A stretch of 51,932 nucleotides of DNA from a virus. Lineage: Duplodnaviria > Caudoviricetes. Positions 1 through 51,932 of the stretch are shown piece after piece. How positions within the stretch are numbered: the first letter of the stretch is position 1; the number at the start of each line of letters is the position of its first letter. The position numbers and the translations under genes are program-made. The stretch is taken from positions 1 through 51,932 of the IMG/VR virus record IMGVR_UViG_3300017913_002066; one strand, given 5' to 3'. Below the pieces are notes generated by a model. That model was not told the origin of the DNA and searched no databases. It saw only the letters and a program-made list of their open reading frames with translations.

Positions 1-2
1 AC

Positions 3-56
3 TATGACAAGAATCTACAAGCACCATTTGGAGTAACAGCACACTACGATGCTTAA
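3..56 (+). CDS. 3' end of an upstream gene (partial), possibly a VWA-like/metallopeptidase-associated phage protein
   Basis: Open frame YDKNLQAPFGVTAHYDA* from the window edge to TAA at 54-56, overlapping the next ATG at 49. The family guess rests only on the short PFG-containing tail. Confidence 0.35.
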   Translation, partial: YDKNLQAPFGVTAHYDA

Positions 57-327
57 GAATAAACCAAATGCATTAAACTTTTTCATTTTTTGCAAGATGG
101 AGGTACCTCCTCCACACTTTGAATACATGGTTATACCTCAGACGTATAACCTTGAAAAGACCCTTGACAAATGGATCAAAACACATTTGAAAGGTAGGTA
201 CTATCTAGGCACTACACTTGCTGTAGGCACAGTAAATGGCTTAGATACTAGACTAAAGGTTGGATTTGAAGATGCTAAAGAGTTAAGTTATTTCACTTTA
301 GCGTGTCCACTTTTAAAGTACAATTAA
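49..327 (+). CDS. hypothetical phage protein (92 aa)
   Basis: ORF track; start overlaps the upstream stop; its TAA is part of a TAAATA motif. Confidence 0.7.
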   Translation: MLKNKPNALNFFIFCKMEVPPPHFEYMVIPQTYNLEKTLDKWIKTHLKGRYYLGTTLAVGTVNGLDTRLKVGFEDAKELSYFTLACPLLKYN

Positions 328-330
328 ATA
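325..330 (+). promoter_or_regulatory. putative late promoter core (TAAATA, T4 TATAAATA-like)
   Basis: TAAATA at 325-330, upstream of SD AAGGAG (352-357) and ATG 366. Confidence 0.55.
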
Positions 331-365
331 AAGTGCGCATATATATTACATAAGGAGAATTAAAT

Positions 366-638
366 ATGGCAAAGCAAGCTGAAACTGAAGTACAGGAAGC
401 ACAAGTAACAGAAGCACCGGCACAACCACAGGCGCCTGCACAGCAGGATCAGGGTGCGGACCTTACTGTTAATGACCTTAGCAACATCAAGCAAATCATT
501 GATGTAGCAAGTTCGCGTGGTGCATTCCGTCCAAATGAAATGATGACTATTGGACAAGTGTATAACAAATTAGAAGTATTTTTAGGTACAGTTGCCGCTG
601 CACAACAGCAGGCACAAGGAGAACAAAATGGCTCTTAA
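366..638 (+). CDS. hypothetical phage protein (Q/A-rich N-terminus, IIDVASSRGAF motif)
   Basis: Strong SD AAGGAG; 90-aa ORF. Confidence 0.8.
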   Translation: MAKQAETEVQEAQVTEAPAQPQAPAQQDQGADLTVNDLSNIKQIIDVASSRGAFRPNEMMTIGQVYNKLEVFLGTVAAAQQQAQGEQNGS

Positions 639-1260
639 GCATATTGGTCGAGTTATTAAGACCAAAAAGAAATGTGCTGTAGTGTATCGTGTGGTGCCAG
701 GTGCATCTGACAAGTGTGTAATTGTAGGCACAGAAACACTAGCGGCAGAAGAACATGATTCACTAATGCGATTAATTGAATCACAAGGTGGTCAAGAAGC
801 ATACGAATTAGGCGAGGCAATGGGCAGAGCATTATTACCAGATGGTAGAGTAATGCTAAGTGTGTTCCATACACAAGGTAAGATGATTAGTGTTGATCAA
901 TCAGAGATTGAAATGACTCCTAACACATCAACTGCGATTAATCTTGCAGAACTAAACCGTAATATTGCAGAACAGCGTGGCGTAACTGTTGCAGATCTAG
1001 CACTAAAAGGACCTGATGGTAATACAGTTCCAGAAGCGACTCCTGAGCAAGTAGATGCTACAGCAATGTACAATAATGAAGCACCTGTTCCTACACAAGC
1101 TACAGAAGATGGTGTCTTATCAGATGAGCAGTTAGCAGCATCATACCGCAGTCAAGCGGATAGGCTTTTCAAAGAAGCAAAAGCCCTACGTGAGCAAGCA
1201 GAAGAGCTTGTTCCGACTAAGCGTAAGAAAGCAACTGCCGATGCCACCGAAGAAGGATAA
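628..1260 (+). CDS. hypothetical phage protein with C-terminal coiled coil (210 aa)
   Basis: Start moved from 592 to ATG 628, which follows SD AAGGAG. The C-terminal YRSQADRLFKEAKALREQAEEL segment is helical. Confidence 0.8.
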   Translation: MALKHIGRVIKTKKKCAVVYRVVPGASDKCVIVGTETLAAEEHDSLMRLIESQGGQEAYELGEAMGRALLPDGRVMLSVFHTQGKMISVDQSEIEMTPNTSTAINLAELNRNIAEQRGVTVADLALKGPDGNTVPEATPEQVDATAMYNNEAPVPTQATEDGVLSDEQLAASYRSQADRLFKEAKALREQAEELVPTKRKKATADATEEG

Positions 1261-1561
1261 ACTTTCTAAAGGTGTTCAACATACGTGGCCAGAAGTATTC
1301 GGGGATATCGACGTAGAAGTCATACCCCTAGAATATCTTACTAGTGTGCGTGTCAGTTTCAAAGATGGAAAAATTTGGGAGATTGACATGGATTCTAGTA
1401 GAGAGAAGCTAGGCGATGATGGAGTTCTTGAAGATGTACTACAAGAACTATTCGACGAATACGAAAATTCAATAGAAAACATTGACTTTCGATTAGACAC
1501 AGACCGCTTAAAACGCGATATACAAAAGCGTACTAGGGTGTTTATGAAGAAAGGTAAATGA
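1241..1561 (+). CDS. hypothetical phage protein (acidic, ~106 aa)
   Basis: First in-frame ATG at 1241 (MPPKKDK), overlapping the previous gene end; start position uncertain. Confidence 0.7.
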   Translation: MPPKKDKLSKGVQHTWPEVFGDIDVEVIPLEYLTSVRVSFKDGKIWEIDMDSSREKLGDDGVLEDVLQELFDEYENSIENIDFRLDTDRLKRDIQKRTRVFMKKGK

Positions 1562-1573
1562 ACTCTAAAGGCA

Positions 1574-1579
1574 TAAATA
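1574..1579 (+). promoter_or_regulatory. putative late promoter core (ATAAATA)
   Basis: Intergenic GCATAAATAT, upstream of SD AGGAG and the tail fibre ATG at 1611. Confidence 0.65.
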
Positions 1580-1610
1580 TACATAGCAGAACGAATCCAG
1601 GAGTATATAA

Positions 1611-2771
1611 ATGGCTTTACAGATAAGACGTGGTACCGACGCAGATAGACAAGGCATTACACCTAAAGCAGGTGAACCGATCTTTACAACAGATACTAAG
1701 AAACTCTATGTAGGGGACGGCACAACAGCAGGCGGTGTTGCAGTTGATACAACAGCCGGACTTAATGATCTAATCGAAGATACAACACCTCAGTTAGGTG
1801 GAAACTTAGACCTCAATAATAAAAATATAACTGGTACTGGTAATATTAACATTACTGGCGAAGTTTCTGCAACATCAATTGATTTAAGAGGTTCTATATT
1901 TGCTGATGATTCGACTCTGCTTGTTGATGGTGTTAGTGGCAAAATTGTTGGTCCTGTAGAAGCAAATGTCACAGGTGATGTGACTGGTAACGTAACAGGT
2001 AACTTAACTGGTAATGCAACTGGTAACCATAGCGGTACATTTAGCGGAGTAATGAACGGTTCTGTATTTGGTGAAGATTCAACTGTTCTAGTAGATGGTA
2101 TTAACAATATTATTACAGCACCAGTTTCAACTACTGGTAGAGGTTTGTTTGGCGATATTGCAATTAACTCAACTGGTGCATCAATCTCTCATACTAATGA
2201 AGCCGCTAATAACATGGTTATTACAATGGCTAACGAGCTTGGTACAATTATCCTTAACAGAAAAACACAGTTAGGTAGTACTCAGAATGACATAGATGGT
2301 GAGCTTGTTATCCGTTCTAACACTGCTGAACATAATAACATATCTGCTTTAGGTTCATACGATGGCGCAGATCAACATTTGATTACTATTGGTAGATCAC
2401 GTGGAACAAAAGCATCACCGACAACAGTACAAAATGGCGATGGACTAGGTACTTTCCTTATTACAGGATATAATGGTGTTGGCTATAGAGTAGCTGGCGG
2501 TATTAGAGCTGTAGCAAACGATACGCCTGCTTCATTGTATATTCCGTCAGATGTTGAAATTTTTGTTGCTAATACAAGTGGCGGTGGCGACTCTGCACTA
2601 ACTGTTAAATATGGCACTAAAACTACTGAATTCAAGGGTGCGGCAAAATTACAAAGTTATGCTTCATCTGAAAGAGACGGTATTAGTGCAGAAAACGGTA
2701 TGATGATTTACAACAGTGACACCGATAAAGTTCAAGCATATGCTGGTGGCGCTTGGGTAGATCTGCACTAA
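1611..2771 (+). CDS. tail fibre / virion appendage protein with Mtd_N-like N-terminal domain
   Basis: The N-terminus MALQIRRGT...GEPIFTTDTKKLYVGDG matches the major-tropism-determinant N-terminal motif. It also has DTTPQLGGNLDLN, (V/L)TG(N/D) repeats, G/T/N-rich composition and a C-terminal GMMIYNSDTDK...W fibre motif. Confidence 0.8.
   Translation: MALQIRRGTDADRQGITPKAGEPIFTTDTKKLYVGDGTTAGGVAVDTTAGLNDLIEDTTPQLGGNLDLNNKNITGTGNINITGEVSATSIDLRGSIFADDSTLLVDGVSGKIVGPVEANVTGDVTGNVTGNLTGNATGNHSGTFSGVMNGSVFGEDSTVLVDGINNIITAPVSTTGRGLFGDIAINSTGASISHTNEAANNMVITMANELGTIILNRKTQLGSTQNDIDGELVIRSNTAEHNNISALGSYDGADQHLITIGRSRGTKASPTTVQNGDGLGTFLITGYNGVGYRVAGGIRAVANDTPASLYIPSDVEIFVANTSGGGDSALTVKYGTKTTEFKGAAKLQSYASSERDGISAENGMMIYNSDTDKVQAYAGGAWVDLH
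1881..2125 (+). repeat. internal peptide repeats in the tail fibre
   Basis: GSIFADDSTLLVDGVSGKIVGPV and GSVFGEDSTVLVDGINNIITAPV flank a VTGDVTGNVTGNLTGNATG tetrapeptide array. Confidence 0.7.
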
Positions 2772-2774
2772 TGT

Positions 2775-3374
2775 ATGCCATTAATAGATCTCAATACTAG
2801 GCAAATATTTTTTATACACATACCTAAAACTAGTGGATCTTCTTTATACTACAATCTAAAAAAACTAGAAAAAGACTGCGTGTCTGTCCGAGGACACGTA
2901 GATGGCATTCCTCTTACTCATTTACATGTAGAAATGGCGGAAAAGCACTGGCCGGACTACTACTCATATCAAAAATTTACAATAGTAAGAGAACCTAAAC
3001 AACGCCTACTATCAGGTTACTTGTATCATAAAAAACATACAGAAACCCTAGAAGATTTCGATCAATGGTTTAGTAAGTTGTGTGTAATGCTAGATAATAA
3101 TAGAAGTTGGATGCGTAATCATTTTAGACCACAGGTAGATTTCATACCTAAAGATACAAAAATATTTGATATAGAAGAACAAGACACTATCTATACATGG
3201 CTTAGCGATTACTTAAATATAGAAATTCCTCACGGTATAGTAAGGAATAAACAGCCCACCGACATAGACAACACAAGCATAGATATATTCGATTACATGA
3301 GCGATAACAATATAGATAAATTTAATTCTTTGTATTCTAAAGATATAGATATGCATAAGGACTTGACAACATAG
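2775..3374 (+). CDS. sulfotransferase (Sulfotransfer_2 / carbohydrate sulfotransferase-like)
   Basis: 5'-PSB motif FFIHIPKTSGSS, 3'-PB motif FTIVREPKQRLLSGYLY, and HFRPQ. Confidence 0.85.
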   Translation: MPLIDLNTRQIFFIHIPKTSGSSLYYNLKKLEKDCVSVRGHVDGIPLTHLHVEMAEKHWPDYYSYQKFTIVREPKQRLLSGYLYHKKHTETLEDFDQWFSKLCVMLDNNRSWMRNHFRPQVDFIPKDTKIFDIEEQDTIYTWLSDYLNIEIPHGIVRNKQPTDIDNTSIDIFDYMSDNNIDKFNSLYSKDIDMHKDLTT

Positions 3375-3391
3375 GCATTTTGTTGTATAGT
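3363..3391 (+). promoter_or_regulatory. sigma70-type (early) promoter
   Basis: TTGACA (3363-3368), 17 nt spacer, TATAGT (3386-3391). The panD ATG (3398) follows 6 nt later, at the expected +1. Confidence 0.8.
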
Positions 3392-3397
3392 AGTACT

Positions 3398-3754
3398 ATG
3401 AAAGAATATATACAAGCTAAACTTCACGACATTACAGTAACAGCAAAAAGCATAGACTATCATGGCAGTGTAACTATCTGTTCAAACTTACTGAGAGAAT
3501 CAGGTATTGAACCCTACCAAAAAGTTGATGTTGTAAATCTTAATACAGGTGATAGATGGACAACCTATGCTGTGCCAGGACCTGCAAAATCATTTGAATT
3601 AAACGGTGGTGGTGCAAGACTAGGTGAAATTGGAGATAAGTGTGTTGTTATAGCATACGAAATGAAAGACCAATTTACTGGTGCAAAAGTAGTTTTCGTC
3701 AATAAGTACAATACAAAACTAGAAAGTATTAAATATGCACCAAATACTATATGA
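3398..3754 (+). CDS. panD: L-aspartate 1-decarboxylase (pyruvoyl-dependent, makes beta-alanine)
   Basis: AKLH (Lys9/His11 equivalents), YHG|S autocleavage site (Gly24-Ser25), GDRWTTY (Arg54/Thr57/Tyr58), LNGGGARL and GDxxxVIAY are all collinear with PanD. Start reassigned to ATG 3398. Confidence 0.92.
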   Translation: MKEYIQAKLHDITVTAKSIDYHGSVTICSNLLRESGIEPYQKVDVVNLNTGDRWTTYAVPGPAKSFELNGGGARLGEIGDKCVVIAYEMKDQFTGAKVVFVNKYNTKLESIKYAPNTI

Positions 3755-4301
3755 ACTAAATGACTTAGATACATCTTCATTTGAGGATATTTCAAAATTT
3801 GAATTTGGAAGTTACGGTTTGCCTAAGATGAAGATCTACAATAAGGCAGTATATACAAGTCAATATCCCGATCTGTTGCTTATATACAAAAAATTTAAAA
3901 ATGCAAGACAGCTATTTGATTGGGCAGAAGTTATGTATGTTCCGCCGCATAATTGTGTAATGCCACATATAGATGCAGACAGATATTGTGCTATTAACAT
4001 ACCTGTATCAGGAGATTTTGAAAATTCATATCTTGCTTTTTTTAACAAAGGGCAACAGGAATTTCCAAACATTTATGAAGAAAATGGTAAAATGATACAA
4101 AAGAGTGGTGGTGGTTATCCTGATGCTACTATTGACTACAAAGTGTCATATACTTACCCTACACTTATAAATGTATCAAAAATACACAATGTAATAAACG
4201 AAACAGAACAAAATAGGATTGTTTTAAGTTTAACGTTTAAGCAAGAACACAGATATGAAGATATCTTAGATCTATATAATAACGGAGAGTTACTTTGGTA
4301 A
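3735..4301 (+). CDS. Fe(II)/2OG-type oxygenase (DSBH, Asp/Asn beta-hydroxylase-like)
   Basis: PHID...AINIPV...INVSKIHNV...NRIVLSL gives the HxD...H...R pattern. Confidence 0.7.
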   Translation: MHQILYELNDLDTSSFEDISKFEFGSYGLPKMKIYNKAVYTSQYPDLLLIYKKFKNARQLFDWAEVMYVPPHNCVMPHIDADRYCAINIPVSGDFENSYLAFFNKGQQEFPNIYEENGKMIQKSGGGYPDATIDYKVSYTYPTLINVSKIHNVINETEQNRIVLSLTFKQEHRYEDILDLYNNGELLW

Positions 4302-4897
4302 CAGTGCGTAAATTAGAAGATAAAGATAAAGAAGAATTTATCAATTTTATTAACGCAGAAGAACAAAAAAATAGTGAGCGCAGGAAACCTAGACCTTGGC
4401 TAATAGATAATATTAATTTCAACGCAAGTTATAGACAATGCTTTGGTGCATTTGATAATGGAGAACTTGTAGCTACTTGTGCAATTAATCATTGGCCAGT
4501 TTGGCCTTGGAGTACGCTAGACACTTTAGTTGTAAAATATGGCTTGCCAACAGATGTAGCTAGACAGTGCTTTAATAGACTTACAGTAACAATTAAAGAT
4601 TTTAATGAAGAACATAACATTTTTGCAATATGGGCTGTGCGAGATTTACGACAAGCTAAGGCACTTATGCGTTCAAAAGATGCATTTTACAAAGATGGAA
4701 TGTTAAGCGAAGGTTATATGTACCTAGAACTAGGTATTATTCCTGCAAACAAAAAATCAAGCTATTTTGCATTTAATAAAATGTTAGAAGATAGAGTGTA
4801 TCCTGTTGATATGCATATAGGTGTATATATAAAAGATCCAGAATACTATCCTAAAGACTGGTATAATAAAATAACATATGCACAAGATACTGATTAA
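4295..4897 (+). CDS. GNAT-fold acyltransferase-like protein
   Basis: VRKLEDKDKEEF N-terminus and CFGAFDNGELVATC beta-hairpin are typical of GNATs, but the acetyl-CoA motif A is not canonical. TTG start with upstream GGAG. Confidence 0.5.
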   Translation: MVTVRKLEDKDKEEFINFINAEEQKNSERRKPRPWLIDNINFNASYRQCFGAFDNGELVATCAINHWPVWPWSTLDTLVVKYGLPTDVARQCFNRLTVTIKDFNEEHNIFAIWAVRDLRQAKALMRSKDAFYKDGMLSEGYMYLELGIIPANKKSSYFAFNKMLEDRVYPVDMHIGVYIKDPEYYPKDWYNKITYAQDTD

Positions 4898-5996
4898 TCA
4901 TCAAAGCTACAATAGCCAGCATCTGTTTGACGAACTCAAAGACTATAGTTTGTTTAGTATTAGTAGCGATCAAAATATCTTACAACCTAGGACAGACTAT
5001 TCAAATAATTTTGTTACGCATAAGATTATAAAAGGCATTCCTCATAGACTAGATTATGGCACAGAAATAAAAAAGTACTACAGTGAAAATAACATTGACA
5101 TATTCTTTCCTTTGTACAATGATATGCTTTTGCCTTATATTTGGGAAATATGCAATTTATCGCGAGTGCAAACAGATATTCTTTATAGCAAGTACAATTA
5201 TATTGCACATTTTAGAGAAGCAGGCATTCCTGTTCCTAGTACAACACGATACTGGCCATCAATAAAATACCCTTGTATAGCAAAACCAGACAACGGTACA
5301 GGTGGCTTAGGGGTAAAATATATCAAAGATTACGATGATCTAAAAAACTTTATTACAGACGATATACAACATATAGATCTAGGACAAGGCTACACCTTTC
5401 AAGAATACATAGAAGGCACATTGGTAAGTGTAGCAGGGCGGGTTGTGAATGGAGAAACTATAGTAGATTGCATTTATGACATAGAGTCTAGTGAATTGCC
5501 TTACAGAGCAGAGATAGGTTTTACATACCCTAGTCGTGTAGATATACAAGATAAAATTAAAGATTATTGCAAACAAGCAGTTGATAGCTTAGAACTAAAA
5601 AACAATATTTGGATGGCTGATTTTATTGTATCAGATGATGCATACATTATAGACTTTAGCCCACGTTTAAGCGTAAGCGTATCTAAGATTGTAAATAGTT
5701 TAAGTGATGTACCATATAGCCATTTTGTAGTAGATGCATTGCAAGGTATCTACAAACCATTAGAATTACAGAATGACAGTATTGTGTATAGACACTTTCC
5801 GATCAACAAAGGTTTATACAATCACAAACAACCTTTGCTTCCTGATAGTTGCTTAGAATTTGTTGCACCAGAAGAAAAAGTGTATATGGACAGATTTGAT
5901 CTACAAGTAGGAATAAAAGGATATGCTGTGTGCAAAGGCAAAAGTATTGAACAATGCAATACAGATTGGAATAGTATAAAGGAACAATTAGTATGA
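4878..5996 (+). CDS. ATP-grasp ligase (amino-acid/peptide ligase-like)
   Basis: YPCIAKPDNGTGGLGV, FQEYIEG, ADF...IIDFSPRLS (a variant of ExNxR). Confidence 0.85.
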   Translation: MHKILINHQSYNSQHLFDELKDYSLFSISSDQNILQPRTDYSNNFVTHKIIKGIPHRLDYGTEIKKYYSENNIDIFFPLYNDMLLPYIWEICNLSRVQTDILYSKYNYIAHFREAGIPVPSTTRYWPSIKYPCIAKPDNGTGGLGVKYIKDYDDLKNFITDDIQHIDLGQGYTFQEYIEGTLVSVAGRVVNGETIVDCIYDIESSELPYRAEIGFTYPSRVDIQDKIKDYCKQAVDSLELKNNIWMADFIVSDDAYIIDFSPRLSVSVSKIVNSLSDVPYSHFVVDALQGIYKPLELQNDSIVYRHFPINKGLYNHKQPLLPDSCLEFVAPEEKVYMDRFDLQVGIKGYAVCKGKSIEQCNTDWNSIKEQLV

Positions 5997-6745
5997 AAAA
6001 GTTTGTAGTTACAGGAACTCCAAGGAGTGGCACAACCTTTTTTTGTAGGACATTAGAAAAAGAATCAAACATACTTTTACCTAGATTTCATAACTATGAA
6101 CCTTTTATTCCGCAAAATAGGATTGTTTCAAGCAATAGGATAGGTATTAGTGCTTTTGACGAAGCTGAAAGTATCAAAAGAATTGTAAAATTTGGCATAG
6201 ATAATAATTTTGATGCTGTTGGATTCAAAACATTTTTTAGTTTTCATTATAATTTTGAAAAGATGTTAGAACAAAATGAACTAGACCATTTCTTAATTTT
6301 GCGTAGAAATGTATGGAAAATTTTTGCCAGCTATTGGATGGCATTTTCAAAAAGTGAATTTGGTAAAAGTAGTTTGATACATGAAGCTATACAAATAGAC
6401 ACCGAATCAGTGATGTCTAAGATAATAAAACAAACAATAGATGCAGTCCTAAAAACATACATGTATCGCAGTCAAATTGAACAGCATCCTAATCATATTG
6501 TTACATTATATTTCGAGGACTTCACTGCCAAAAGCGGCCACATAGGCGATAGCGAACTTACAGAATACTTTGGTAAGCGTATTATATTCCAATCAGGGTA
6601 TGATGATCCTCAACACAAACCTAGTGATTACATAAAAAATATACAAGAAATCAAAGAAAAATTTGTAGATCCTTTATTAAATAGTAAGGCTGTAGCAGGC
6701 TTACCACAAGATGTTTTAGAAAGTCTCCACAATGATTGCATATAG
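5993..6745 (+). CDS. sulfotransferase (Stf0 / Sulfotransfer_3-like)
   Basis: FVVTGTPRSGTTFF PAPS loop, EPF, GFK, LRRNVWKIFASYW (R...S 3'-PB) and LYFEDF. Confidence 0.8.
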   Translation: MKKFVVTGTPRSGTTFFCRTLEKESNILLPRFHNYEPFIPQNRIVSSNRIGISAFDEAESIKRIVKFGIDNNFDAVGFKTFFSFHYNFEKMLEQNELDHFLILRRNVWKIFASYWMAFSKSEFGKSSLIHEAIQIDTESVMSKIIKQTIDAVLKTYMYRSQIEQHPNHIVTLYFEDFTAKSGHIGDSELTEYFGKRIIFQSGYDDPQHKPSDYIKNIQEIKEKFVDPLLNSKAVAGLPQDVLESLHNDCI

Positions 6746-7100
6746 ATTAACAATAATAGATAATAAGCAGAACGAAACTATTGATGATTTTTACTATGCT
6801 GGAATGACACTTCCAGAAGGTAAGACAGGAACAGGACTACGCCAACTCAGTAGAGAATTTATTGCACAACGTAAAATGTTAGATAGATTGTTTATGCTTA
6901 GTGAATCAGGCAGAGTGTTAGAAGTTACCAGCATATTCAAAGATAGACAAAGTTATAGCGAATTTGTAGAACATGATATACACAGATACAGTTTAGAGTT
7001 TTTTGAATCTAAAAATTGGCAAGTGATAAGAAGTGTATTCAATCTTAATGATTACAAAAATTTAAAGGTTGAAATGTTTAGAGACGGTGCATTTAGATAG
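6732..7100 (+). CDS. small hypothetical protein, possible ferredoxin-like/ABM-Dabb alpha+beta fold
   Basis: 122-aa ORF coupled to the previous gene. LSESGRVLEVTSIFKDRQSYSEFVEHDIH resembles the strand-helix of ABM-like proteins (weak). Confidence 0.55.
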   Translation: MIAYRLTIIDNKQNETIDDFYYAGMTLPEGKTGTGLRQLSREFIAQRKMLDRLFMLSESGRVLEVTSIFKDRQSYSEFVEHDIHRYSLEFFESKNWQVIRSVFNLNDYKNLKVEMFRDGAFR

Positions 7101-7812
7101 GTACAAAGTCTCTATTAACTATAAACTCAGGCCTTGATGGCTTTGTTACTTTATTATCTAAACTATTATAGCATACAAAAAATATACATCTATCTTTGTC
7201 GCTAGTATTTGCACTGCTTTTGTGCCATAAATTACTGTGCATACAGAACACATCACCTGCTTTGCCAAGCACTGTATGACGCTTATATTGCGTTTTAGAC
7301 ACCATCTCTTGTGTAATCATACCGTTAGTTTCTTTGTTATCGTGCTTTATTTGATAGGTTTTGCTAGGTTGTTTTGTTATGTATTCTACGTGACTTCCAC
7401 TTAATACTTCTAAAGGTCCGTTATCTATTTCCATGTCATCAACAAGAAAAAGACAACTTATAGCATCAGGCTTGAGCATTCCGTCATCTGCACACCAAAA
7501 AGTGTAATCACTGTGCCAAGCGTATTCACCGCCTACTTTTGCTTTCTTGTAGTTGAAATGGTTTTGGTGCATATAGACATTGTTGCCTAATATGCTTTTT
7601 ACAGTGTCAAGCACTTTAGGATTTTCTATGTATTCGGACAGTGTGTCGTCAAGCCAAAACGGACTAAACACGCTACGCACATCACCTGTTTGCTCATATA
7701 GGAAATAATCTTTGTTTTTGTGTTGTAATATTTGCTGAGATTTTTCTTTAAGTGCAACTGGATCAAAAACATTGTGCAGGTGTATCCACCCTTGACTTTC
7801 GTAATTTTGCAT
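7093..7812 (-). CDS. PhyH-family Fe(II)/2OG dioxygenase, ectoine/proline hydroxylase-like
   Basis: YMHQNHFNYK...YAWHSDYTFWCADDGML resembles the EctD signature FxWHSDFETWHxEDG(M/L)P. Also NGPLEVLSGSH, GKAGDV...HSNLWHKSSAN...R. Start reassigned to ATG 7812 (MQNYESQG). Confidence 0.88.
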   Translation of the reverse strand: MQNYESQGWIHLHNVFDPVALKEKSQQILQHKNKDYFLYEQTGDVRSVFSPFWLDDTLSEYIENPKVLDTVKSILGNNVYMHQNHFNYKKAKVGGEYAWHSDYTFWCADDGMLKPDAISCLFLVDDMEIDNGPLEVLSGSHVEYITKQPSKTYQIKHDNKETNGMITQEMVSKTQYKRHTVLGKAGDVFCMHSNLWHKSSANTSDKDRCIFFVCYNSLDNKVTKPSRPEFIVNRDFVPI

Positions 7813-7817
7813 GAAAA

Positions 7818-7825
7818 TATTTATA
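7818..7825 (-). promoter_or_regulatory. putative late promoter TATAAATA, leaderless
   Basis: Minus strand reads TATAAATA-TTTTC-ATG (ATG at 7812); exact T4 late consensus. Confidence 0.75.
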
Positions 7826-7829
7826 AGGA

Positions 7830-7835
7830 TAAATA
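7830..7835 (+). promoter_or_regulatory. putative late promoter core (GATAAATA)
   Basis: TAAATA-ATTGT-GGAGG(SD)-CCCAAT-ATG (7852); back-to-back with the minus-strand promoter. Confidence 0.7.
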
Positions 7836-7851
7836 ATTGTGGAGGCCCAAT

Positions 7852-8232
7852 ATGAAGAAAGTAAGTATTACAATCAATCCAGGACTTGGAACATTTGACA
7901 CAGACGTTGCTCTGCTCGACGAAATGTATAACAGAGCTGCTAACACAGATACAGCCGCTTTGGATACAGCAATCCAGACAGCAACACAAAACGGCGACAT
8001 TTGGATGCGTACATCGGATCTAACATCTACTAACGATGGCGTAATTTTTACATTTATACTAGACAGTGCAGACGCTTTGGCTTCCTTTAACACAAACATC
8101 AAGCCAAAACTTGAAGCAGGTTTGAATATTATGAATGCTACATATGGTTGGACAGAAGAAGATATGACATTTGATCAGTTCAGCACCTATGCTGCTGCGA
8201 ACAACGAAACGAACTTTACAGGCGCTTCATAA
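7852..8232 (+). CDS. small acidic A/T/D/N-rich protein, possible virion protein
   Basis: Perfect SD GGAGG, late promoter motif, 126 aa, no Cys or His; composition unlike the neighbouring enzymes. Confidence 0.7.
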   Translation: MKKVSITINPGLGTFDTDVALLDEMYNRAANTDTAALDTAIQTATQNGDIWMRTSDLTSTNDGVIFTFILDSADALASFNTNIKPKLEAGLNIMNATYGWTEEDMTFDQFSTYAAANNETNFTGAS

Positions 8233-9049
8233 GTTCTTCTACAGTTAGTTCATAAGTACCATTAAACACACTGAGCTCTTGCATTATGTCAAGAGCTTTT
8301 TCATTTAAAGCATCTGTAACACTTTCCCAACCTGTGTATTTTTCCCTATGATTTACATTATAGATACGATGCTTACTAGTACGAGTGCTTAGTTTTCCTG
8401 GCATTTGATTATTAATTAGTTTCTGCACTATAGGATCATGCGTAAATGCTTTTACCATTTCGCTTGTATATCTAAGAAAATCAGGTGTGCCGTCTATGTC
8501 ATTCAGTCTATACCAATTGTTGTAAGAATTTACACGCTCTGTTTCTTGCCAACGCCATTCGCCATAGTAGTTTTTAAAGTAGGGTTCGCCGTTTGCCATT
8601 ATCACTGTATCATCAAATAATGTCAGCCCTTTCATTACAGGAATCATTTGATGTGCATAACATTTTGCTTCTCTTGCGATATGTTCGTATTCTCCGCTAT
8701 CTATGAGCTGTCCAACATCAACAGTCTTAATAATAGGATCTATCTTGTTTAGGACGCAATACTGCAAAGCATATTTTATGTCATGTTTGTTGAGATGATC
8801 AGCATATTCTATGATACCAATATTAAAATCTACACCAGCTTCTTGGAAAGTTCGGATCATAAATTGACTATCAATACCTCCACTAAATAGAAGTGTAATG
8901 GGTCCTTTTGCTTGTTCTTGTATAATTTGGGCTGCACGAATAGATTCGTCTTTCCAAGTTCCAAAACTTTTGCATGTGGGCTTTAACTTTACGTTCCAGT
9001 CAGCACCGTGGCCTTCGAATGTAATATAATTGAGATGTGATAAATGCAT
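8216..9049 (-). CDS. PP-loop N-type ATP pyrophosphatase (asparagine-synthetase C-domain-like)
   Basis: ITLLFSGGIDSQ PP-loop; VIMANGEP; no N-terminal glutaminase domain. Start reassigned to ATG 9049. Confidence 0.7.
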   Translation of the reverse strand: MHLSHLNYITFEGHGADWNVKLKPTCKSFGTWKDESIRAAQIIQEQAKGPITLLFSGGIDSQFMIRTFQEAGVDFNIGIIEYADHLNKHDIKYALQYCVLNKIDPIIKTVDVGQLIDSGEYEHIAREAKCYAHQMIPVMKGLTLFDDTVIMANGEPYFKNYYGEWRWQETERVNSYNNWYRLNDIDGTPDFLRYTSEMVKAFTHDPIVQKLINNQMPGKLSTRTSKHRIYNVNHREKYTGWESVTDALNEKALDIMQELSVFNGTYELTVEELMKRL

Positions 9050-9715
9050 AACTTTGAACCTATAGATTTTGATTTTGATCAACAAGTTCTTTACAACGAC
9101 TTATTAGACTTTGGTATTTTTAACCGAAGCAAACTTGCTACAGTTATTTACACTGAAGGCCGTAGCAAGTATGACAAAGACGGCGTGTTTGATGATTATG
9201 AAGATGTTGTGCATTATAACGAAGATGGCGAGCTACAAGAGAAAGACTATAATACCTTTGTCACATATAACTTTACACACATACCAGGTATAGAAGAAAC
9301 ATACAACAGCAGTTTTGTAGATACACCAGAAGGCAGACGTCCAGTGTGGCATGTGTATGATCAAGCCTGGCAGTGGAAAGAAAATACTCCTGATAGCATA
9401 ATACAAACTGTAGATAGATTAGGCTTGTCATATGTAAGTTGTGTCAGACTTGTAGGACAAAATCCTCCTAGCAAAGGTATAGTGCATGTAGATAGTGCAT
9501 ACAGAGACAATCTAAAATATTTTAGAAACGGTGGAACAAGCATTACACTTAATGTATCTGATGGCGGAGGACATTTGGAATACATAGAAGGCAAAGAAGT
9601 GCATACAGTAGATGAGTCTAAACATAAAAGTTGGTTTTTCAACGATGCACTACAGCATAGAACAACGGAAATATTTTCACCTAGAATACAGATAAGGGTA
9701 TTTGGACACAAATGA
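9044..9715 (+). CDS. Fe(II)/2OG-type oxygenase (DSBH)
   Basis: VRLV...GIVHVD...ITLNV...FFNDALQH...RIQIRVFG. Confidence 0.7.
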   Translation: MHNFEPIDFDFDQQVLYNDLLDFGIFNRSKLATVIYTEGRSKYDKDGVFDDYEDVVHYNEDGELQEKDYNTFVTYNFTHIPGIEETYNSSFVDTPEGRRPVWHVYDQAWQWKENTPDSIIQTVDRLGLSYVSCVRLVGQNPPSKGIVHVDSAYRDNLKYFRNGGTSITLNVSDGGGHLEYIEGKEVHTVDESKHKSWFFNDALQHRTTEIFSPRIQIRVFGHK

Positions 9716-10428
9716 CAGATTGGCGTGACCTTGTTTTTTCACCTTTAGATTTGCCAGATCCACCTAGTGTAGATATGGATGATTTCCTAGCCTGGCATAC
9801 AAAACAAAAACAGTTTATGTTAGAGCATAATCCTAATATGGTGAATAGTAATGCAATATACGGTGGATACTCTTGGCATGTAAGTTGGGCTATATGGTGG
9901 AATACATATAAAAATGCCGACCCTTGGATCAGTGACTTTGATAAAACTTTTCCGCAACTTGTAGAATACATTAACCTATTTCCTTTCAAAACAGTTAAAA
10001 GCATTAGCTTCCTTAATCAAAAAGGAGGTAAAAAAGTAGAACCACATAGTGATCCTGACAGCATGTGGGGCATGAGATTCTATCTAAAAAATAAGATAGA
10101 CGATGCACTATATTTTTCAAGGACTAAAGAGCCTCTCAATCACAGGATTGCAACTATGGAAGATGATGAAGGTAATCCTTTAACTGAACAGAAGAATCAT
10201 TTAGATTTTTGTAGAGATGAAAAAATATATGCAAAGTTTCCAAAAAAAGAATGTGCATGGATGCTTAACAGTCATAGAGCATGGCACGGTGTAGATACAA
10301 ATAATCTAGCTACAGGCAGTAGGATAGTATGCACAATTATAGGTGATTATGATAAAGAAAAACTTTATCAATTGTTTGAAAACAGCACTATAAAATATCA
10401 AGACAAACAAATATGGTGGCACGAATGA
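9712..10428 (+). CDS. Fe(II)/2OG-type oxygenase (DSBH)
   Basis: VEPHSD...RFY...WMLNSHRAWHGV...RIV. Confidence 0.7.
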   Translation: MTDWRDLVFSPLDLPDPPSVDMDDFLAWHTKQKQFMLEHNPNMVNSNAIYGGYSWHVSWAIWWNTYKNADPWISDFDKTFPQLVEYINLFPFKTVKSISFLNQKGGKKVEPHSDPDSMWGMRFYLKNKIDDALYFSRTKEPLNHRIATMEDDEGNPLTEQKNHLDFCRDEKIYAKFPKKECAWMLNSHRAWHGVDTNNLATGSRIVCTIIGDYDKEKLYQLFENSTIKYQDKQIWWHE

Positions 10429-11042
10429 AAGTATTATATTCTCCTATAGATTTACCAGACTTTCAATTAGACATTGAAAAATTTTTAGAATGGCATACTA
10501 ATAAAAAGCGCAGAGCATTAGACAATATAGGGTATGATAAAAATGAATTTAGGTCACCTTGGTTGCTTAGTTTTGCTTATAAGGAAGAATTAGGATGGTG
10601 TGATGAATTCTTATCTATTGCTCCAGACTTTAAAGACATTATAGACCAAGCACCATTTAAAAAATTAACATACATAAACTTTCTAGAACAAAAGATTCCT
10701 TGCCAAGAACATCAAGACTGGACAAGTCGTGGTCCAGAAACAGGGATGCCTGACACATATAAGGCATTTATATTTTATGATCAACCTTTAATGTATATGA
10801 AAAAAGGACGTACAAAACAAGAGTTACAATCAGAAAAACATTACATACACCATCCATTAGATAAAACAAGATGGTTTGGGCTAAACAATTATGACGGATT
10901 CCATGCTGGAGAAATTCCTCCTGAAGGAGTACGTAAAATTATAATGACTATAAAAGGTAAAATTGATTTAGACAAACATAAAATAATTATTGACAGAAGT
11001 GTCAAAAAATATAAAGATTATTTGATTACATTAGATATATAA
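10425..11042 (+). CDS. Fe(II)/2OG-type oxygenase (DSBH), paralog of 9712-10428
   Basis: EHQD...WFGLNNYDGFHAG...RKII. N-terminal YSPIDLPD...FLEWHT matches FSPLDLPD...FLAWHT. ATG at 10425 in an ATGA overlap. Confidence 0.7.
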   Translation: MKVLYSPIDLPDFQLDIEKFLEWHTNKKRRALDNIGYDKNEFRSPWLLSFAYKEELGWCDEFLSIAPDFKDIIDQAPFKKLTYINFLEQKIPCQEHQDWTSRGPETGMPDTYKAFIFYDQPLMYMKKGRTKQELQSEKHYIHHPLDKTRWFGLNNYDGFHAGEIPPEGVRKIIMTIKGKIDLDKHKIIIDRSVKKYKDYLITLDI

Positions 11043-12457
11043 TCGTGTATCCTTTTTGCTTTTACTTTTTTCATCTGATCCCACGGCAATTTATGTGTAT
11101 ATCCGCCGTGGTTGGCATAATGTTCTGCTATATCTACACCCATTGAACTAGTGCTTCCACAATTCCATCCTGCAATTTTTTGATGAACTGTATCATCTAT
11201 ATTTAATTTTGTACCTAACCTGAATGCTTGATTACTGTTCATGTATTCATTTTTCCAAAGTAATCTAACTCTATTCCGCTTTTTTCCTACAATAGTGTAT
11301 CCGTATTTTTCAGGGTCCTTGTCAATGGGTGAAAGATAAATTTGATGTTCGTCATTATGGATTGCTAGAGGATGATAATTCCAATTATCAATAGCAGGAT
11401 CAGCAATAATCTTCTCTCTAGTTTCTAAAACCATATCTATAGTTTCATGCGGCAAACCTATAATTATGTTAATACTATTTTTAACTTGTCCGTTACTCTT
11501 ATTTTTAAGTTCAGTTATAGATTCTAATACCGTTTCAACATCATGACCTTTGTTAATTGCTTTTCTTGTTTGCCTATTGTATGATTCTATACCAATACTA
11601 GTTCCCCTAAGTCCTGCTTCTATAAGCAAGGGAATTTGATCAGGCCATCTTACTAAGAGTTCTGGCTTTATGTAAGTATCAAAGTTTATTTTAAATGGTA
11701 GTGATGTAGTTATATCATGCATAAGTTCTAGTTTATACATACTATCATTAAATGTATCATCTAAAAACAAATACTGTTGTGTTCCAAATTGTTCATAATT
11801 TCTTATGAACTCTTCTTTCATATCCTCTTTAGCTCTTATATAGTCAAATTTCTTTTTTCCGTTATGGGGGAAATTACAAAACGCACATTGAAAAATACAT
11901 CCTCTAGCAACTTCAAAAGGCAAAGCATCGCTTGCAGTTAAACCATCAGACTCTTTCCATCTTATTGGAATGTTAGAAAGATCTTTCTTATCATACATGA
12001 TATTACTAGGAATAGTAATGCCGCCGTTTTTTGATATAAAATGTTTTACTTCTGTGCCTTTATATAGATGATCGCTTAGTGCAACAACAGCGTCATCTGC
12101 ATATCCTGAAATCTCTATGTCAAAAAAACTAGGCGCAAAGTGTCCTGTCTTAGGGCCGCCGATTACAAATTTAGTATTATACCTTGCTTTAAGGTCTTCC
12201 CAAAATTCATAATCACCTTTTTGAAGTATCTCAGTACCGCCAAAAAATGTTGTACTAAATCCTACCCATAATGTTTCAGGTCCTACATACTTTTCAAATA
12301 TTTTTTCTATATGGTCTTGTGTTAGATGATACCAAAAATCTACAACTGTACAACTATAACCTGCTGTTTCTAGAGCTGTTCTGATCCTATATGCGCCAGC
12401 AGGCCTATGATATGAATCGTTATATTCGATTCCAGTAAAAATTAAAATTTGACTCAT
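11018..12457 (-). CDS. B12-binding-domain radical SAM protein (class B-like)
   Basis: N-terminal RPAGAYRI...L...GY...VVDF...VGFSTTF...VIGGP cobalamin domain; FEVARGCIFQCAFC (CxxxCxxC); DDTFN; GIES; IIGLPHET. Confidence 0.88.
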   Translation of the reverse strand: MSQILIFTGIEYNDSYHRPAGAYRIRTALETAGYSCTVVDFWYHLTQDHIEKIFEKYVGPETLWVGFSTTFFGGTEILQKGDYEFWEDLKARYNTKFVIGGPKTGHFAPSFFDIEISGYADDAVVALSDHLYKGTEVKHFISKNGGITIPSNIMYDKKDLSNIPIRWKESDGLTASDALPFEVARGCIFQCAFCNFPHNGKKKFDYIRAKEDMKEEFIRNYEQFGTQQYLFLDDTFNDSMYKLELMHDITTSLPFKINFDTYIKPELLVRWPDQIPLLIEAGLRGTSIGIESYNRQTRKAINKGHDVETVLESITELKNKSNGQVKNSINIIIGLPHETIDMVLETREKIIADPAIDNWNYHPLAIHNDEHQIYLSPIDKDPEKYGYTIVGKKRNRVRLLWKNEYMNSNQAFRLGTKLNIDDTVHQKIAGWNCGSTSSMGVDIAEHYANHGGYTHKLPWDQMKKVKAKRIHDYISNVIK

Positions 12458-13209
12458 TATGATTTGACTAGTTTAATTATCCATGCGCTAGGATCTAATT
12501 CCCACCACTTATGCTGAAAGTTCCATCTGCCTGGTTTAGCATGATGATTATTGTGCCACCCTTCGCCCCAAGTAACTAAAGCCAGCCACCAAGTGTTGCG
12601 ACTGTCTTCTTTAGTTTCATAATTTCTATAACCCCACATATGGTTAATGTAGTTGCTTAACACACTAATCCAAATTTGAATGCCCATAGGAATAATGCCT
12701 GCAAACACTAAAACATTTGCACCTCCTAGTGCATATAATAGCACAAGCCATGCAAGGAGTATAGCATAGTAATAATTATGCAGGACTAGATGAAACTTGT
12801 CTGTAATGAGTCTCCTTACAGACCATTTGTTCATTTCAAATTCGTATTTAGGAATAAGCACATTCCAAAGACCAAGATGAGGACTGTGAGGATCTCCATC
12901 CTTGTCTGCGTTTTTATGATGATCATTATGTATTGCTACCCATCCTATACTACTACCTGTACCTCCTATTGCTCCAAAAAAGCTAAACAAGTATTCCATC
13001 CACTTATATCTAAATTCGAAAGACCTATGAGTAAGATATCTGTGGAATGTAATAGTAATACCTAAGCATCCTGTAAGGAAATACACACCTATACTTAAAG
13101 CCCACCAAGATAAACTAGGTGCGTTGAATAACATATACACAATAAGAATTGTTGCTACTGCTTGTATGTAAGGAAAATATGTAGTATTTGCTCTAAAAAC
13201 GTCTTTCAT
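12457..13209 (-). CDS. membrane fatty-acid desaturase (delta-9 / OLE1-DesC-like)
   Basis: His boxes HRYLTH, HNDHH and HNNHH; GDPHSP; HMWGYRNY; GEGWHNNHH; WWELDP; transmembrane stretches. Start reassigned to ATG 13209. Confidence 0.92.
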   Translation of the reverse strand: MKDVFRANTTYFPYIQAVATILIVYMLFNAPSLSWWALSIGVYFLTGCLGITITFHRYLTHRSFEFRYKWMEYLFSFFGAIGGTGSSIGWVAIHNDHHKNADKDGDPHSPHLGLWNVLIPKYEFEMNKWSVRRLITDKFHLVLHNYYYAILLAWLVLLYALGGANVLVFAGIIPMGIQIWISVLSNYINHMWGYRNYETKEDSRNTWWLALVTWGEGWHNNHHAKPGRWNFQHKWWELDPSAWIIKLVKS

Positions 13210-13252
13210 GAAAATATTTATCTTAGTACATGCGCAGCTAAATATTTTCATG
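13207..13252. promoter_or_regulatory. divergent late-promoter cassette: perfect 14-bp inverted repeat (TAAATATTTTCATG on each strand)
   Basis: catgaaaatattta (13207-13220) and taaatattttcatg (13239-13252). Each arm is TAAATA-TTTTC-ATG and ends in the start codon of a divergent gene. Confidence 0.8.
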
Positions 13253-13924
13253 CTAGACAAAGTCCTACAAATACCACATCTTGATTTAGGTTTTCAATTT
13301 GACGTTGAAAGAATGCTTGCTGATGTAGAGCAAATTGACGAATACTATGCCTATCAGACTATCTATCATAGTGCGCAAGAAAAATATGCTAAAGTATGGA
13401 GTGGTGCAGGTCTAACTAGCATGGACGGAACTGTTGATCATGGTATGACTGAAGGAAGCAGTATAGGATTTGTAGTAGGTGAGAGCACTTTTAAAAGGAC
13501 ACCATTAGCAGACAAATGTCCATATTTGATGGAGGTATTAGAGACACTTAACTGTACAGAAGATAGAAGCAGAGTAATGCGTATTGCGCCTAAAGGAAGT
13601 TTAACATGGCACAGTCATGTAATACATAACAATCAGGACAAACAGAGACTAGTAGTACAAATACCAATAGTAGTTCCAAAGGGATTTAAGTATAGCGTTG
13701 TGCATATCAAAGATTATTCAAAAATTGCTAGAGGACATGATGCAAAAACATATGACATGACTTATACTCCTGGAAGAGCATATTTGTTTAATTGCTTTCA
13801 CCCTCATAATGTTTTTAATCCATCGGAAGAATATAGGATTACTCTTATGACCTATATGGATTATTATAGGAATAGAGATATAATAGAATCTGCACTAGAC
13901 AAATACGAAGGACCCTACTTATAA
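13250..13924 (+). CDS. aspartyl/asparaginyl beta-hydroxylase-like DSBH protein (HxH variant)
   Basis: CPYLMEVL...RSRVMRIAPKGSLTWHSH...QIPIV...GRAYLFN...HNVFN...RITL. Confidence 0.8.
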   Translation: MLDKVLQIPHLDLGFQFDVERMLADVEQIDEYYAYQTIYHSAQEKYAKVWSGAGLTSMDGTVDHGMTEGSSIGFVVGESTFKRTPLADKCPYLMEVLETLNCTEDRSRVMRIAPKGSLTWHSHVIHNNQDKQRLVVQIPIVVPKGFKYSVVHIKDYSKIARGHDAKTYDMTYTPGRAYLFNCFHPHNVFNPSEEYRITLMTYMDYYRNRDIIESALDKYEGPYL

Positions 13925-14482
13925 TTTAAGTTCAGCAACCGTTTGTTTAGTATATTGTATCACTTTAGGCTCATCGTACCAAGTTAGGTTTTGATATATT
14001 TGTCTAGGGCCGCCAAACGTACTTGCCTTCCCCTCACTTATCCTACGTAAGAAATTAACAAGACGATGATTGTACTCATTAAAAGTAAACCACACCTTGT
14101 CGTAGCCTAATTCTTTGTAATATTCTATATGTTCAGGAAAAATATAGCGAGCTTGACACCAATATCCGCCGCCTCTATAATCAGGATGGGTAAATGTCCT
14201 TACACCAATAATAGGAACACCTTCGTATATGTAGCTACCACTCATTGCAATAGGATTGCCTTTACTGTTAGATACAACTGAAAATAGATCATAACGCTTT
14301 GCTACACATAATGTATGCATTAGCGTGTGTTTTTTGTTTCGCCAGTCTATGATATCATAGTTTTCTGAAGCAGGTTCTTTTAAATCATATGCAATGCTAG
14401 AAAGTTTTTCTACTTTTTTAAGGATCTCTGTAGGTAAATGATGAAAATCAAAAGTATCTACTGTAAAATTATGTATATTCAT
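13919..14482 (-). CDS. GNAT N-acyltransferase
   Basis: IAMSGSY...GVRTFTHPDYRGGG (motif A)...GYDKVWFTFNEYN. Confidence 0.7.
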   Translation of the reverse strand: MNIHNFTVDTFDFHHLPTEILKKVEKLSSIAYDLKEPASENYDIIDWRNKKHTLMHTLCVAKRYDLFSVVSNSKGNPIAMSGSYIYEGVPIIGVRTFTHPDYRGGGYWCQARYIFPEHIEYYKELGYDKVWFTFNEYNHRLVNFLRRISEGKASTFGGPRQIYQNLTWYDEPKVIQYTKQTVAELKL

Positions 14483-14859
14483 ATTATTTTATACGCCCAG
14501 AATATGTTGTCTCTAGTGTTAGGTACCCATTTGTGCAGAACATTTGTTTGTAGTGTCATTGGCTTATCAATTAATATTTTTTGTGTTTCGTATTGTATAG
14601 TAGTGCTACCTTTTATAGGAACTATAAACAATCCCCATATTTTTGGCGCTTTGTGCCAATCTACTTCAAATACTAATCTACTTACTAGATGTTTATCATC
14701 TGGCAAATGAAGCCAGGCTCTATCTTCTATAAGTGTATTATTGTGTTCTGCTATTAACCATTTTTTAAACAGTGTATCTAAATCTTGTTTAGTTGGTGCG
14801 GCCGGGGGATTCGAACCACCGTAGGTGCTAATGCTACCATCTGAGTTACGATCAGACAC
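14479..14859 (-). CDS. small DSBH/cupin oxygenase-like protein with HxA motif; N-terminus encoded within the tRNA-like element
   Basis: WHKA...FIVPIKG...PMTLQTNVLHKW aligns with the HxD...NIPV.G...PTLINV..IH of neighbouring oxygenases. No in-frame ATG near the start; GTG 14859 has GGAG 9 nt upstream and overlaps the upstream TGA (GTGTCTGA). Confidence 0.6.
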   Translation of the reverse strand: MSDRNSDGSISTYGGSNPPAAPTKQDLDTLFKKWLIAEHNNTLIEDRAWLHLPDDKHLVSRLVFEVDWHKAPKIWGLFIVPIKGSTTIQYETQKILIDKPMTLQTNVLHKWVPNTRDNIFWAYKII

Positions 14860-14884
14860 GTTTGACCACTCCGTCACGAGCCGC
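14794..14884 (-). tRNA. atypical or degenerate tRNA-Tyr(GTA)-like element
   Basis: Minus strand GCGGCTCG-TG-ACGGAGTGGTCAAACGT-G-TCTGA-TCGTAAC-TCAGA-TGGTAGCATTAGCACCTAC-GGTGGTTCGAATCCCC-CGGCCGC-A-CCA. It has a D-loop GG, a perfect 5-bp anticodon stem, a long variable arm, a TTCGAAT T-loop, G1-C72, A73 and encoded CCA. Anomalies: C at position 33 and bulges in the acceptor and T stems. Confidence 0.75.
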
Positions 14885-15439
14885 AATTCTATTTAACAGA
14901 TGTTCGGCAATGAGTTTATTACCTTTGGCTGTAACACCATTTGGTCCTTCTGCAAAATCACATTGATTAAATCTAGCAATAGTCATTGGAATTTTATCTG
15001 CATTAGATACTTTTAACCAATCAGGAAATGGATGGCTTGGATCAATACAATTTATTACAAATGTATTTGTGTCTTTACAAAATTTGTCTATTTGTAATGC
15101 AGCACCATATAATCTCGCTCGCTCAAGTTCTATATCTCTCATTTGTTCAACATACATAGTGTGTAAAGGGATTTCACTATCTTGTAATCCTCTAGTAGAA
15201 CTTGCATCGAAATCATAATCTCTGTTGGGTGCATATATTAGCCTACTCTGACTATGAAAAACAATAGCAATGTCAGGCTTTGTTTTTTTAAGGCTTAGCA
15301 ATGCACGCTCTTCAGAGCCCATGCGCACTCCAGTAGATACTATTTTTGCATTTATTTCGTTTGCAACTATATCTATAAAACTATCTTTACCTCTATAAGC
15401 ACACGTACTATGTCCATAAAATCCTAAACGAAGTTGCAT
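14852..15439 (-). CDS. SGNH/GDSL-hydrolase-like protein (non-canonical catalytic motifs)
   Basis: LGFYGHSTCA (GDS block I variant), GVRMGSE, PDIAIVFHS, and C-terminal PNGVTAKGNKLIAEHL (block V without the His). Confidence 0.55.
   Translation of the reverse strand: MQLRLGFYGHSTCAYRGKDSFIDIVANEINAKIVSTGVRMGSEERALLSLKKTKPDIAIVFHSQSRLIYAPNRDYDFDASSTRGLQDSEIPLHTMYVEQMRDIELERARLYGAALQIDKFCKDTNTFVINCIDPSHPFPDWLKVSNADKIPMTIARFNQCDFAEGPNGVTAKGNKLIAEHLLNRIAARDGVVKRV
14890..14895 (-). promoter_or_regulatory. putative late promoter core positioned at the tRNA 5' end
   Basis: TAAATA-GAATT-G(14884): the same 5-nt spacing as the leaderless ATGs; lies inside the upstream CDS. Confidence 0.55.
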
Positions 15440-15942
15440 AAAAGATCCTCGTAGTCTATGTCAAACCCCCATTGTATGAACTTTCTTTCTAGATTATTAT
15501 TTTGCTCTACATCATGTATTGTTTGGGTATTTAAGATCCATACTTCGTTATCTTTTGCAACAAATGAATCAACCAAATATAAACTTTCACGATCAAATGC
15601 GTTTTCTATTGTAAAACCCATATATTCATCTATAGTTTTTGCATCTTCATCAGCATATATTCTTGTTGTTGCATCACCGGCTGTCATGTACCAGTTTATA
15701 GCACTCTTGCATTCTGTGTCTCTATGAGCATGTACTGTTGCAGGACCTTTCATATAAACAAGTGTAACATACAAACACTTATCTTGCAAGACATCAGGAA
15801 GGCAATTTAGATAAAATCTTTTAGATTTTTCATCTATTTCAAAATATTGTAGTCCATAATTCCCAAGAGGAGATTTGTTGCCTTCTTTGAGAGATAATTT
15901 ATTCCAAGGACGTATCCATGTTTTGTCTATCCGACTGAACAC
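15424..15942 (-). CDS. Fe(II)/2OG-type oxygenase (DSBH)
   Basis: VHAHRD...SAINWY...FVAKDNEVWILNTQTIHDV...RKFIQW; GTG start. Confidence 0.72.
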   Translation of the reverse strand: MFSRIDKTWIRPWNKLSLKEGNKSPLGNYGLQYFEIDEKSKRFYLNCLPDVLQDKCLYVTLVYMKGPATVHAHRDTECKSAINWYMTAGDATTRIYADEDAKTIDEYMGFTIENAFDRESLYLVDSFVAKDNEVWILNTQTIHDVEQNNNLERKFIQWGFDIDYEDLLCNFV

Positions 15943-16409
15943 TATATTTTCCTCGTTAGTTCTAGTCTTTCAAAAGTCCAAGGCTGTCTGCATTGTAAGA
16001 TAAATGCAATTCTGTAATCATCTGTACTATTAGTATAACTGTGCATAAGATCACATCTAAATGCTACTGGTCCATTTATATCAAAACTTTTATCTTCTAT
16101 AGTTATAGGACTTGTATAATTTGCCAAAGGAAATAAAAAATTTACAGTACGCACATGTCCAACTCCGCTACTATCAGTATGAGGAGCAACTATTGTATTA
16201 GGCTTTGTTTTTATAAAAGTACAAGCAAAAAAAGGCACACCTGGAAATTGTTTTGTGATATCTTGTACAACAGGATGTTCTAAATCAAACATACTTATTT
16301 CCTGTGGTATTGCCCGACCTAGCTTTTCATAACCATTTGTAAATTGTAAAGTTTCTGCAATGTCAAGCAGTGCGTTAATATCATATGTCGCATCTAATTC
16401 TTTAAACAT
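15942..16409 (-). CDS. Fe(II)/2OG-type oxygenase (DSBH)
   Basis: VAPHTD...VNFLFPL...PVAFRCDLMHSYTN...RIAF. Confidence 0.7.
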   Translation of the reverse strand: MFKELDATYDINALLDIAETLQFTNGYEKLGRAIPQEISMFDLEHPVVQDITKQFPGVPFFACTFIKTKPNTIVAPHTDSSGVGHVRTVNFLFPLANYTSPITIEDKSFDINGPVAFRCDLMHSYTNSTDDYRIAFILQCRQPWTFERLELTRKI

Positions 16410-17100
16410 CACACTGCCTTTTAGTAAAAATACTAAGTCCTAGTTTGCCTTCAATTGCACGTAATCTAAAGTCAGCACTTGCATGTAATTTTAAACTATC
16501 AAATACAATAATGTCTTGTGGGCGCCAAACATGCATATTTTCAACACTTAGCCCTTCTAGCCATTTAGGATCTAAATGAGGGAATACTCTTTTATGTATA
16601 ACACTAGGAAAACTTTCTTCAATAGTGTCATGCACATTTGTATAGTCATAAACTGCTTGATTGTAATATACATGCTGTTCAGGACCATCTTTGAAAAATT
16701 TACTAGGGCCATCGAAATAACTTTGATTAAAAATTACTAAATTTGTTTCTTTGTTTTCAGGCCAGGTTGCAATAGGTATAGTAATTGCTTTATAAGTATC
16801 CTCTAGTTCAAACGTATCGTCATTGTGTATATAATAAGGCTTTTCGGTGTAAAAGAATATACCCGATAAAAACTCTAATGGTCCTATAGCCTCGTCAATT
16901 TTATCAAAGTATGGCGCAAGTATAGGATCTTCGATATCAAAATTTACTGTAACAGGTCCTGTAGATTTTGCTAATTTGTTTGACTTTGTATAGTAATCGT
17001 ATAATACTTGTATTTCTTCTGTAGAGAAAAACCCTTCTAGTGTATAACTAGGAGACATACGTTGTTTTAATTTATCAATCTTATCAACTGTTCTTCTCAT
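16402..17100 (-). CDS. Fe(II)/2OG-type oxygenase (DSBH)
   Basis: PYYIHND...AITIPI...WRPQDIIVFDSLKLHASADF...KLGLSIFT. Confidence 0.7.
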   Translation of the reverse strand: MRRTVDKIDKLKQRMSPSYTLEGFFSTEEIQVLYDYYTKSNKLAKSTGPVTVNFDIEDPILAPYFDKIDEAIGPLEFLSGIFFYTEKPYYIHNDDTFELEDTYKAITIPIATWPENKETNLVIFNQSYFDGPSKFFKDGPEQHVYYNQAVYDYTNVHDTIEESFPSVIHKRVFPHLDPKWLEGLSVENMHVWRPQDIIVFDSLKLHASADFRLRAIEGKLGLSIFTKRQCDV

Positions 17101-17819
17101 GCTTCTTTATGTCTAAGTATGTTACATACCCTTAAGACATTGTCCCATGTTTTAGGAATATTCATTACAAGATGAATACTATCATTTACATAGCTGTGTG
17201 TCCTATGTGCTTTACGAGTATCAACATAATAACATCTACCTTCTTCTATACTGCGCCTTGTGTAATCATGTTCCCATTCGTAACATTCATGTCCTGTATT
17301 TGTAAGGAAGGCTACAATCCTAAATGCATGACGGCCTATCATTAGACTATCCCTGTGCATAGGAAACCAACCACCCTTATTGACTTTTACAAGTGTGCAT
17401 CTACCTAGTTCAGGAAAATGATTTACAAGTGGATGTAAGCTAGGTAAATCGTGATATAACTGTGTAGGCACAGTAAAGTCAGTTTCTTTCATACTTGTTT
17501 TACCTGTGCGCTTCATTACTTCAGGCAAACTTATACTATCATACGGTGTATCGCCTTCTAATCCTACGAAGTTTAGTCCTTGCCTATCATTAAGCTCACC
17601 TTCTCGAGGCAAGTACGGCTGCCATTTACCATCGTACTTTGCAATTTCTTGTTTGAACTGACTTAGATTGATTTTAACGTCTAAGGGGACGAAATCACCA
17701 ATAGCATCTAGTTGTGTTTCGCATATAAGATCTATCATACTAGGACGAGGTATCTTGCCGTCCTTAGATCTTTGTAGGTAATCTATCTTGTATTTTTGCT
17801 TGTCACTATTGGTTATCAT
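17097..17819 (-). CDS. aspartyl/asparaginyl beta-hydroxylase-like Fe(II)/2OG oxygenase
   Basis: LGRCTLVKVNKGGWFPMHRD...FRI...EEGRCYYVDTRKAHRT...IHLVMN. Confidence 0.78.
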   Translation of the reverse strand: MITNSDKQKYKIDYLQRSKDGKIPRPSMIDLICETQLDAIGDFVPLDVKINLSQFKQEIAKYDGKWQPYLPREGELNDRQGLNFVGLEGDTPYDSISLPEVMKRTGKTSMKETDFTVPTQLYHDLPSLHPLVNHFPELGRCTLVKVNKGGWFPMHRDSLMIGRHAFRIVAFLTNTGHECYEWEHDYTRRSIEEGRCYYVDTRKAHRTHSYVNDSIHLVMNIPKTWDNVLRVCNILRHKEA

Positions 17820-17848
17820 ATTGATATTTATTTGTAAATATTACGATG
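17817..17848. promoter_or_regulatory. divergent late-promoter pair, both leaderless
   Basis: Minus: TAAATA(17830-17825)-TCAAT-ATG(17819). Plus: TAAATA(17835-17840)-TTACG-ATG(17846). No SD on either side. Confidence 0.75.
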
Positions 17849-20353
17849 AAAACACTTCCTGAAATTCAAGACGTACTAAATGGAATAAGTCCTAGTTTTT
17901 GCATTGCAAAATGGCATAGAACAAATCTAAGACTGTATAACGGAACAGCTTATAGTTGTCATCATTGCACAGCACGTAATATAAACTTGGACAAACTAAA
18001 AGACGATCCTAGTGCGCTTACAAACACAGACGAAGTGCTAGAGTTTAGACAGCAAATGCTAGACGGAGAACGTCCTTCTGAATGTGCATACTGCTGGCAG
18101 AAAGAAGATCAAGGTCTTGTTAGTGATCGTCTTATAAAGAGCAAAAACTTTGTAGAACGTCACGATATCATTGCAACAGATACAGCCTCAGATTTATCCT
18201 CATTTCCTACAATATTAGATGTAGCATTTGATAACACATGTAACTTTAAGTGCAGCTATTGTGGTCCTGCTAACAGTAGTATGTGGATGCAAGAAATGGA
18301 ACAGTACGGCGATTATCCTACATCATACAAAAAGAAATCTGTTGAAACTGTTAAGTCAGAAATGATACTTAACAGAGAAGATAATCCTTACATAGAAGCT
18401 TTTTGGAAATGGTGGGACTTAGGACTAGGAAAACATCTGCAACGTCTAACAATTACTGGTGGAGAGCCACTATTATCAAAGCATACTTTCAAAGTTCTTG
18501 ATAAGATTATACAGGACGATCTTGATCTAACTATTAATATTAATACTAATTTGTGTGTGCCGGATGGCGTATTCAACGGCTTTAGAATGAAACTTGCTAA
18601 ATTACCTGTTGAAGAAATTATTATAAGCACGAGCATAGAATCACTAGGCGCACAAGCCGAGTACAGTAGATACGGATTAGAATATAAAAAATGGCTTAAG
18701 AATGTACATACAGTATTACAAAATCCAAAAGTGCGTGTAGCTGTAAATCTTACAAACAATGCCCTTAGTTATTGTGAAATGACAGATGCATTAGAGCTAT
18801 TGGCTAGTTTAAAAATAAGATATGGTGCAAACAGGATCTATATAAGCAGTAATGATGTATTGTATCCGAAGTATTTAGATATAAGAGTATTGCCATATCA
18901 TTTACGCAGAGATAGCAGTGTAAGTATAGGAAACTTTATTCAAAAGAATACAAAATTGCTGTCACAAGACGAAATAGATAAAATACAACGAACAGCAAAC
19001 TTCAGTCTTACAACAATGGAAGACGAAGAAACAAATCAAGATGACTTTAAAAAGTTTATTAAAGAATACGACAAACGTAGGAATTTAGATTATAGCATTG
19101 TATTTCCGTACCTAAAACAATTTGTAGATGGTGTAGAAACAAAACAACCTTGGTGTATAGATCCGTTTATCAACTTTAGTCACACAGCTGATGGATATTA
19201 TCGTCCTTGCTGTATCGGAACAGTAGAACGTAACAAAGAAACAGGTAATAATATTAAAGACACTAGTCCTATTGAATATTTTACAGGTCCAGAAATGCAA
19301 AAGTTACGTAGAGAAATGTTAGATGGCAAACTTAGTGCGCATAGTAAAATGTTGTGCAGGCAGTGTGTAAAGAATGATGCTGAAGGTGTAAAGTCAAGAC
19401 GTGTTAAACAAAACGACCAATATTTAATAAAGCCGGAAGTACAGGCTGTTGTAAAGAAATACGAAGATCCCAATTACGTAGCAACATTAGATGATCTACA
19501 ATATGTGAATTTTAAAATACTAGGCAACTTATGCAATCTTAAATGTCTAATGTGCGGACCTAGTGCAAGTAGTAAAATTGCAGCTGAATGGAAAAAACAC
19601 GACATAGCTGGACACGGTGATATGCCTAAGGCAGAACTATTGCCATATGACGAAAACAGCAAAGAAAGTTATATGAGAGACTTTGATAAAATTATATCAA
19701 ACATCAGTGACTTTAATATGGTAGGAGGCGAAGCATTTATAAATCCTAATTTTGACGAAATTTGGGAAACAATAATTAATAATGATAACGTAAAAAATCT
19801 AAAATTACTTATAATTACTAACGGCACATTATTACCACAAAAAGTTTTAGATGCTGCACATAAATTTAAAACATTAAGATTGTTGTTTAGCATAGACGGT
19901 GTATATGAAAGAGGTAGCTATGTGCGTAGTGGCCTTAGTTGGAAAACATTTGATAAAAATGTTAAACGTGCTTTAGCAAGTGATGCGGTAGTTGCATTTA
20001 CTGTAGCAACAAGTATGTTGAATATAGGATATTTAGATGATATCTATGATTACCTAAAAGGACTAGGTGTGCAAGATACACATATTGCTTGGGATGCTGT
20101 AGTGACAGAACCTGTACATTTACGTGCAAGCAATCTACCTGATAGTATTAAACAACAGTATATTGAAAAACTTAAAAAACACGAAGTATTCAATCTAGAA
20201 ATAGCAAAATTTAATACAGCCTTAGATATATTACAAACAAAGCAAAGTGATAACGATCAATTTTTACACGGGTTGCGTTTCCTTACAATGACTGATAATA
20301 TACGTAACACTGATGTATATACGCATTTTCCAGAATTTAAGGGTTACTTATAA
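17846..20353 (+). CDS. tandem double radical SAM protein, each half with an N-terminal Cys-rich twitch/SPASM-like domain
   Basis: CNFKCSYC (18239-18262) with ITGGEPL, and CNLKCLMC (19532-19555) with VGGEAF. Cys modules FCIAKW...SCHHC...CAYCW and WCIDPF...RPCC...CRQC. Confidence 0.88.
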   Translation: MKTLPEIQDVLNGISPSFCIAKWHRTNLRLYNGTAYSCHHCTARNINLDKLKDDPSALTNTDEVLEFRQQMLDGERPSECAYCWQKEDQGLVSDRLIKSKNFVERHDIIATDTASDLSSFPTILDVAFDNTCNFKCSYCGPANSSMWMQEMEQYGDYPTSYKKKSVETVKSEMILNREDNPYIEAFWKWWDLGLGKHLQRLTITGGEPLLSKHTFKVLDKIIQDDLDLTININTNLCVPDGVFNGFRMKLAKLPVEEIIISTSIESLGAQAEYSRYGLEYKKWLKNVHTVLQNPKVRVAVNLTNNALSYCEMTDALELLASLKIRYGANRIYISSNDVLYPKYLDIRVLPYHLRRDSSVSIGNFIQKNTKLLSQDEIDKIQRTANFSLTTMEDEETNQDDFKKFIKEYDKRRNLDYSIVFPYLKQFVDGVETKQPWCIDPFINFSHTADGYYRPCCIGTVERNKETGNNIKDTSPIEYFTGPEMQKLRREMLDGKLSAHSKMLCRQCVKNDAEGVKSRRVKQNDQYLIKPEVQAVVKKYEDPNYVATLDDLQYVNFKILGNLCNLKCLMCGPSASSKIAAEWKKHDIAGHGDMPKAELLPYDENSKESYMRDFDKIISNISDFNMVGGEAFINPNFDEIWETIINNDNVKNLKLLIITNGTLLPQKVLDAAHKFKTLRLLFSIDGVYERGSYVRSGLSWKTFDKNVKRALASDAVVAFTVATSMLNIGYLDDIYDYLKGLGVQDTHIAWDAVVTEPVHLRASNLPDSIKQQYIEKLKKHEVFNLEIAKFNTALDILQTKQSDNDQFLHGLRFLTMTDNIRNTDVYTHFPEFKGYL

Positions 20354-21027
20354 CCAATACGCATATAGCGATTATACTTTGTAAGACTAAGTGATCCTGT
20401 AAATAATACTTTACTCAATGGTGCTATTTCTGCAAAATGTAAATTATCCTTTACACAATTCACATGTTCTTCTAGAGCAACATAATCATTGCTCTGTAAG
20501 CATATAAGTTTCCCTTTTGGTATTTTATCAAACCATTCACTGAAGTTTTCGATATGTTCGCAACTAGTGTTTATAATCGTGTCAGGCATTTCTGTAATAG
20601 ATACACTAGTTCCATCAGCACGAAAGGTTGTATAAAAACAAGGATACTCCATATCATGTATATCCATTGTGCTTGCTTTGAATTGCCAACCGTCCATTAC
20701 ATGCGGTTTGTTTATATTATCAGCAACAGGCGCACAACTAGGATCTAGATCAAAGCTACGTATTGTGTCAAACTTTTCTCTACAGCGTTCAAACATTAGA
20801 CTAGCTAGAGTACCATACCATCCGCCGCATATAAAGACAGTACCTAGCTCATTTGGTAAATTTTCTATTAACCACAATTTGCTTTTTATTTGTCCGAGAC
20901 TGTATGCATCTACAAGCGTATCCTCTGTTTCGGGGAATTTTTGTAACGTGCGTTTAATTTGTGCAACTGCATTATTTTCAGGATATAACGCTTCTATACC
21001 ATTTAACAAATTAATTGTATTGGTCAT
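20344..21027 (-). CDS. class I SAM-dependent methyltransferase-like protein
   Basis: VFICGGWYG glycine loop, RSFDLD acidic motif II, IINTSCEH. Confidence 0.65.
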   Translation of the reverse strand: MTNTINLLNGIEALYPENNAVAQIKRTLQKFPETEDTLVDAYSLGQIKSKLWLIENLPNELGTVFICGGWYGTLASLMFERCREKFDTIRSFDLDPSCAPVADNINKPHVMDGWQFKASTMDIHDMEYPCFYTTFRADGTSVSITEMPDTIINTSCEHIENFSEWFDKIPKGKLICLQSNDYVALEEHVNCVKDNLHFAEIAPLSKVLFTGSLSLTKYNRYMRIGYK

Positions 21028-21685
21028 TAAACTGTTCCTTTAACCAATCAAAATCATTTATTAATTGTAGATCCACGCTGTCAGAAAGACCAAACTCCAT
21101 ACCAGCACTAGCCCCGGCCAACGCATATTCACCAAACGTTCTATCTTTCCCAACAGTAGTCCAAACTTTGAGTCTTTCATCTGTTTCCTCCGACTTTTGT
21201 CTATCAATAATTTTTGCACTTAGTTTTGCACACTCACGAAATGCACTTTTCCAAGTTTCAAAGGGTCCTGTGTTAAACGCTGTGATGTTACTAACTACAT
21301 CCATTGCCTTAAAATGCTTGCTTATACTTGTAGTCATGTCAGCACTATCCATTCGCATATCTACTGTAAGTTTTCGCGGAAATAGTTTCACACCACCGTA
21401 GCCGTATTGCAAATCATTTATAGGATTAATACTGCGCCAAACATGCACGGTTTCTAGCTCTTGCTCATTAGGATAGTATAAAAAGTCAAAATCATCTACA
21501 AGATCTGCATCGCCATCTACGATCCAAAACATTTTAGTGCTACACATTTCAGCTGCTTTCTTGTGTGCATTGTGTATTCCTTTTACGCCATGAACTCGTT
21601 TGATTACAGGAAATTTATCCTGTAGTTTTTCAAAACGTTCATTGCAATCAGGTTCTTGATAACTTATAAAAACTACATCATACAT
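21011..21685 (-). CDS. GT-A-fold glycosyltransferase-like protein
   Basis: DVVFISYQEP...RVHGVKGIHNAHKKAA...FWIVDGDA (DxD)...YGYGGVKL...WKSAFRE. Start reassigned to ATG 21685. Confidence 0.7.
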   Translation of the reverse strand: MYDVVFISYQEPDCNERFEKLQDKFPVIKRVHGVKGIHNAHKKAAEMCSTKMFWIVDGDADLVDDFDFLYYPNEQELETVHVWRSINPINDLQYGYGGVKLFPRKLTVDMRMDSADMTTSISKHFKAMDVVSNITAFNTGPFETWKSAFRECAKLSAKIIDRQKSEETDERLKVWTTVGKDRTFGEYALAGASAGMEFGLSDSVDLQLINDFDWLKEQFNDQYN

Positions 21686-23093
21686 TTGATATCTTACACA
21701 AATTAAAAAAATCTTCAAACTCTGGAAACGTGGATAAAAAGTCTTTGCCCCTGCGTTTGTCATATTGCATTATAAATTCCCAAAAGTTATACCTAGTAAT
21801 ATCTAAATCATCACCTGGTGTTGCATCACAACTATCATATATCCTGCGTAATTTTTCTTTTTCCCAAGGACGTATATCATACGTATCCCATTTTTCAAAT
21901 ACAGGTTTAAAAAACTTATCACGTAGCTCAGGTGTTGCAATCCTTACATCTAAAAACTTTGGATTTCTTACATAAGGAAAATCTACCCAAATATTCCTAC
22001 CTTCAAACTTTTGATTTAGCTTTGTAATATCTTGTAGGAAGTCGTCTAGTGTAGTAAGACTCAGCAAGTTAAATGCCGCCATTAGGCTTAAATTTACTTT
22101 TTCTGTAGTTTCCATAAGAGTGTTTATGTTCTTAAACCAAAGGTCGTAATCCATACCATCTCTAATATAATTACATTGTTCACCTGTTGCTTCTGCACTA
22201 GTGTATATTGTAATACTATCTACAACTTTACGTTCTTCAAGTAATTTAACTTTTTCAAGAAAGTCTGCCCATACCTTTGTAGGCGGACATGCATTTGTAT
22301 TAATTGCAAATCTAATATGCGGTTGTGGATTTTCTAACAAGTAATCTATTACACGCATGGTATTTTTGCTTAATAGCGGCTCACCGCCTGTTATACGGAA
22401 AGTATGCATATGTTTAACTGCTTCAGGAAACCAATTCCAAAATGCATCAATATACGGATTTTCTTCTCTTTCAAGTATTTGTATTTCGTCTGGATTAATC
22501 CATCCAAATTCTTTCATACTTCTAAAAGGTCCTTTGTGCGGAGTGTGCTTATATGTGCCGCCCGACTTTACTTCTTCAGTCCATTTGCTACTAAATGCCG
22601 GACCACAATAACTACACTTAAAGTTGCACACATTAGAAAAACTAACTTCTACATGTCGAGGATAAATGTTTTCATCGCCTACACTTGTTTTGATCTTTCC
22701 GTAATCTACTAGGCTCCAAGGTTCCATACTTTTAAGAACTCTATCACTAAAGTGATCTGAATTATCTTCAATGCGCCAACAATAATCGCACTCAACAGGA
22801 CGCTTACCTTGTTTCATTTGCATCCTACGTTCTTTTTTGAATTCTGTATTATGCAATGCACTAGGATCTTTTTCTAATTCATCTAAATGAATTTTATGAG
22901 CTTGCACATGATGACAACTATGTGTAAGGCCACTACCTAAGTGCATAGTTACTTGCGTCCATTTTGCTAGACAAAACCCAGGTCCTGTTTCATTAAGTGC
23001 ATCGCGCATCTTAATAAGGTTTTCATCATTAATTTTTGGCTCGCCACTGCTAGGCCAATGATCTAAGTTAAGTCTTTTTAAATGTTTATTCAT
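21678..23093 (-). CDS. radical SAM protein with N-terminal twitch-like domain (paralog of the first half of 17846-20353)
   Basis: FCLAKW...SCHH...CDYCW...CNFKCSYC...ITGGEPLL...YDKRR. Confidence 0.88.
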   Translation of the reverse strand: MNKHLKRLNLDHWPSSGEPKINDENLIKMRDALNETGPGFCLAKWTQVTMHLGSGLTHSCHHVQAHKIHLDELEKDPSALHNTEFKKERRMQMKQGKRPVECDYCWRIEDNSDHFSDRVLKSMEPWSLVDYGKIKTSVGDENIYPRHVEVSFSNVCNFKCSYCGPAFSSKWTEEVKSGGTYKHTPHKGPFRSMKEFGWINPDEIQILEREENPYIDAFWNWFPEAVKHMHTFRITGGEPLLSKNTMRVIDYLLENPQPHIRFAINTNACPPTKVWADFLEKVKLLEERKVVDSITIYTSAEATGEQCNYIRDGMDYDLWFKNINTLMETTEKVNLSLMAAFNLLSLTTLDDFLQDITKLNQKFEGRNIWVDFPYVRNPKFLDVRIATPELRDKFFKPVFEKWDTYDIRPWEKEKLRRIYDSCDATPGDDLDITRYNFWEFIMQYDKRRGKDFLSTFPEFEDFFNLCKISNV

Positions 23094-24016
23094 TCTGGAT
23101 CAATCACAAACTGTTCTGTTACTGTTCTGCTAGGGTTTTGATATACGTTCTTAAAAAATTTACTTTGCTGTTCATCTAAAGGAACTTCAGCAATAGGAAT
23201 ATCTAGTTCATTAATTAAGTCAATACCTAGTCCGATTATTTCGTACCTAAGTGTTTCATCAGTGATAGCAGTTTTTTGCTTCCACAAATTATTTAGGTAT
23301 TCAAAGTCTCTTACATTTACAAAGTCCCAATCCGAACACATTGTTTTATACAAGCCTTCTCTAGCACCATATATTGCCCAATAACCATTTTGAACATCTG
23401 CACCAATCATCAACCATATCCAAAGACGTTGCAGATTCTTCCAATGGTTATTATGAAACTGTTCAAGTGTTACTCTTTCACCTTGGTCAAGAGCCATTTT
23501 AACACCTTCACGGAATCCTGCACGCCAGGCTTGCTGTGGTGTTGCATTATTATACACATCGCTGTAGCAACTGTTTTGTTGTATGTAGTTCAAGTCCCAA
23601 CAAAAATCCACTTGCGCTTGAGGATTATCTTTTGGTGCATTTTCGTGTGTTCGCATATTCAATACATGTTCTTTGGGCCAACACTTTATTCCGCCGTTGC
23701 CGTACATAAGTCCGTTAATAACATTATGGCCGCACCAGCTAATAACACTGTTTTCTAAATCTGTATGTTCTTCAAAATTTATTTCTTGATTTATGAAGTC
23801 TGGACGTACAACATTGTCTCCATCAATAGTAACAAACCTTTCAGTTTCGCTTAATTCTGCACAGGCTTTGTGTGCAGCATCACTACCTTCTACACCATGT
23901 ACTCTTTTTGCCCAGGGCACTTTTGTTAGCAAATCTGCATAATTTTTTTCTGCATTTGGTTCATCATATGACAAATAAATTATGTCACAATCTGCAACTC
24001 TAAATATCTTACTCAA
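23090..24016 (-). CDS. GT-A-fold glycosyltransferase-like protein (paralog of 21011-21685)
   Basis: DIIYLSYDEPNAE...RVHGVEGSDAAHKACA...IDGDN...YGNGGIKCW...AWRAGFREG. Confidence 0.72.
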   Translation of the reverse strand: MSKIFRVADCDIIYLSYDEPNAEKNYADLLTKVPWAKRVHGVEGSDAAHKACAELSETERFVTIDGDNVVRPDFINQEINFEEHTDLENSVISWCGHNVINGLMYGNGGIKCWPKEHVLNMRTHENAPKDNPQAQVDFCWDLNYIQQNSCYSDVYNNATPQQAWRAGFREGVKMALDQGERVTLEQFHNNHWKNLQRLWIWLMIGADVQNGYWAIYGAREGLYKTMCSDWDFVNVRDFEYLNNLWKQKTAITDETLRYEIIGLGIDLINELDIPIAEVPLDEQQSKFFKNVYQNPSRTVTEQFVIDPE

Positions 24017-24545
24017 CGCTTTCTCCTACATAATGACAATACGTTTCAAAGTCTGGTCTAGTAACAATCATAACATCGTCATAATATTCATTTGGGAATA
24101 TATATTCTGTATCTATATAATCAGCTAATTTACAAGTTAGTGTGTCTAGCAATACATTTGCATTGTTTTTCTTTGTAACATAGAAGTTCTTATCTGCTTG
24201 TAATTTTTTAGTGTTTATAGACAAATTACTTAAATTGTATTCATCGAATGTGTGTGAAATTTTCCACTTGTTGCTGTTCTTGTCCTGTGTAATATATATG
24301 CTGTTTGTGCTTAGATCTTGTACATCTGGAAGAATGTATATGTTGTGTTCATATTTTTGTATAACATCCTTTTTTATTACTTTGTATCTGTCTGTTTTGA
24401 TTACACTGTAATCAGAAAGTTTTGCATTGCCATTTCCAAATTGGTCATAAAGATCAAAAGGAATTTCAACAAATAAATGACTGTCATCTATTTCATTTGT
24501 AACTTTTACAATTTCACCTAAATCATTAAAACAAGCATAAAACAT
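24009..24545 (-). CDS. hypothetical protein (178 aa)
   Basis: ORF translationally coupled on both sides within the glycosyltransferase operon. Confidence 0.7.
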   Translation of the reverse strand: MFYACFNDLGEIVKVTNEIDDSHLFVEIPFDLYDQFGNGNAKLSDYSVIKTDRYKVIKKDVIQKYEHNIYILPDVQDLSTNSIYITQDKNSNKWKISHTFDEYNLSNLSINTKKLQADKNFYVTKKNNANVLLDTLTCKLADYIDTEYIFPNEYYDDVMIVTRPDFETYCHYVGESVE

Positions 24546-25348
24546 TATACAAACTCCTCTAAAACAGCAGGTGTAATAAATTCATCTTCTATATAATGCA
24601 ATATGCCTGTTTGTTTGTATGTGCCAATATATACACCATCATCTACAAACACATCAAGTATATCTGTCCATTTTTCAGGTGCATTAGCCCAATGCTGTGC
24701 ATGTGGTTTCATATGTGTAAAATGTATAGGTAAATCTAATCTCGGCAAGTCTAATAGCTTGTATGCTAATGCGCAATTTACATCAAAACTTTCCCATTTT
24801 TGTCTATGCTTTGGCACAAACTTCCTATAAAATATTTCCCAGTCTTTTGAAATAACCTCTACCAAATTAAAAAACTTGTGTGCATTTGCGTTCTTTTTAA
24901 AATAGTATAATCCACTGTATAAATCAGGCAAATCATTGTTTGTAAAAGTCTTGCGATAGTAGTCTGTATTAACTCTATCGCCTCTATATGTAAATGTTCT
25001 AGTAGTGAATGCAATATCGTGATGACCGCAGATATCCCACCAATGCTCTATATTATCTAAAACAAGCATATCTGCGTCCATAACAAATGTTTCTTCATAA
25101 GGTGTAATATGATACACCTTCCATCTGTTCTCTATTTTCCAATCACTACTATGTGCAAGATTACCCCACGGTATTTCTATTACTTGATCAAATACATGCA
25201 TGTATTCCTTGGGCACATCGTCATCTGTGATAATACTAACACGTTGATTGCTGTTATTTTTGTGTATGCTTGCGGCTAATAAGTATGCCTGGCGCACATA
25301 GTCTGTGTCTTTGTTATTTTCAGCTAGTATGCAAAAGCCTTTACTCAT
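24545..25348 (-). CDS. GT8-like / nucleotide-diphospho-sugar transferase
   Basis: YVRQAYLLAASI...FDQVI...TPYEETFVMDADML (DxD)...YSGLYYFKK...FTHMK. Confidence 0.78.
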   Translation of the reverse strand: MSKGFCILAENNKDTDYVRQAYLLAASIHKNNSNQRVSIITDDDVPKEYMHVFDQVIEIPWGNLAHSSDWKIENRWKVYHITPYEETFVMDADMLVLDNIEHWWDICGHHDIAFTTRTFTYRGDRVNTDYYRKTFTNNDLPDLYSGLYYFKKNANAHKFFNLVEVISKDWEIFYRKFVPKHRQKWESFDVNCALAYKLLDLPRLDLPIHFTHMKPHAQHWANAPEKWTDILDVFVDDGVYIGTYKQTGILHYIEDEFITPAVLEEFV

Positions 25349-26183
25349 ACTCAAGCTCCTTGTCTATGTGCCTGTTCAAACTAAACTTATTCATTACATG
25401 AACATCTGCATTAGTTATATTACAAACCATTTCATTTGAGTCTTTGTTAAGTAAAAGTTGCACTTGTTCGTCTTTGATATCAATTAATGTATCTTTATCG
25501 TTGCACATCCATAATGTGTGAGGCATTTTATGTACAAGTGTAGGTTTATTATCACTCATTATATGTATAGCAATACTAAATGCATAATCATTCCTATACA
25601 AAGGACTGGAAATATTATAAAGAAGTCTATAATACTGCCAATTTTCTTTTACATATTGAATTGTATCAAATAATGTCTTTACTTTTTCAGTCTTTTTGAA
25701 ATAAAATGCTGTTGCCCAATACATCGGTACTGTAATGTCACTTACACGTAACTCAGGAGTATTATCTCTACCAGTATGTAAATCTACAGCATACCTACTT
25801 ATTAAAAAATCATTTTTTGATTCAAAACATTGTGCAAGGCTATCGTTGCAAATAACAAGATCTGTATCAATAACTATTGTTTCATCATAAGGAGATATTG
25901 TAAAAGCATCTGCCCTAGTGTAGTTGTCCCAAGGCAAAGACTTAAACTGATCTCCGTCATGATATTTTCTAACTTGCTTGTTAGTATTACTTCTAATGTG
26001 TATTACATTGTCAATATATTTTGTGTAGAACGGATATTCATCCTTTAAATAGTCACTGTTAGGTGTTGCTATAGTTACATCTACACCTATATACTTTTTG
26101 ATACGTTTTGCACAGTATATTGCTTGCTTGATATAATCAATTTCTTTATTATTGGATGCAAATAGAAGTACGCCTTTGCTCAT
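25341..26183 (-). CDS. GT8-like / nucleotide-diphospho-sugar transferase (paralog of the adjacent gene)
   Basis: KGVLLFASNN..DYIKQA...SPYDETIVIDTDL (DxD)...YWATAFYFKK...YRNDYAFSIA...HVMNK. Confidence 0.78.
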   Translation of the reverse strand: MSKGVLLFASNNKEIDYIKQAIYCAKRIKKYIGVDVTIATPNSDYLKDEYPFYTKYIDNVIHIRSNTNKQVRKYHDGDQFKSLPWDNYTRADAFTISPYDETIVIDTDLVICNDSLAQCFESKNDFLISRYAVDLHTGRDNTPELRVSDITVPMYWATAFYFKKTEKVKTLFDTIQYVKENWQYYRLLYNISSPLYRNDYAFSIAIHIMSDNKPTLVHKMPHTLWMCNDKDTLIDIKDEQVQLLLNKDSNEMVCNITNADVHVMNKFSLNRHIDKELEYE

Positions 26184-26524
26184 AGATCAACGAGTCCTTG
26201 TGTTGATCTAGCTTTTTTCAGTTCATTGTATTTTTGTATATACAAATTTGTGCTTTGCACATAGATATCAACAATCTCTGTGTAAAAATCTTCATTGTTT
26301 TCAATTTGTATAGGTGTAGAATTAACATCTAACAAAATAAGATTGTTAATTTTATCCTTTACGTTATGTACAAAATTAATTAGTTCCGGTGTAACAGCAA
26401 ATGCGCCACCGTTATAGTAATAGTAACTATGTTCAAGATACTGTTCGTGCAGTAGCTTTTTTTGATTCTCTAGTGTTGAGGAATATTTTGCAAATTCTAA
26501 GGCTTTTTCTAGTCGCGGGTCCAT
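26180..26524 (-). CDS. hypothetical phage protein (114 aa)
   Basis: SD GGAG then ATG 26524 (MDPRLEKALEF); first gene after a sigma70-type promoter. Confidence 0.75.
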   Translation of the reverse strand: MDPRLEKALEFAKYSSTLENQKKLLHEQYLEHSYYYYNGGAFAVTPELINFVHNVKDKINNLILLDVNSTPIQIENNEDFYTEIVDIYVQSTNLYIQKYNELKKARSTQGLVDL

Positions 26525-26544
26525 ACATATCTCCAAGTATGTGT

Positions 26545-26573
26545 AGTATATACTCAAAAGAGATAGTAGTCAA
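26545..26573 (-). promoter_or_regulatory. sigma70-type (early) promoter
   Basis: TTGACT, 17 nt spacer, TATACT on the minus strand, intergenic. Confidence 0.75.
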
Positions 26574-26576
26574 GTA

Positions 26577-27416
26577 TTAAAGTGATGCGTTGTTTGTAAA
26601 TGTCGGTGCAGGTACAGATACGTTTGAGCCTGTTGCTCTTAGAATTGTTACATTGCTTTGCAACAAACCAGGTACGTTTTCATCTGGATTACCGCCCTTG
26701 TCATCTTGGAATCGTATTCTAATGCGTATTCCAGCTGAACCTTCTAATCTTGCATGGACAAAATAATCGTTAGCCGCATAAACGCCTGATCCTTGCTTAC
26801 GGAAAATTTGCTGATAGGAAGTTGTTAAATCATTATAGCCTATGTTAGCAGCTGTACCTGTACCAGTACGTGTCGTAGTATCATAATTCATTTTGATTAC
26901 GCCCATGTTACTAAGCATGTCGCGCCAATCATTGTAAATTGCGCCGCTTGATCCAGATAGTTCTGCATCTGTACGTATTTCGCCGCCAGTGTTAAAGAAC
27001 TGTGTTCTTGCTGTGCCGCTTGCAAATGTTACAGTTACATCATGTGTGATAGTACCGTTCCATCCGCCACTATTACTAGCACTAGCGCCGCCTTCTGTTG
27101 TAAATTGTCCGGAAGCAATCAAGTACTTGTTAGTTTCAACACTTGTCATAGTAGTAGCATAGTCGTTTAGATGAGACGCTAATATAGTATCACCTACTCC
27201 AACGTTTGTTAATCCTGCTGCAACACCCTGCTGGTGTGTATAAGCACGTTCTATGTCATCTCTAAGATTATCTAGTTGAGTAGCAGTAACGGTGTCATTT
27301 ACATTAACTTGCGCACTTGCAATAGACTGTCCATAGTCTGTGACCATAATAGTGTTGGCTCTACTTTGAAGTGTGTTATAATCGTTTGCTGTAATAGTTG
27401 CGCCAATGCTCGGCAT
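26577..27416 (-). CDS. virion structural protein (tail/baseplate-associated, 279 aa)
   Basis: T/G/S/A-rich, FFNTGGEIR motif, strong SD AGGAG, late promoter, last gene of the tail module. Confidence 0.7.
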   Translation of the reverse strand: MPSIGATITANDYNTLQSRANTIMVTDYGQSIASAQVNVNDTVTATQLDNLRDDIERAYTHQQGVAAGLTNVGVGDTILASHLNDYATTMTSVETNKYLIASGQFTTEGGASASNSGGWNGTITHDVTVTFASGTARTQFFNTGGEIRTDAELSGSSGAIYNDWRDMLSNMGVIKMNYDTTTRTGTGTAANIGYNDLTTSYQQIFRKQGSGVYAANDYFVHARLEGSAGIRIRIRFQDDKGGNPDENVPGLLQSNVTILRATGSNVSVPAPTFTNNASL

Positions 27417-27443
27417 ACCGTTATCTCCTATAAACTACGCATA

Positions 27444-27451
27444 TATTTATA
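27444..27451 (-). promoter_or_regulatory. putative late promoter TATAAATA
   Basis: Exact TATAAATA overlapping the TAA of the upstream fibre gene. Confidence 0.7.
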
Positions 27452-28943
27452 CTTTTAGCATGACCTCGACAAGTTTTTCATCGTCGTTATCATTTGACTC
27501 TAGTGCCACGCCAACCATTGCTGTAGTTTGTATAGTTGAACATACGCCATCTTCCCAAGCATATACAGCTTGCCCTTTTTGTACAACACCTTTTACTCTT
27601 ACAGGAACACGACCTTTTAGTGCAATATACTGACCTGGTGCTTCTGCGTTCATCTTAAATGCAGGATCTGTGCTAACAACGCCCATACAAATGTCACTTG
27701 CTCTTGCAGGCTCCATTTCATGTCCATCGTGTGCGCATACTGTTACTGCTGTACCAGGTGCAAGTTCTTCTGCTGTTGTGTATTTCTCTGCCAAGTCAGC
27801 GTATTTTGCGCTTGTTGAAATACCATTAAATTGTACTGCACTAATATGTCCGCTACCGTCTCTAACTGCTACAGTATTTGCTGTGCTTGCTGTGCTTGCA
27901 CTGCGATAGTTTGCACCTACTGCTAGTGTAGATGCTTTACTTGCAATACCTGTAAAGTTTGTCGCATACACATTTGAGAACTGAGCATCCGTTGCACCAA
28001 GTGTTACTGTTTGAATACTTGTGCCGTCTGACTGTAATCCTGGTAATAGTGCCAATGTAGCGTCTGCTTGAACACGTAGAATGTTTTCTGTTGTGCCGTT
28101 ACTTGGTTTTGCTCCAAACTTAATTGTTTTACCAATGTCGTTGTTCATTACTCCAACATTGTCATCTTCAATTTTAACCTTAAGATCGTTTGAATCACCA
28201 ATAGCAATACCTACATCAGCAAAACTTGTTAGTGTGCTGAATGTTGCGCTTCCTGTTGTAACATAATCACCTGCAGGAATACCACCTAATTTTTCTGAGT
28301 TTGTTGCAGTACCATGGAATCTATGGTCTGTAGTTGTTACACCGCCTGCACTGTTTTGTGTATTTTTAAGTGTAACACCTTTTCTAATAATATCAAAGCC
28401 TGTGATAGCATTTTCAGCATCAGTTGAATCAATAGTAAATTCATTTGAGCTAATTGTAAATATTACTTCATCATTAATTGTTGCTTCAATGATTGATCTA
28501 CTTGTGCCTTGATCGTCACGTATAGATCTTGATTTCATCTGTGTGATACCTGAACCAGCGTCTTGTGGTCCAACTAGAATAAAGTCTGTTCCATTGTAGG
28601 CATATAGTTGTTCGTTTGATGTGTCCCACCAAAAATCGCCAGCTTTTAAGCCAGTTGGGGTTGTTGAACTGACTTCAGCGCCGCCTGTTGTACGCCATTT
28701 TGTACCATCATAAAATTTTAACTTAGAGTTGCCACTGTCAAACCACATTTGCCCTGAGATTGCTTTGGGCGGAGCATTTGCACCGCTAAAGTTTTCTAGT
28801 AGAAATACAAAGTTTTCGTTTTGTATTTCACCGTACCCTGCATAGTTTTTACCAACTAGCTTAAGGTCGGTGGTTTGGTCTAGTGTACCATCTTCAATAA
28901 CTACCAGTGTCGAGTTATTGTATCTATTAATTGTATATGCCAT
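27447..28943 (-). CDS. tail fibre protein with C-terminal intramolecular-chaperone (peptidase G2-like) autocleavage domain
   Basis: Shared fibre N-terminus (LVGKNYAGYGE...LLENFS...GQMWFD); C-terminal AKYADLAEKY...GVVSTDPAF.MN...IALKGRVPVRVKG...VGVALE. Confidence 0.8.
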   Translation of the reverse strand: MAYTINRYNNSTLVVIEDGTLDQTTDLKLVGKNYAGYGEIQNENFVFLLENFSGANAPPKAISGQMWFDSGNSKLKFYDGTKWRTTGGAEVSSTTPTGLKAGDFWWDTSNEQLYAYNGTDFILVGPQDAGSGITQMKSRSIRDDQGTSRSIIEATINDEVIFTISSNEFTIDSTDAENAITGFDIIRKGVTLKNTQNSAGGVTTTDHRFHGTATNSEKLGGIPAGDYVTTGSATFSTLTSFADVGIAIGDSNDLKVKIEDDNVGVMNNDIGKTIKFGAKPSNGTTENILRVQADATLALLPGLQSDGTSIQTVTLGATDAQFSNVYATNFTGIASKASTLAVGANYRSASTASTANTVAVRDGSGHISAVQFNGISTSAKYADLAEKYTTAEELAPGTAVTVCAHDGHEMEPARASDICMGVVSTDPAFKMNAEAPGQYIALKGRVPVRVKGVVQKGQAVYAWEDGVCSTIQTTAMVGVALESNDNDDEKLVEVMLKV

Positions 28944-28965
28944 TTGTTAAACCCCTAATACAATG

Positions 28966-28971
28966 TATTTA
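28966..28971 (-). promoter_or_regulatory. putative late promoter core (ATAAATA)
   Basis: Intergenic AATAAATACA, upstream of SD AGGGG and ATG 28943. Confidence 0.6.
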
Positions 28972-28976
28972 TTCAT

Positions 28977-30890
28977 TTATGGTGTATATGTTGTTGTGCT
29001 ATCATGTGTCCATGCTCCGCCAGATACACTAAACACCATTGTATATCTGTTCGGAGTAAGTGTAGCTGAACCGCTTGCTGTTGTAAAATTGACGTCTTGT
29101 ACAACACTTTGAGCATTTACTACGTTGTTTTTATCAACTGACACTGCTGTTTTTGTCATTGCAGCTTGAATATCAATACCACTAACTGTCGCTGAGCTAT
29201 AATCAACTGCGTGGATAATTGCTTTTGCGCCATTTGTTAAAGTTTTACTGCCTGCCGTGTACATAGAAGTAAGGATATCTATTACGTCATTCACAGGACC
29301 GTCGCCTGTGCCAGGATTATTAGGATCAGTTAAACCTGTAATGTCCAAGCTCATAATAATTGGCTCTATTTGACGTTGTTCATCTACATATCCCTTTGTA
29401 GTAGCATCAGTAGTTGCAGTCGGTGTTCCTAATCCTGTAATTTTCTGGCTGTTAATTGTTATTGCGCCGCCAGTTGTAATATTCATTGTTGTGCTACTTG
29501 TAATAGTGCTACCGTTTATGTTAATATTATCAACATCAAGACTTGTAAGGGTACCTATGCTTGTTAAACCGTTCGCAGTTGTTACAGTGTTATGCAGTTC
29601 TGTAGCAGATAGTTTCTTTGTACCGTTAATATAAATTGCAGGATCATGATATCCTGAGTCAATTAAATCTATACCTTGGTTGAATGACCAGTGTCCTGTA
29701 CTATTATTCCATAGTATGTCCTTAGAGCCTTCAGAACTGTTTAAGATTACACCTCCGCCATCAGCTGCTGCATTGTCTCCTACTGTGCTATCACTTGTAA
29801 GAGCAAGTTGGATGTTTTTACTTTCAACAACTAATGTGCTTGTATCAAGTGCAAGTGTTGTACCTGTAACTGTTAAGTTACCGCCAATTTCAAAATCACC
29901 ACTAACCTTACCACTACCTGTAATATCTAGCGAAGCTGTAGGGTTGTCATTAAAGAATCCTACACGTTCGTTTGCGCTATCAATGTACATAGCACTGTTT
30001 GTACTGTTACCAACACGCACTTTGAATTCGATATCTGAACCATTCTGCTGATTTTCAAAAGTTGTAGTTGTACCATCTACTTTTACTGTATGGTACTTAC
30101 TATCACCAACACCAACTGAAAGGCCGCCGCTGTTTTTAACAAACAAGCTACCAGTCATATCCTGGTTTCCTGTAGTTGCTACGAATTTTGTGTAATCGTA
30201 TTTTGTACCACTACCATCTACTAGTGCATCAGCTGTTTCAGCTGTACCATGATATTTGTAATTACTTCCTGTCGGATTAACTGGATTAAATCCTACTTTT
30301 ATAAGCTGGCGTGCCGGCGTTTGCGTATCGTCTGGATCTGTAGGATAGCCTTGGACTTCAAAATTTGCCCCAGGACGGAATTGTACAGCTGAATGGATAC
30401 CTCTTAGTGTTCCGCCAATAAACAGTTTAAGTATTGTACGTTCAACGTTACCATCGTCAATAACACTGTCTGCTTCGTATCCTGTTTTACCTTGCGATGC
30501 CGTATATGTCGGACCTGCTAAAACAAGATCAGTTCCATCATAAAAATGTAATTGGTTCTTAGAATCATCAATCCACAAGTCACCTGCTACCATGTTATTA
30601 GGTGTTTGATTGCTTACAATTGGGCCGCCTGCTACTTTCCAGTCAGTGCCGTTAAATATTTTTAACCTAGCTGTACTTGTATCATACCATAATTGCCCTT
30701 TAATAGGATTGTTAGGCGCACTTGAACTACTAAAATTTTCTAATAGTTTGATATAGTTTTCATTAATAAACTCACCGAAGCCTTTGTAGTTTCTACCTAC
30801 AAGTGTAAGGTCTGTGCTTGTAGTATCAATACTACCATCTACAAGCGAAACTAAAAGTGTGCCATCAGTTTTGTTTAGAATATAACTCAT
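28977..30890 (-). CDS. tail fibre / baseplate-associated fibre protein
   Basis: Same N-terminal domain (LVGRNYKGFGE...LLENFS...GQLWYD); LTSIGTLTSL and ITGLGTPTATTDATTKGYVD fibre motifs. Confidence 0.78.
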   Translation of the reverse strand: MSYILNKTDGTLLVSLVDGSIDTTSTDLTLVGRNYKGFGEFINENYIKLLENFSSSSAPNNPIKGQLWYDTSTARLKIFNGTDWKVAGGPIVSNQTPNNMVAGDLWIDDSKNQLHFYDGTDLVLAGPTYTASQGKTGYEADSVIDDGNVERTILKLFIGGTLRGIHSAVQFRPGANFEVQGYPTDPDDTQTPARQLIKVGFNPVNPTGSNYKYHGTAETADALVDGSGTKYDYTKFVATTGNQDMTGSLFVKNSGGLSVGVGDSKYHTVKVDGTTTTFENQQNGSDIEFKVRVGNSTNSAMYIDSANERVGFFNDNPTASLDITGSGKVSGDFEIGGNLTVTGTTLALDTSTLVVESKNIQLALTSDSTVGDNAAADGGGVILNSSEGSKDILWNNSTGHWSFNQGIDLIDSGYHDPAIYINGTKKLSATELHNTVTTANGLTSIGTLTSLDVDNININGSTITSSTTMNITTGGAITINSQKITGLGTPTATTDATTKGYVDEQRQIEPIIMSLDITGLTDPNNPGTGDGPVNDVIDILTSMYTAGSKTLTNGAKAIIHAVDYSSATVSGIDIQAAMTKTAVSVDKNNVVNAQSVVQDVNFTTASGSATLTPNRYTMVFSVSGGAWTHDSTTTYTP

Positions 30891-32917
30891 TATACTGCCC
30901 TACCTGTGTATATAATATATTTCATTGCCAAGTATGGGTTCATAATATTCAACGGATCGCCATCTCCACCGTCAAGTACTCCACCACTAGTTGGCAAACG
31001 CTGACTTGTCTGTGACGATGCAATATCAAATGTAGATCTGCTTGCACCATCTGGTACATCATCACCGCTATTAACTTCTCTAACTGCAAAGAACTGTTCG
31101 CCCGATGAAGCACGTAAATCGTGTTCGTGTTCAGGTAAGTTATCAATTAGGATTGTTTGGTCTTCACTTCCACCTACGCCACCTAGTGAATCAGCACTTG
31201 TAGCTGTAACTCTGTTTGCACTGTTTGAACCCATGTTGTCAAGACCTAGTGGGAATCTACCTCTAAGATCTGGAAGTGCAAACTTGCCTGCTTCTACTAA
31301 ACTTTCTGCTTTAAATGCATATCCTATAGCATCAAACAATGTTTGGTATTCTGCAATGACTATTTCGCTACCATCACAAAGTAACCAACCTACCGGTGTA
31401 GCGGCTCCTGCAAACGGAACAACAACACCTGGAGGATTAACAGCAACGGCTTTTAGCAAGTTACGTCTTGAAATCTTTTTAAGACCTGTTGCTCCGCTTG
31501 TTCTGTTAATTAGTATTTCATCATCAACTTGTGAATCTGTAACTGCTTCTTTGTTAGATACAATAGTGTTACTAATGCTTGTGTTAAATGTTTTTGTAGT
31601 GCCACCTACTTGACCATCAAATGTAAAGTCGTCTGCACTAACATCACCCGTTAATCTAAAGGTTGTAGCACTAGTCAATTTGTCAGCACTACCTGCTCTA
31701 CCAGAAACTGTACCGCTTACGTTACCAGTAAGGTTACCAATAAATGTTGTTGCATAGATTGTTTTATATTTGTTTGTGCTTGCACCAATATTTCTAGTAT
31801 TGTTATTGTCAGGCGAAATGTTTCTTGTTGTAAGTGTATTTTCTAAATTAGTTTCACCACCTACATACAAATTTTTAGCAACACCTATACCACCTTTAAT
31901 AATTGCACTACCTGTGCCTATTGTTGTTGACTGAGTTGTGTCATTAACTTTAAGCACACCGCTAGATTGTATATTTCCTGTTACATCTAATGCTTCTTCT
32001 GGTGCTTCGTTGTTGATGCCAACTTTAAGATCACTATCAACACGTATTACAGTTTTACTTAATCCGCTGTTTCTGACACGCATATCAATGTTCGAACCTG
32101 CAACTTGGTGTTGGATAATACCAGCATTACCTTCAATACCAATATTAAGTTCAGAATTAATACCGTAATTAATACCTGCGTTATTTTGAACATTTAGTCC
32201 ATTAAGTGTAGTACTCACTACATCACTACGCAGGAAGCTACCTGCACCTACTGCTACATTATTAATTAATAACGATTCTGCTTTTTCAGCAGTGCCGTAG
32301 AATTTAGCAACACCGTCGCCTTTAATATCTCTCGAAGATAAGTTTATACCTGGCTTAATAGTTGTAAAGCCTGGAATAACTGTTTTAGGTGTAAATTCGT
32401 CTGTTGCAATAATAGCCACTGCTTGTGCAGCAATTTCAATTTGTACAATATTATATGTGCTGTTGTCTGTACCTGTTACAGTTACAGGAATAGGACCAGT
32501 GTTTAGACCGTCACTAAATGTTGGACCTACTAGTACCCAACCAGAGCCTGTAAATAGATACAGTTGCTGATTGTCAGTGTCTGTCCATAGATCGCCAATC
32601 TGACTATTAGCTGCTTCTGGTTCTGTATTTGCACGTATAATACCGCCAACTGGAACCCAGTTAGGATTGTTATAAACTTTAAGTTGTTCTTTGCCCGGTG
32701 TGCTATCATACCATAACTGTCCTTCTAACGGACTTGCTGGCTGTGTTGCACTTGAAAAATTTTCTAATAAACGCACAAAGTTTGTGCCTATTGCTGTGCC
32801 GTAACCTGGATAATTCTTGCCAGGAATCTGTAGATCTGTTTGTGTATCTAGTGTATTATCTTCAATGGTAATAGCAGAATTATTTGCACTGTCTGTTCTT
32901 TGAATAGTATATGGCAT
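30890..32917 (-). CDS. short tail fibre with phage tail-collar domain
   Basis: PPGVVVPFAG...GWLLCDGS...LFDAIGYAF...FALPDLRGRFPLG...NLPEHEH...NPYLAMKYII; same N-terminal domain as the two downstream fibres. Confidence 0.88.
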   Translation of the reverse strand: MPYTIQRTDSANNSAITIEDNTLDTQTDLQIPGKNYPGYGTAIGTNFVRLLENFSSATQPASPLEGQLWYDSTPGKEQLKVYNNPNWVPVGGIIRANTEPEAANSQIGDLWTDTDNQQLYLFTGSGWVLVGPTFSDGLNTGPIPVTVTGTDNSTYNIVQIEIAAQAVAIIATDEFTPKTVIPGFTTIKPGINLSSRDIKGDGVAKFYGTAEKAESLLINNVAVGAGSFLRSDVVSTTLNGLNVQNNAGINYGINSELNIGIEGNAGIIQHQVAGSNIDMRVRNSGLSKTVIRVDSDLKVGINNEAPEEALDVTGNIQSSGVLKVNDTTQSTTIGTGSAIIKGGIGVAKNLYVGGETNLENTLTTRNISPDNNNTRNIGASTNKYKTIYATTFIGNLTGNVSGTVSGRAGSADKLTSATTFRLTGDVSADDFTFDGQVGGTTKTFNTSISNTIVSNKEAVTDSQVDDEILINRTSGATGLKKISRRNLLKAVAVNPPGVVVPFAGAATPVGWLLCDGSEIVIAEYQTLFDAIGYAFKAESLVEAGKFALPDLRGRFPLGLDNMGSNSANRVTATSADSLGGVGGSEDQTILIDNLPEHEHDLRASSGEQFFAVREVNSGDDVPDGASRSTFDIASSQTSQRLPTSGGVLDGGDGDPLNIMNPYLAMKYIIYTGRAV

Positions 32918-32920
32918 CTA

Positions 32921-33535
32921 TTACCCCTCGTTAAATCCTGTTAAACTTTGCACTCTAACAGTATAATCAATTTGAATAAGTCTATTCAAACTTTTTTGTA
33001 CTGGGTGGAATACAACGTGTGTAAGCAAACGTCCATTACCATCTTCTGCATATGCTTTTAGTCCTAGTTCGTCAAATACATAAAGAGCATCGTTATCTGT
33101 TGCAGTGTCAAATGCATCTTGACCGTTAGGCTCACCATAATCTAGCAAACAAGTTACAAGCACATCTGTGTAGTTTGTGCCGCTAACATGCCTTGTTTCA
33201 ATTTTATTACGTACAGGATCTGTATTAGCAACACTTCTATCATCAACAACTTTCTTAAAAGTTTGACTATATAGGCTTGCATTTGCGCCAGTGCTATTTG
33301 GAGTAAGGTATGTAATAATACCTGTAGGATCAACACTAGTTCCTCCGTTACCAAACGCCATTTCATGTATCCAACCTGCGCCGCCGTTACCTAAACTTTC
33401 TGCAAGCGATAAACTCATGTTTTCATAATGAATTGCATTGCGCTTATCTACAAGAACTTCTCCACTTTCAGGATTGTGGATCTTAATGTGTCCTTGGATA
33501 TGTACCCCTTGATGTTCGTTGATTTTATCTGTCAT
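32921..33535 (-). CDS. virion structural protein (baseplate/tail-fibre attachment candidate, 204 aa)
   Basis: Position in the tail module; EMAFGNGG and FDELGL...LLTHVVFHPVQKSLNR motifs recall the N-terminal domains of tail-fibre attachment proteins. Confidence 0.7.
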   Translation of the reverse strand: MTDKINEHQGVHIQGHIKIHNPESGEVLVDKRNAIHYENMSLSLAESLGNGGAGWIHEMAFGNGGTSVDPTGIITYLTPNSTGANASLYSQTFKKVVDDRSVANTDPVRNKIETRHVSGTNYTDVLVTCLLDYGEPNGQDAFDTATDNDALYVFDELGLKAYAEDGNGRLLTHVVFHPVQKSLNRLIQIDYTVRVQSLTGFNEG

Positions 33536-33551
33536 TTTGCTTTCCTATATG

Positions 33552-33557
33552 TATTTA
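33552..33557 (-). promoter_or_regulatory. putative late promoter core (GATAAATA)
   Basis: Overlaps the TAA of the giant gene; followed by SD AGGA and ATG 33535. Confidence 0.6.
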
Positions 33558-36500
33558 TCGCGGTAAGTCCGTTGTTGAATTTCGCAAGAAGCGAGCAATG
33601 TTTCCTTCAGCTTTACTTAGCTGTGTTCCTGGATCGCTCCAAATTCTTCCTTGTTTTCTAATAATCATAACCTTTGAATTTACTGGTGCAGGCTCTGCTA
33701 ATGTTATTGTCGAGCCAGATAGTGTAAATTCTGCGGCTAATGTTTGATCACCTTCTGGTGAATCCATTTGAGGTGCGCTTACAGTGTTACCATCACCATC
33801 TACAGTTTCAAACTGATAACTGCTTATGCTGTTTTTACGCAAACGCTTACCTGCAACAAACACTTCAAATGTATCAATTGCTGTTCCAGAACCGCTTGGA
33901 TCTGCTGGTGTCCAATCTAGCTGGAACTCAGTGCTTGTGCCATCGCCGTCAAGTGTAAGTGTTATTGTTTCATCCTTGTAAGGCATGTTTTGATCTATAC
34001 CCTGATGATACACTTCTGTTCCTTCACGATATACATTCTTTGCACCAGTACCAAGTGTCGCTCTGCGTAGTTGCTTTAGTACATTGCCGTCTCTTACAAA
34101 GTATTCAATACGCTCACCTTCAATCCAAATAATGCTTGGTAAGTCTGGATTTGCACCTGGCTGTGGAAGTTTGTCTCCGTTTTCAACTTCAATAGTTTTA
34201 TCCCATGGATACAAATCTCTTACAAGTAAGATATCTTCTGAACCAGTTAGACGCTTGTAGTGCGTTCTGTTTAGCATATCCTTAAACTGTCTCCAACCAA
34301 ACTTTTGTACAAGTGTTGTTGCACTAAACTGTATTATATCTAAAGTATCGTTTTCTGCAATATCATGTACAATCTTGAGATACTTTTTGTTGTCTGTTAC
34401 ATAATAATCAACACTTGGTGTTAGTAATGTTCCATTTTTTGCTACCCATACATATTGTGCATCTTGTGCAGGCTTGCGAAGTTCGATCAGTCCGTTACGT
34501 AAGTGACGTAGCTGATACCAATCTTCTGTACCCTTGGTAATTTTTGTACGCTCTACAGCATCAAATTCTGAACGTTCAATACCTTGTACGCTGTCATTAT
34601 TAAATGTATAAACTGTGATTATATCACTAGACTCATAAACATTGTCCATATATATTGTACCAGGTGTGCTTACAAACTCACCTTCGCTATCCCAGTATCC
34701 ATATGCATATTGACCGTCTTTGATTGCATATACTCTTAGTGTATCACCTGTTGTTCCTACACCCGGTAATAGTGTAATAGTCGAACCTTCTTGTTGATCA
34801 AGTGCTGTGCTTTCATCAAACTCGCCTGCACTTACAAAGTTCCACTGCTGGCCGTATGTAAGTTCAACATCATTCAAATAAACAAGCAAGTCTTGATGGT
34901 TGAATGTACCTAGTGGAACTTGCCATAAGTTAAGTTGATATTCTCTTGTGTCTGTGACTGCAAACTGTTCGCTATATCCTGCTGTCAAAATAGTGTCATT
35001 AACTTTAACAATAGTATTATGCTGACTAGGTGTTGCACTAAATGGTGTTGTTTCAAGAGTAAATGTAATAGAACTTCCGTCTCCGATAAATTCATCTATT
35101 TGGACACTACTATAGTTTTGTGTTGTTCCTTCAAATATACCGTAATTAACAACCTTACCGTCTGCAACAGGAGAACCAAATCTTATTACTACATTGCCTG
35201 GCACATCAAAACTACTGTCATCGCTCTTTACAAGAATAGTTTCTTGCTCAACACCGTCAATAGTTGCATAGTGTGTCATGTTTTCAGTAAAGCGAACATT
35301 TGTTAGGAAGTCGCCTGTGCTGTTATCTCCAACAAATGTACCATAATCTAAAACATTTTGTCCTGCAACGTCTAGTGTAATAATATTAACTCTTGTACCA
35401 GTTGAAGGTGCTACATCAAGCGTAATAGATTTTCTATCTGTCGCAAATTCATAATCATCAGATGTTTGTATGCTGTCGCCTACCTTAACAAAAATGTTGT
35501 TGTTAAATGCAATATTTTGATCTATGTTAAAGGTCTTAGTACTGCCGTCACCTATGTAGTTGAAACTACGTATGTTACTTCCGCCAGTTGTTGGACGTTC
35601 ATATACTTGTATATCTACAGTATCAATAACTTGTCCAGGAACAATCTCTTCAGGACCTTTTGATGTTGTAGGTGTAACAAAACCGTCACCATCAACTGTA
35701 ATATCTTCTGCGTTTAATCCGCTTGCTGAAGTATAAGGGAAATTGCCACCTTCAATTACAGTGTCATAACCAAATGGATCTGCTAAGAAGCTACCATCAC
35801 TTGTTTTCTTACGTATTACAAGTGTGTCACCATCTGCAACTCTAATGTTATAGTTGTCTAAGTAAATTACAGTTGTTTCACCGTCACCTACTAGTGTTTC
35901 CATAATTGCATTTTGGTTAGTAATTTCTGTACTACCGTCATAGTCAGGATCATCAATTCTTACATTGTTTTTATAGACGTTGTATTCTACACCATTTTCA
36001 AGTGCCTTAGAAAGTGTAATCTGTGTTGTACTACCATCAAAGTTAAATACTTCATCTTCGTATGTTTCATCATATGAATCCCATACTCCTGAGAACCAAT
36101 CATCTGTGTCAAATCCGCCTTGGTTTTCAAATCCAAAGCTCTTAACTTCTACTCCACCGTAGTCAATACCGTCCATTACTTGTGATAGTGACTTGCCAAG
36201 CATTCCAGTTGTTGGATCATATTCTAAATTCACCCTATCTTGTGCAGTAAGTAAGTCTGGTGACTTCTTATACTTTATTACCACTGCTTTTAAGTTTGCA
36301 GGAGGTGTTGAAAGAGTTATTTCACCTTTGTATCTTGTGTAGGTTTTTGTGTTATCTACTTTGTTACGATATGTGTATTCACTTGATAACAGTTCGATGC
36401 CGCCGACAGTAACACTAATTGTGCTAGGTTTTAGGTCAATTGGCCATTTCAAATCATAAATGTATTGGCTTCCTGATCCTACAAAGTTTTCAGTTTCGCT

Positions 36501-39500
36501 TAGTTTTGTAATAATGTAACTACTGCTAATTCTGTCAAACTTTACATGGGTTGTAAAACTTCTTACAGTTTCATGGCCAATAACAGCACTTGCTTTTGCA
36601 TTTGTACCTTCTGGATTTGAACCATTGACTTCTAGTGTTGGTGCGCTGATGTATCCGCTACCTGGATTTATCACATCAATCTTTACAACCTTACCGTTAG
36701 CACCTAAGTAACTCTTAAACTTAGCACCTGATCCGCCGCCACCAACTGCTGTGATTACAGGAGGTTCAACATACTTTGTTCCACCATCATAAAGATTTAC
36801 ACTCTTAATTTCATAACTTGCATTATCTAACCAATGCTTGTAAGGATAAGTTGTAATATCACTGTCAGTACCAACAATCATATCGTCTAACACTTGTGTA
36901 TTGTGTGGAAGGATTGTTTCTCTACCTTCAACAAATCTAGGTGGAAGATCAAAGTCAGTAATAACACTGTTTGTTGGCTCAAGTCTTTCGTAGCTTGATA
37001 GATATTCTCTTAATTTTGTTTTGAACGGTTTAACTTCTTCTAGATAATCTTCATAGCTAGGTAAGTTATCGTTATTAAATGTAATATCTTCTCTAAGCTC
37101 ACCAGCATTGTGCTGTGCAGTAACGAAACTTGTTTTAAATGCCCAATCTATGTAAGGCTGTTCGCTCATAGCATATCTAATGCTTGCAAAGAACAGCTGA
37201 TTGTATTCATCTTCTAGATCTTCAATAAACAAATTATCTCTAATTACTTCTAGGATTTTACGCTGTTCTGTAATAGGTTGTGAATCAAAGAACTGGACGT
37301 CAAAACTAATACTATCATAACCGTTTAGACTTGCACTTACATCATACAATCCTGCACTTAATTCTATTGTACCGTTTTCTCTACCAATAGTTTTATAATT
37401 TACTGTGTAATCAGTTGTTGCCTGATCGTCAATCTTTTGTAGTAACAACCAGCCACCTGTTCCTATTGTACTGATTTTTACCACATCACCGATATTATCA
37501 TCTAAACCAAATAGCTGGTAAGAGTAATCTACAAGATAGTTGATTTCTGTTGTAGCATTATATCCTGTAGCATACCAATCAATGTAACTCCAGTACAATT
37601 CTGTGTTAAATGACTGACTTCTAATTCTACTCCAATTTCTTGATGCAGTTCTTTCATATATTGCCCATTTACCTGCAATAGTTTCATCTGCTTTGATTAA
37701 AACATTGAACTTTCTAACTTCAATAGTTGCACCATCTTCGTAATTCTCACCTTGATTAATTACATTTACACTTGTGATATTACCACTAGTGCCAATAGTA
37801 AATTCTAATTCGGCACCTTCGCCTGTACCAATAATCTTATATGTTGGAACAACTAGATAGCCACTACCAGCATCTGTAATATTAACACGTATTATCTTAC
37901 CGTTTTCAATCACAGGTGTAAGCTGTGCTTGTCTTGCTTTTGCAACACCAACTAATTCCAGTTCTGCAAAGGTATCTACACTTGTATCATACAATCTTGT
38001 TGTAGTTGAAGGAAATTCTTCTTTGTATGACAGACCTGTAATATCTTTAGTTTCAACAATTAAGTTTTGTGCTAGAATACTGTTTGCTCTTTCAACAAGT
38101 TGCTTGCGAGCTTCAATAGCATTTACAAACATACTTTGTCTTGGATTGTTAAGTATTCCGTATTTCTTCTTAGCGCCAAGAGTAGGATCGGGTACTGTTC
38201 TATTTCTAGTGTCATAACCAATTAAACTATCAAACCACTTGCGTTCAATATCTCTATTTGGCTTGCTTGTTCCTAGTCCGTCTGTAATAATCTGATACTG
38301 ATTGTGAATATTCTGATCTTGATCTTCACCTGTATAATACTGTATGCTTACAGCGACATCATCACCTTCAATTAATGTGTCACAATTATTAATTGCAAAC
38401 TGACTATCACTAAAGAATGAAACATATCTATATCCAGATCCATATGGATCTCTAATTAACTTTGCTGTGTTAAATGCACTTTCAGTTCTAAATTCATTGT
38501 CTGGAATAGTCTTTTTATCTTTGACCCAGAAGAAATATTTTTCAGTAAATGATTGGCTTATGCTATCATATACTTTCTTAACAACATAGTTTTCTACATT
38601 TTTTGCTTGTCCGCTAATACCTTGTGCTACACCGTCATTAGTATCAGCCTGTGCATTCCAAGACGTAGGCGAAAGTGTAGTTTCTACCCACTCATAAACA
38701 TCAATGCTTGCACCTTGATATAATTTATTCCAGTTGTTAGTAGAATATGTAATATCACCTTGATACGGATTTATAAACTTAGCATTTGTTAAGTCCCACC
38801 AAAGCTGTCCTACTTGCTCAGGTCCCCAACTGTTGAATTTATCAACAACTACCCCTGTGCCGTCTGTGTAAGTTGCAGGATCATAATAGGTTTTATAACG
38901 TAATTCTTGGTCTGCTTGACCAGCAATTTTACCTTGTAATGGATCAATATAATCAAGATATGTCAGCAAGTCTTTTGTTTTTGTGTTATAAAGTATAATC
39001 TTTTTAATCTTACTTAGATCACCTGGATCTTTAGGTGTTCTTGTTTGATTCCAAACTTTGCCTTCAATTCTATAATCAAGCAGACGTCCTAGTGTATAGG
39101 TATTTGGAATTCTTGGCAATCCTACATAAACATGATTACGTGCTGTAACAATATTTCTACCAAAGTATCTTACACTATCATCATTGTATTGTATTATGTC
39201 TGCATATAGTAGTTTGTTACCTACGTTTTCGTAGATATACACAACACCGTCATTTACATTTGTAGTTCTAAACTTTGTAAATGAATTATCAAAAGATGTT
39301 GCAGTATCTGTAAGCGACGAAGTAGGATCATTCACATAAGTTTCTCCTTCTTTCTTTTCGCTATACACATCAAATGTTGATTCAAACAAACTGTCTGCAT
39401 TTTTACTACCAATTGCAAGAATGTTGCCGTCGTAACTCAATGCATGTCCAAACTGTTCAGCTCTTTCATTTTTTGGACTATTCAAAGTTTGATCTAAATT

Positions 39501-42500
39501 AAATTTGCCTTCGCTTTGTCTATAGATATAAACAACACCTTGGTCAGCATTTACATCATCATCAAAAGGTGCGCCAACAGCTATGCTCATTCCATCATTT
39601 GAAATTGCTACACTATCTGCAAATCCAATAGTTTTGCTAGGTGCTTCAATTAATTGATCAAATTCAAAGAAACCTTGGTTAATTCTATAAACAACAACGC
39701 CGTTTGGTTTTGCTTCGTTGTATGTTACACTTGCTACTAATACTTCGCCGTTTGCATTTACATCAAAAGTATTACCAAACACTCCTAATGATTCTTGATC
39801 AAGCACTGTACTGCCGTCGGTGCTGTCATTTATTACAGCAAGTCCGGTATCGTTAGGAATATAACCTACATAATCTACAAGATCATTTGTACTTGTCCAA
39901 TCACTTGCAGTAAAGTCTCCTGCACTCACGTTTGTAATTGCACGTAGTAGTGATCCGCCTAGATATACAATATCATTTTCTTGATATGTTCTGCTTGTGC
40001 TAAATTCGCCTTTGAATTGCTTGTTCTTTGCTGTGTCCCAATCAAATGTTACGCCGTTTTCAACACCCTTTTTATATTGATAAATCCTACCATTTGCACT
40101 TCCATCTTGTGAAGCATAAACAAAAGCTCTATAAAGATCATTAATTTTACTTCCTTTAATTTCAGTACCAAGGTATTGATTGTCGCCTCTGTATTCATTA
40201 ATAAAGTAACCTTCTGGTAAGAAGTAGCCAGCAACAGTACGTTTCCAAATACTAAACATACCTTCATTAGTGTATGTGCTAGGTGTAGCAAAACTGCCTG
40301 CAGGTATTTTATAAACTTCATTCCAGCTATTGCTTTCTGAACTAGGAATAGTTGCTTGTCTTGGAATACCCGATACGGTGCCTTTATCGTATAACCAATA
40401 CTCTGTTTCTAACAAGAAGTTATCGTATCTGTTATTTGTGAGAGGATTAACAGCTGGCAATGCAATATCATCATCTGCTTGCAATACAACAAACTTACCA
40501 ATACCAAACGGAGCATATTCAAAATTAACTTGATCTATCTGTCCAAAGATTTGAGTACCTTGGTAATTAGGATCTGATCTTCCTGGATCGCCTAACAATT
40601 CAATTTCAGTATTGTCGCCGAAGTTGTTACCTAAGCTAAAGTTTCCTGTTTTGTTCTTAACAAAAATTGTTCCTGTTGAACCGTTTCTAATATAAAATAC
40701 AACATCTGCTTCTGCCCCAGTGTTTGTATCTCTTACACGCAGGTTATCTGTTCTATCATCTGGATGAACTCCTGGTTCAAATACTTTTGGTTCAAAGAAT
40801 TCACCAGCAAGCGGTCCTGCTTGTATTGTTTTTGTAAAGTTGAAATCTATATATCCGTCCCAAATATCATACACAGTTTGTGCTTTGTTAGTCGTTGCTG
40901 TAGTAATAGATAAATCTCTAATATCAATGAATGAAGGATCAGCATAAACTTCCCAGTTTCTTTCAGCTGTGTCATTATCAATAATTTCATTTGCAAACAA
41001 AGCATCTTCTGCGCTTGTATGATCTCTCAGGCACTTGTAAAGTATTTCTCCAACTTTTACAATAGTACCTACAGTATATGATCTGTTGTTTGTCCATACT
41101 AAATCAAAGAACTTTTCTGATTGATCAACAAATAAATTAATTGTATCATCTTTGGCTAGTGTGTCTGTCAGTGCTTTGGCACCTTTAACAACATAAAGAT
41201 CGCTTAATATAGGAGTAGTTACACCTAATGCACCTGGAGCACCTACTGTGCTTAGTGTTCTAATATAACTACCGATTGAGTTTTGACTATTAACACTGCT
41301 GTCATCATCATAATCTAAGCTATTGTAGTAAGCTCTATTTTCATTTGTAGATCCACTTGGTGTGAAATCTTCATATATTAAACCTTTACCGCTGTCTGTT
41401 AGTAATCCTGCAGTCAGTCCAGTTGTGTAACTGTTGTCTGTTTCGATTACCCAAAAGCCGCCCCATTCCTCTGAATAGTCTTCAGTATCTGTATCTAGAC
41501 TTTTAACAAATTCACCAATAAAGTCACCTGTGTCAAAGAATGCACTACCGGAACTTGGGAATGTACCATTTACATCTTTCATGTACAGTGTAACTTGTGC
41601 GCCATTTACATACTTGTAAGCTACTGTGCCTTTTGCACCATTTGTTTCAACAATATCATCAACATTAGGAATATTTGTACTTGCATCAACATAAATTACA
41701 CTATCAATCTTGTAAAGGATTGTATGTTCGCCTGTAATAAATGTACTGCTTAGTTCGCTGTAGTTACTGTTGAACGGAGCAAGATCTTCTAAAATTCTTT
41801 TTTGCTGATTAGCATATGTTCTTTGATTCCATTTAAGACTTACTATATCAGTTACTTTAGATCCATCATACATATCTTTAGGAGCTCTAACAATAAGTTG
41901 ATTAGTGCTTGTATTTGTAAATGGATAATTACCTGTAGCAAGAACTATAGGTGCTTCAGAAGTTTTCACAGTTAAGCCTAATGCAGCACGTATTTGCGTT
42001 ACACTTGCAAAACTATCAAATTGGATTGCAGCTTCTGCTCCTTCGATGCCTAGCAGTGCTTGCCATAGTCTATCTTCATGTTTTACAATATCATTTTTTA
42101 GATAATCAGTTGTATTGACATAATCATCTTTGAACTGTGTTTTTACATTACTTGCATTTGGAGAGCCAACATAGATATAAGATCCATCTTCACTGACTTC
42201 TACGCTTGCGCCAAATCTTTCGCCATCAGCAGATGCATTTACAAGAGGATCTAACTCGCTAGTAAGCAACCAGTTGCTTGTTTCACTAGGTCTTGTATAA
42301 ACAAGTACCTTACCATTTCCTCTGTCTGGAATACCAATTGCTAATGTAGTGTTTCTAGTATTAACACTTATCGCACTTGCAAAATGTTCTAGAGAATTAT
42401 CTGAAGATTCATTTTCAAGTTCATTCTCTAGTTTATAATTTTTATCATTTTGTAGAACACTCCACTTTCCGGCATTATCATCAATCCAAAGTATATCTTT

Positions 42501-45500
42501 GTCTTCGAGTGTTTTTTGTGCTACTTTATTTGCTTCATCTACATTTGCAGATCTTACTTTTACAAAGTTTGTAATATAGCCAGTTGTATCTTCGATATCA
42601 TCTACATTTTCTTCAGTTCCAAGTGTAATCTTGTCTCCTGTTAGGCTTTTGACTTTATAAAATCCTTGTATATCGTCAATATCAAAAATACCAATAACAT
42701 CACCTACTTCAATGTCTTTGTAGGTTTCTTTTAGATTTAGTACAAATTCGTCTGCGCCGCCTGTTACACTCTTAACAATGTTGCTAGTATTTGAATACTT
42801 ATAGACGCTCCAAGTTCTTACATCTGTACCTACCCATACATAATCGCCTTGACGCATATCGTCAAATGTAAGCTCTGCTATTTTATCATAAGTTTCTGCT
42901 ATTACTTTGATATCTTCCTGATTTACATAGCCTGCATCTCTTACAAATGTTTTATCAACATACTTTGTAGGGAAGGGCGAATGATCATAGTTATCAGGCT
43001 TTTGATAAACTTGATGAGGTAATATTTTGTATATTAAGTCTGTATCGTTAGCAGGCACACTTTGCACAAGGTCAATAGGCTGAGGTGCTAGTCTAAATTC
43101 AGTTTCATCTAGCTTATAATCGACTTCTTGGAAATTATCAACTGCGCCATATTGGCCGTCTTTAATTGCCCATTCTTCATAAAACTCTAGGCTATCTTTG
43201 TTAGCACTTGCAAGTGCATCAAACATCTTTGTAAGTGCATTCTTAGTGCCTTTGTCTTGCAACATACCTTGATAGAACTTGTACTGACTTACATCGTCAT
43301 TGATAATATTTTCTAGGTACTGACGCTTTTGATAACCAATCAAGTGCTGTGCAAGTCTCTGCTGTTCAACATCAAAGTTGTCGCTGTCTAGATCATAAAA
43401 ATCAGTAAATTGTATTGCTTTGTAGTCCCAGTTTGAATACAATCCGCCAACTGGCTTGTCAGTTAATCTTGCCCACTGGTTGTCAATAAATGTTTCTGTA
43501 CCAGGAATCTTTTGATCTGCTGAATAGTAAAACTCTTTGTATTTTACAATAGCACCTACATTGTAATCAACCCAAGGCTCCCATTCTACAATCTTTGCAT
43601 CATCATAGAAGAATCCTGGAATGCTAATGCTACCATTCCATTCATCCGTTCTATAGCCAGATACCTTAATACGCTCTTGTCTGTAGCCAGGTTCTTGGTC
43701 ATAAATTACATCACCAAACACTGTTTTATTATCAAGTAGTACAACATGTTCTTTTTGAACTAACGGTAAAGATATTGCGTATATTCCATCAGCTGTGTTT
43801 CGTGTATGCATATAGAATTCGTTTGGATTTTCTCTACCAACTGCAATAAATTCTCTGTTAAGTTTTTTACCATCAGCTTTTGTCACACTGTAGCCATACA
43901 ATGTATCATATACATTAGCAACAACACTGTAGTCGCTCTTAAACTTTAAGAATTGTGCTGCAGGTGATATAGTAATAAGTGTTCCGTTATCCCAACGCTG
44001 TGTTGTCCAGAACATAAACTGTTTGGCACTGTATGACCAATCCTGCACAACAGCTTCGTTGCCTTCATAATAATCAAAAACAAAACCTTGTTCTTCTAAA
44101 TACTTTCCATATCCTAGCATAAAATCTACAACTTCTTGTAAAGTTGTAAATGTTGTTCCGTAAGCATATTCTTTTACGGTACTAGTATTAAACAATCTTG
44201 CAAAACTAGCTCTTACCCCTCCTACTATCGGAAGTTCTGCAAGTTTTACACTTTTCTCTGAATCAAGTGTTCCGCCTGATGTATGTCCTTCTGTGATACG
44301 GAAGTACGCACCTTGGAATTCTACAATCTGACCTTGTTCATAATATTTGCCGTCAGTCCATTGTAGGAAGTCTTCACTGATGCCGCCTATTGTTATTACA
44401 GGATCTTTTGACTGTTTTTGCACAGGATGTGTTTTAAAGCTGGCGCTTGTATTGCTGTAGCCTCTTACTGTGTAACCACCTGCAACCTTTTCAACAATTA
44501 CACCACTGTATGCAACAGTTCTTGTCGGTGTGCTTGTGTTTAAAATTATTTCATAATTCTCTTCTGGTACAAAAACATTGCCTTGATTGTAAGGACTTCT
44601 ACTGTCAAGTATTAGCTTGAACTTTGCCTTTTCTGTAAATGCACCCAGCTTAAAACCAATGTTGTTTTGAATGTTGCTAATATTTTGTTGATATGTTTCA
44701 TAGCTACTTGTAGTATCTAAGAACATATAATCTGCAACATAATTTACAATACCGCTAGTATAAGTTTGTGTTTTAGAATTTACACTTGGAGGATATACTA
44801 TATTATCTAGTTCAATATGTTTGTTAGTGTCTTTATAAACTAACTGGCCAGCAGCATCCCTAATTTGTCTTGATCTGTCAAATGCAGTTGCAAACATTCT
44901 GTTTGGTTGATTTATAATTAAACTGTTTATAAGTGCAAATGGATACTCGCTAGATTTGCGCCAAGCTGATTCAGCAGGAGCACCGTCACCAAACTGGAAG
45001 TTATCTTCAATTCCTAAACTTGTAAATCCTTGTGCATATCCGCTTGCAAGAGGGCTTAGTATTTCACCACTTTCGCCAGCAGGAATATGCTGTGTAAGAT
45101 TTACTCTTTTATACTTTTCTACAAATCTTGCGGCTTTGTTTGGTTCTGCTATTTTACCTGCTTCAATGTCTTGCCACATAACCAAGTTGTCGCCTGTGTA
45201 AGGTGCTGGACCGTAGTTTGTTTCCCACCAAGTTGGCTTTACAGTAAAGCCTAGCATTTCCCAAGGATGAGTATGAGGACGGTCTGTGTCAAATGCTGTC
45301 ATATACACTTGGCGCCAGTAACCTGGTAATTTTTTACCACTAGGACTTTGCATTGATTCATAGTTAAATGTAAATGAATCAGAACGTACAAAATCATTTT
45401 TCGTGTAATCTACATCAACAAGTTTTGTCCATTCGATAAAATCACTTAGCATTGCTTTATCAATAGCAGTCTTTTTAAGATCAGCTACGCGATTTTCATT

Positions 45501-48500
45501 TTCAATATAATCTGTCAAATCAAAAACTTTTTGATCATATGCAATTTTTATATTATTGTAAATTCTTTTTTCTAATTCTAATAATAGATTGTCTCTAAAA
45601 TCGCCATATGCTTTTGTAATACTACCGTCGTGTCCTTGTATTACATCAACTGCTGTTCTATAGGTGTTGTCAGTATATTTTGTCGGTTCCCATGCAGGAT
45701 ATAATCCCAGTTTTGTAGGAGTAGCAGGAACATATGAACCGTTTGTATTCTCGTATTCGTATATTGTTACTACATCATCTTCTGATTTAGTAGCTGTGAT
45801 AACAGCAAAGCCTTCTGTATTAAACGTGTAATCTTTACCGTGTATAAGTTGAACGCCGTTTAGATATACTGTAACTGCTTTCTTATCAAGCACAGTTTTA
45901 TCAAATGCTCTGGTTAGTGCAAAGAATGTGTTGTTAGGATCATCGATCTCATAGCGTAATTCTTTGGCCGCGCCAAGTGGTACCATATCACTAAAGAAGA
46001 ATGGCTGTGTTTCTGTTTTACTTTTATTCATTTCAGCAAATATTAAATCTACATGTGTTTTAATATCGCCTTCAAATCCTAGTGTTTCAGCTACTTGGAT
46101 AAATCTACGCTTAAATTTGCCGTATTCTTTTCTGCTAAATTTAATAGCATTAATAACATTACTTTCAACGCTTGTTAAATGATATAGACTATGATTAATA
46201 AGTCCGCTGTGTTTTACAAATCTACTACCAAGATCTGTTACATCTCCTAGATCACGTAAATTACTTTTACCCGGAAACTCTCCTGTAAATCCATTAACTT
46301 CTTCAACAATAGTGCTTACGTGATCATTTACTTCACCTAAAGTAAATTCTGTCAAATTAGCATTTTTTGGATTACGTTCTAGATTGATTGGAAATTCGTA
46401 ATGACCATTTGCATTCTTATCTGTTGCACTTTTAGTTTTTAATAAAACAACATCACCTACAGTTAGGTCACTGATAAACTCAATGTGATCTACACTATTC
46501 ACATCGGTAGTAATTTTGTAATCAACATCTTGCTTTTGTATTTTGTTGTTCTTATAAACACGCAACCACATGTCTGAAATATTTGCACTTTCGTCATATT
46601 GGTCTATAGCAAAACTATCCTGTGTTCCGTCATATATGTACTGACGTAAAACTTTTTGGTTTGATAGATACTTTGCTTTTTTATAACCACTAACATAATC
46701 AAACGAATCAATGTCTGTGTATTTCTTTAAGAATGTAATATCGCTGTTAATAGTTTTTAATGCGTTTTCTACTTGATATGTAAATGCCTGGCCAAGAAGA
46801 TTAAAGTCAAAAAGTATATCACCACTGTTTGTTATATTTCTATAGCTTAGTGGAAATCCTAATTCGCTATCATTTGACCCTGTACCACGCTTGTATGTAA
46901 AAATTGCATTTCCAGAAAAATTACTAGCATCATAAATTGTTTGATCCGAATAACTATTGCCTTCCCTATCAAATAAATCAAACAACGGACTTGTATTCAC
47001 ATCTGTTTTATCTTGACCTTGCTTCCAAACAGTTCCATTATAATAGAACATTTTACCTTTATATACCGTACCTTGTCTAACTAGTACTGTTTCATTTTCT
47101 ATTGCATCTGTATCTGTTTCATCTACAAGTGCAATCTGTGTTCTATTATTATGTTTGATGAATGTTACTTTAAATATCTTACCATACACACGTTCATCCT
47201 TATCTCCTAGGAATAAGATACGCATACCTTCAGTAAGATCTACTTTATCAATATTATAACCTGTTGCGCCTTCGATAGTTGATCTGACATCAACTGTAAA
47301 GACATCAACCAAGTCAACATCTGTTTTGTTGCTTGTACCAAAGTTAAACAAACGTATGCCTGCTTCAAACTCAATAATAGGTCTGCTTGCTCTGTTAGCC
47401 TGATCTACTTCTACAGGCTGATTGTTAATCTTTGCACTTTTTTCAATTACGTCTCTATGGAACCAGCGGTTATATCTACTCCATAAGTTGCCGTCAATGG
47501 CACTACGGTTAATAACAATATAATCTTTTGTTTCAGGATAACCTATGCTTTGTCCAAAAGGCATACGGTCAAATGCTGCACCATCAAAAGGATTTGTTAT
47601 GTTACTAGTAAATGTAGTTGGTACATCTAAACTATCTTCTTTTATAAGTCTAATTGCATCTCCAACGCCTTCGACATAATATTCACCTTCATCATAAGAG
47701 CTAGGTGTAACAGCACCAATAAAATAGATTTTCATACCATTAGATAATTCAAATCCATTTCCTGTTTTATATGTTTTCTTTCCAATTACTTCTGCTTCAA
47801 CATCAATAGTAGATGCTTCTTCAATATCAAAAACATTTATAATGCCACTAGCATTTTCGTCATTATCACTCATGTAATAAATTGTGTCTGGTGTTGTGTC
47901 AGACAGTTTAAATTCAATTACACCGCTTTCAATTCCTGCTGTTGAATCTTGTATTATATTATAGCTTGCATCATTTACACGCTTGCTTCTAAATACCAAA
48001 GGCAAGCCTGGAGTATTAATTTCAAATCTGTAGGTTACACCTCTGTATAGTTTTAAACTAGGATTAGGTGTTTTACCATCAGGTGAAAATACATAACTTC
48101 TATTATCCGCATTATCTTTTGCTGTAACAGTATATGTGCTTACAACATCAACATTTTGGCCTGCAACAGGCACACTTTGAGGACCTGTTGGGAGCCAATA
48201 GTATTCACGGAAATTAACAAATTTGTCCCAGTCAATATGCGGATCCCAAGAATAATATTCTTGCGCATTTAATTTATCGTGATTAACATTAGTACCATTA
48301 AAGTTACCTATTTGATTAATATAATCATTGTAGTCTTTATAGTACGTAACGTTGCCTAATGTATCCTTTATAACACTTGCCGGCTCTAACTGGTAGTCTT
48401 CTCGTGCTTTGCTAACATCGCCTACATAGTTGTCATCTGCTGTAAAAGCATCTGTAGTCTGACGTCCGTAATAGCCATTTATTTTCTCAGCAACGCCTGG

Positions 48501-48644
48501 CTGTATCATTTGATCAAACGTAGCACTTAGGAACTTTTTGTTGTGTCTAGTACGGAAGTACTTAGGTAAGTGATTTACGCTTGAACGTTTAATAGGACTT
48601 CCTGCCGGTAGTGCAGGATCATTCTGGTTATCATCGTAAGCCAT
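33555..48644 (-). CDS. giant modular virion structural protein (baseplate wedge-associated, 5029 aa)
   Basis: Uninterrupted 15-kb ORF coupled (TAATG) to the gp6-like gene. Contains FG-GAP-like propeller repeats, CBM5/12-like WxxxxxYxxGxxV repeats, GSGY repeats and GDG(S/T)xxxF repeats. Confidence 0.85.
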   Translation of the reverse strand: MAYDDNQNDPALPAGSPIKRSSVNHLPKYFRTRHNKKFLSATFDQMIQPGVAEKINGYYGRQTTDAFTADDNYVGDVSKAREDYQLEPASVIKDTLGNVTYYKDYNDYINQIGNFNGTNVNHDKLNAQEYYSWDPHIDWDKFVNFREYYWLPTGPQSVPVAGQNVDVVSTYTVTAKDNADNRSYVFSPDGKTPNPSLKLYRGVTYRFEINTPGLPLVFRSKRVNDASYNIIQDSTAGIESGVIEFKLSDTTPDTIYYMSDNDENASGIINVFDIEEASTIDVEAEVIGKKTYKTGNGFELSNGMKIYFIGAVTPSSYDEGEYYVEGVGDAIRLIKEDSLDVPTTFTSNITNPFDGAAFDRMPFGQSIGYPETKDYIVINRSAIDGNLWSRYNRWFHRDVIEKSAKINNQPVEVDQANRASRPIIEFEAGIRLFNFGTSNKTDVDLVDVFTVDVRSTIEGATGYNIDKVDLTEGMRILFLGDKDERVYGKIFKVTFIKHNNRTQIALVDETDTDAIENETVLVRQGTVYKGKMFYYNGTVWKQGQDKTDVNTSPLFDLFDREGNSYSDQTIYDASNFSGNAIFTYKRGTGSNDSELGFPLSYRNITNSGDILFDFNLLGQAFTYQVENALKTINSDITFLKKYTDIDSFDYVSGYKKAKYLSNQKVLRQYIYDGTQDSFAIDQYDESANISDMWLRVYKNNKIQKQDVDYKITTDVNSVDHIEFISDLTVGDVVLLKTKSATDKNANGHYEFPINLERNPKNANLTEFTLGEVNDHVSTIVEEVNGFTGEFPGKSNLRDLGDVTDLGSRFVKHSGLINHSLYHLTSVESNVINAIKFSRKEYGKFKRRFIQVAETLGFEGDIKTHVDLIFAEMNKSKTETQPFFFSDMVPLGAAKELRYEIDDPNNTFFALTRAFDKTVLDKKAVTVYLNGVQLIHGKDYTFNTEGFAVITATKSEDDVVTIYEYENTNGSYVPATPTKLGLYPAWEPTKYTDNTYRTAVDVIQGHDGSITKAYGDFRDNLLLELEKRIYNNIKIAYDQKVFDLTDYIENENRVADLKKTAIDKAMLSDFIEWTKLVDVDYTKNDFVRSDSFTFNYESMQSPSGKKLPGYWRQVYMTAFDTDRPHTHPWEMLGFTVKPTWWETNYGPAPYTGDNLVMWQDIEAGKIAEPNKAARFVEKYKRVNLTQHIPAGESGEILSPLASGYAQGFTSLGIEDNFQFGDGAPAESAWRKSSEYPFALINSLIINQPNRMFATAFDRSRQIRDAAGQLVYKDTNKHIELDNIVYPPSVNSKTQTYTSGIVNYVADYMFLDTTSSYETYQQNISNIQNNIGFKLGAFTEKAKFKLILDSRSPYNQGNVFVPEENYEIILNTSTPTRTVAYSGVIVEKVAGGYTVRGYSNTSASFKTHPVQKQSKDPVITIGGISEDFLQWTDGKYYEQGQIVEFQGAYFRITEGHTSGGTLDSEKSVKLAELPIVGGVRASFARLFNTSTVKEYAYGTTFTTLQEVVDFMLGYGKYLEEQGFVFDYYEGNEAVVQDWSYSAKQFMFWTTQRWDNGTLITISPAAQFLKFKSDYSVVANVYDTLYGYSVTKADGKKLNREFIAVGRENPNEFYMHTRNTADGIYAISLPLVQKEHVVLLDNKTVFGDVIYDQEPGYRQERIKVSGYRTDEWNGSISIPGFFYDDAKIVEWEPWVDYNVGAIVKYKEFYYSADQKIPGTETFIDNQWARLTDKPVGGLYSNWDYKAIQFTDFYDLDSDNFDVEQQRLAQHLIGYQKRQYLENIINDDVSQYKFYQGMLQDKGTKNALTKMFDALASANKDSLEFYEEWAIKDGQYGAVDNFQEVDYKLDETEFRLAPQPIDLVQSVPANDTDLIYKILPHQVYQKPDNYDHSPFPTKYVDKTFVRDAGYVNQEDIKVIAETYDKIAELTFDDMRQGDYVWVGTDVRTWSVYKYSNTSNIVKSVTGGADEFVLNLKETYKDIEVGDVIGIFDIDDIQGFYKVKSLTGDKITLGTEENVDDIEDTTGYITNFVKVRSANVDEANKVAQKTLEDKDILWIDDNAGKWSVLQNDKNYKLENELENESSDNSLEHFASAISVNTRNTTLAIGIPDRGNGKVLVYTRPSETSNWLLTSELDPLVNASADGERFGASVEVSEDGSYIYVGSPNASNVKTQFKDDYVNTTDYLKNDIVKHEDRLWQALLGIEGAEAAIQFDSFASVTQIRAALGLTVKTSEAPIVLATGNYPFTNTSTNQLIVRAPKDMYDGSKVTDIVSLKWNQRTYANQQKRILEDLAPFNSNYSELSSTFITGEHTILYKIDSVIYVDASTNIPNVDDIVETNGAKGTVAYKYVNGAQVTLYMKDVNGTFPSSGSAFFDTGDFIGEFVKSLDTDTEDYSEEWGGFWVIETDNSYTTGLTAGLLTDSGKGLIYEDFTPSGSTNENRAYYNSLDYDDDSSVNSQNSIGSYIRTLSTVGAPGALGVTTPILSDLYVVKGAKALTDTLAKDDTINLFVDQSEKFFDLVWTNNRSYTVGTIVKVGEILYKCLRDHTSAEDALFANEIIDNDTAERNWEVYADPSFIDIRDLSITTATTNKAQTVYDIWDGYIDFNFTKTIQAGPLAGEFFEPKVFEPGVHPDDRTDNLRVRDTNTGAEADVVFYIRNGSTGTIFVKNKTGNFSLGNNFGDNTEIELLGDPGRSDPNYQGTQIFGQIDQVNFEYAPFGIGKFVVLQADDDIALPAVNPLTNNRYDNFLLETEYWLYDKGTVSGIPRQATIPSSESNSWNEVYKIPAGSFATPSTYTNEGMFSIWKRTVAGYFLPEGYFINEYRGDNQYLGTEIKGSKINDLYRAFVYASQDGSANGRIYQYKKGVENGVTFDWDTAKNKQFKGEFSTSRTYQENDIVYLGGSLLRAITNVSAGDFTASDWTSTNDLVDYVGYIPNDTGLAVINDSTDGSTVLDQESLGVFGNTFDVNANGEVLVASVTYNEAKPNGVVVYRINQGFFEFDQLIEAPSKTIGFADSVAISNDGMSIAVGAPFDDDVNADQGVVYIYRQSEGKFNLDQTLNSPKNERAEQFGHALSYDGNILAIGSKNADSLFESTFDVYSEKKEGETYVNDPTSSLTDTATSFDNSFTKFRTTNVNDGVVYIYENVGNKLLYADIIQYNDDSVRYFGRNIVTARNHVYVGLPRIPNTYTLGRLLDYRIEGKVWNQTRTPKDPGDLSKIKKIILYNTKTKDLLTYLDYIDPLQGKIAGQADQELRYKTYYDPATYTDGTGVVVDKFNSWGPEQVGQLWWDLTNAKFINPYQGDITYSTNNWNKLYQGASIDVYEWVETTLSPTSWNAQADTNDGVAQGISGQAKNVENYVVKKVYDSISQSFTEKYFFWVKDKKTIPDNEFRTESAFNTAKLIRDPYGSGYRYVSFFSDSQFAINNCDTLIEGDDVAVSIQYYTGEDQDQNIHNQYQIITDGLGTSKPNRDIERKWFDSLIGYDTRNRTVPDPTLGAKKKYGILNNPRQSMFVNAIEARKQLVERANSILAQNLIVETKDITGLSYKEEFPSTTTRLYDTSVDTFAELELVGVAKARQAQLTPVIENGKIIRVNITDAGSGYLVVPTYKIIGTGEGAELEFTIGTSGNITSVNVINQGENYEDGATIEVRKFNVLIKADETIAGKWAIYERTASRNWSRIRSQSFNTELYWSYIDWYATGYNATTEINYLVDYSYQLFGLDDNIGDVVKISTIGTGGWLLLQKIDDQATTDYTVNYKTIGRENGTIELSAGLYDVSASLNGYDSISFDVQFFDSQPITEQRKILEVIRDNLFIEDLEDEYNQLFFASIRYAMSEQPYIDWAFKTSFVTAQHNAGELREDITFNNDNLPSYEDYLEEVKPFKTKLREYLSSYERLEPTNSVITDFDLPPRFVEGRETILPHNTQVLDDMIVGTDSDITTYPYKHWLDNASYEIKSVNLYDGGTKYVEPPVITAVGGGGSGAKFKSYLGANGKVVKIDVINPGSGYISAPTLEVNGSNPEGTNAKASAVIGHETVRSFTTHVKFDRISSSYIITKLSETENFVGSGSQYIYDLKWPIDLKPSTISVTVGGIELLSSEYTYRNKVDNTKTYTRYKGEITLSTPPANLKAVVIKYKKSPDLLTAQDRVNLEYDPTTGMLGKSLSQVMDGIDYGGVEVKSFGFENQGGFDTDDWFSGVWDSYDETYEDEVFNFDGSTTQITLSKALENGVEYNVYKNNVRIDDPDYDGSTEITNQNAIMETLVGDGETTVIYLDNYNIRVADGDTLVIRKKTSDGSFLADPFGYDTVIEGGNFPYTSASGLNAEDITVDGDGFVTPTTSKGPEEIVPGQVIDTVDIQVYERPTTGGSNIRSFNYIGDGSTKTFNIDQNIAFNNNIFVKVGDSIQTSDDYEFATDRKSITLDVAPSTGTRVNIITLDVAGQNVLDYGTFVGDNSTGDFLTNVRFTENMTHYATIDGVEQETILVKSDDSSFDVPGNVVIRFGSPVADGKVVNYGIFEGTTQNYSSVQIDEFIGDGSSITFTLETTPFSATPSQHNTIVKVNDTILTAGYSEQFAVTDTREYQLNLWQVPLGTFNHQDLLVYLNDVELTYGQQWNFVSAGEFDESTALDQQEGSTITLLPGVGTTGDTLRVYAIKDGQYAYGYWDSEGEFVSTPGTIYMDNVYESSDIITVYTFNNDSVQGIERSEFDAVERTKITKGTEDWYQLRHLRNGLIELRKPAQDAQYVWVAKNGTLLTPSVDYYVTDNKKYLKIVHDIAENDTLDIIQFSATTLVQKFGWRQFKDMLNRTHYKRLTGSEDILLVRDLYPWDKTIEVENGDKLPQPGANPDLPSIIWIEGERIEYFVRDGNVLKQLRRATLGTGAKNVYREGTEVYHQGIDQNMPYKDETITLTLDGDGTSTEFQLDWTPADPSGSGTAIDTFEVFVAGKRLRKNSISSYQFETVDGDGNTVSAPQMDSPEGDQTLAAEFTLSGSTITLAEPAPVNSKVMIIRKQGRIWSDPGTQLSKAEGNIARFLRNSTTDLPR

Positions 48645-51600
48645 TAGTAGCTACTTCCTCCGTTGGTGCTAGTTGTTGCTGTTGTAGTAGAAGCACTAGT
48701 AATTCCTGTATTAACTGTATTGCTTTCTGTAACTACATTGCCTGCAGATTTTAATCTGCTTGCAGTAATAGCATCAATTATATCTATATCTGTAACTTGA
48801 GCGCCACTAATTAAAATTTCATCACTTTCTGATTTGATTTCATATAAGCTACCAAATGCTTGTGTGTCATCTTGTGGAACAATTACAAATGTTGTTAAGT
48901 CTGGTGACAATTGGCTCATTACATAAGCACTTAATTCACTAAAGTAAAATGTTTCTCCAAACTCCCAGTTTTCTAAACTAAAGAATTCGTTTATTGCACT
49001 AATGACTCTTGACTTGACGTCATTGTCATTAATTACTTTATCAGGATTTTTTACTACTTTAAACTGTGCTTGCAAATCGCTTCTCGCTTTATCACCAAAT
49101 AATACTTTGTATTTTACAGGATGATAAATGATTTCATCACTGATCGATTTTACTTCATTTAGTTTCTTACCAAAGTTTTGGAACAGAGCATCACTGCTAG
49201 GCGGCAATGGCTTTGTAGGTCTTGCTCCGTCTATCCATTTTCTAAATTCAGTGTCATAACTTCTTGTAAGCAAATAAGTATCCACAATGTTACTTGCACT
49301 AGGATCAATACGTGTGCTTGCATCAGCTGCATGAACATAATGGAATTTTAGTTTATCTCTACCAATTTTTGCTTTGTAGTCATCTGTCAATGTAAGTGTG
49401 CTTGTAGTTTTGTCTAATACCTTAAATACTTTTTCTTCTGTAAGGTAAAATATCTGACCATCATCATATGCACTGTAAGCACCTACTGCTGTTTCGTTTT
49501 GTTTAATTTGTATCTTTAAAATTGTGTTACTTACATAGTTAAAATCTTCTACGCCATCTGATGATTTTGTTTTACGTAAGAATACATATTTTTCTAAAGG
49601 ATTAGTTGTTTCAGCTACAATCTCATCAAATATCTGCGGATCATCTACAACACCGTCATCGTCTGAATCAAAGAATGTAACTTGTATTTTCTTTGAATTA
49701 ACATAGCCTTCCGCATCTCTAAATTCTTCTTTAATTTCCCAATCAAAATCAACCGTAAAATTACTTGTGCTATCAGGTTGTGTATTAACACTCAAAACAC
49801 TAATTTTATCTTTTACTGTTTTGCCAGTAAGATTATTATAAATTTTATCGCTTGAATCATAATAGAATTTAACTTCTGAATCGCTTTCAAATACATAACG
49901 GCTACCTCTATATGTTATAGTGTATTTTTCGCCGTCAGTTTGGAAAAGCAATAACCAACTTGCGTCTAGTTTTTGTCCTGTGACATCTCCAGTTTTACCT
50001 GTGCTAAATGCAACATTCAATCTAAGATTTTCTTCTGTAATTAGTTTCCATTCACCGCTTGTTCTATCAAAACGTAATCCGAAAGCATTAAAAGCACTAA
50101 TTTGATCAATAACCTGTGTTTTTACTTCGTCAGTGATTGCAGTTGCAATATTAGGACGTATTTCTACAAGTTGTGCATCTGTAGGAATAGTGTCATTTAG
50201 TTGCACAGCACCTACACCGTCATCATCTGTAGTTGTACCGTCTCCAGTTACACTTACAACCTTTGCCCATTTGTATGTTACAGCACCTAGGTGATCAGCA
50301 GGACCATTCATAAGTTTATTATCTTCCGTAGTCATAAAATGCTTGCCTGCAGGTGCAACAAATTTAACAAGTGATCCTGGCTTTACAAATTGTAGTGTTG
50401 AACTTGTAAATGTACCTAACTGAATTTTTACGCCAGCTGTACTTTCGTAAATACCAGTTGTACTGTTTGTATCATTTGTTTTTTGTTTCCAAACAATATT
50501 CAAATCTTCAACATTAATTTTTGGAAAACTATTAGTATAAAAGTTTTTAACTAATGTGCTTCTTAAAATAGGTTCAACGGTGTTTGCAATAGCGCCACTA
50601 ATATCTGTTGTTGTACTAAATGTAAATGATTCTTTTGAATCTAAGAAATCTTTATATACTACACCGTCTGTAGCAAACATATTTGTCTTTGAATATTTGC
50701 CTGTTGCATCTAGTAAATCAAAGTATCTACTAATGCCACTAGCAGTTCTATTCACACTTTTTGTTTTAACAATCTCTTGTGAAACAGTTAGTGGAACAAT
50801 TTGATAATCTTCAGCAGTAATCATTCTGTTCTGTGTATAATAAGTTGCAGGTGCATTGTTTTTAATACTAGCACTAGTTTCACTTACAGTTCCATTATCA
50901 ACTGTGTATTCTAGTGCATAGATAATTGTTAGTGTTTCAATAGAACCTGACTTACTAAAATAAGGAACTTTGATACTAATACCTTTCATTTCGTCTGGTG
51001 TAATTACCATACGCTGATTTTTACTTGTTCTGTAGTAGGCTCTAAACGTTCCTTTAGGCAAATTACCAAACACACCGTCAGAAAATACAATACTAATTCT
51101 GTCTTCAACTCTTGTAAGCACACTATAAAAGTTTCTTACACTTTTATTCAAACTATTGTAGATAACATTGTTACCCTCAGTAGCGGCAACCTTTGACCAT
51201 AATTCAACTTCTTGTCCATTTGAATCTAGTTTATACAGCCAAACATCACTGTCATTAACATTCACCGCATCAATAGCAACAACTTGATTAGTTGTTGGAT
51301 TAGTAATTGTAAATGGACCTTGGTCTAGTGCGCCTTGACGGAAGTGGCTGAAGAAGCCTGTATTTGAACTACCGTTGCCTCGTCCATCATTACGATATAG
51401 TAGTGCAAAGTTATTACCTGGGAACGGTGCTTCTTCTTCAATTACACCATCGCCGATGTTTGTGCTAACAATTTCAAATCTGTTGTTAGCACCATTTACA
51501 GCTTTGTTAAAACTATAAACAGGAACATCATCATTTGTGCTGTTAAATCTATACTGCTCTGAAGGAACACCTGCGATTGTATCCTTTTTAAATGGACGTC

Positions 51601-51931
51601 CAAATGTTCCATTTACCGGCAATGCCGCATTCATAACAAGGATAAATTGCTCATACCAGTCTGGGTTAGATGGGTCATTCCAAAGGACAGTTTGATTTTC
51701 TAAGTTTGTATTATTACTGTCAATAATTTCTTCTGTTGTTGTTACGCTCTCAACTTTAAGCAAACCGTTTGCCGCTTGGTTACGCTTAGGGTTATATGAA
51801 AGCAAACGTGCAAGACGCAACACACTTTCTCTACGCTCTGCAAGTTCAAGGAAGTTTTCTCTAGCGTTTAAGTCTGTGCGGAATGCAAGGTTTTGCCCAA
51901 GATATGCAATCATATCTATAAGTGCAACATA
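48644..51931 (-). CDS. baseplate wedge subunit, T4 gp6-like (5'-truncated by the window edge)
   Basis: The frame stays open to the edge (YVALIDMIAY...ENFLELAERRESVLRLARLLSYNPKR). Contains IVFSDGVFGNLP and ETSASIKNNAPATYYTQNRMITAEDY gp6/baseplate-J motifs. Confidence 0.88.
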   Translation of the reverse strand, partial: YVALIDMIAYLGQNLAFRTDLNARENFLELAERRESVLRLARLLSYNPKRNQAANGLLKVESVTTTEEIIDSNNTNLENQTVLWNDPSNPDWYEQFILVMNAALPVNGTFGRPFKKDTIAGVPSEQYRFNSTNDDVPVYSFNKAVNGANNRFEIVSTNIGDGVIEEEAPFPGNNFALLYRNDGRGNGSSNTGFFSHFRQGALDQGPFTITNPTTNQVVAIDAVNVNDSDVWLYKLDSNGQEVELWSKVAATEGNNVIYNSLNKSVRNFYSVLTRVEDRISIVFSDGVFGNLPKGTFRAYYRTSKNQRMVITPDEMKGISIKVPYFSKSGSIETLTIIYALEYTVDNGTVSETSASIKNNAPATYYTQNRMITAEDYQIVPLTVSQEIVKTKSVNRTASGISRYFDLLDATGKYSKTNMFATDGVVYKDFLDSKESFTFSTTTDISGAIANTVEPILRSTLVKNFYTNSFPKINVEDLNIVWKQKTNDTNSTTGIYESTAGVKIQLGTFTSSTLQFVKPGSLVKFVAPAGKHFMTTEDNKLMNGPADHLGAVTYKWAKVVSVTGDGTTTDDDGVGAVQLNDTIPTDAQLVEIRPNIATAITDEVKTQVIDQISAFNAFGLRFDRTSGEWKLITEENLRLNVAFSTGKTGDVTGQKLDASWLLLFQTDGEKYTITYRGSRYVFESDSEVKFYYDSSDKIYNNLTGKTVKDKISVLSVNTQPDSTSNFTVDFDWEIKEEFRDAEGYVNSKKIQVTFFDSDDDGVVDDPQIFDEIVAETTNPLEKYVFLRKTKSSDGVEDFNYVSNTILKIQIKQNETAVGAYSAYDDGQIFYLTEEKVFKVLDKTTSTLTLTDDYKAKIGRDKLKFHYVHAADASTRIDPSASNIVDTYLLTRSYDTEFRKWIDGARPTKPLPPSSDALFQNFGKKLNEVKSISDEIIYHPVKYKVLFGDKARSDLQAQFKVVKNPDKVINDNDVKSRVISAINEFFSLENWEFGETFYFSELSAYVMSQLSPDLTTFVIVPQDDTQAFGSLYEIKSESDEILISGAQVTDIDIIDAITASRLKSAGNVVTESNTVNTGITSASTTTATTSTNGGSSY

Positions 51932-51932
51932 T

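Follow-up and report, generated by a model that had tools for sequence, protein, structure and literature searches.

The window, by which we mean the whole 51,932-nucleotide stretch analysed here, carries 32 packed genes between positions 2775 and 26524, in line with the roughly 30 tightly packed ORFs that an earlier note had counted between an Mtd_N fibre gene and the tail module. The Mtd_N gene brackets the island on the left and the tail module, with PHROG matches to tail fibre, collar and baseplate wedge proteins, on the right. The phage is a marine Rak2/GAP32-like jumbo myovirus; its baseplate wedge matches SCTP-2, Atu_ph07 and RaK2-like jumbos, and a complete relative (G016) has 381,886 bp (~382 kb). 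The flanking features are:

49..1561 (+), o01-o04, four genes without assigned function, fixed left flank (phrog_13789, phrog_15894)
1573..1579 (+), ATAAATA late-promoter-like motif before fibre gene o05 (motif match)
1611..2771 (+), o05, Mtd_N tail-fibre-like protein, left bracket (Pfam Mtd_N E 1.4e-12)
26577..33535 (-), o38-o42, fibre and collar genes with late motifs, fixed right flank (PHROG tail matches)

Among the 29 loci retrieved with o03, o01-o04 are kept in 28-29, and an o05 homologue directly follows o04 in 27. PA5oct genes that match the right flank in position are annotated as virion proteins by ESI-MS/MS. Because the same flanks recur in 18 related contigs and contigs from other runs span both island junctions, the possibility of a chimera of phage and cellular DNA was dropped: the contig is not chimeric and the island is phage-encoded. 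It has two parts, an eight-gene core (26524-20344, minus strand) and an accessory arm (2775-20353), whose predicted tailoring enzymes number about two dozen. The content of the arm is exchanged among relatives (median gene sharing 0.16) while the flanks stay fixed in the 18 contigs, which is the hypervariability that the earlier note had proposed to look for by synteny.

The core, with its promoter, reads:

26545..26573 (-), conserved sigma70-type promoter of the core operon (13/18 genomes vs 0.03 shuffled)
26180..26524 (-), o37, 114-aa first gene of the core (virus-only clusters)
24545..26183 (-), o35 and o36, glycogenin-like GT8 paralogues (o35: hmmsearch glycogenin E 4e-7, Foldseek E 5.5e-9)
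24009..24545 (-), o34, 178-aa protein (present in 18/19 islands)
23090..24016 (-), o33, GT-A-fold protein (AF2 pLDDT 89; Foldseek SunS/ThuS E 3e-4)
21678..23093 (-), o32, twitch-domain radical SAM (NF033640, 307 bits vs cut-off 170)
21011..21685 (-), o31, GT-A-like paralogue of o33 (invariant DxD in common)
20344..21027 (-), o30, predicted class I methyltransferase (weak PDB match, best E 0.098)

Four glycosyltransferase (GT)-like proteins had been claimed, and these are the two glycogenin-like GT8s and the two GT-A folds; one twitch radical SAM, one predicted methyltransferase (a call that stays weak) and two proteins without family complete the set. Pairing of o36 with o35 by hhalign (99.8%), a GT-A fold with DxD and glycogenin as closest relative place the pair in GT8, and it may prime or extend a glycan. 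The most conserved of the island genes tested is o33, with an estimated ~1,100 IMG/VR stretches; its D65-x-D67 is invariant in 60 sequences. Fold comparison (VIA) gave Z 10.3 with B4GALNT1 (rmsd 3.0, 139 aligned) and 10.0 with STIV A197, the top rows being tied within 1 Z and including polysaccharide synthases and nucleotidyltransferases. Neither o33 nor o31 matched Pfam or NCBIfam, and searches found no family for o34. The nearest named family of o37, DUF4376 (0.89), is a lead only, which follow-up searches did not confirm. In two relatives o33-o31-o30 are fused to a single GT-GT-methyltransferase protein. No TM helix is predicted in the core proteins.

This arrangement is tightly kept. In 69/69 loci with enough DNA, o33 is preceded on its own strand by o37-o36-o35, and in 68 of 69 informative contigs a fibre gene lies upstream of the core. 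RsoM2USA, a cultured Ralstonia phage from soil and a different host, also shows this order behind a fibre-like gene; its tail genes include an NDP-sugar epimerase, and its proteomics extends to 10 gel bands only. That the order is kept across hosts would be easier to reconcile with an acceptor encoded by the phage than with a host O-antigen, which varies. Homologues of o38/o39 also occur in PA5oct-like phages, where o33 and o36 had no match; PA5oct makes similar fibres without the core cassette. The Ser+Thr content of these homologues is equal with or without the core (19-24%), so the Ser/Thr richness of the fibres is no evidence.

The features of the accessory arm are:

2775..3374 (+), o06, sulfotransferase (Pfam Sulfotransfer_2 E 4.5e-8; phrog_3347 E 1.7e-14)
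3363..3391 (+), sigma70-type promoter before PanD (11/12 consensus; consensus match only)
3398..3754 (+), PanD-like aspartate decarboxylase, predicted beta-alanine supply (Pfam Asp_decarbox E 1.2e-28)
3735..4301 (+), o08, AspH-like DSBH oxygenase (profile link E 4e-14; HID...H)
4295..4897 (+), o09, possible GNAT (homologue adjoins ATP-grasp in relative G005)
4878..5996 (+), o10, ATP-grasp ligase (Pfam ATP-grasp_3 E 3.9e-13; weak PylC/RimK matches)
5993..6745 (+), o11, second sulfotransferase-like protein (weak Sulfotransfer_3, E 1.5e-4, under cut-off)
6732..7100 (+), o12, 122-aa protein (no match in family profile searches)
7093..7812 (-), o13, PhyH/EctD-like 2OG-Fe(II) hydroxylase (Pfam PhyH E 8e-28; EctD 3emr E 1.8e-29)
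7852..8232 (+), o14, 126-aa protein (own late motif)
8216..9049 (-), o15, PP-loop ATPase-like protein (SGGxDS motif; TilS_N E 0.009)
9044..11042 (+), o16, o17, o18, three DSBH oxygenase-like genes (o17 AspH E 0.004; o16 motif alone)
11018..12457 (-), o19, B12-type radical SAM (Pfam Radical_SAM E 9e-20)
12457..13209 (-), o20, membrane fatty-acid desaturase (Pfam FA_desaturase E 2e-21; late motif)
13250..13924 (+), o21, AspH-like oxygenase (Pfam Asp_Arg_Hydrox E 1e-6)
13919..17819 (-), operon o28-o22: oxygenase-like o28, o27, o26 and o25, SGNH-like o24, degenerate cupin o23, GNAT-like o22 (late motif)
17846..20353 (+), o29, tandem twitch-domain radical SAM, two domains (NF033640, 592 bits vs cut-off 170)

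In this phage the arm is oxygenase-rich and radical-SAM-poor. About 11 DSBH oxygenases had been counted; we find 8 firm, 10 likely and 11 at most, since an AspH-like profile network joins seven (o08, o17, o18, o21, o25, o26, o28; o17 and o18 are paralogues, profile-linked to o26/o08), o13 is PhyH/EctD-like, o16 and o27 show the HxD...H motif alone and o23 is without HxD. Profiles confirmed PanD, the ATP-grasp ligase, the desaturase and the four radical SAM domains, which lie in three genes. Other assignments stood in part: one sulfotransferase is clear and the other weak; the GNAT call for o22 is backed by a profile containing a Pfam Acetyltransf_1 member, whereas o09 found no support in Pfam, NCBIfam or PDB; the PP-loop ATPase goes as far as its motif and TilS match; and the SGNH call for o24 is by motif, with Gly apparently at the position of the catalytic His. 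The PanD-like protein passes Pfam Asp_decarbox but at 73 bits is below the TIGR00223 equivalog cut-off of 106; its catalytic residues (K-x-H, G-S cleavage site, R, Y) were seen and are apparently intact. Similarly, o13 scores 124 bits against ectoine hydroxylase TIGR02408, below the equivalog cut-off of 336.5. The top NCBIfam matches of o19, all below cut-off, are B12 radical SAM families, lipid-family ones included, and it is predicted to be a methyltransferase. NF033640 (twitch domain-containing radical SAM), of which o29 and o32 are members, is a family name alone and carries no substrate information. A protein search with o14 gave a single match (96%), and a homologue holds the equal place in G005; o14 is a candidate structural or acceptor protein.

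Two promoter types serve the locus. ATAAATA is published as the putative late promoter of CBB/GAP32 (PMC5259590), and it heads four accessory operons, at 7824 (o13), 7829 (o14), 13221 (o20) and 17831 (o28-o22), out of 11 operon leaders in the window. Family-wide it occurs in 24/212 accessory leaders against 6.7 in shuffled sequence, the strict motif being absent from the other 188, and in 44/48 fibre leaders; the core is headed by the sigma70-type promoter instead. Read-through from 1573..1579 could extend into 2775-7100. Late motifs on accessory operons suggest action during assembly; the non-late core promoter also fits host or DNA targets.

The encoded enzymes are largely soluble: a TM helix is predicted in just 20 of 759 island genes family-wide, and the desaturase o20 is the sole predicted membrane protein of the window's island. 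The reported absence of NRPS/PKS and transporter genes holds for the window, but relatives' islands do have transporters. These islands encode an NDP-sugar dehydrogenase, an epimerase, DegT and a carbamoyltransferase, together with AMP-binding, thioesterase, halogenase and polyamine functions, decarboxylases and unrelated cargo (polyamine ABC transporter, TctA, IMPDH). Accessory content follows neither fibre identity (rho -0.05 over 171 pairs) nor core identity.

GtrABC serotype conversion is marked by a bactoprenol GT, a flippase and a membrane GT-C. This system was rejected: none of the triad is among relatives' scanned genes, and the window's one TM protein is the desaturase. Virion glycosylation in mycobacteriophages involves a few GTs in small phages, and we know of no large tailoring arm there. 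Mycobacteriophage GTs glycosylate capsid and tail proteins (Freeman 2023, cited in PMC12619734).

Comparable islands are already published. The HRC of pelagimyophages and cyanomyophages (Zaragoza-Solas 2020, PMC7029224) is likewise a large non-syntenic structural-region island with fibres, GTs and radical SAM cassettes, and it under-recruits reads; here, too, a hypervariable fibre and GT island lies between fixed structural-region flanks. HRC carriers, however, are T4-like phages of SAR11 and cyanobacteria, not Rak2-like jumbos, and the sections cited interpret the HRC as host O-chain modification and describe no conserved eight-gene core. For the vrlC-gp14 position of the HRC, the window shows baseplate and fibre genes on one side, and four genes without assigned function and the contig end on the other. 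Sugar and amino-acid modification clusters of cyanophages (Iyer 2021, PMC7824862, section 3.4.10) are likewise polymorphic, occur in jumbo phages and combine GTs with 2OG/DSBH hydroxylases, along with carbamoyltransferases, halogenases and methylases; the terms radical SAM, sulfotransferase and RsoM2USA are absent from that paper. Chlorovirus PBCV-1 A064R and the Megavirinae glycogene clusters (PMC9614988) offer soluble early viral GTs and a GT-GT-methyltransferase architecture like that of the o33-o31-o30 fusion. The gene clusters of these viruses are clade-specific, comprise 6-33 genes, some with sulfate enzymes, and decorate capsids or fibrils. These are eukaryotic viruses with measured glycans, and the likeness to o33 is at fold level only; neither twitch radical SAMs nor arrays of oxygenases are described in the sections cited (PMC9614988).

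Our best explanation, to which we give about even odds (roughly 0.5), is that the core builds a methylated glycan on a phage-encoded acceptor, likely the tail fibres, and that the arm then diversifies the chain. Among the best fold matches are GTs that act on proteins or virions (glycogenin, SunS/ThuS, STIV A197, PBCV-1 capsid GT). The core's fixed place beside the fibre genes, its order in RsoM2USA, the o33-o31-o30 fusion, the soluble enzymes, the NDP-sugar and DegT genes of relatives' islands, the late motifs and the Bdellovibrionota homologues, which neighbour GT2 genes, also speak for it; against this stand the near-ties in the o33 fold, the mixed cargo of the arms, the non-late core promoter and an arm uncorrelated with fibres.

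It is possible, if rather unlikely, that core and arm act from the cytoplasm on a glycan or glycoprotein of the host surface (an O-unit, or the glycan of flagellin or pilin) and remodel it to block superinfection or grazing. Such is the published reading of the pelagimyophage and cyanophage islands, in the sections cited (PMC7029224, PMC7824862), and it suits the early-type core promoter and the homologues in GT2-rich cellular loci of Bdellovibrionota, several of whose genomes have twitch radical SAMs too. It sits poorly with the core order common to marine phages and a Ralstonia phage, with the close linkage of core to fibre genes, and with the failure to find GtrABC-like genes in the window and relatives' scanned genes, flippase and GT-C being missing among 208 scanned representatives of relatives' islands. 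Less likely still is a mainly separate small-molecule or lipid pathway in the arm (acyl-amide, amino-lipid, osmolyte), or a cargo hot-spot, with the core making a free or lipid-linked glycoside. The desaturase, the EctD-like hydroxylase, PanD with ATP-grasp, the lipid-family matches of o19, the AMP-binding, thioesterase, halogenase and polyamine genes of relatives, the arm's independence of core identity and the metabolite clusters proposed for cyanophages (Iyer 2021, PMC7824862, section cited) all point that way, but neither a scaffold synthase nor an exporter was found in the window, and the late motifs suggest assembly-time action. For part of the arm this is compatible with a glycan on a phage-encoded acceptor.

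The order proposed in the earlier note, in which AspH-like oxygenases hydroxylate virion residues as handles for glycosylation, has Mimivirus L230 as a hydroxylate-then-glucosylate precedent and seven such oxygenases plus late motifs in its favour. We consider it very unlikely: the window's oxygenases have no match in the RsoM2USA region around the core and three relatives have a single oxygenase each, so an obligatory first hydroxylation is improbable. Hypermodification of phage DNA by the GTs, the least probable reading, would agree with the early core promoter and with o33 being conserved above the flanking proteins (median 64% vs 34-56%), as expected for an invariant acceptor. Yet the island is placed within the tail region, the window's island has no nucleotide-metabolism gene, and searches of G016 whose controls matched gave a single ordinary ThyA but no C5 methyltransferase; Tet_JBP and HMUDK_hel searches matched nothing, their own controls included.

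Returning to a glycan on a phage-encoded acceptor, core and flanks are fixed, the arm is reshuffled, the enzymes are soluble and there are two promoter types. The site would be the infected-cell cytoplasm, with neighbouring tail-fibre proteins the most likely acceptor. A host-type promoter would turn the core on early, making transferases and Fe-S enzymes ready; the GT8 pair may then prime or extend the glycan, o33 and o31 attach sugars, and o30 methyl-cap the chain, with the radical SAM enzymes oxidising sugars or rearranging them. The swappable enzymes probably edit the sugar chain or its acyl or amino-acid groups. The earlier idea of combinatorial surface modification survives in that a virion-protein glycan is the best single guess, but as a core with its own promoter and a reshuffled arm: relatives' unrelated cargo and PA5oct fibres without the cassette count against one tidy pathway for the whole island, and a single macromolecular substrate for all enzymes does not accord with the desaturase and EctD-like hydroxylase, which point to lipid or small-molecule substrates and may be unrelated cargo. 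More tentatively, late oxygenases, sulfotransferases, GNATs and PanD with ATP-grasp might decorate it with hydroxyl, sulfate, acyl and beta-alanyl substituents, which, if true, would give a surface chemistry specific to the lineage.

The island system carried by this phage is real, widespread and without prior biochemistry, and the window holds an oxygenase-rich variant of it. Thirty-two packed genes (o06-o37) were counted within 2775-26524, bounded by an Mtd_N fibre gene on one side and, on the other, by genes for tail fibres, collar and baseplate; GC content is 32-36% in the island against 38-40% in the immediate flanks. The regions concerned are:

2775-20353, accessory arm of the island
26524-20344 (-), core, genes o37 to o30
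33555-48644 (-), 5,029-aa gene adjoining the baseplate wedge gene

The enzyme inventory of the earlier note mostly stood. PanD, the ATP-grasp ligase, the desaturase and the radical SAM genes (three, with four domains) were recovered, and a glycosyltransferase (GT) fold was found for each of the four GT-like proteins. Of the roughly 11 DSBH oxygenases, eight are firm and 11 is the maximum; both sulfotransferases were found, one of them weak, and one GNAT is supported while the other is not. The PP-loop, SGNH and methyltransferase calls are motif-level. The baseplate wedge protein has its best matches (34-37%) in SCTP-2, Phosso, Atu_ph07 and RaK2/CBB-like jumbo myoviruses, and one relative (381,886 bp) is complete according to CheckV. 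No tRNAs were found. Genes of Atu_ph07 and PA5oct at the position of the 5,029-aa gene are annotated as virion structural proteins. Moraphages (PMC12619734) appear to belong to another lineage.

Could the island be a chimera of phage and cellular DNA, which the earlier note had named as a refutation? It is not, since the flanks are kept in relatives and contigs from another sample cross the junctions. In that sample, which is part of the study of the possible source, one contig spans the fibre-island junction (1986-3170) with 0 differences and another spans the o37-o39 junction (26255-27531) with 2. Runs containing the window are chiefly seawater or viral metagenomes; two further studies cover 27/30 and 30/30 bins of window 1-20000, and an RNA run from another study has a 93-98% variant over 29/30 bins. 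In RNA runs the island is present as contigs only, which are no gauge of transcription. Summed depth, a crude measure, is several-fold greater on the left flank than on the island, as expected where flanks, not islands, are common to many phages. Eight contigs with phage fibre genes and the core lie inside bacterial MAGs (L155, L162, L156, L157, L159, L163, L167, L168). They are probably co-binned phage DNA; we took their MAG labels as co-binning and not as host assignment, and such contigs may mislead the taxonomy of these gene families.

Of 26 contigs searched, 18 related contigs with both flanks were kept; the others were three apparent near-duplicates, two contigs that stop short of the core and three lacking the left marker. 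The order left flank, island, core, fibre genes is conserved in all 18, and the proposal of a hypervariable island between fixed flanks was borne out: the Jaccard index of accessory gene sharing has a median of 0.16 (range 0.05-0.66, 171 pairs). Across these 171 pairs accessory content showed no correlation with flank, fibre or core identity, so that co-variation with fibres or flanks was rejected. Eighteen islands could be measured, the window's among them but not that of G016, the complete relative, in which the gene caller missed o37; they span 18-53 kb and 20-56 genes. The window is lowest in radical SAM genes (3 vs 4-17 in relatives) and near the top in oxygenases (10, range 1-11). Relatives' islands also encode UDP-glucose dehydrogenase, epimerases, DegT and carbamoyltransferases, and hold plainly unrelated cargo such as an ABC transporter, TctA, AdoMet and ornithine decarboxylases, and IMPDH. 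Individual examples from relatives' contigs are:

L133:1869-5343, ABC transporter operon
L119:8069-9505, TctA
L150:17997-19544, tryptophan halogenase
L141:5627-7561, subtilase fused to a copper-binding domain

In the cultured hairy jumbo Agrobacterium phage Atu_ph07, the same position behind the o39 homolog is taken by a different cluster (gp172-gp165, L218:17811-24549), one cupin gene plus three for radical SAM proteins, which matches the families of the window's island only marginally.

The core is far more constant. Genes o37-o36-o35 lie upstream of o33 in 69/69 loci with sufficient upstream DNA (11 of 80 were too short and were excluded), and a fibre gene precedes them in 68 of these. The distal core is less strict, o30 being present in 47/81 loci, some of them truncated. 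We estimate about 1,100 IMG/VR stretches with the core and know one cultured carrier: among 50,697 phage records, only the Ralstonia phage RsoM2USA matched o33/o36. Its ORF354-347 line up with the core genes in sequence, with identities of 31-44% (o34 assigned by position only), no accessory arm comes after them, and its tail genes include an NDP-sugar epimerase; the available text of one RsoM2USA paper gives ORF347-354 no function. The fibre/collar gene o38 is not paired exclusively with the cassette, as 11 Pseudomonas phage records have o38 homologs without an o33/o36 match.

What chemistry might the core perform? The o35 protein has a glycogenin-like GT8 fold and o36 is its paralog. The o33 protein adopts a GT-A fold and carries an invariant DxD; SunS/ThuS, B4GALNT1, STIV A197 and the PBCV-1 capsid GT are among its top matches, but at near-tied scores that nucleotidyltransferases share. 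In two relatives o33, o31 and o30 are fused in one protein, and o33-o31 fusions occur in several more; these three therefore probably share one substrate. Genes o29 (accessory arm) and o32 (core) are members of NF033640; the core's GT-A and twitch radical SAM families are without assigned function. Sugars or cyclitols serve as substrates for some twitch-domain enzymes; we found no literature linking twitch radical SAMs to this core system. In Bdellovibrionota contigs with housekeeping genes, o33-family genes lie amid GT2 genes and are often accompanied by genes for twitch radical SAM enzymes:

L171, L173, L184, L185, L192, L204, o33-family genes in GT2-rich loci

Given the GT folds, these loci and the sugar-enzyme genes of relatives, the core's scaffold is likely a glycan. 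A quick tree of o33/o31 with cellular homologs had weak backbone support, with no donor direction readable. In many Bdellovibrionales the o33-family locus sits between dnaB and rplI.

Homologs of o31 (L126:14700-17264 (-), L042, L055, L139, L143) carry a variable count of N-terminal degenerate GT-A-like repeats and reach ~850 aa, a pattern that suggests repeat expansion. Some o34 homologs (L152:4633-5970 and similar) have a ~250-aa insertion between the two conserved halves. For o37 an Atlas lead pointed to DUF4376 at 0.89; DUF4376 was absent (0/49) among the 25 families listed for o37 members, no Pfam domain occurs in the 120 homologs listed of 586, and family searches with o34 were without result. 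That o37 and o34 might be tail-fibre chaperones, of the DUF4376 type or resembling Tfa, is a lead only.

Promoter calls, which are consensus matches and not measured starts, divide the island in two. ATAAATA, which the available text of PMC5259590 gives as a putative late promoter in CBB and GAP32, occurs eight times in window 1-34000, each time 12-38 nt ahead of a start on the same strand, and four of these sites are in the island. It precedes 44/48 fibre-gene leaders and 24/212 accessory leaders (6.7 in shuffled sequence, maximum 15 in 500; 11/19 genomes). A sigma70-type promoter heads the core in 13/18 genomes (0.03 shuffled) and also lies ahead of PanD. TAAATA-type motifs are found on both strands in the divergent gaps 7812-7852, 13209-13250 and 17819-17846.

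A virion glycan is the best reading of the target, at a probability of about 0.5. It is favored by the near-invariant linkage of the core to fibre genes, by conservation of the core across hosts, and by the late motifs of the arm; in PA5oct the products that correspond to these fibre genes carry an MS-based annotation as virion proteins. The enzymes are soluble (a predicted TM helix in 20/759 island genes), and no flippase, GT-C, NRPS or PKS was seen among 208 scanned representatives, many of which matched nothing. The core promoter, however, is early-type and the arm does not co-vary with fibres. PA5oct-like phages have similar fibres without the cassette, and because these are equally Ser/Thr-rich we rejected Ser/Thr richness as evidence of glycosylation. 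In the sources available for known systems, virion glycosylation is proven in chloroviruses (PMC9614988) and mimiviruses and is cited for mycobacteriophages in PMC12619734; the genes for PBCV-1 capsid GTs are expressed early and most of the enzymes have no membrane anchor, and chlorovirus A064R has the GT-GT-methyltransferase layout of fused o33-o31-o30 (both PMC9614988).

Modification of the host surface is unlikely. Islands of the same general kind in pelagimyophages (PMC7029224) and cyanophages (PMC7824862, section 3.4.10) are, in the available text, read as host-surface or metabolite systems. A lipid or metabolite product, less probable still, would suit the lipid- or small-molecule-type enzymes of the window (the desaturase and the EctD-like o13), which with the unrelated cargo of relatives' arms count against a virion target. 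That hydroxylation comes before glycosylation, the order proposed earlier, we consider improbable, and DNA modification slightly more so: the complete relative has just one ThyA, and a C5 methyltransferase is absent from it. Searches with Tet_JBP and HMUDK_hel were silent, controls too, and so are uninformative.

We found no description of the core in Rak2-like jumbos in the literature searched, which was mostly open-access. The published look-alike islands temper the significance; the window's own addition is the oxygenase-rich extreme and the two-promoter architecture. If virions are what the core decorates, post-translational chemistry and not fibre sequence alone would shape host range across a large clade of marine jumbo phages, and the islands would offer a rich store of new enzymes for tailoring sugars. 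More tentatively, this widespread clade might wear a programmable glycocalyx, in which a conserved primer-and-cap machine would glycosylate tail fibres and a freely recombining repertoire, numbering dozens of enzymes (radical SAM enzymes, oxygenases, and sulfo-, acyl- and carbamoyltransferases), would write on it a lineage-specific chemical code tuning host recognition or camouflage. Such a glycocalyx, if true, would be a phage counterpart to O-antigen diversity, built through uncharacterized radical-SAM sugar chemistry.

Follow-up and report, generated by a model that had tools for sequence, protein, structure and literature searches.

PanD makes beta-alanine, and phage-borne panD genes are normally filed as vitamin-B5 auxiliary genes. 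The locus described here, in which panD leads an operon that also encodes an ATP-grasp enzyme, raises the question of whether the beta-alanine is instead consumed by a ligase of the phage itself. The window (the whole stretch of DNA analyzed, 51,932 nt) is a ~52-kb genome fragment from a jumbo phage resembling RaK2 and Atu_ph07, and covers ~14% of one genome. As argued below, the PanD product is probably ligated in one form or another, and our tentative reading is that beta-alanine is built into an amide, for which a small dipeptide-like molecule is the likeliest form.

Operon organization and promoters

Six ORFs on the + strand (3398–3754, 3735–4301, 4295–4897, 4878–5996, 5993–6745, and 6732–7100) overlap successively by 20, 7, 20, 4, and 14 nt and are preceded by a sigma70-type promoter, TTGACA-17-TATAGT (3363–3391, + strand; 11/12 consensus), which bore out the original prediction of six overlapping genes behind one near-consensus promoter. 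This was the top-scoring site in a promoter scan of positions 2000–10000; because the scan yielded 32 sites against 35.9 expected, it is as a single match not beyond chance, and the case for it is made by its conservation upstream of panD in relatives. A sigma70 promoter was found within 80 nt of panD in all 26 distinct upstream sequences, 25 of which shared the leaderless pattern seen here, with the panD ATG (3398) located 6 nt past the −10 box. The panD site was the only match to this pattern in the whole window. This conserved leaderless promoter with its overlapping genes forms the first step of the proposed pathway. In a relative represented by a 335-kb contig (the 335-kb relative), the same promoter class precedes the DNA polymerase, primase, and DnaB genes, and the host RNA polymerase is predicted to transcribe the panD-GNAT-ATP-grasp operon early.

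The conserved core consists of panD, a GNAT-fold gene, an ATP-grasp gene of the L-amino-acid-ligase fold, and a convergent EctD-like hydroxylase gene, with the promoter likewise counting as core; it adjoins a tail-fiber gene. In the simplest relatives the operon is panD-GNAT-ligase alone, and panD and the ligase gene remain in one operon despite many gene insertions among relatives. The core belongs to widespread aquatic giant phages, which are marine and brackish and abundant; a literature search found no publication on the panD/GNAT/ATP-grasp core.

Phage-clade PanD

The first ORF (3398–3754, +) encodes a pyruvoyl aspartate 1-decarboxylase that matched PF02261 with E 1e-28 (99.8 bits, cut-off 25) and carries the YHG|S cleavage site, in agreement with the intact PanD noted originally. 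Residues K8, Y21, G23|S24, R53, T56, Y57, and N69 (K9, Y22, G24, S25, R54, T57, Y58, and N72 in E. coli numbering) were invariant in 45/45 phage-clade rows, and catalytic roles of T57, Y58, R54, and K9 are described in PMC3975893. Since all the catalytic residues are invariant, the protein would be expected to self-cleave at G23|S24 and to make beta-alanine from aspartate.

While the cleavage and catalytic residues of known PanDs are thus all retained, the phage proteins formed a clade of their own, separated from 18 cellular PanDs in a quick tree (SH-aLRT 100), and the score against the TIGR00223 equivalog model (73 bits) fell below its cut-off of 106. They differ from cellular PanDs at R12, F/L55, and the NGAAA loop, and unlike the cellular genes, phage panD had no adjoining panB or panC in the loci read. 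On account of the TIGR00223 score and these changes, the substrate could differ. The phage PanD might then decarboxylate an aspartate analog (hydroxy- or methyl-aspartate, or cysteate) furnished by oxygenases or radical SAM enzymes of the cluster, so that the ligated amine would not be beta-alanine. The clade-specific changes close to the site (R12 to N/D/G, W55, and NGGGA) are compatible with this, as is the abundance, within the operon and nearby, of genes for oxygenases, TauD-like proteins, and radical SAM enzymes. However, R54 and K9 are invariant, the same PanD type occurs in two other viral settings (Jace-type and amidoligase-type, see below) devoid of those enzymes, and the simplest operons hold panD, GNAT, and ligase genes only, which leaves the analog improbable.

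Linkage of panD to coupling enzymes

Among lineages with upstream DNA in view, panD accompanies the ligase gene in 22 of 23; the sole panD-less lineage (L018/L079, 30% identity) lacks the GNAT gene as well, in 94.8 kb. The co-localization of phage panD with this ATP-grasp, which the original prediction had put forward as a check, was found to be tight. More generally, a coupling enzyme was present at 36/36 viral panD loci, namely this ATP-grasp at 11, a CoA-transferase-III-like gene at 21 (20 of them with an ABC-GNAT), and amidoligases at 4. Among 50,697 GenBank phage records, 15 panD matches were obtained, of which only phage Jace (two records) belonged to the phage clade by identity; the others look like host DNA. 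The Jace-type (gp85-88, ParB/ABC-GNAT/PanD/CoA-transferase) and PanD-amidoligase cassettes resemble the present operon in placing the same PanD clade beside an acyl- or amide-coupling enzyme, and differ from it in coupling chemistry and genomic setting; no characterization of either was found in the literature search. This consistent tie to amide- and acyl-forming enzymes suggests that beta-alanine serves phages as a building block. Precedents for PanDs dedicated to one pathway are those of kirromycin (KirD) and cryptophycin (CrpG) biosynthesis.

The conventional alternative is that panD supplies the pantothenate/CoA synthesis of the host, while the ligase and GNAT genes are co-regulated early genes with other substrates. 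The 335-kb relative encodes a 5-aminolevulinate synthase (557 bits, cut-off 338.6), pointing to, without proving, alphaproteobacterial hosts; hosts other than Alphaproteobacteria are also allowed for in PMC11480375. Only 37 ADCs were counted in 204 alphaproteobacterial genomes, and panB and panC occur without panD in three Pelagibacter rows (PMC7142369, Table A2). In such hosts panD alone would improve the supply of CoA, and the 335-kb relative does carry many other metabolic genes. Nevertheless, if the ligase needs beta-alanine, a host without panD also explains why the phage has to supply the gene itself. The coupling enzymes at all viral panD loci, in three unrelated settings, the distance of the phage clade from housekeeping PanD, the retention of panD and ligase in one operon through insertions, and the joint loss of panD and GNAT in L018 further make CoA supply quite unlikely.

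The original prediction had also argued from missing pantothenate genes that beta-alanine feeds the ATP-grasp rather than CoA synthesis. Neither panB nor panC was indeed found in the window, and none exceeded the cut-off in five partial, incomplete relatives or in the incomplete bin holding the 335-kb contig. Their absence proves little, because the likely alphaproteobacterial hosts often have panB and panC without panD; that part of the argument was weak, whereas the linkage of panD to the ligase gene and the L-amino-acid-ligase-type model supported the claim itself. Weak Pantoate_ligase matches in two relatives spanned 18–59 of 268 positions, lay under the cut-off, and were not counted as panC.

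The ATP-grasp ligase

The fourth ORF (4878–5996, +) matched PF02655 (E 4e-13). Its model (pLDDT 87) showed the three-domain fold of L-amino-acid ligases, with 3VOT (BL00235) as top match (TM 0.81, E 3e-21), followed by BacD/YwfE and RizA (TM 0.72–0.81 for the group); lower matches included PurK/PurT-type ATP-grasps. Like these ligases, the phage enzyme has the ATP-binding lysines and what appears to be an acid-acid-Arg active-site set, and it likewise has no Asn at the position known from the ExNxR motif, where 3VOT reads EVGAR. In an HMM alignment, E212, D248, D259, and R263 fell on Glu, Glu, Glu, and Arg of 3VOT; E212 and R263 are retained, while both metal-site Glu residues are replaced by Asp248 and Asp259, invariant in 29/29. 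The DFSPR sequence pointed out originally was located at residues 259–263. As Asp was present in 63/64 nearest clusters, DFSPR is a subfamily signature and not decay, and the idea of a dead enzyme was rejected on this motif survey.

Given the fold and the retention of Glu212, Asp248, Asp259, and Arg263, the enzyme would activate its substrate with ATP to an acyl-phosphate and then couple it, as an amide, to a small partner resembling an amino acid. Because identity to the solved fold matches is only 14–16%, its substrate and polarity are left unfixed here; beta-alanine seems the more likely acyl donor, and the two Glu-to-Asp changes might, speculatively, give room for the extra CH2. Carnosine synthase is likewise an ATP-grasp with beta-alanine as acyl donor; it is an animal enzyme about twice as long as the phage ligase, and was absent among the listed fold or sequence matches. 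The phage ligase further differs from characterized L-amino-acid ligases in being encoded with its own PanD and GNAT-fold partner. No match was detected among the 50,697 GenBank phage records or in a single-sequence search of viral contigs, the relatives being recovered only with an alignment query.

The GNAT-fold protein

The third ORF (4295–4897, +) encodes a fast-evolving protein (22% mean identity to relatives) whose model (pLDDT 82) adopts the GNAT fold (3d8p; Z 14.6, rmsd 2.8, 154 residues aligned; Foldseek E 1e-8). Its gene was present in 23/28 lineages, four of the misses being contig ends. Q/R-x-x-G-x-G/A, the usual acetyl-CoA motif of GNATs, was found in 0/23 rows. The protein is a candidate capper of the product or presenter of the acceptor. 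In one 683-aa protein, the same ligase is fused to a tail with weak similarity to GNATs (hhalign probability 51, E 1.5e-4).

PanZ/PanM, which associates with PanD, has the GNAT fold as well (PMC4537548). On gene order and co-variation its identity as PanZ was judged unlikely: where genes are inserted, the phage GNAT keeps to the ligase and not to PanD, its divergence follows that of PanD poorly (rho 0.24), and PanM-dependent PanDs are reported from Gammaproteobacteria only.

Flanking genes and possible targets of ligation

An Mtd_N-type tail-fiber-like gene (1611–2771, +; PF18454, E 1e-12) is the fixed upstream neighbor of the operon. This position, together with UDP-glucose dehydrogenase, DegT, and hexapeptide genes within ~20 kb in the 335-kb relative, fits a glycan target as well, and the ligase might attach beta-alanine to a macromolecule: to uronic acids or amino sugars in a phage-made glycan, to a fiber protein, or to the host surface. 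In the same relative a heptose kinase/adenylyltransferase gene has the panD-type promoter class, and the GNAT evolves very fast, as a target-recognition part might. In Campylobacter, a decarboxylase and an ATP-grasp reportedly amidate a capsule uronate. On the other hand, the sigma70-type promoter is unlike the ATAAATA type of structural genes, the top fold matches are free-dipeptide ligases, and co-evolution of GNAT and fiber was not seen (rho 0.09), so that a macromolecular target is considered unlikely, if worth keeping in view.

Marking of nucleotides or DNA with beta-alanyl groups as a protection from restriction has been suggested for the sister cassette, whose PanD clade adjoins ParB-like, ABC-GNAT, and terminase genes, and could be imagined here, given the promoter class common to polymerase, primase, and helicase genes and the PurK/PurT-type fold matches. 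Yet the conserved block is without a DNA-binding, ParB, or nucleotide-kinase gene, the locus lies in the fiber region, and the sister cassette's own role in DNA marking is putative; we regard such a mark as very improbable.

The convergent EctD-like 2OG-Fe(II) hydroxylase gene (7093–7812, −; PF05721, E 4e-28) occurred in 25/28 lineages, two of the three misses being contig ends, and is co-conserved with the core more than three of the six operon genes. Its divergence follows that of the ligase (rho 0.74, pairs not independent), which may be simple linkage. The protein scored 124 bits against TIGR02408, below the EctD cut-off of 336.5, and has WHSDYTFW in place of the EctD signature WHSDFETW with the HxD...H iron site retained; its solved relatives include ectoine and leucine hydroxylases. 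Judging from the co-conservation, it may hydroxylate the partner or the product. Unlike the panD operon, this gene lies on the opposite strand with another promoter class: back-to-back ATAAATA motifs (7818–7835, no strand assigned) are the predicted late promoters of this gene and of orf131. The motif is also found upstream of fiber and baseplate-region genes and was present for 18/18 orf131 homologs.

Returning to the favored small amide, we consider it possible, if somewhat less so than the amide itself, that these phages make an early, non-ribosomal, carnosine-like beta-alanyl amide through Asp-Asp-Arg ATP-grasps with swappable tailoring, one PanD clade having been recruited three times as beta-alanyl donor, for ATP-grasp, CoA-transferase/GNAT, and amidoligase. 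If so, abundant marine and brackish jumbo phages would produce a small molecule or surface mark of their own, and the ligase would represent a new ATP-grasp subfamily that may serve as a beta-amino-acid ligase in biocatalysis. The three-gene panD-GNAT-ligase set is small enough for direct testing in E. coli.

Accessory genes

The claim that the six genes make one hydroxylated, acylated, and sulfated product was rejected on variable gene order and lineage counts, and the GNAT lacks the acetyl-CoA motif; the oxygenase, sulfotransferase, and small barrel protein in the window are exchangeable extras. The predicted 2OG-Fe(II) oxygenase (3735–4301, +; 17/28 lineages) has the conserved H78-x-D80...H151...R161 set with no significant Pfam match, and its gene changes position and strand between relatives. 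The predicted sulfotransferase (5993–6745, +) contains TPRSGTT (5'-PSB loop) and scored 22.6 bits (E 1.5e-4) against PF13469, below the cut-off of 27; it travels with the next ORF (6732–7100, +), which encodes a 122-aa dimeric alpha+beta barrel of Dabb/ABM-like fold (Atlas structures, TM 0.6–0.7). As this pair occurs in 2/28 lineages and in the 335-kb relative is separated from panD by ~137 kb, with the sulfotransferase homolog adjoining the terminase gene, sulfation of the product is unsupported and the sulfotransferase is a movable extra.

Contigs from seawater metatranscriptomes (four runs, one study) matched parts of each gene, mostly at 90–99% identity; neither strand nor level is visible in them and DNA carry-over is possible, and they were left out as evidence.

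The wider cluster includes orf131 (7852–8232, +; 23/28 lineages), a conserved small dimeric-barrel-like protein, and a PP-loop (SGGID) adenylating enzyme (8216–9049, −; 23/28 lineages) of ~280 aa with a weak PF01171 match and neither an Asn-synthase Pfam match nor a meaningful PDB sequence match; its counterpart in one relative matched QueC (E 3e-6). By analogy only, the neighboring GNAT, ligase, and PP-loop genes recall asnO-ngg, by which the non-ribosomal dipeptide NAGGN is described in PMC8070244 as made through an acetyltransferase, a peptide-bond-forming activity, and an asparagine-synthetase-like enzyme. The phage set differs from it in that GNAT and ligase are unfused, the GNAT is without the CoA motif, a full asparagine-synthetase homolog is replaced by the short PP-loop protein, and PanD is added.

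The original prediction overlooked the fiber gene, the EctD-like gene, and a second, accessory sulfotransferase gene (Sulfotransfer_2; 2775–3374, +; PF03567, E 4.5e-8) upstream of the promoter, which was present in 4/28 lineages.

Conservation of the panD-ligase operon

The near-consensus promoter (3363-3391, + strand), the six overlapping ORFs behind it, the YHG|S cleavage site of PanD (3398-3754) and the DFSPR sequence (residues 259-263) of the ATP-grasp ligase (4878-5996) were all confirmed at their positions. Alignment-based scans with the ligase returned 10 viral and 33 metagenome ligase loci, and these 43 loci together with L020, L026 and the window gave a conservation set of 46 rows, corresponding to 28 lineages at 95% ligase identity. 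The expected co-localisation of phage panD with an ATP-grasp gene was borne out, panD being present in 22 of the 23 lineages whose fibre gene is in view. The gene for the GNAT-fold protein (4295-4897) was found in 23 of the 28 lineages (four misses are contig ends), and that for the EctD-like hydroxylase (7093-7812, − strand) in 25 (two misses are contig ends). The true exception was L018/L079, a lineage whose ligase is 30% identical and which carries neither panD nor GNAT across 94.8 kb.

According to the original prediction, the beta-alanine product would be further hydroxylated, acylated and sulfated. This tailoring scheme, specific to the window, did not survive the comparison. The sulfotransferase (5993-6745) and 122-aa ORF (6732-7100) occur in only 2 of 28 lineages and are a movable pair: in L020 they lie 5' of the promoter in reversed order, and the homologues in the 335-kb relative (23% and 28% identical) adjoin the terminase, some 137 kb away from panD. 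The oxygenase (3735-4301) was present in 17 of 28 lineages, often on the opposite strand adjoining EctD, and the gap between panD and GNAT was occupied in relatives by a TauD-like gene (10/28), a radical SAM gene (11/28), a desaturase, this oxygenase or nothing.

The panD-ligase operon is real, widespread and cheap to test. Its parts are members of known families, and precedents for its logic, in which a dedicated decarboxylase supplies an ATP-grasp amide ligase, exist in cells. A literature search of mostly open-access titles and abstract openings found no description of a panD-ATP-grasp operon in a phage; supplementary annotation tables could list the genes.

The ligase resembles L-amino-acid ligases

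The ligase belongs to a tight family of 62 close homologues (35-44% identity) plus one at 91%. Its structural model (pLDDT 87) matched L-amino-acid ligases (LALs), the best being 3VOT (TM 0.81), followed by YwfE/BacD (0.79-0.80) and RizA (0.72). Upon alignment to 3VOT, E212, D248, D259 and R263 of the ligase corresponded to Glu, Glu, Glu and Arg. The equivalent residues in BacD have roles in substrate binding. Since 3VOT itself reads EVGAR, and like the phage ligase is without the Asn of the motif, the missing Asn is normal for the LAL group. Of the nearest representatives in which the motif aligned, 63 of 64 have Asp and all 64 have Arg; Glu occupied the position in 60 of 84 more distant rows. 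DFSPR is a subfamily mark, and we speculate that the shorter side chains of the Asp pair let the site accommodate a beta-amino acid. The Asp-Asp-Arg subfamily also includes a 683-aa fusion of ligase and GNAT-like parts and an 861-aa tandem double ligase (proteins P0125 and P0076).

In the general LAL mechanism, as outlined in PMC9486568, a carboxylate and an amine are joined via a phosphorylated intermediate. We consider it probable that the ligase uses the PanD product in some form. That its own product is a small beta-alanyl amide, a reading based on the LAL fold, the EctD-like partner (ectoine and leucine hydroxylases are among its solved relatives) and a loose analogy to NAGGN synthesis (PMC8070244), is an almost evenly balanced proposition. 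Decoration of a macromolecule such as a glycan with the PanD product, to which the neighbouring fibre gene (1611-2771, + strand) and the sugar genes of the 335-kb relative would point, seems rather unlikely, and a DNA or nucleotide mark made from it is a distant prospect.

The GNAT-fold protein

The GNAT fold of the model is clear, although mean identity to relatives was 22% and the usual acetyl-CoA motif was absent from all 23 GNAT rows. The gene remains the neighbour of the ligase despite insertions between it and panD, and the 683-aa protein carries this ligase with a tail weakly similar to GNAT (probability 51). GNAT divergence tracked that of orf131 (0.57), EctD (0.52) and the ligase (0.46) more closely than that of PanD (0.24) or the fibre (0.09), and the best-tracking pair was ligase and EctD (0.74), all computed over 136 pairs, not independent of one another, that came from 17 loci. 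Because linkage yields the same pattern, this co-divergence is only a hint.

PanD and other phage panD loci

The window PanD scored over the Pfam cut-off and under that of TIGR00223. K9, Y22, G24, S25, R54, T57, Y58 and N72 were invariant in 45 phage-clade PanD rows, and W55 and NGG[GS]A mark the clade. According to PMC3975893, T57 is required for cleavage, Y58 is the proposed proton donor and R54 binds the beta-carboxylate. We judge action of the phage PanD on a non-aspartate substrate to be very unlikely. A quick tree of 63 rows separated the phage sequences from 18 cellular PanDs, mostly sampled from Bacteroidota (SH-aLRT 100), and set 25 ligase-linked PanDs apart from the rest (SH-aLRT 99). 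Within these, a subclade (L011, L047, L050, L052, L055-L057, L060, L062, L075 and L081) has Gln in place of His11 and Asp/Glu before the cleavage Gly (KIQ...YDGS).

A coupling gene was present at all 36 viral panD loci returned, redundant copies included: this ligase at 11, a CoA-transferase-III-like gene at 21 and amidoligases at 4. The five panD loci from species genomes belonged to the two main types as well; two of them are on phage-like contigs within bins, and the other three resemble prophages. Twenty of the 21 CoA-transferase-III-like loci also carried ParB-like and ABC-GNAT genes, resembling gp85-88 of phage Jace; the cassette, at 21 viral loci including one cultured phage, adjoins terminase genes. 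At L010 (4347-7112, phage Jace), L024-L046 and L082-L084 it comprises a ParB-like gene, an ABC-ATPase/GNAT fusion, PanD and a short CoA-transferase-III-like gene. In another phage group (L006-L009, about 8000-11000), PanD of the same clade precedes two or three amidoligase-like genes (PF12224) and a methyltransferase-like gene, and a UvdE-like endonuclease adjoins the set.

panB, panC and the host

The original prediction took the lack of panB and panC as an argument against CoA synthesis. Neither gene was found in the window (about 14% of the genome), over cut-off in five partial relatives, or in the bin that contains the 335-kb contig of the phage relative; the argument is nevertheless weaker than first held, as hosts may have both genes without panD. 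5-Aminolevulinate synthase, over cut-off on the 335-kb contig, suggests alphaproteobacterial hosts, although PMC11480375 allows others. PMC7142369 gives 37 ADCs among 204 alphaproteobacteria, and its Table A2 has Pelagibacter rows with panB and panC and without panD. Such hosts leave room for a CoA role; equally, they would explain a PanD encoded by the phage itself if its ligase requires beta-alanine. CoA supply as the only role is, in our estimate, unlikely.

Promoters and predicted timing

The panD ATG (3398) lies 6 nt downstream of the -10 box, so a leaderless transcript is predicted. The promoter match alone was within chance (32 sites found vs 35.9 expected), as was the single leaderless match in the window (0.43 in shuffles). 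The arrangement was kept in 25 of 26 distinct panD upstream sequences, the remaining promoter lying about 30 nt further upstream. In the 335-kb relative the pattern was matched 8 times: at panD, at genes for a DNA polymerase fragment, primase, DnaB helicase and a heptose kinase/adenylyltransferase, at a 392-aa gene without assignment, and at two short ORFs, which could be noise. The fibre-region genes, the EctD-like gene and orf131 (7852-8232, + strand) carried ATAAATA in place of the sigma70-type leaderless pattern, a motif that, given the T4 consensus, we take to be a late promoter. Early timing of the panD operon is therefore inferred from the promoter classes.

At 7812-7852, 13209-13250 and 17819-17846, the genes of divergent pairs are separated by very short spacers in which ATAAATATT motifs stand back to back, about 12 nt ahead of the ATG; these are predicted to give leaderless late transcripts.

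Genome setting

The window is an entire virus record (51,932 bases, about 14% complete) and encodes a baseplate wedge with 34-37% identity to those of the jumbo myophages SCTP-2, Atu_ph07, RaK2 and 121Q. The Mtd_N fibre gene precedes the operon, which opens a block of about 20 kb running to the tail genes and containing oxygenase, radical SAM, desaturase and GNAT genes. Gene order over 7093-9715 and 9712-17819 was constant in most relatives (EctD-like, orf131, PP-loop, a 223-aa cupin-like gene, two oxygenase-like genes, B12 radical SAM, desaturase and a second GNAT), and this is a conserved block larger than the panD-ligase finding itself. A tryptophan-halogenase-family gene is inserted into the cluster at L060 (12362-13927), one of three loci with such an insertion. 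A 5,029-aa ORF with CBM5/12-like and FG-GAP repeats (33555-48644) lies between the baseplate wedge and fibre genes. The 335-kb jumbo phage contig (L085-L102, G007:C57), found within a bacterial bin, carries major capsid, terminase and sheath genes, together with ALA synthase, heme oxygenase, bilin reductase, PEP carboxykinase, a phosphate ABC transporter set and folE/queD/queE-like genes.
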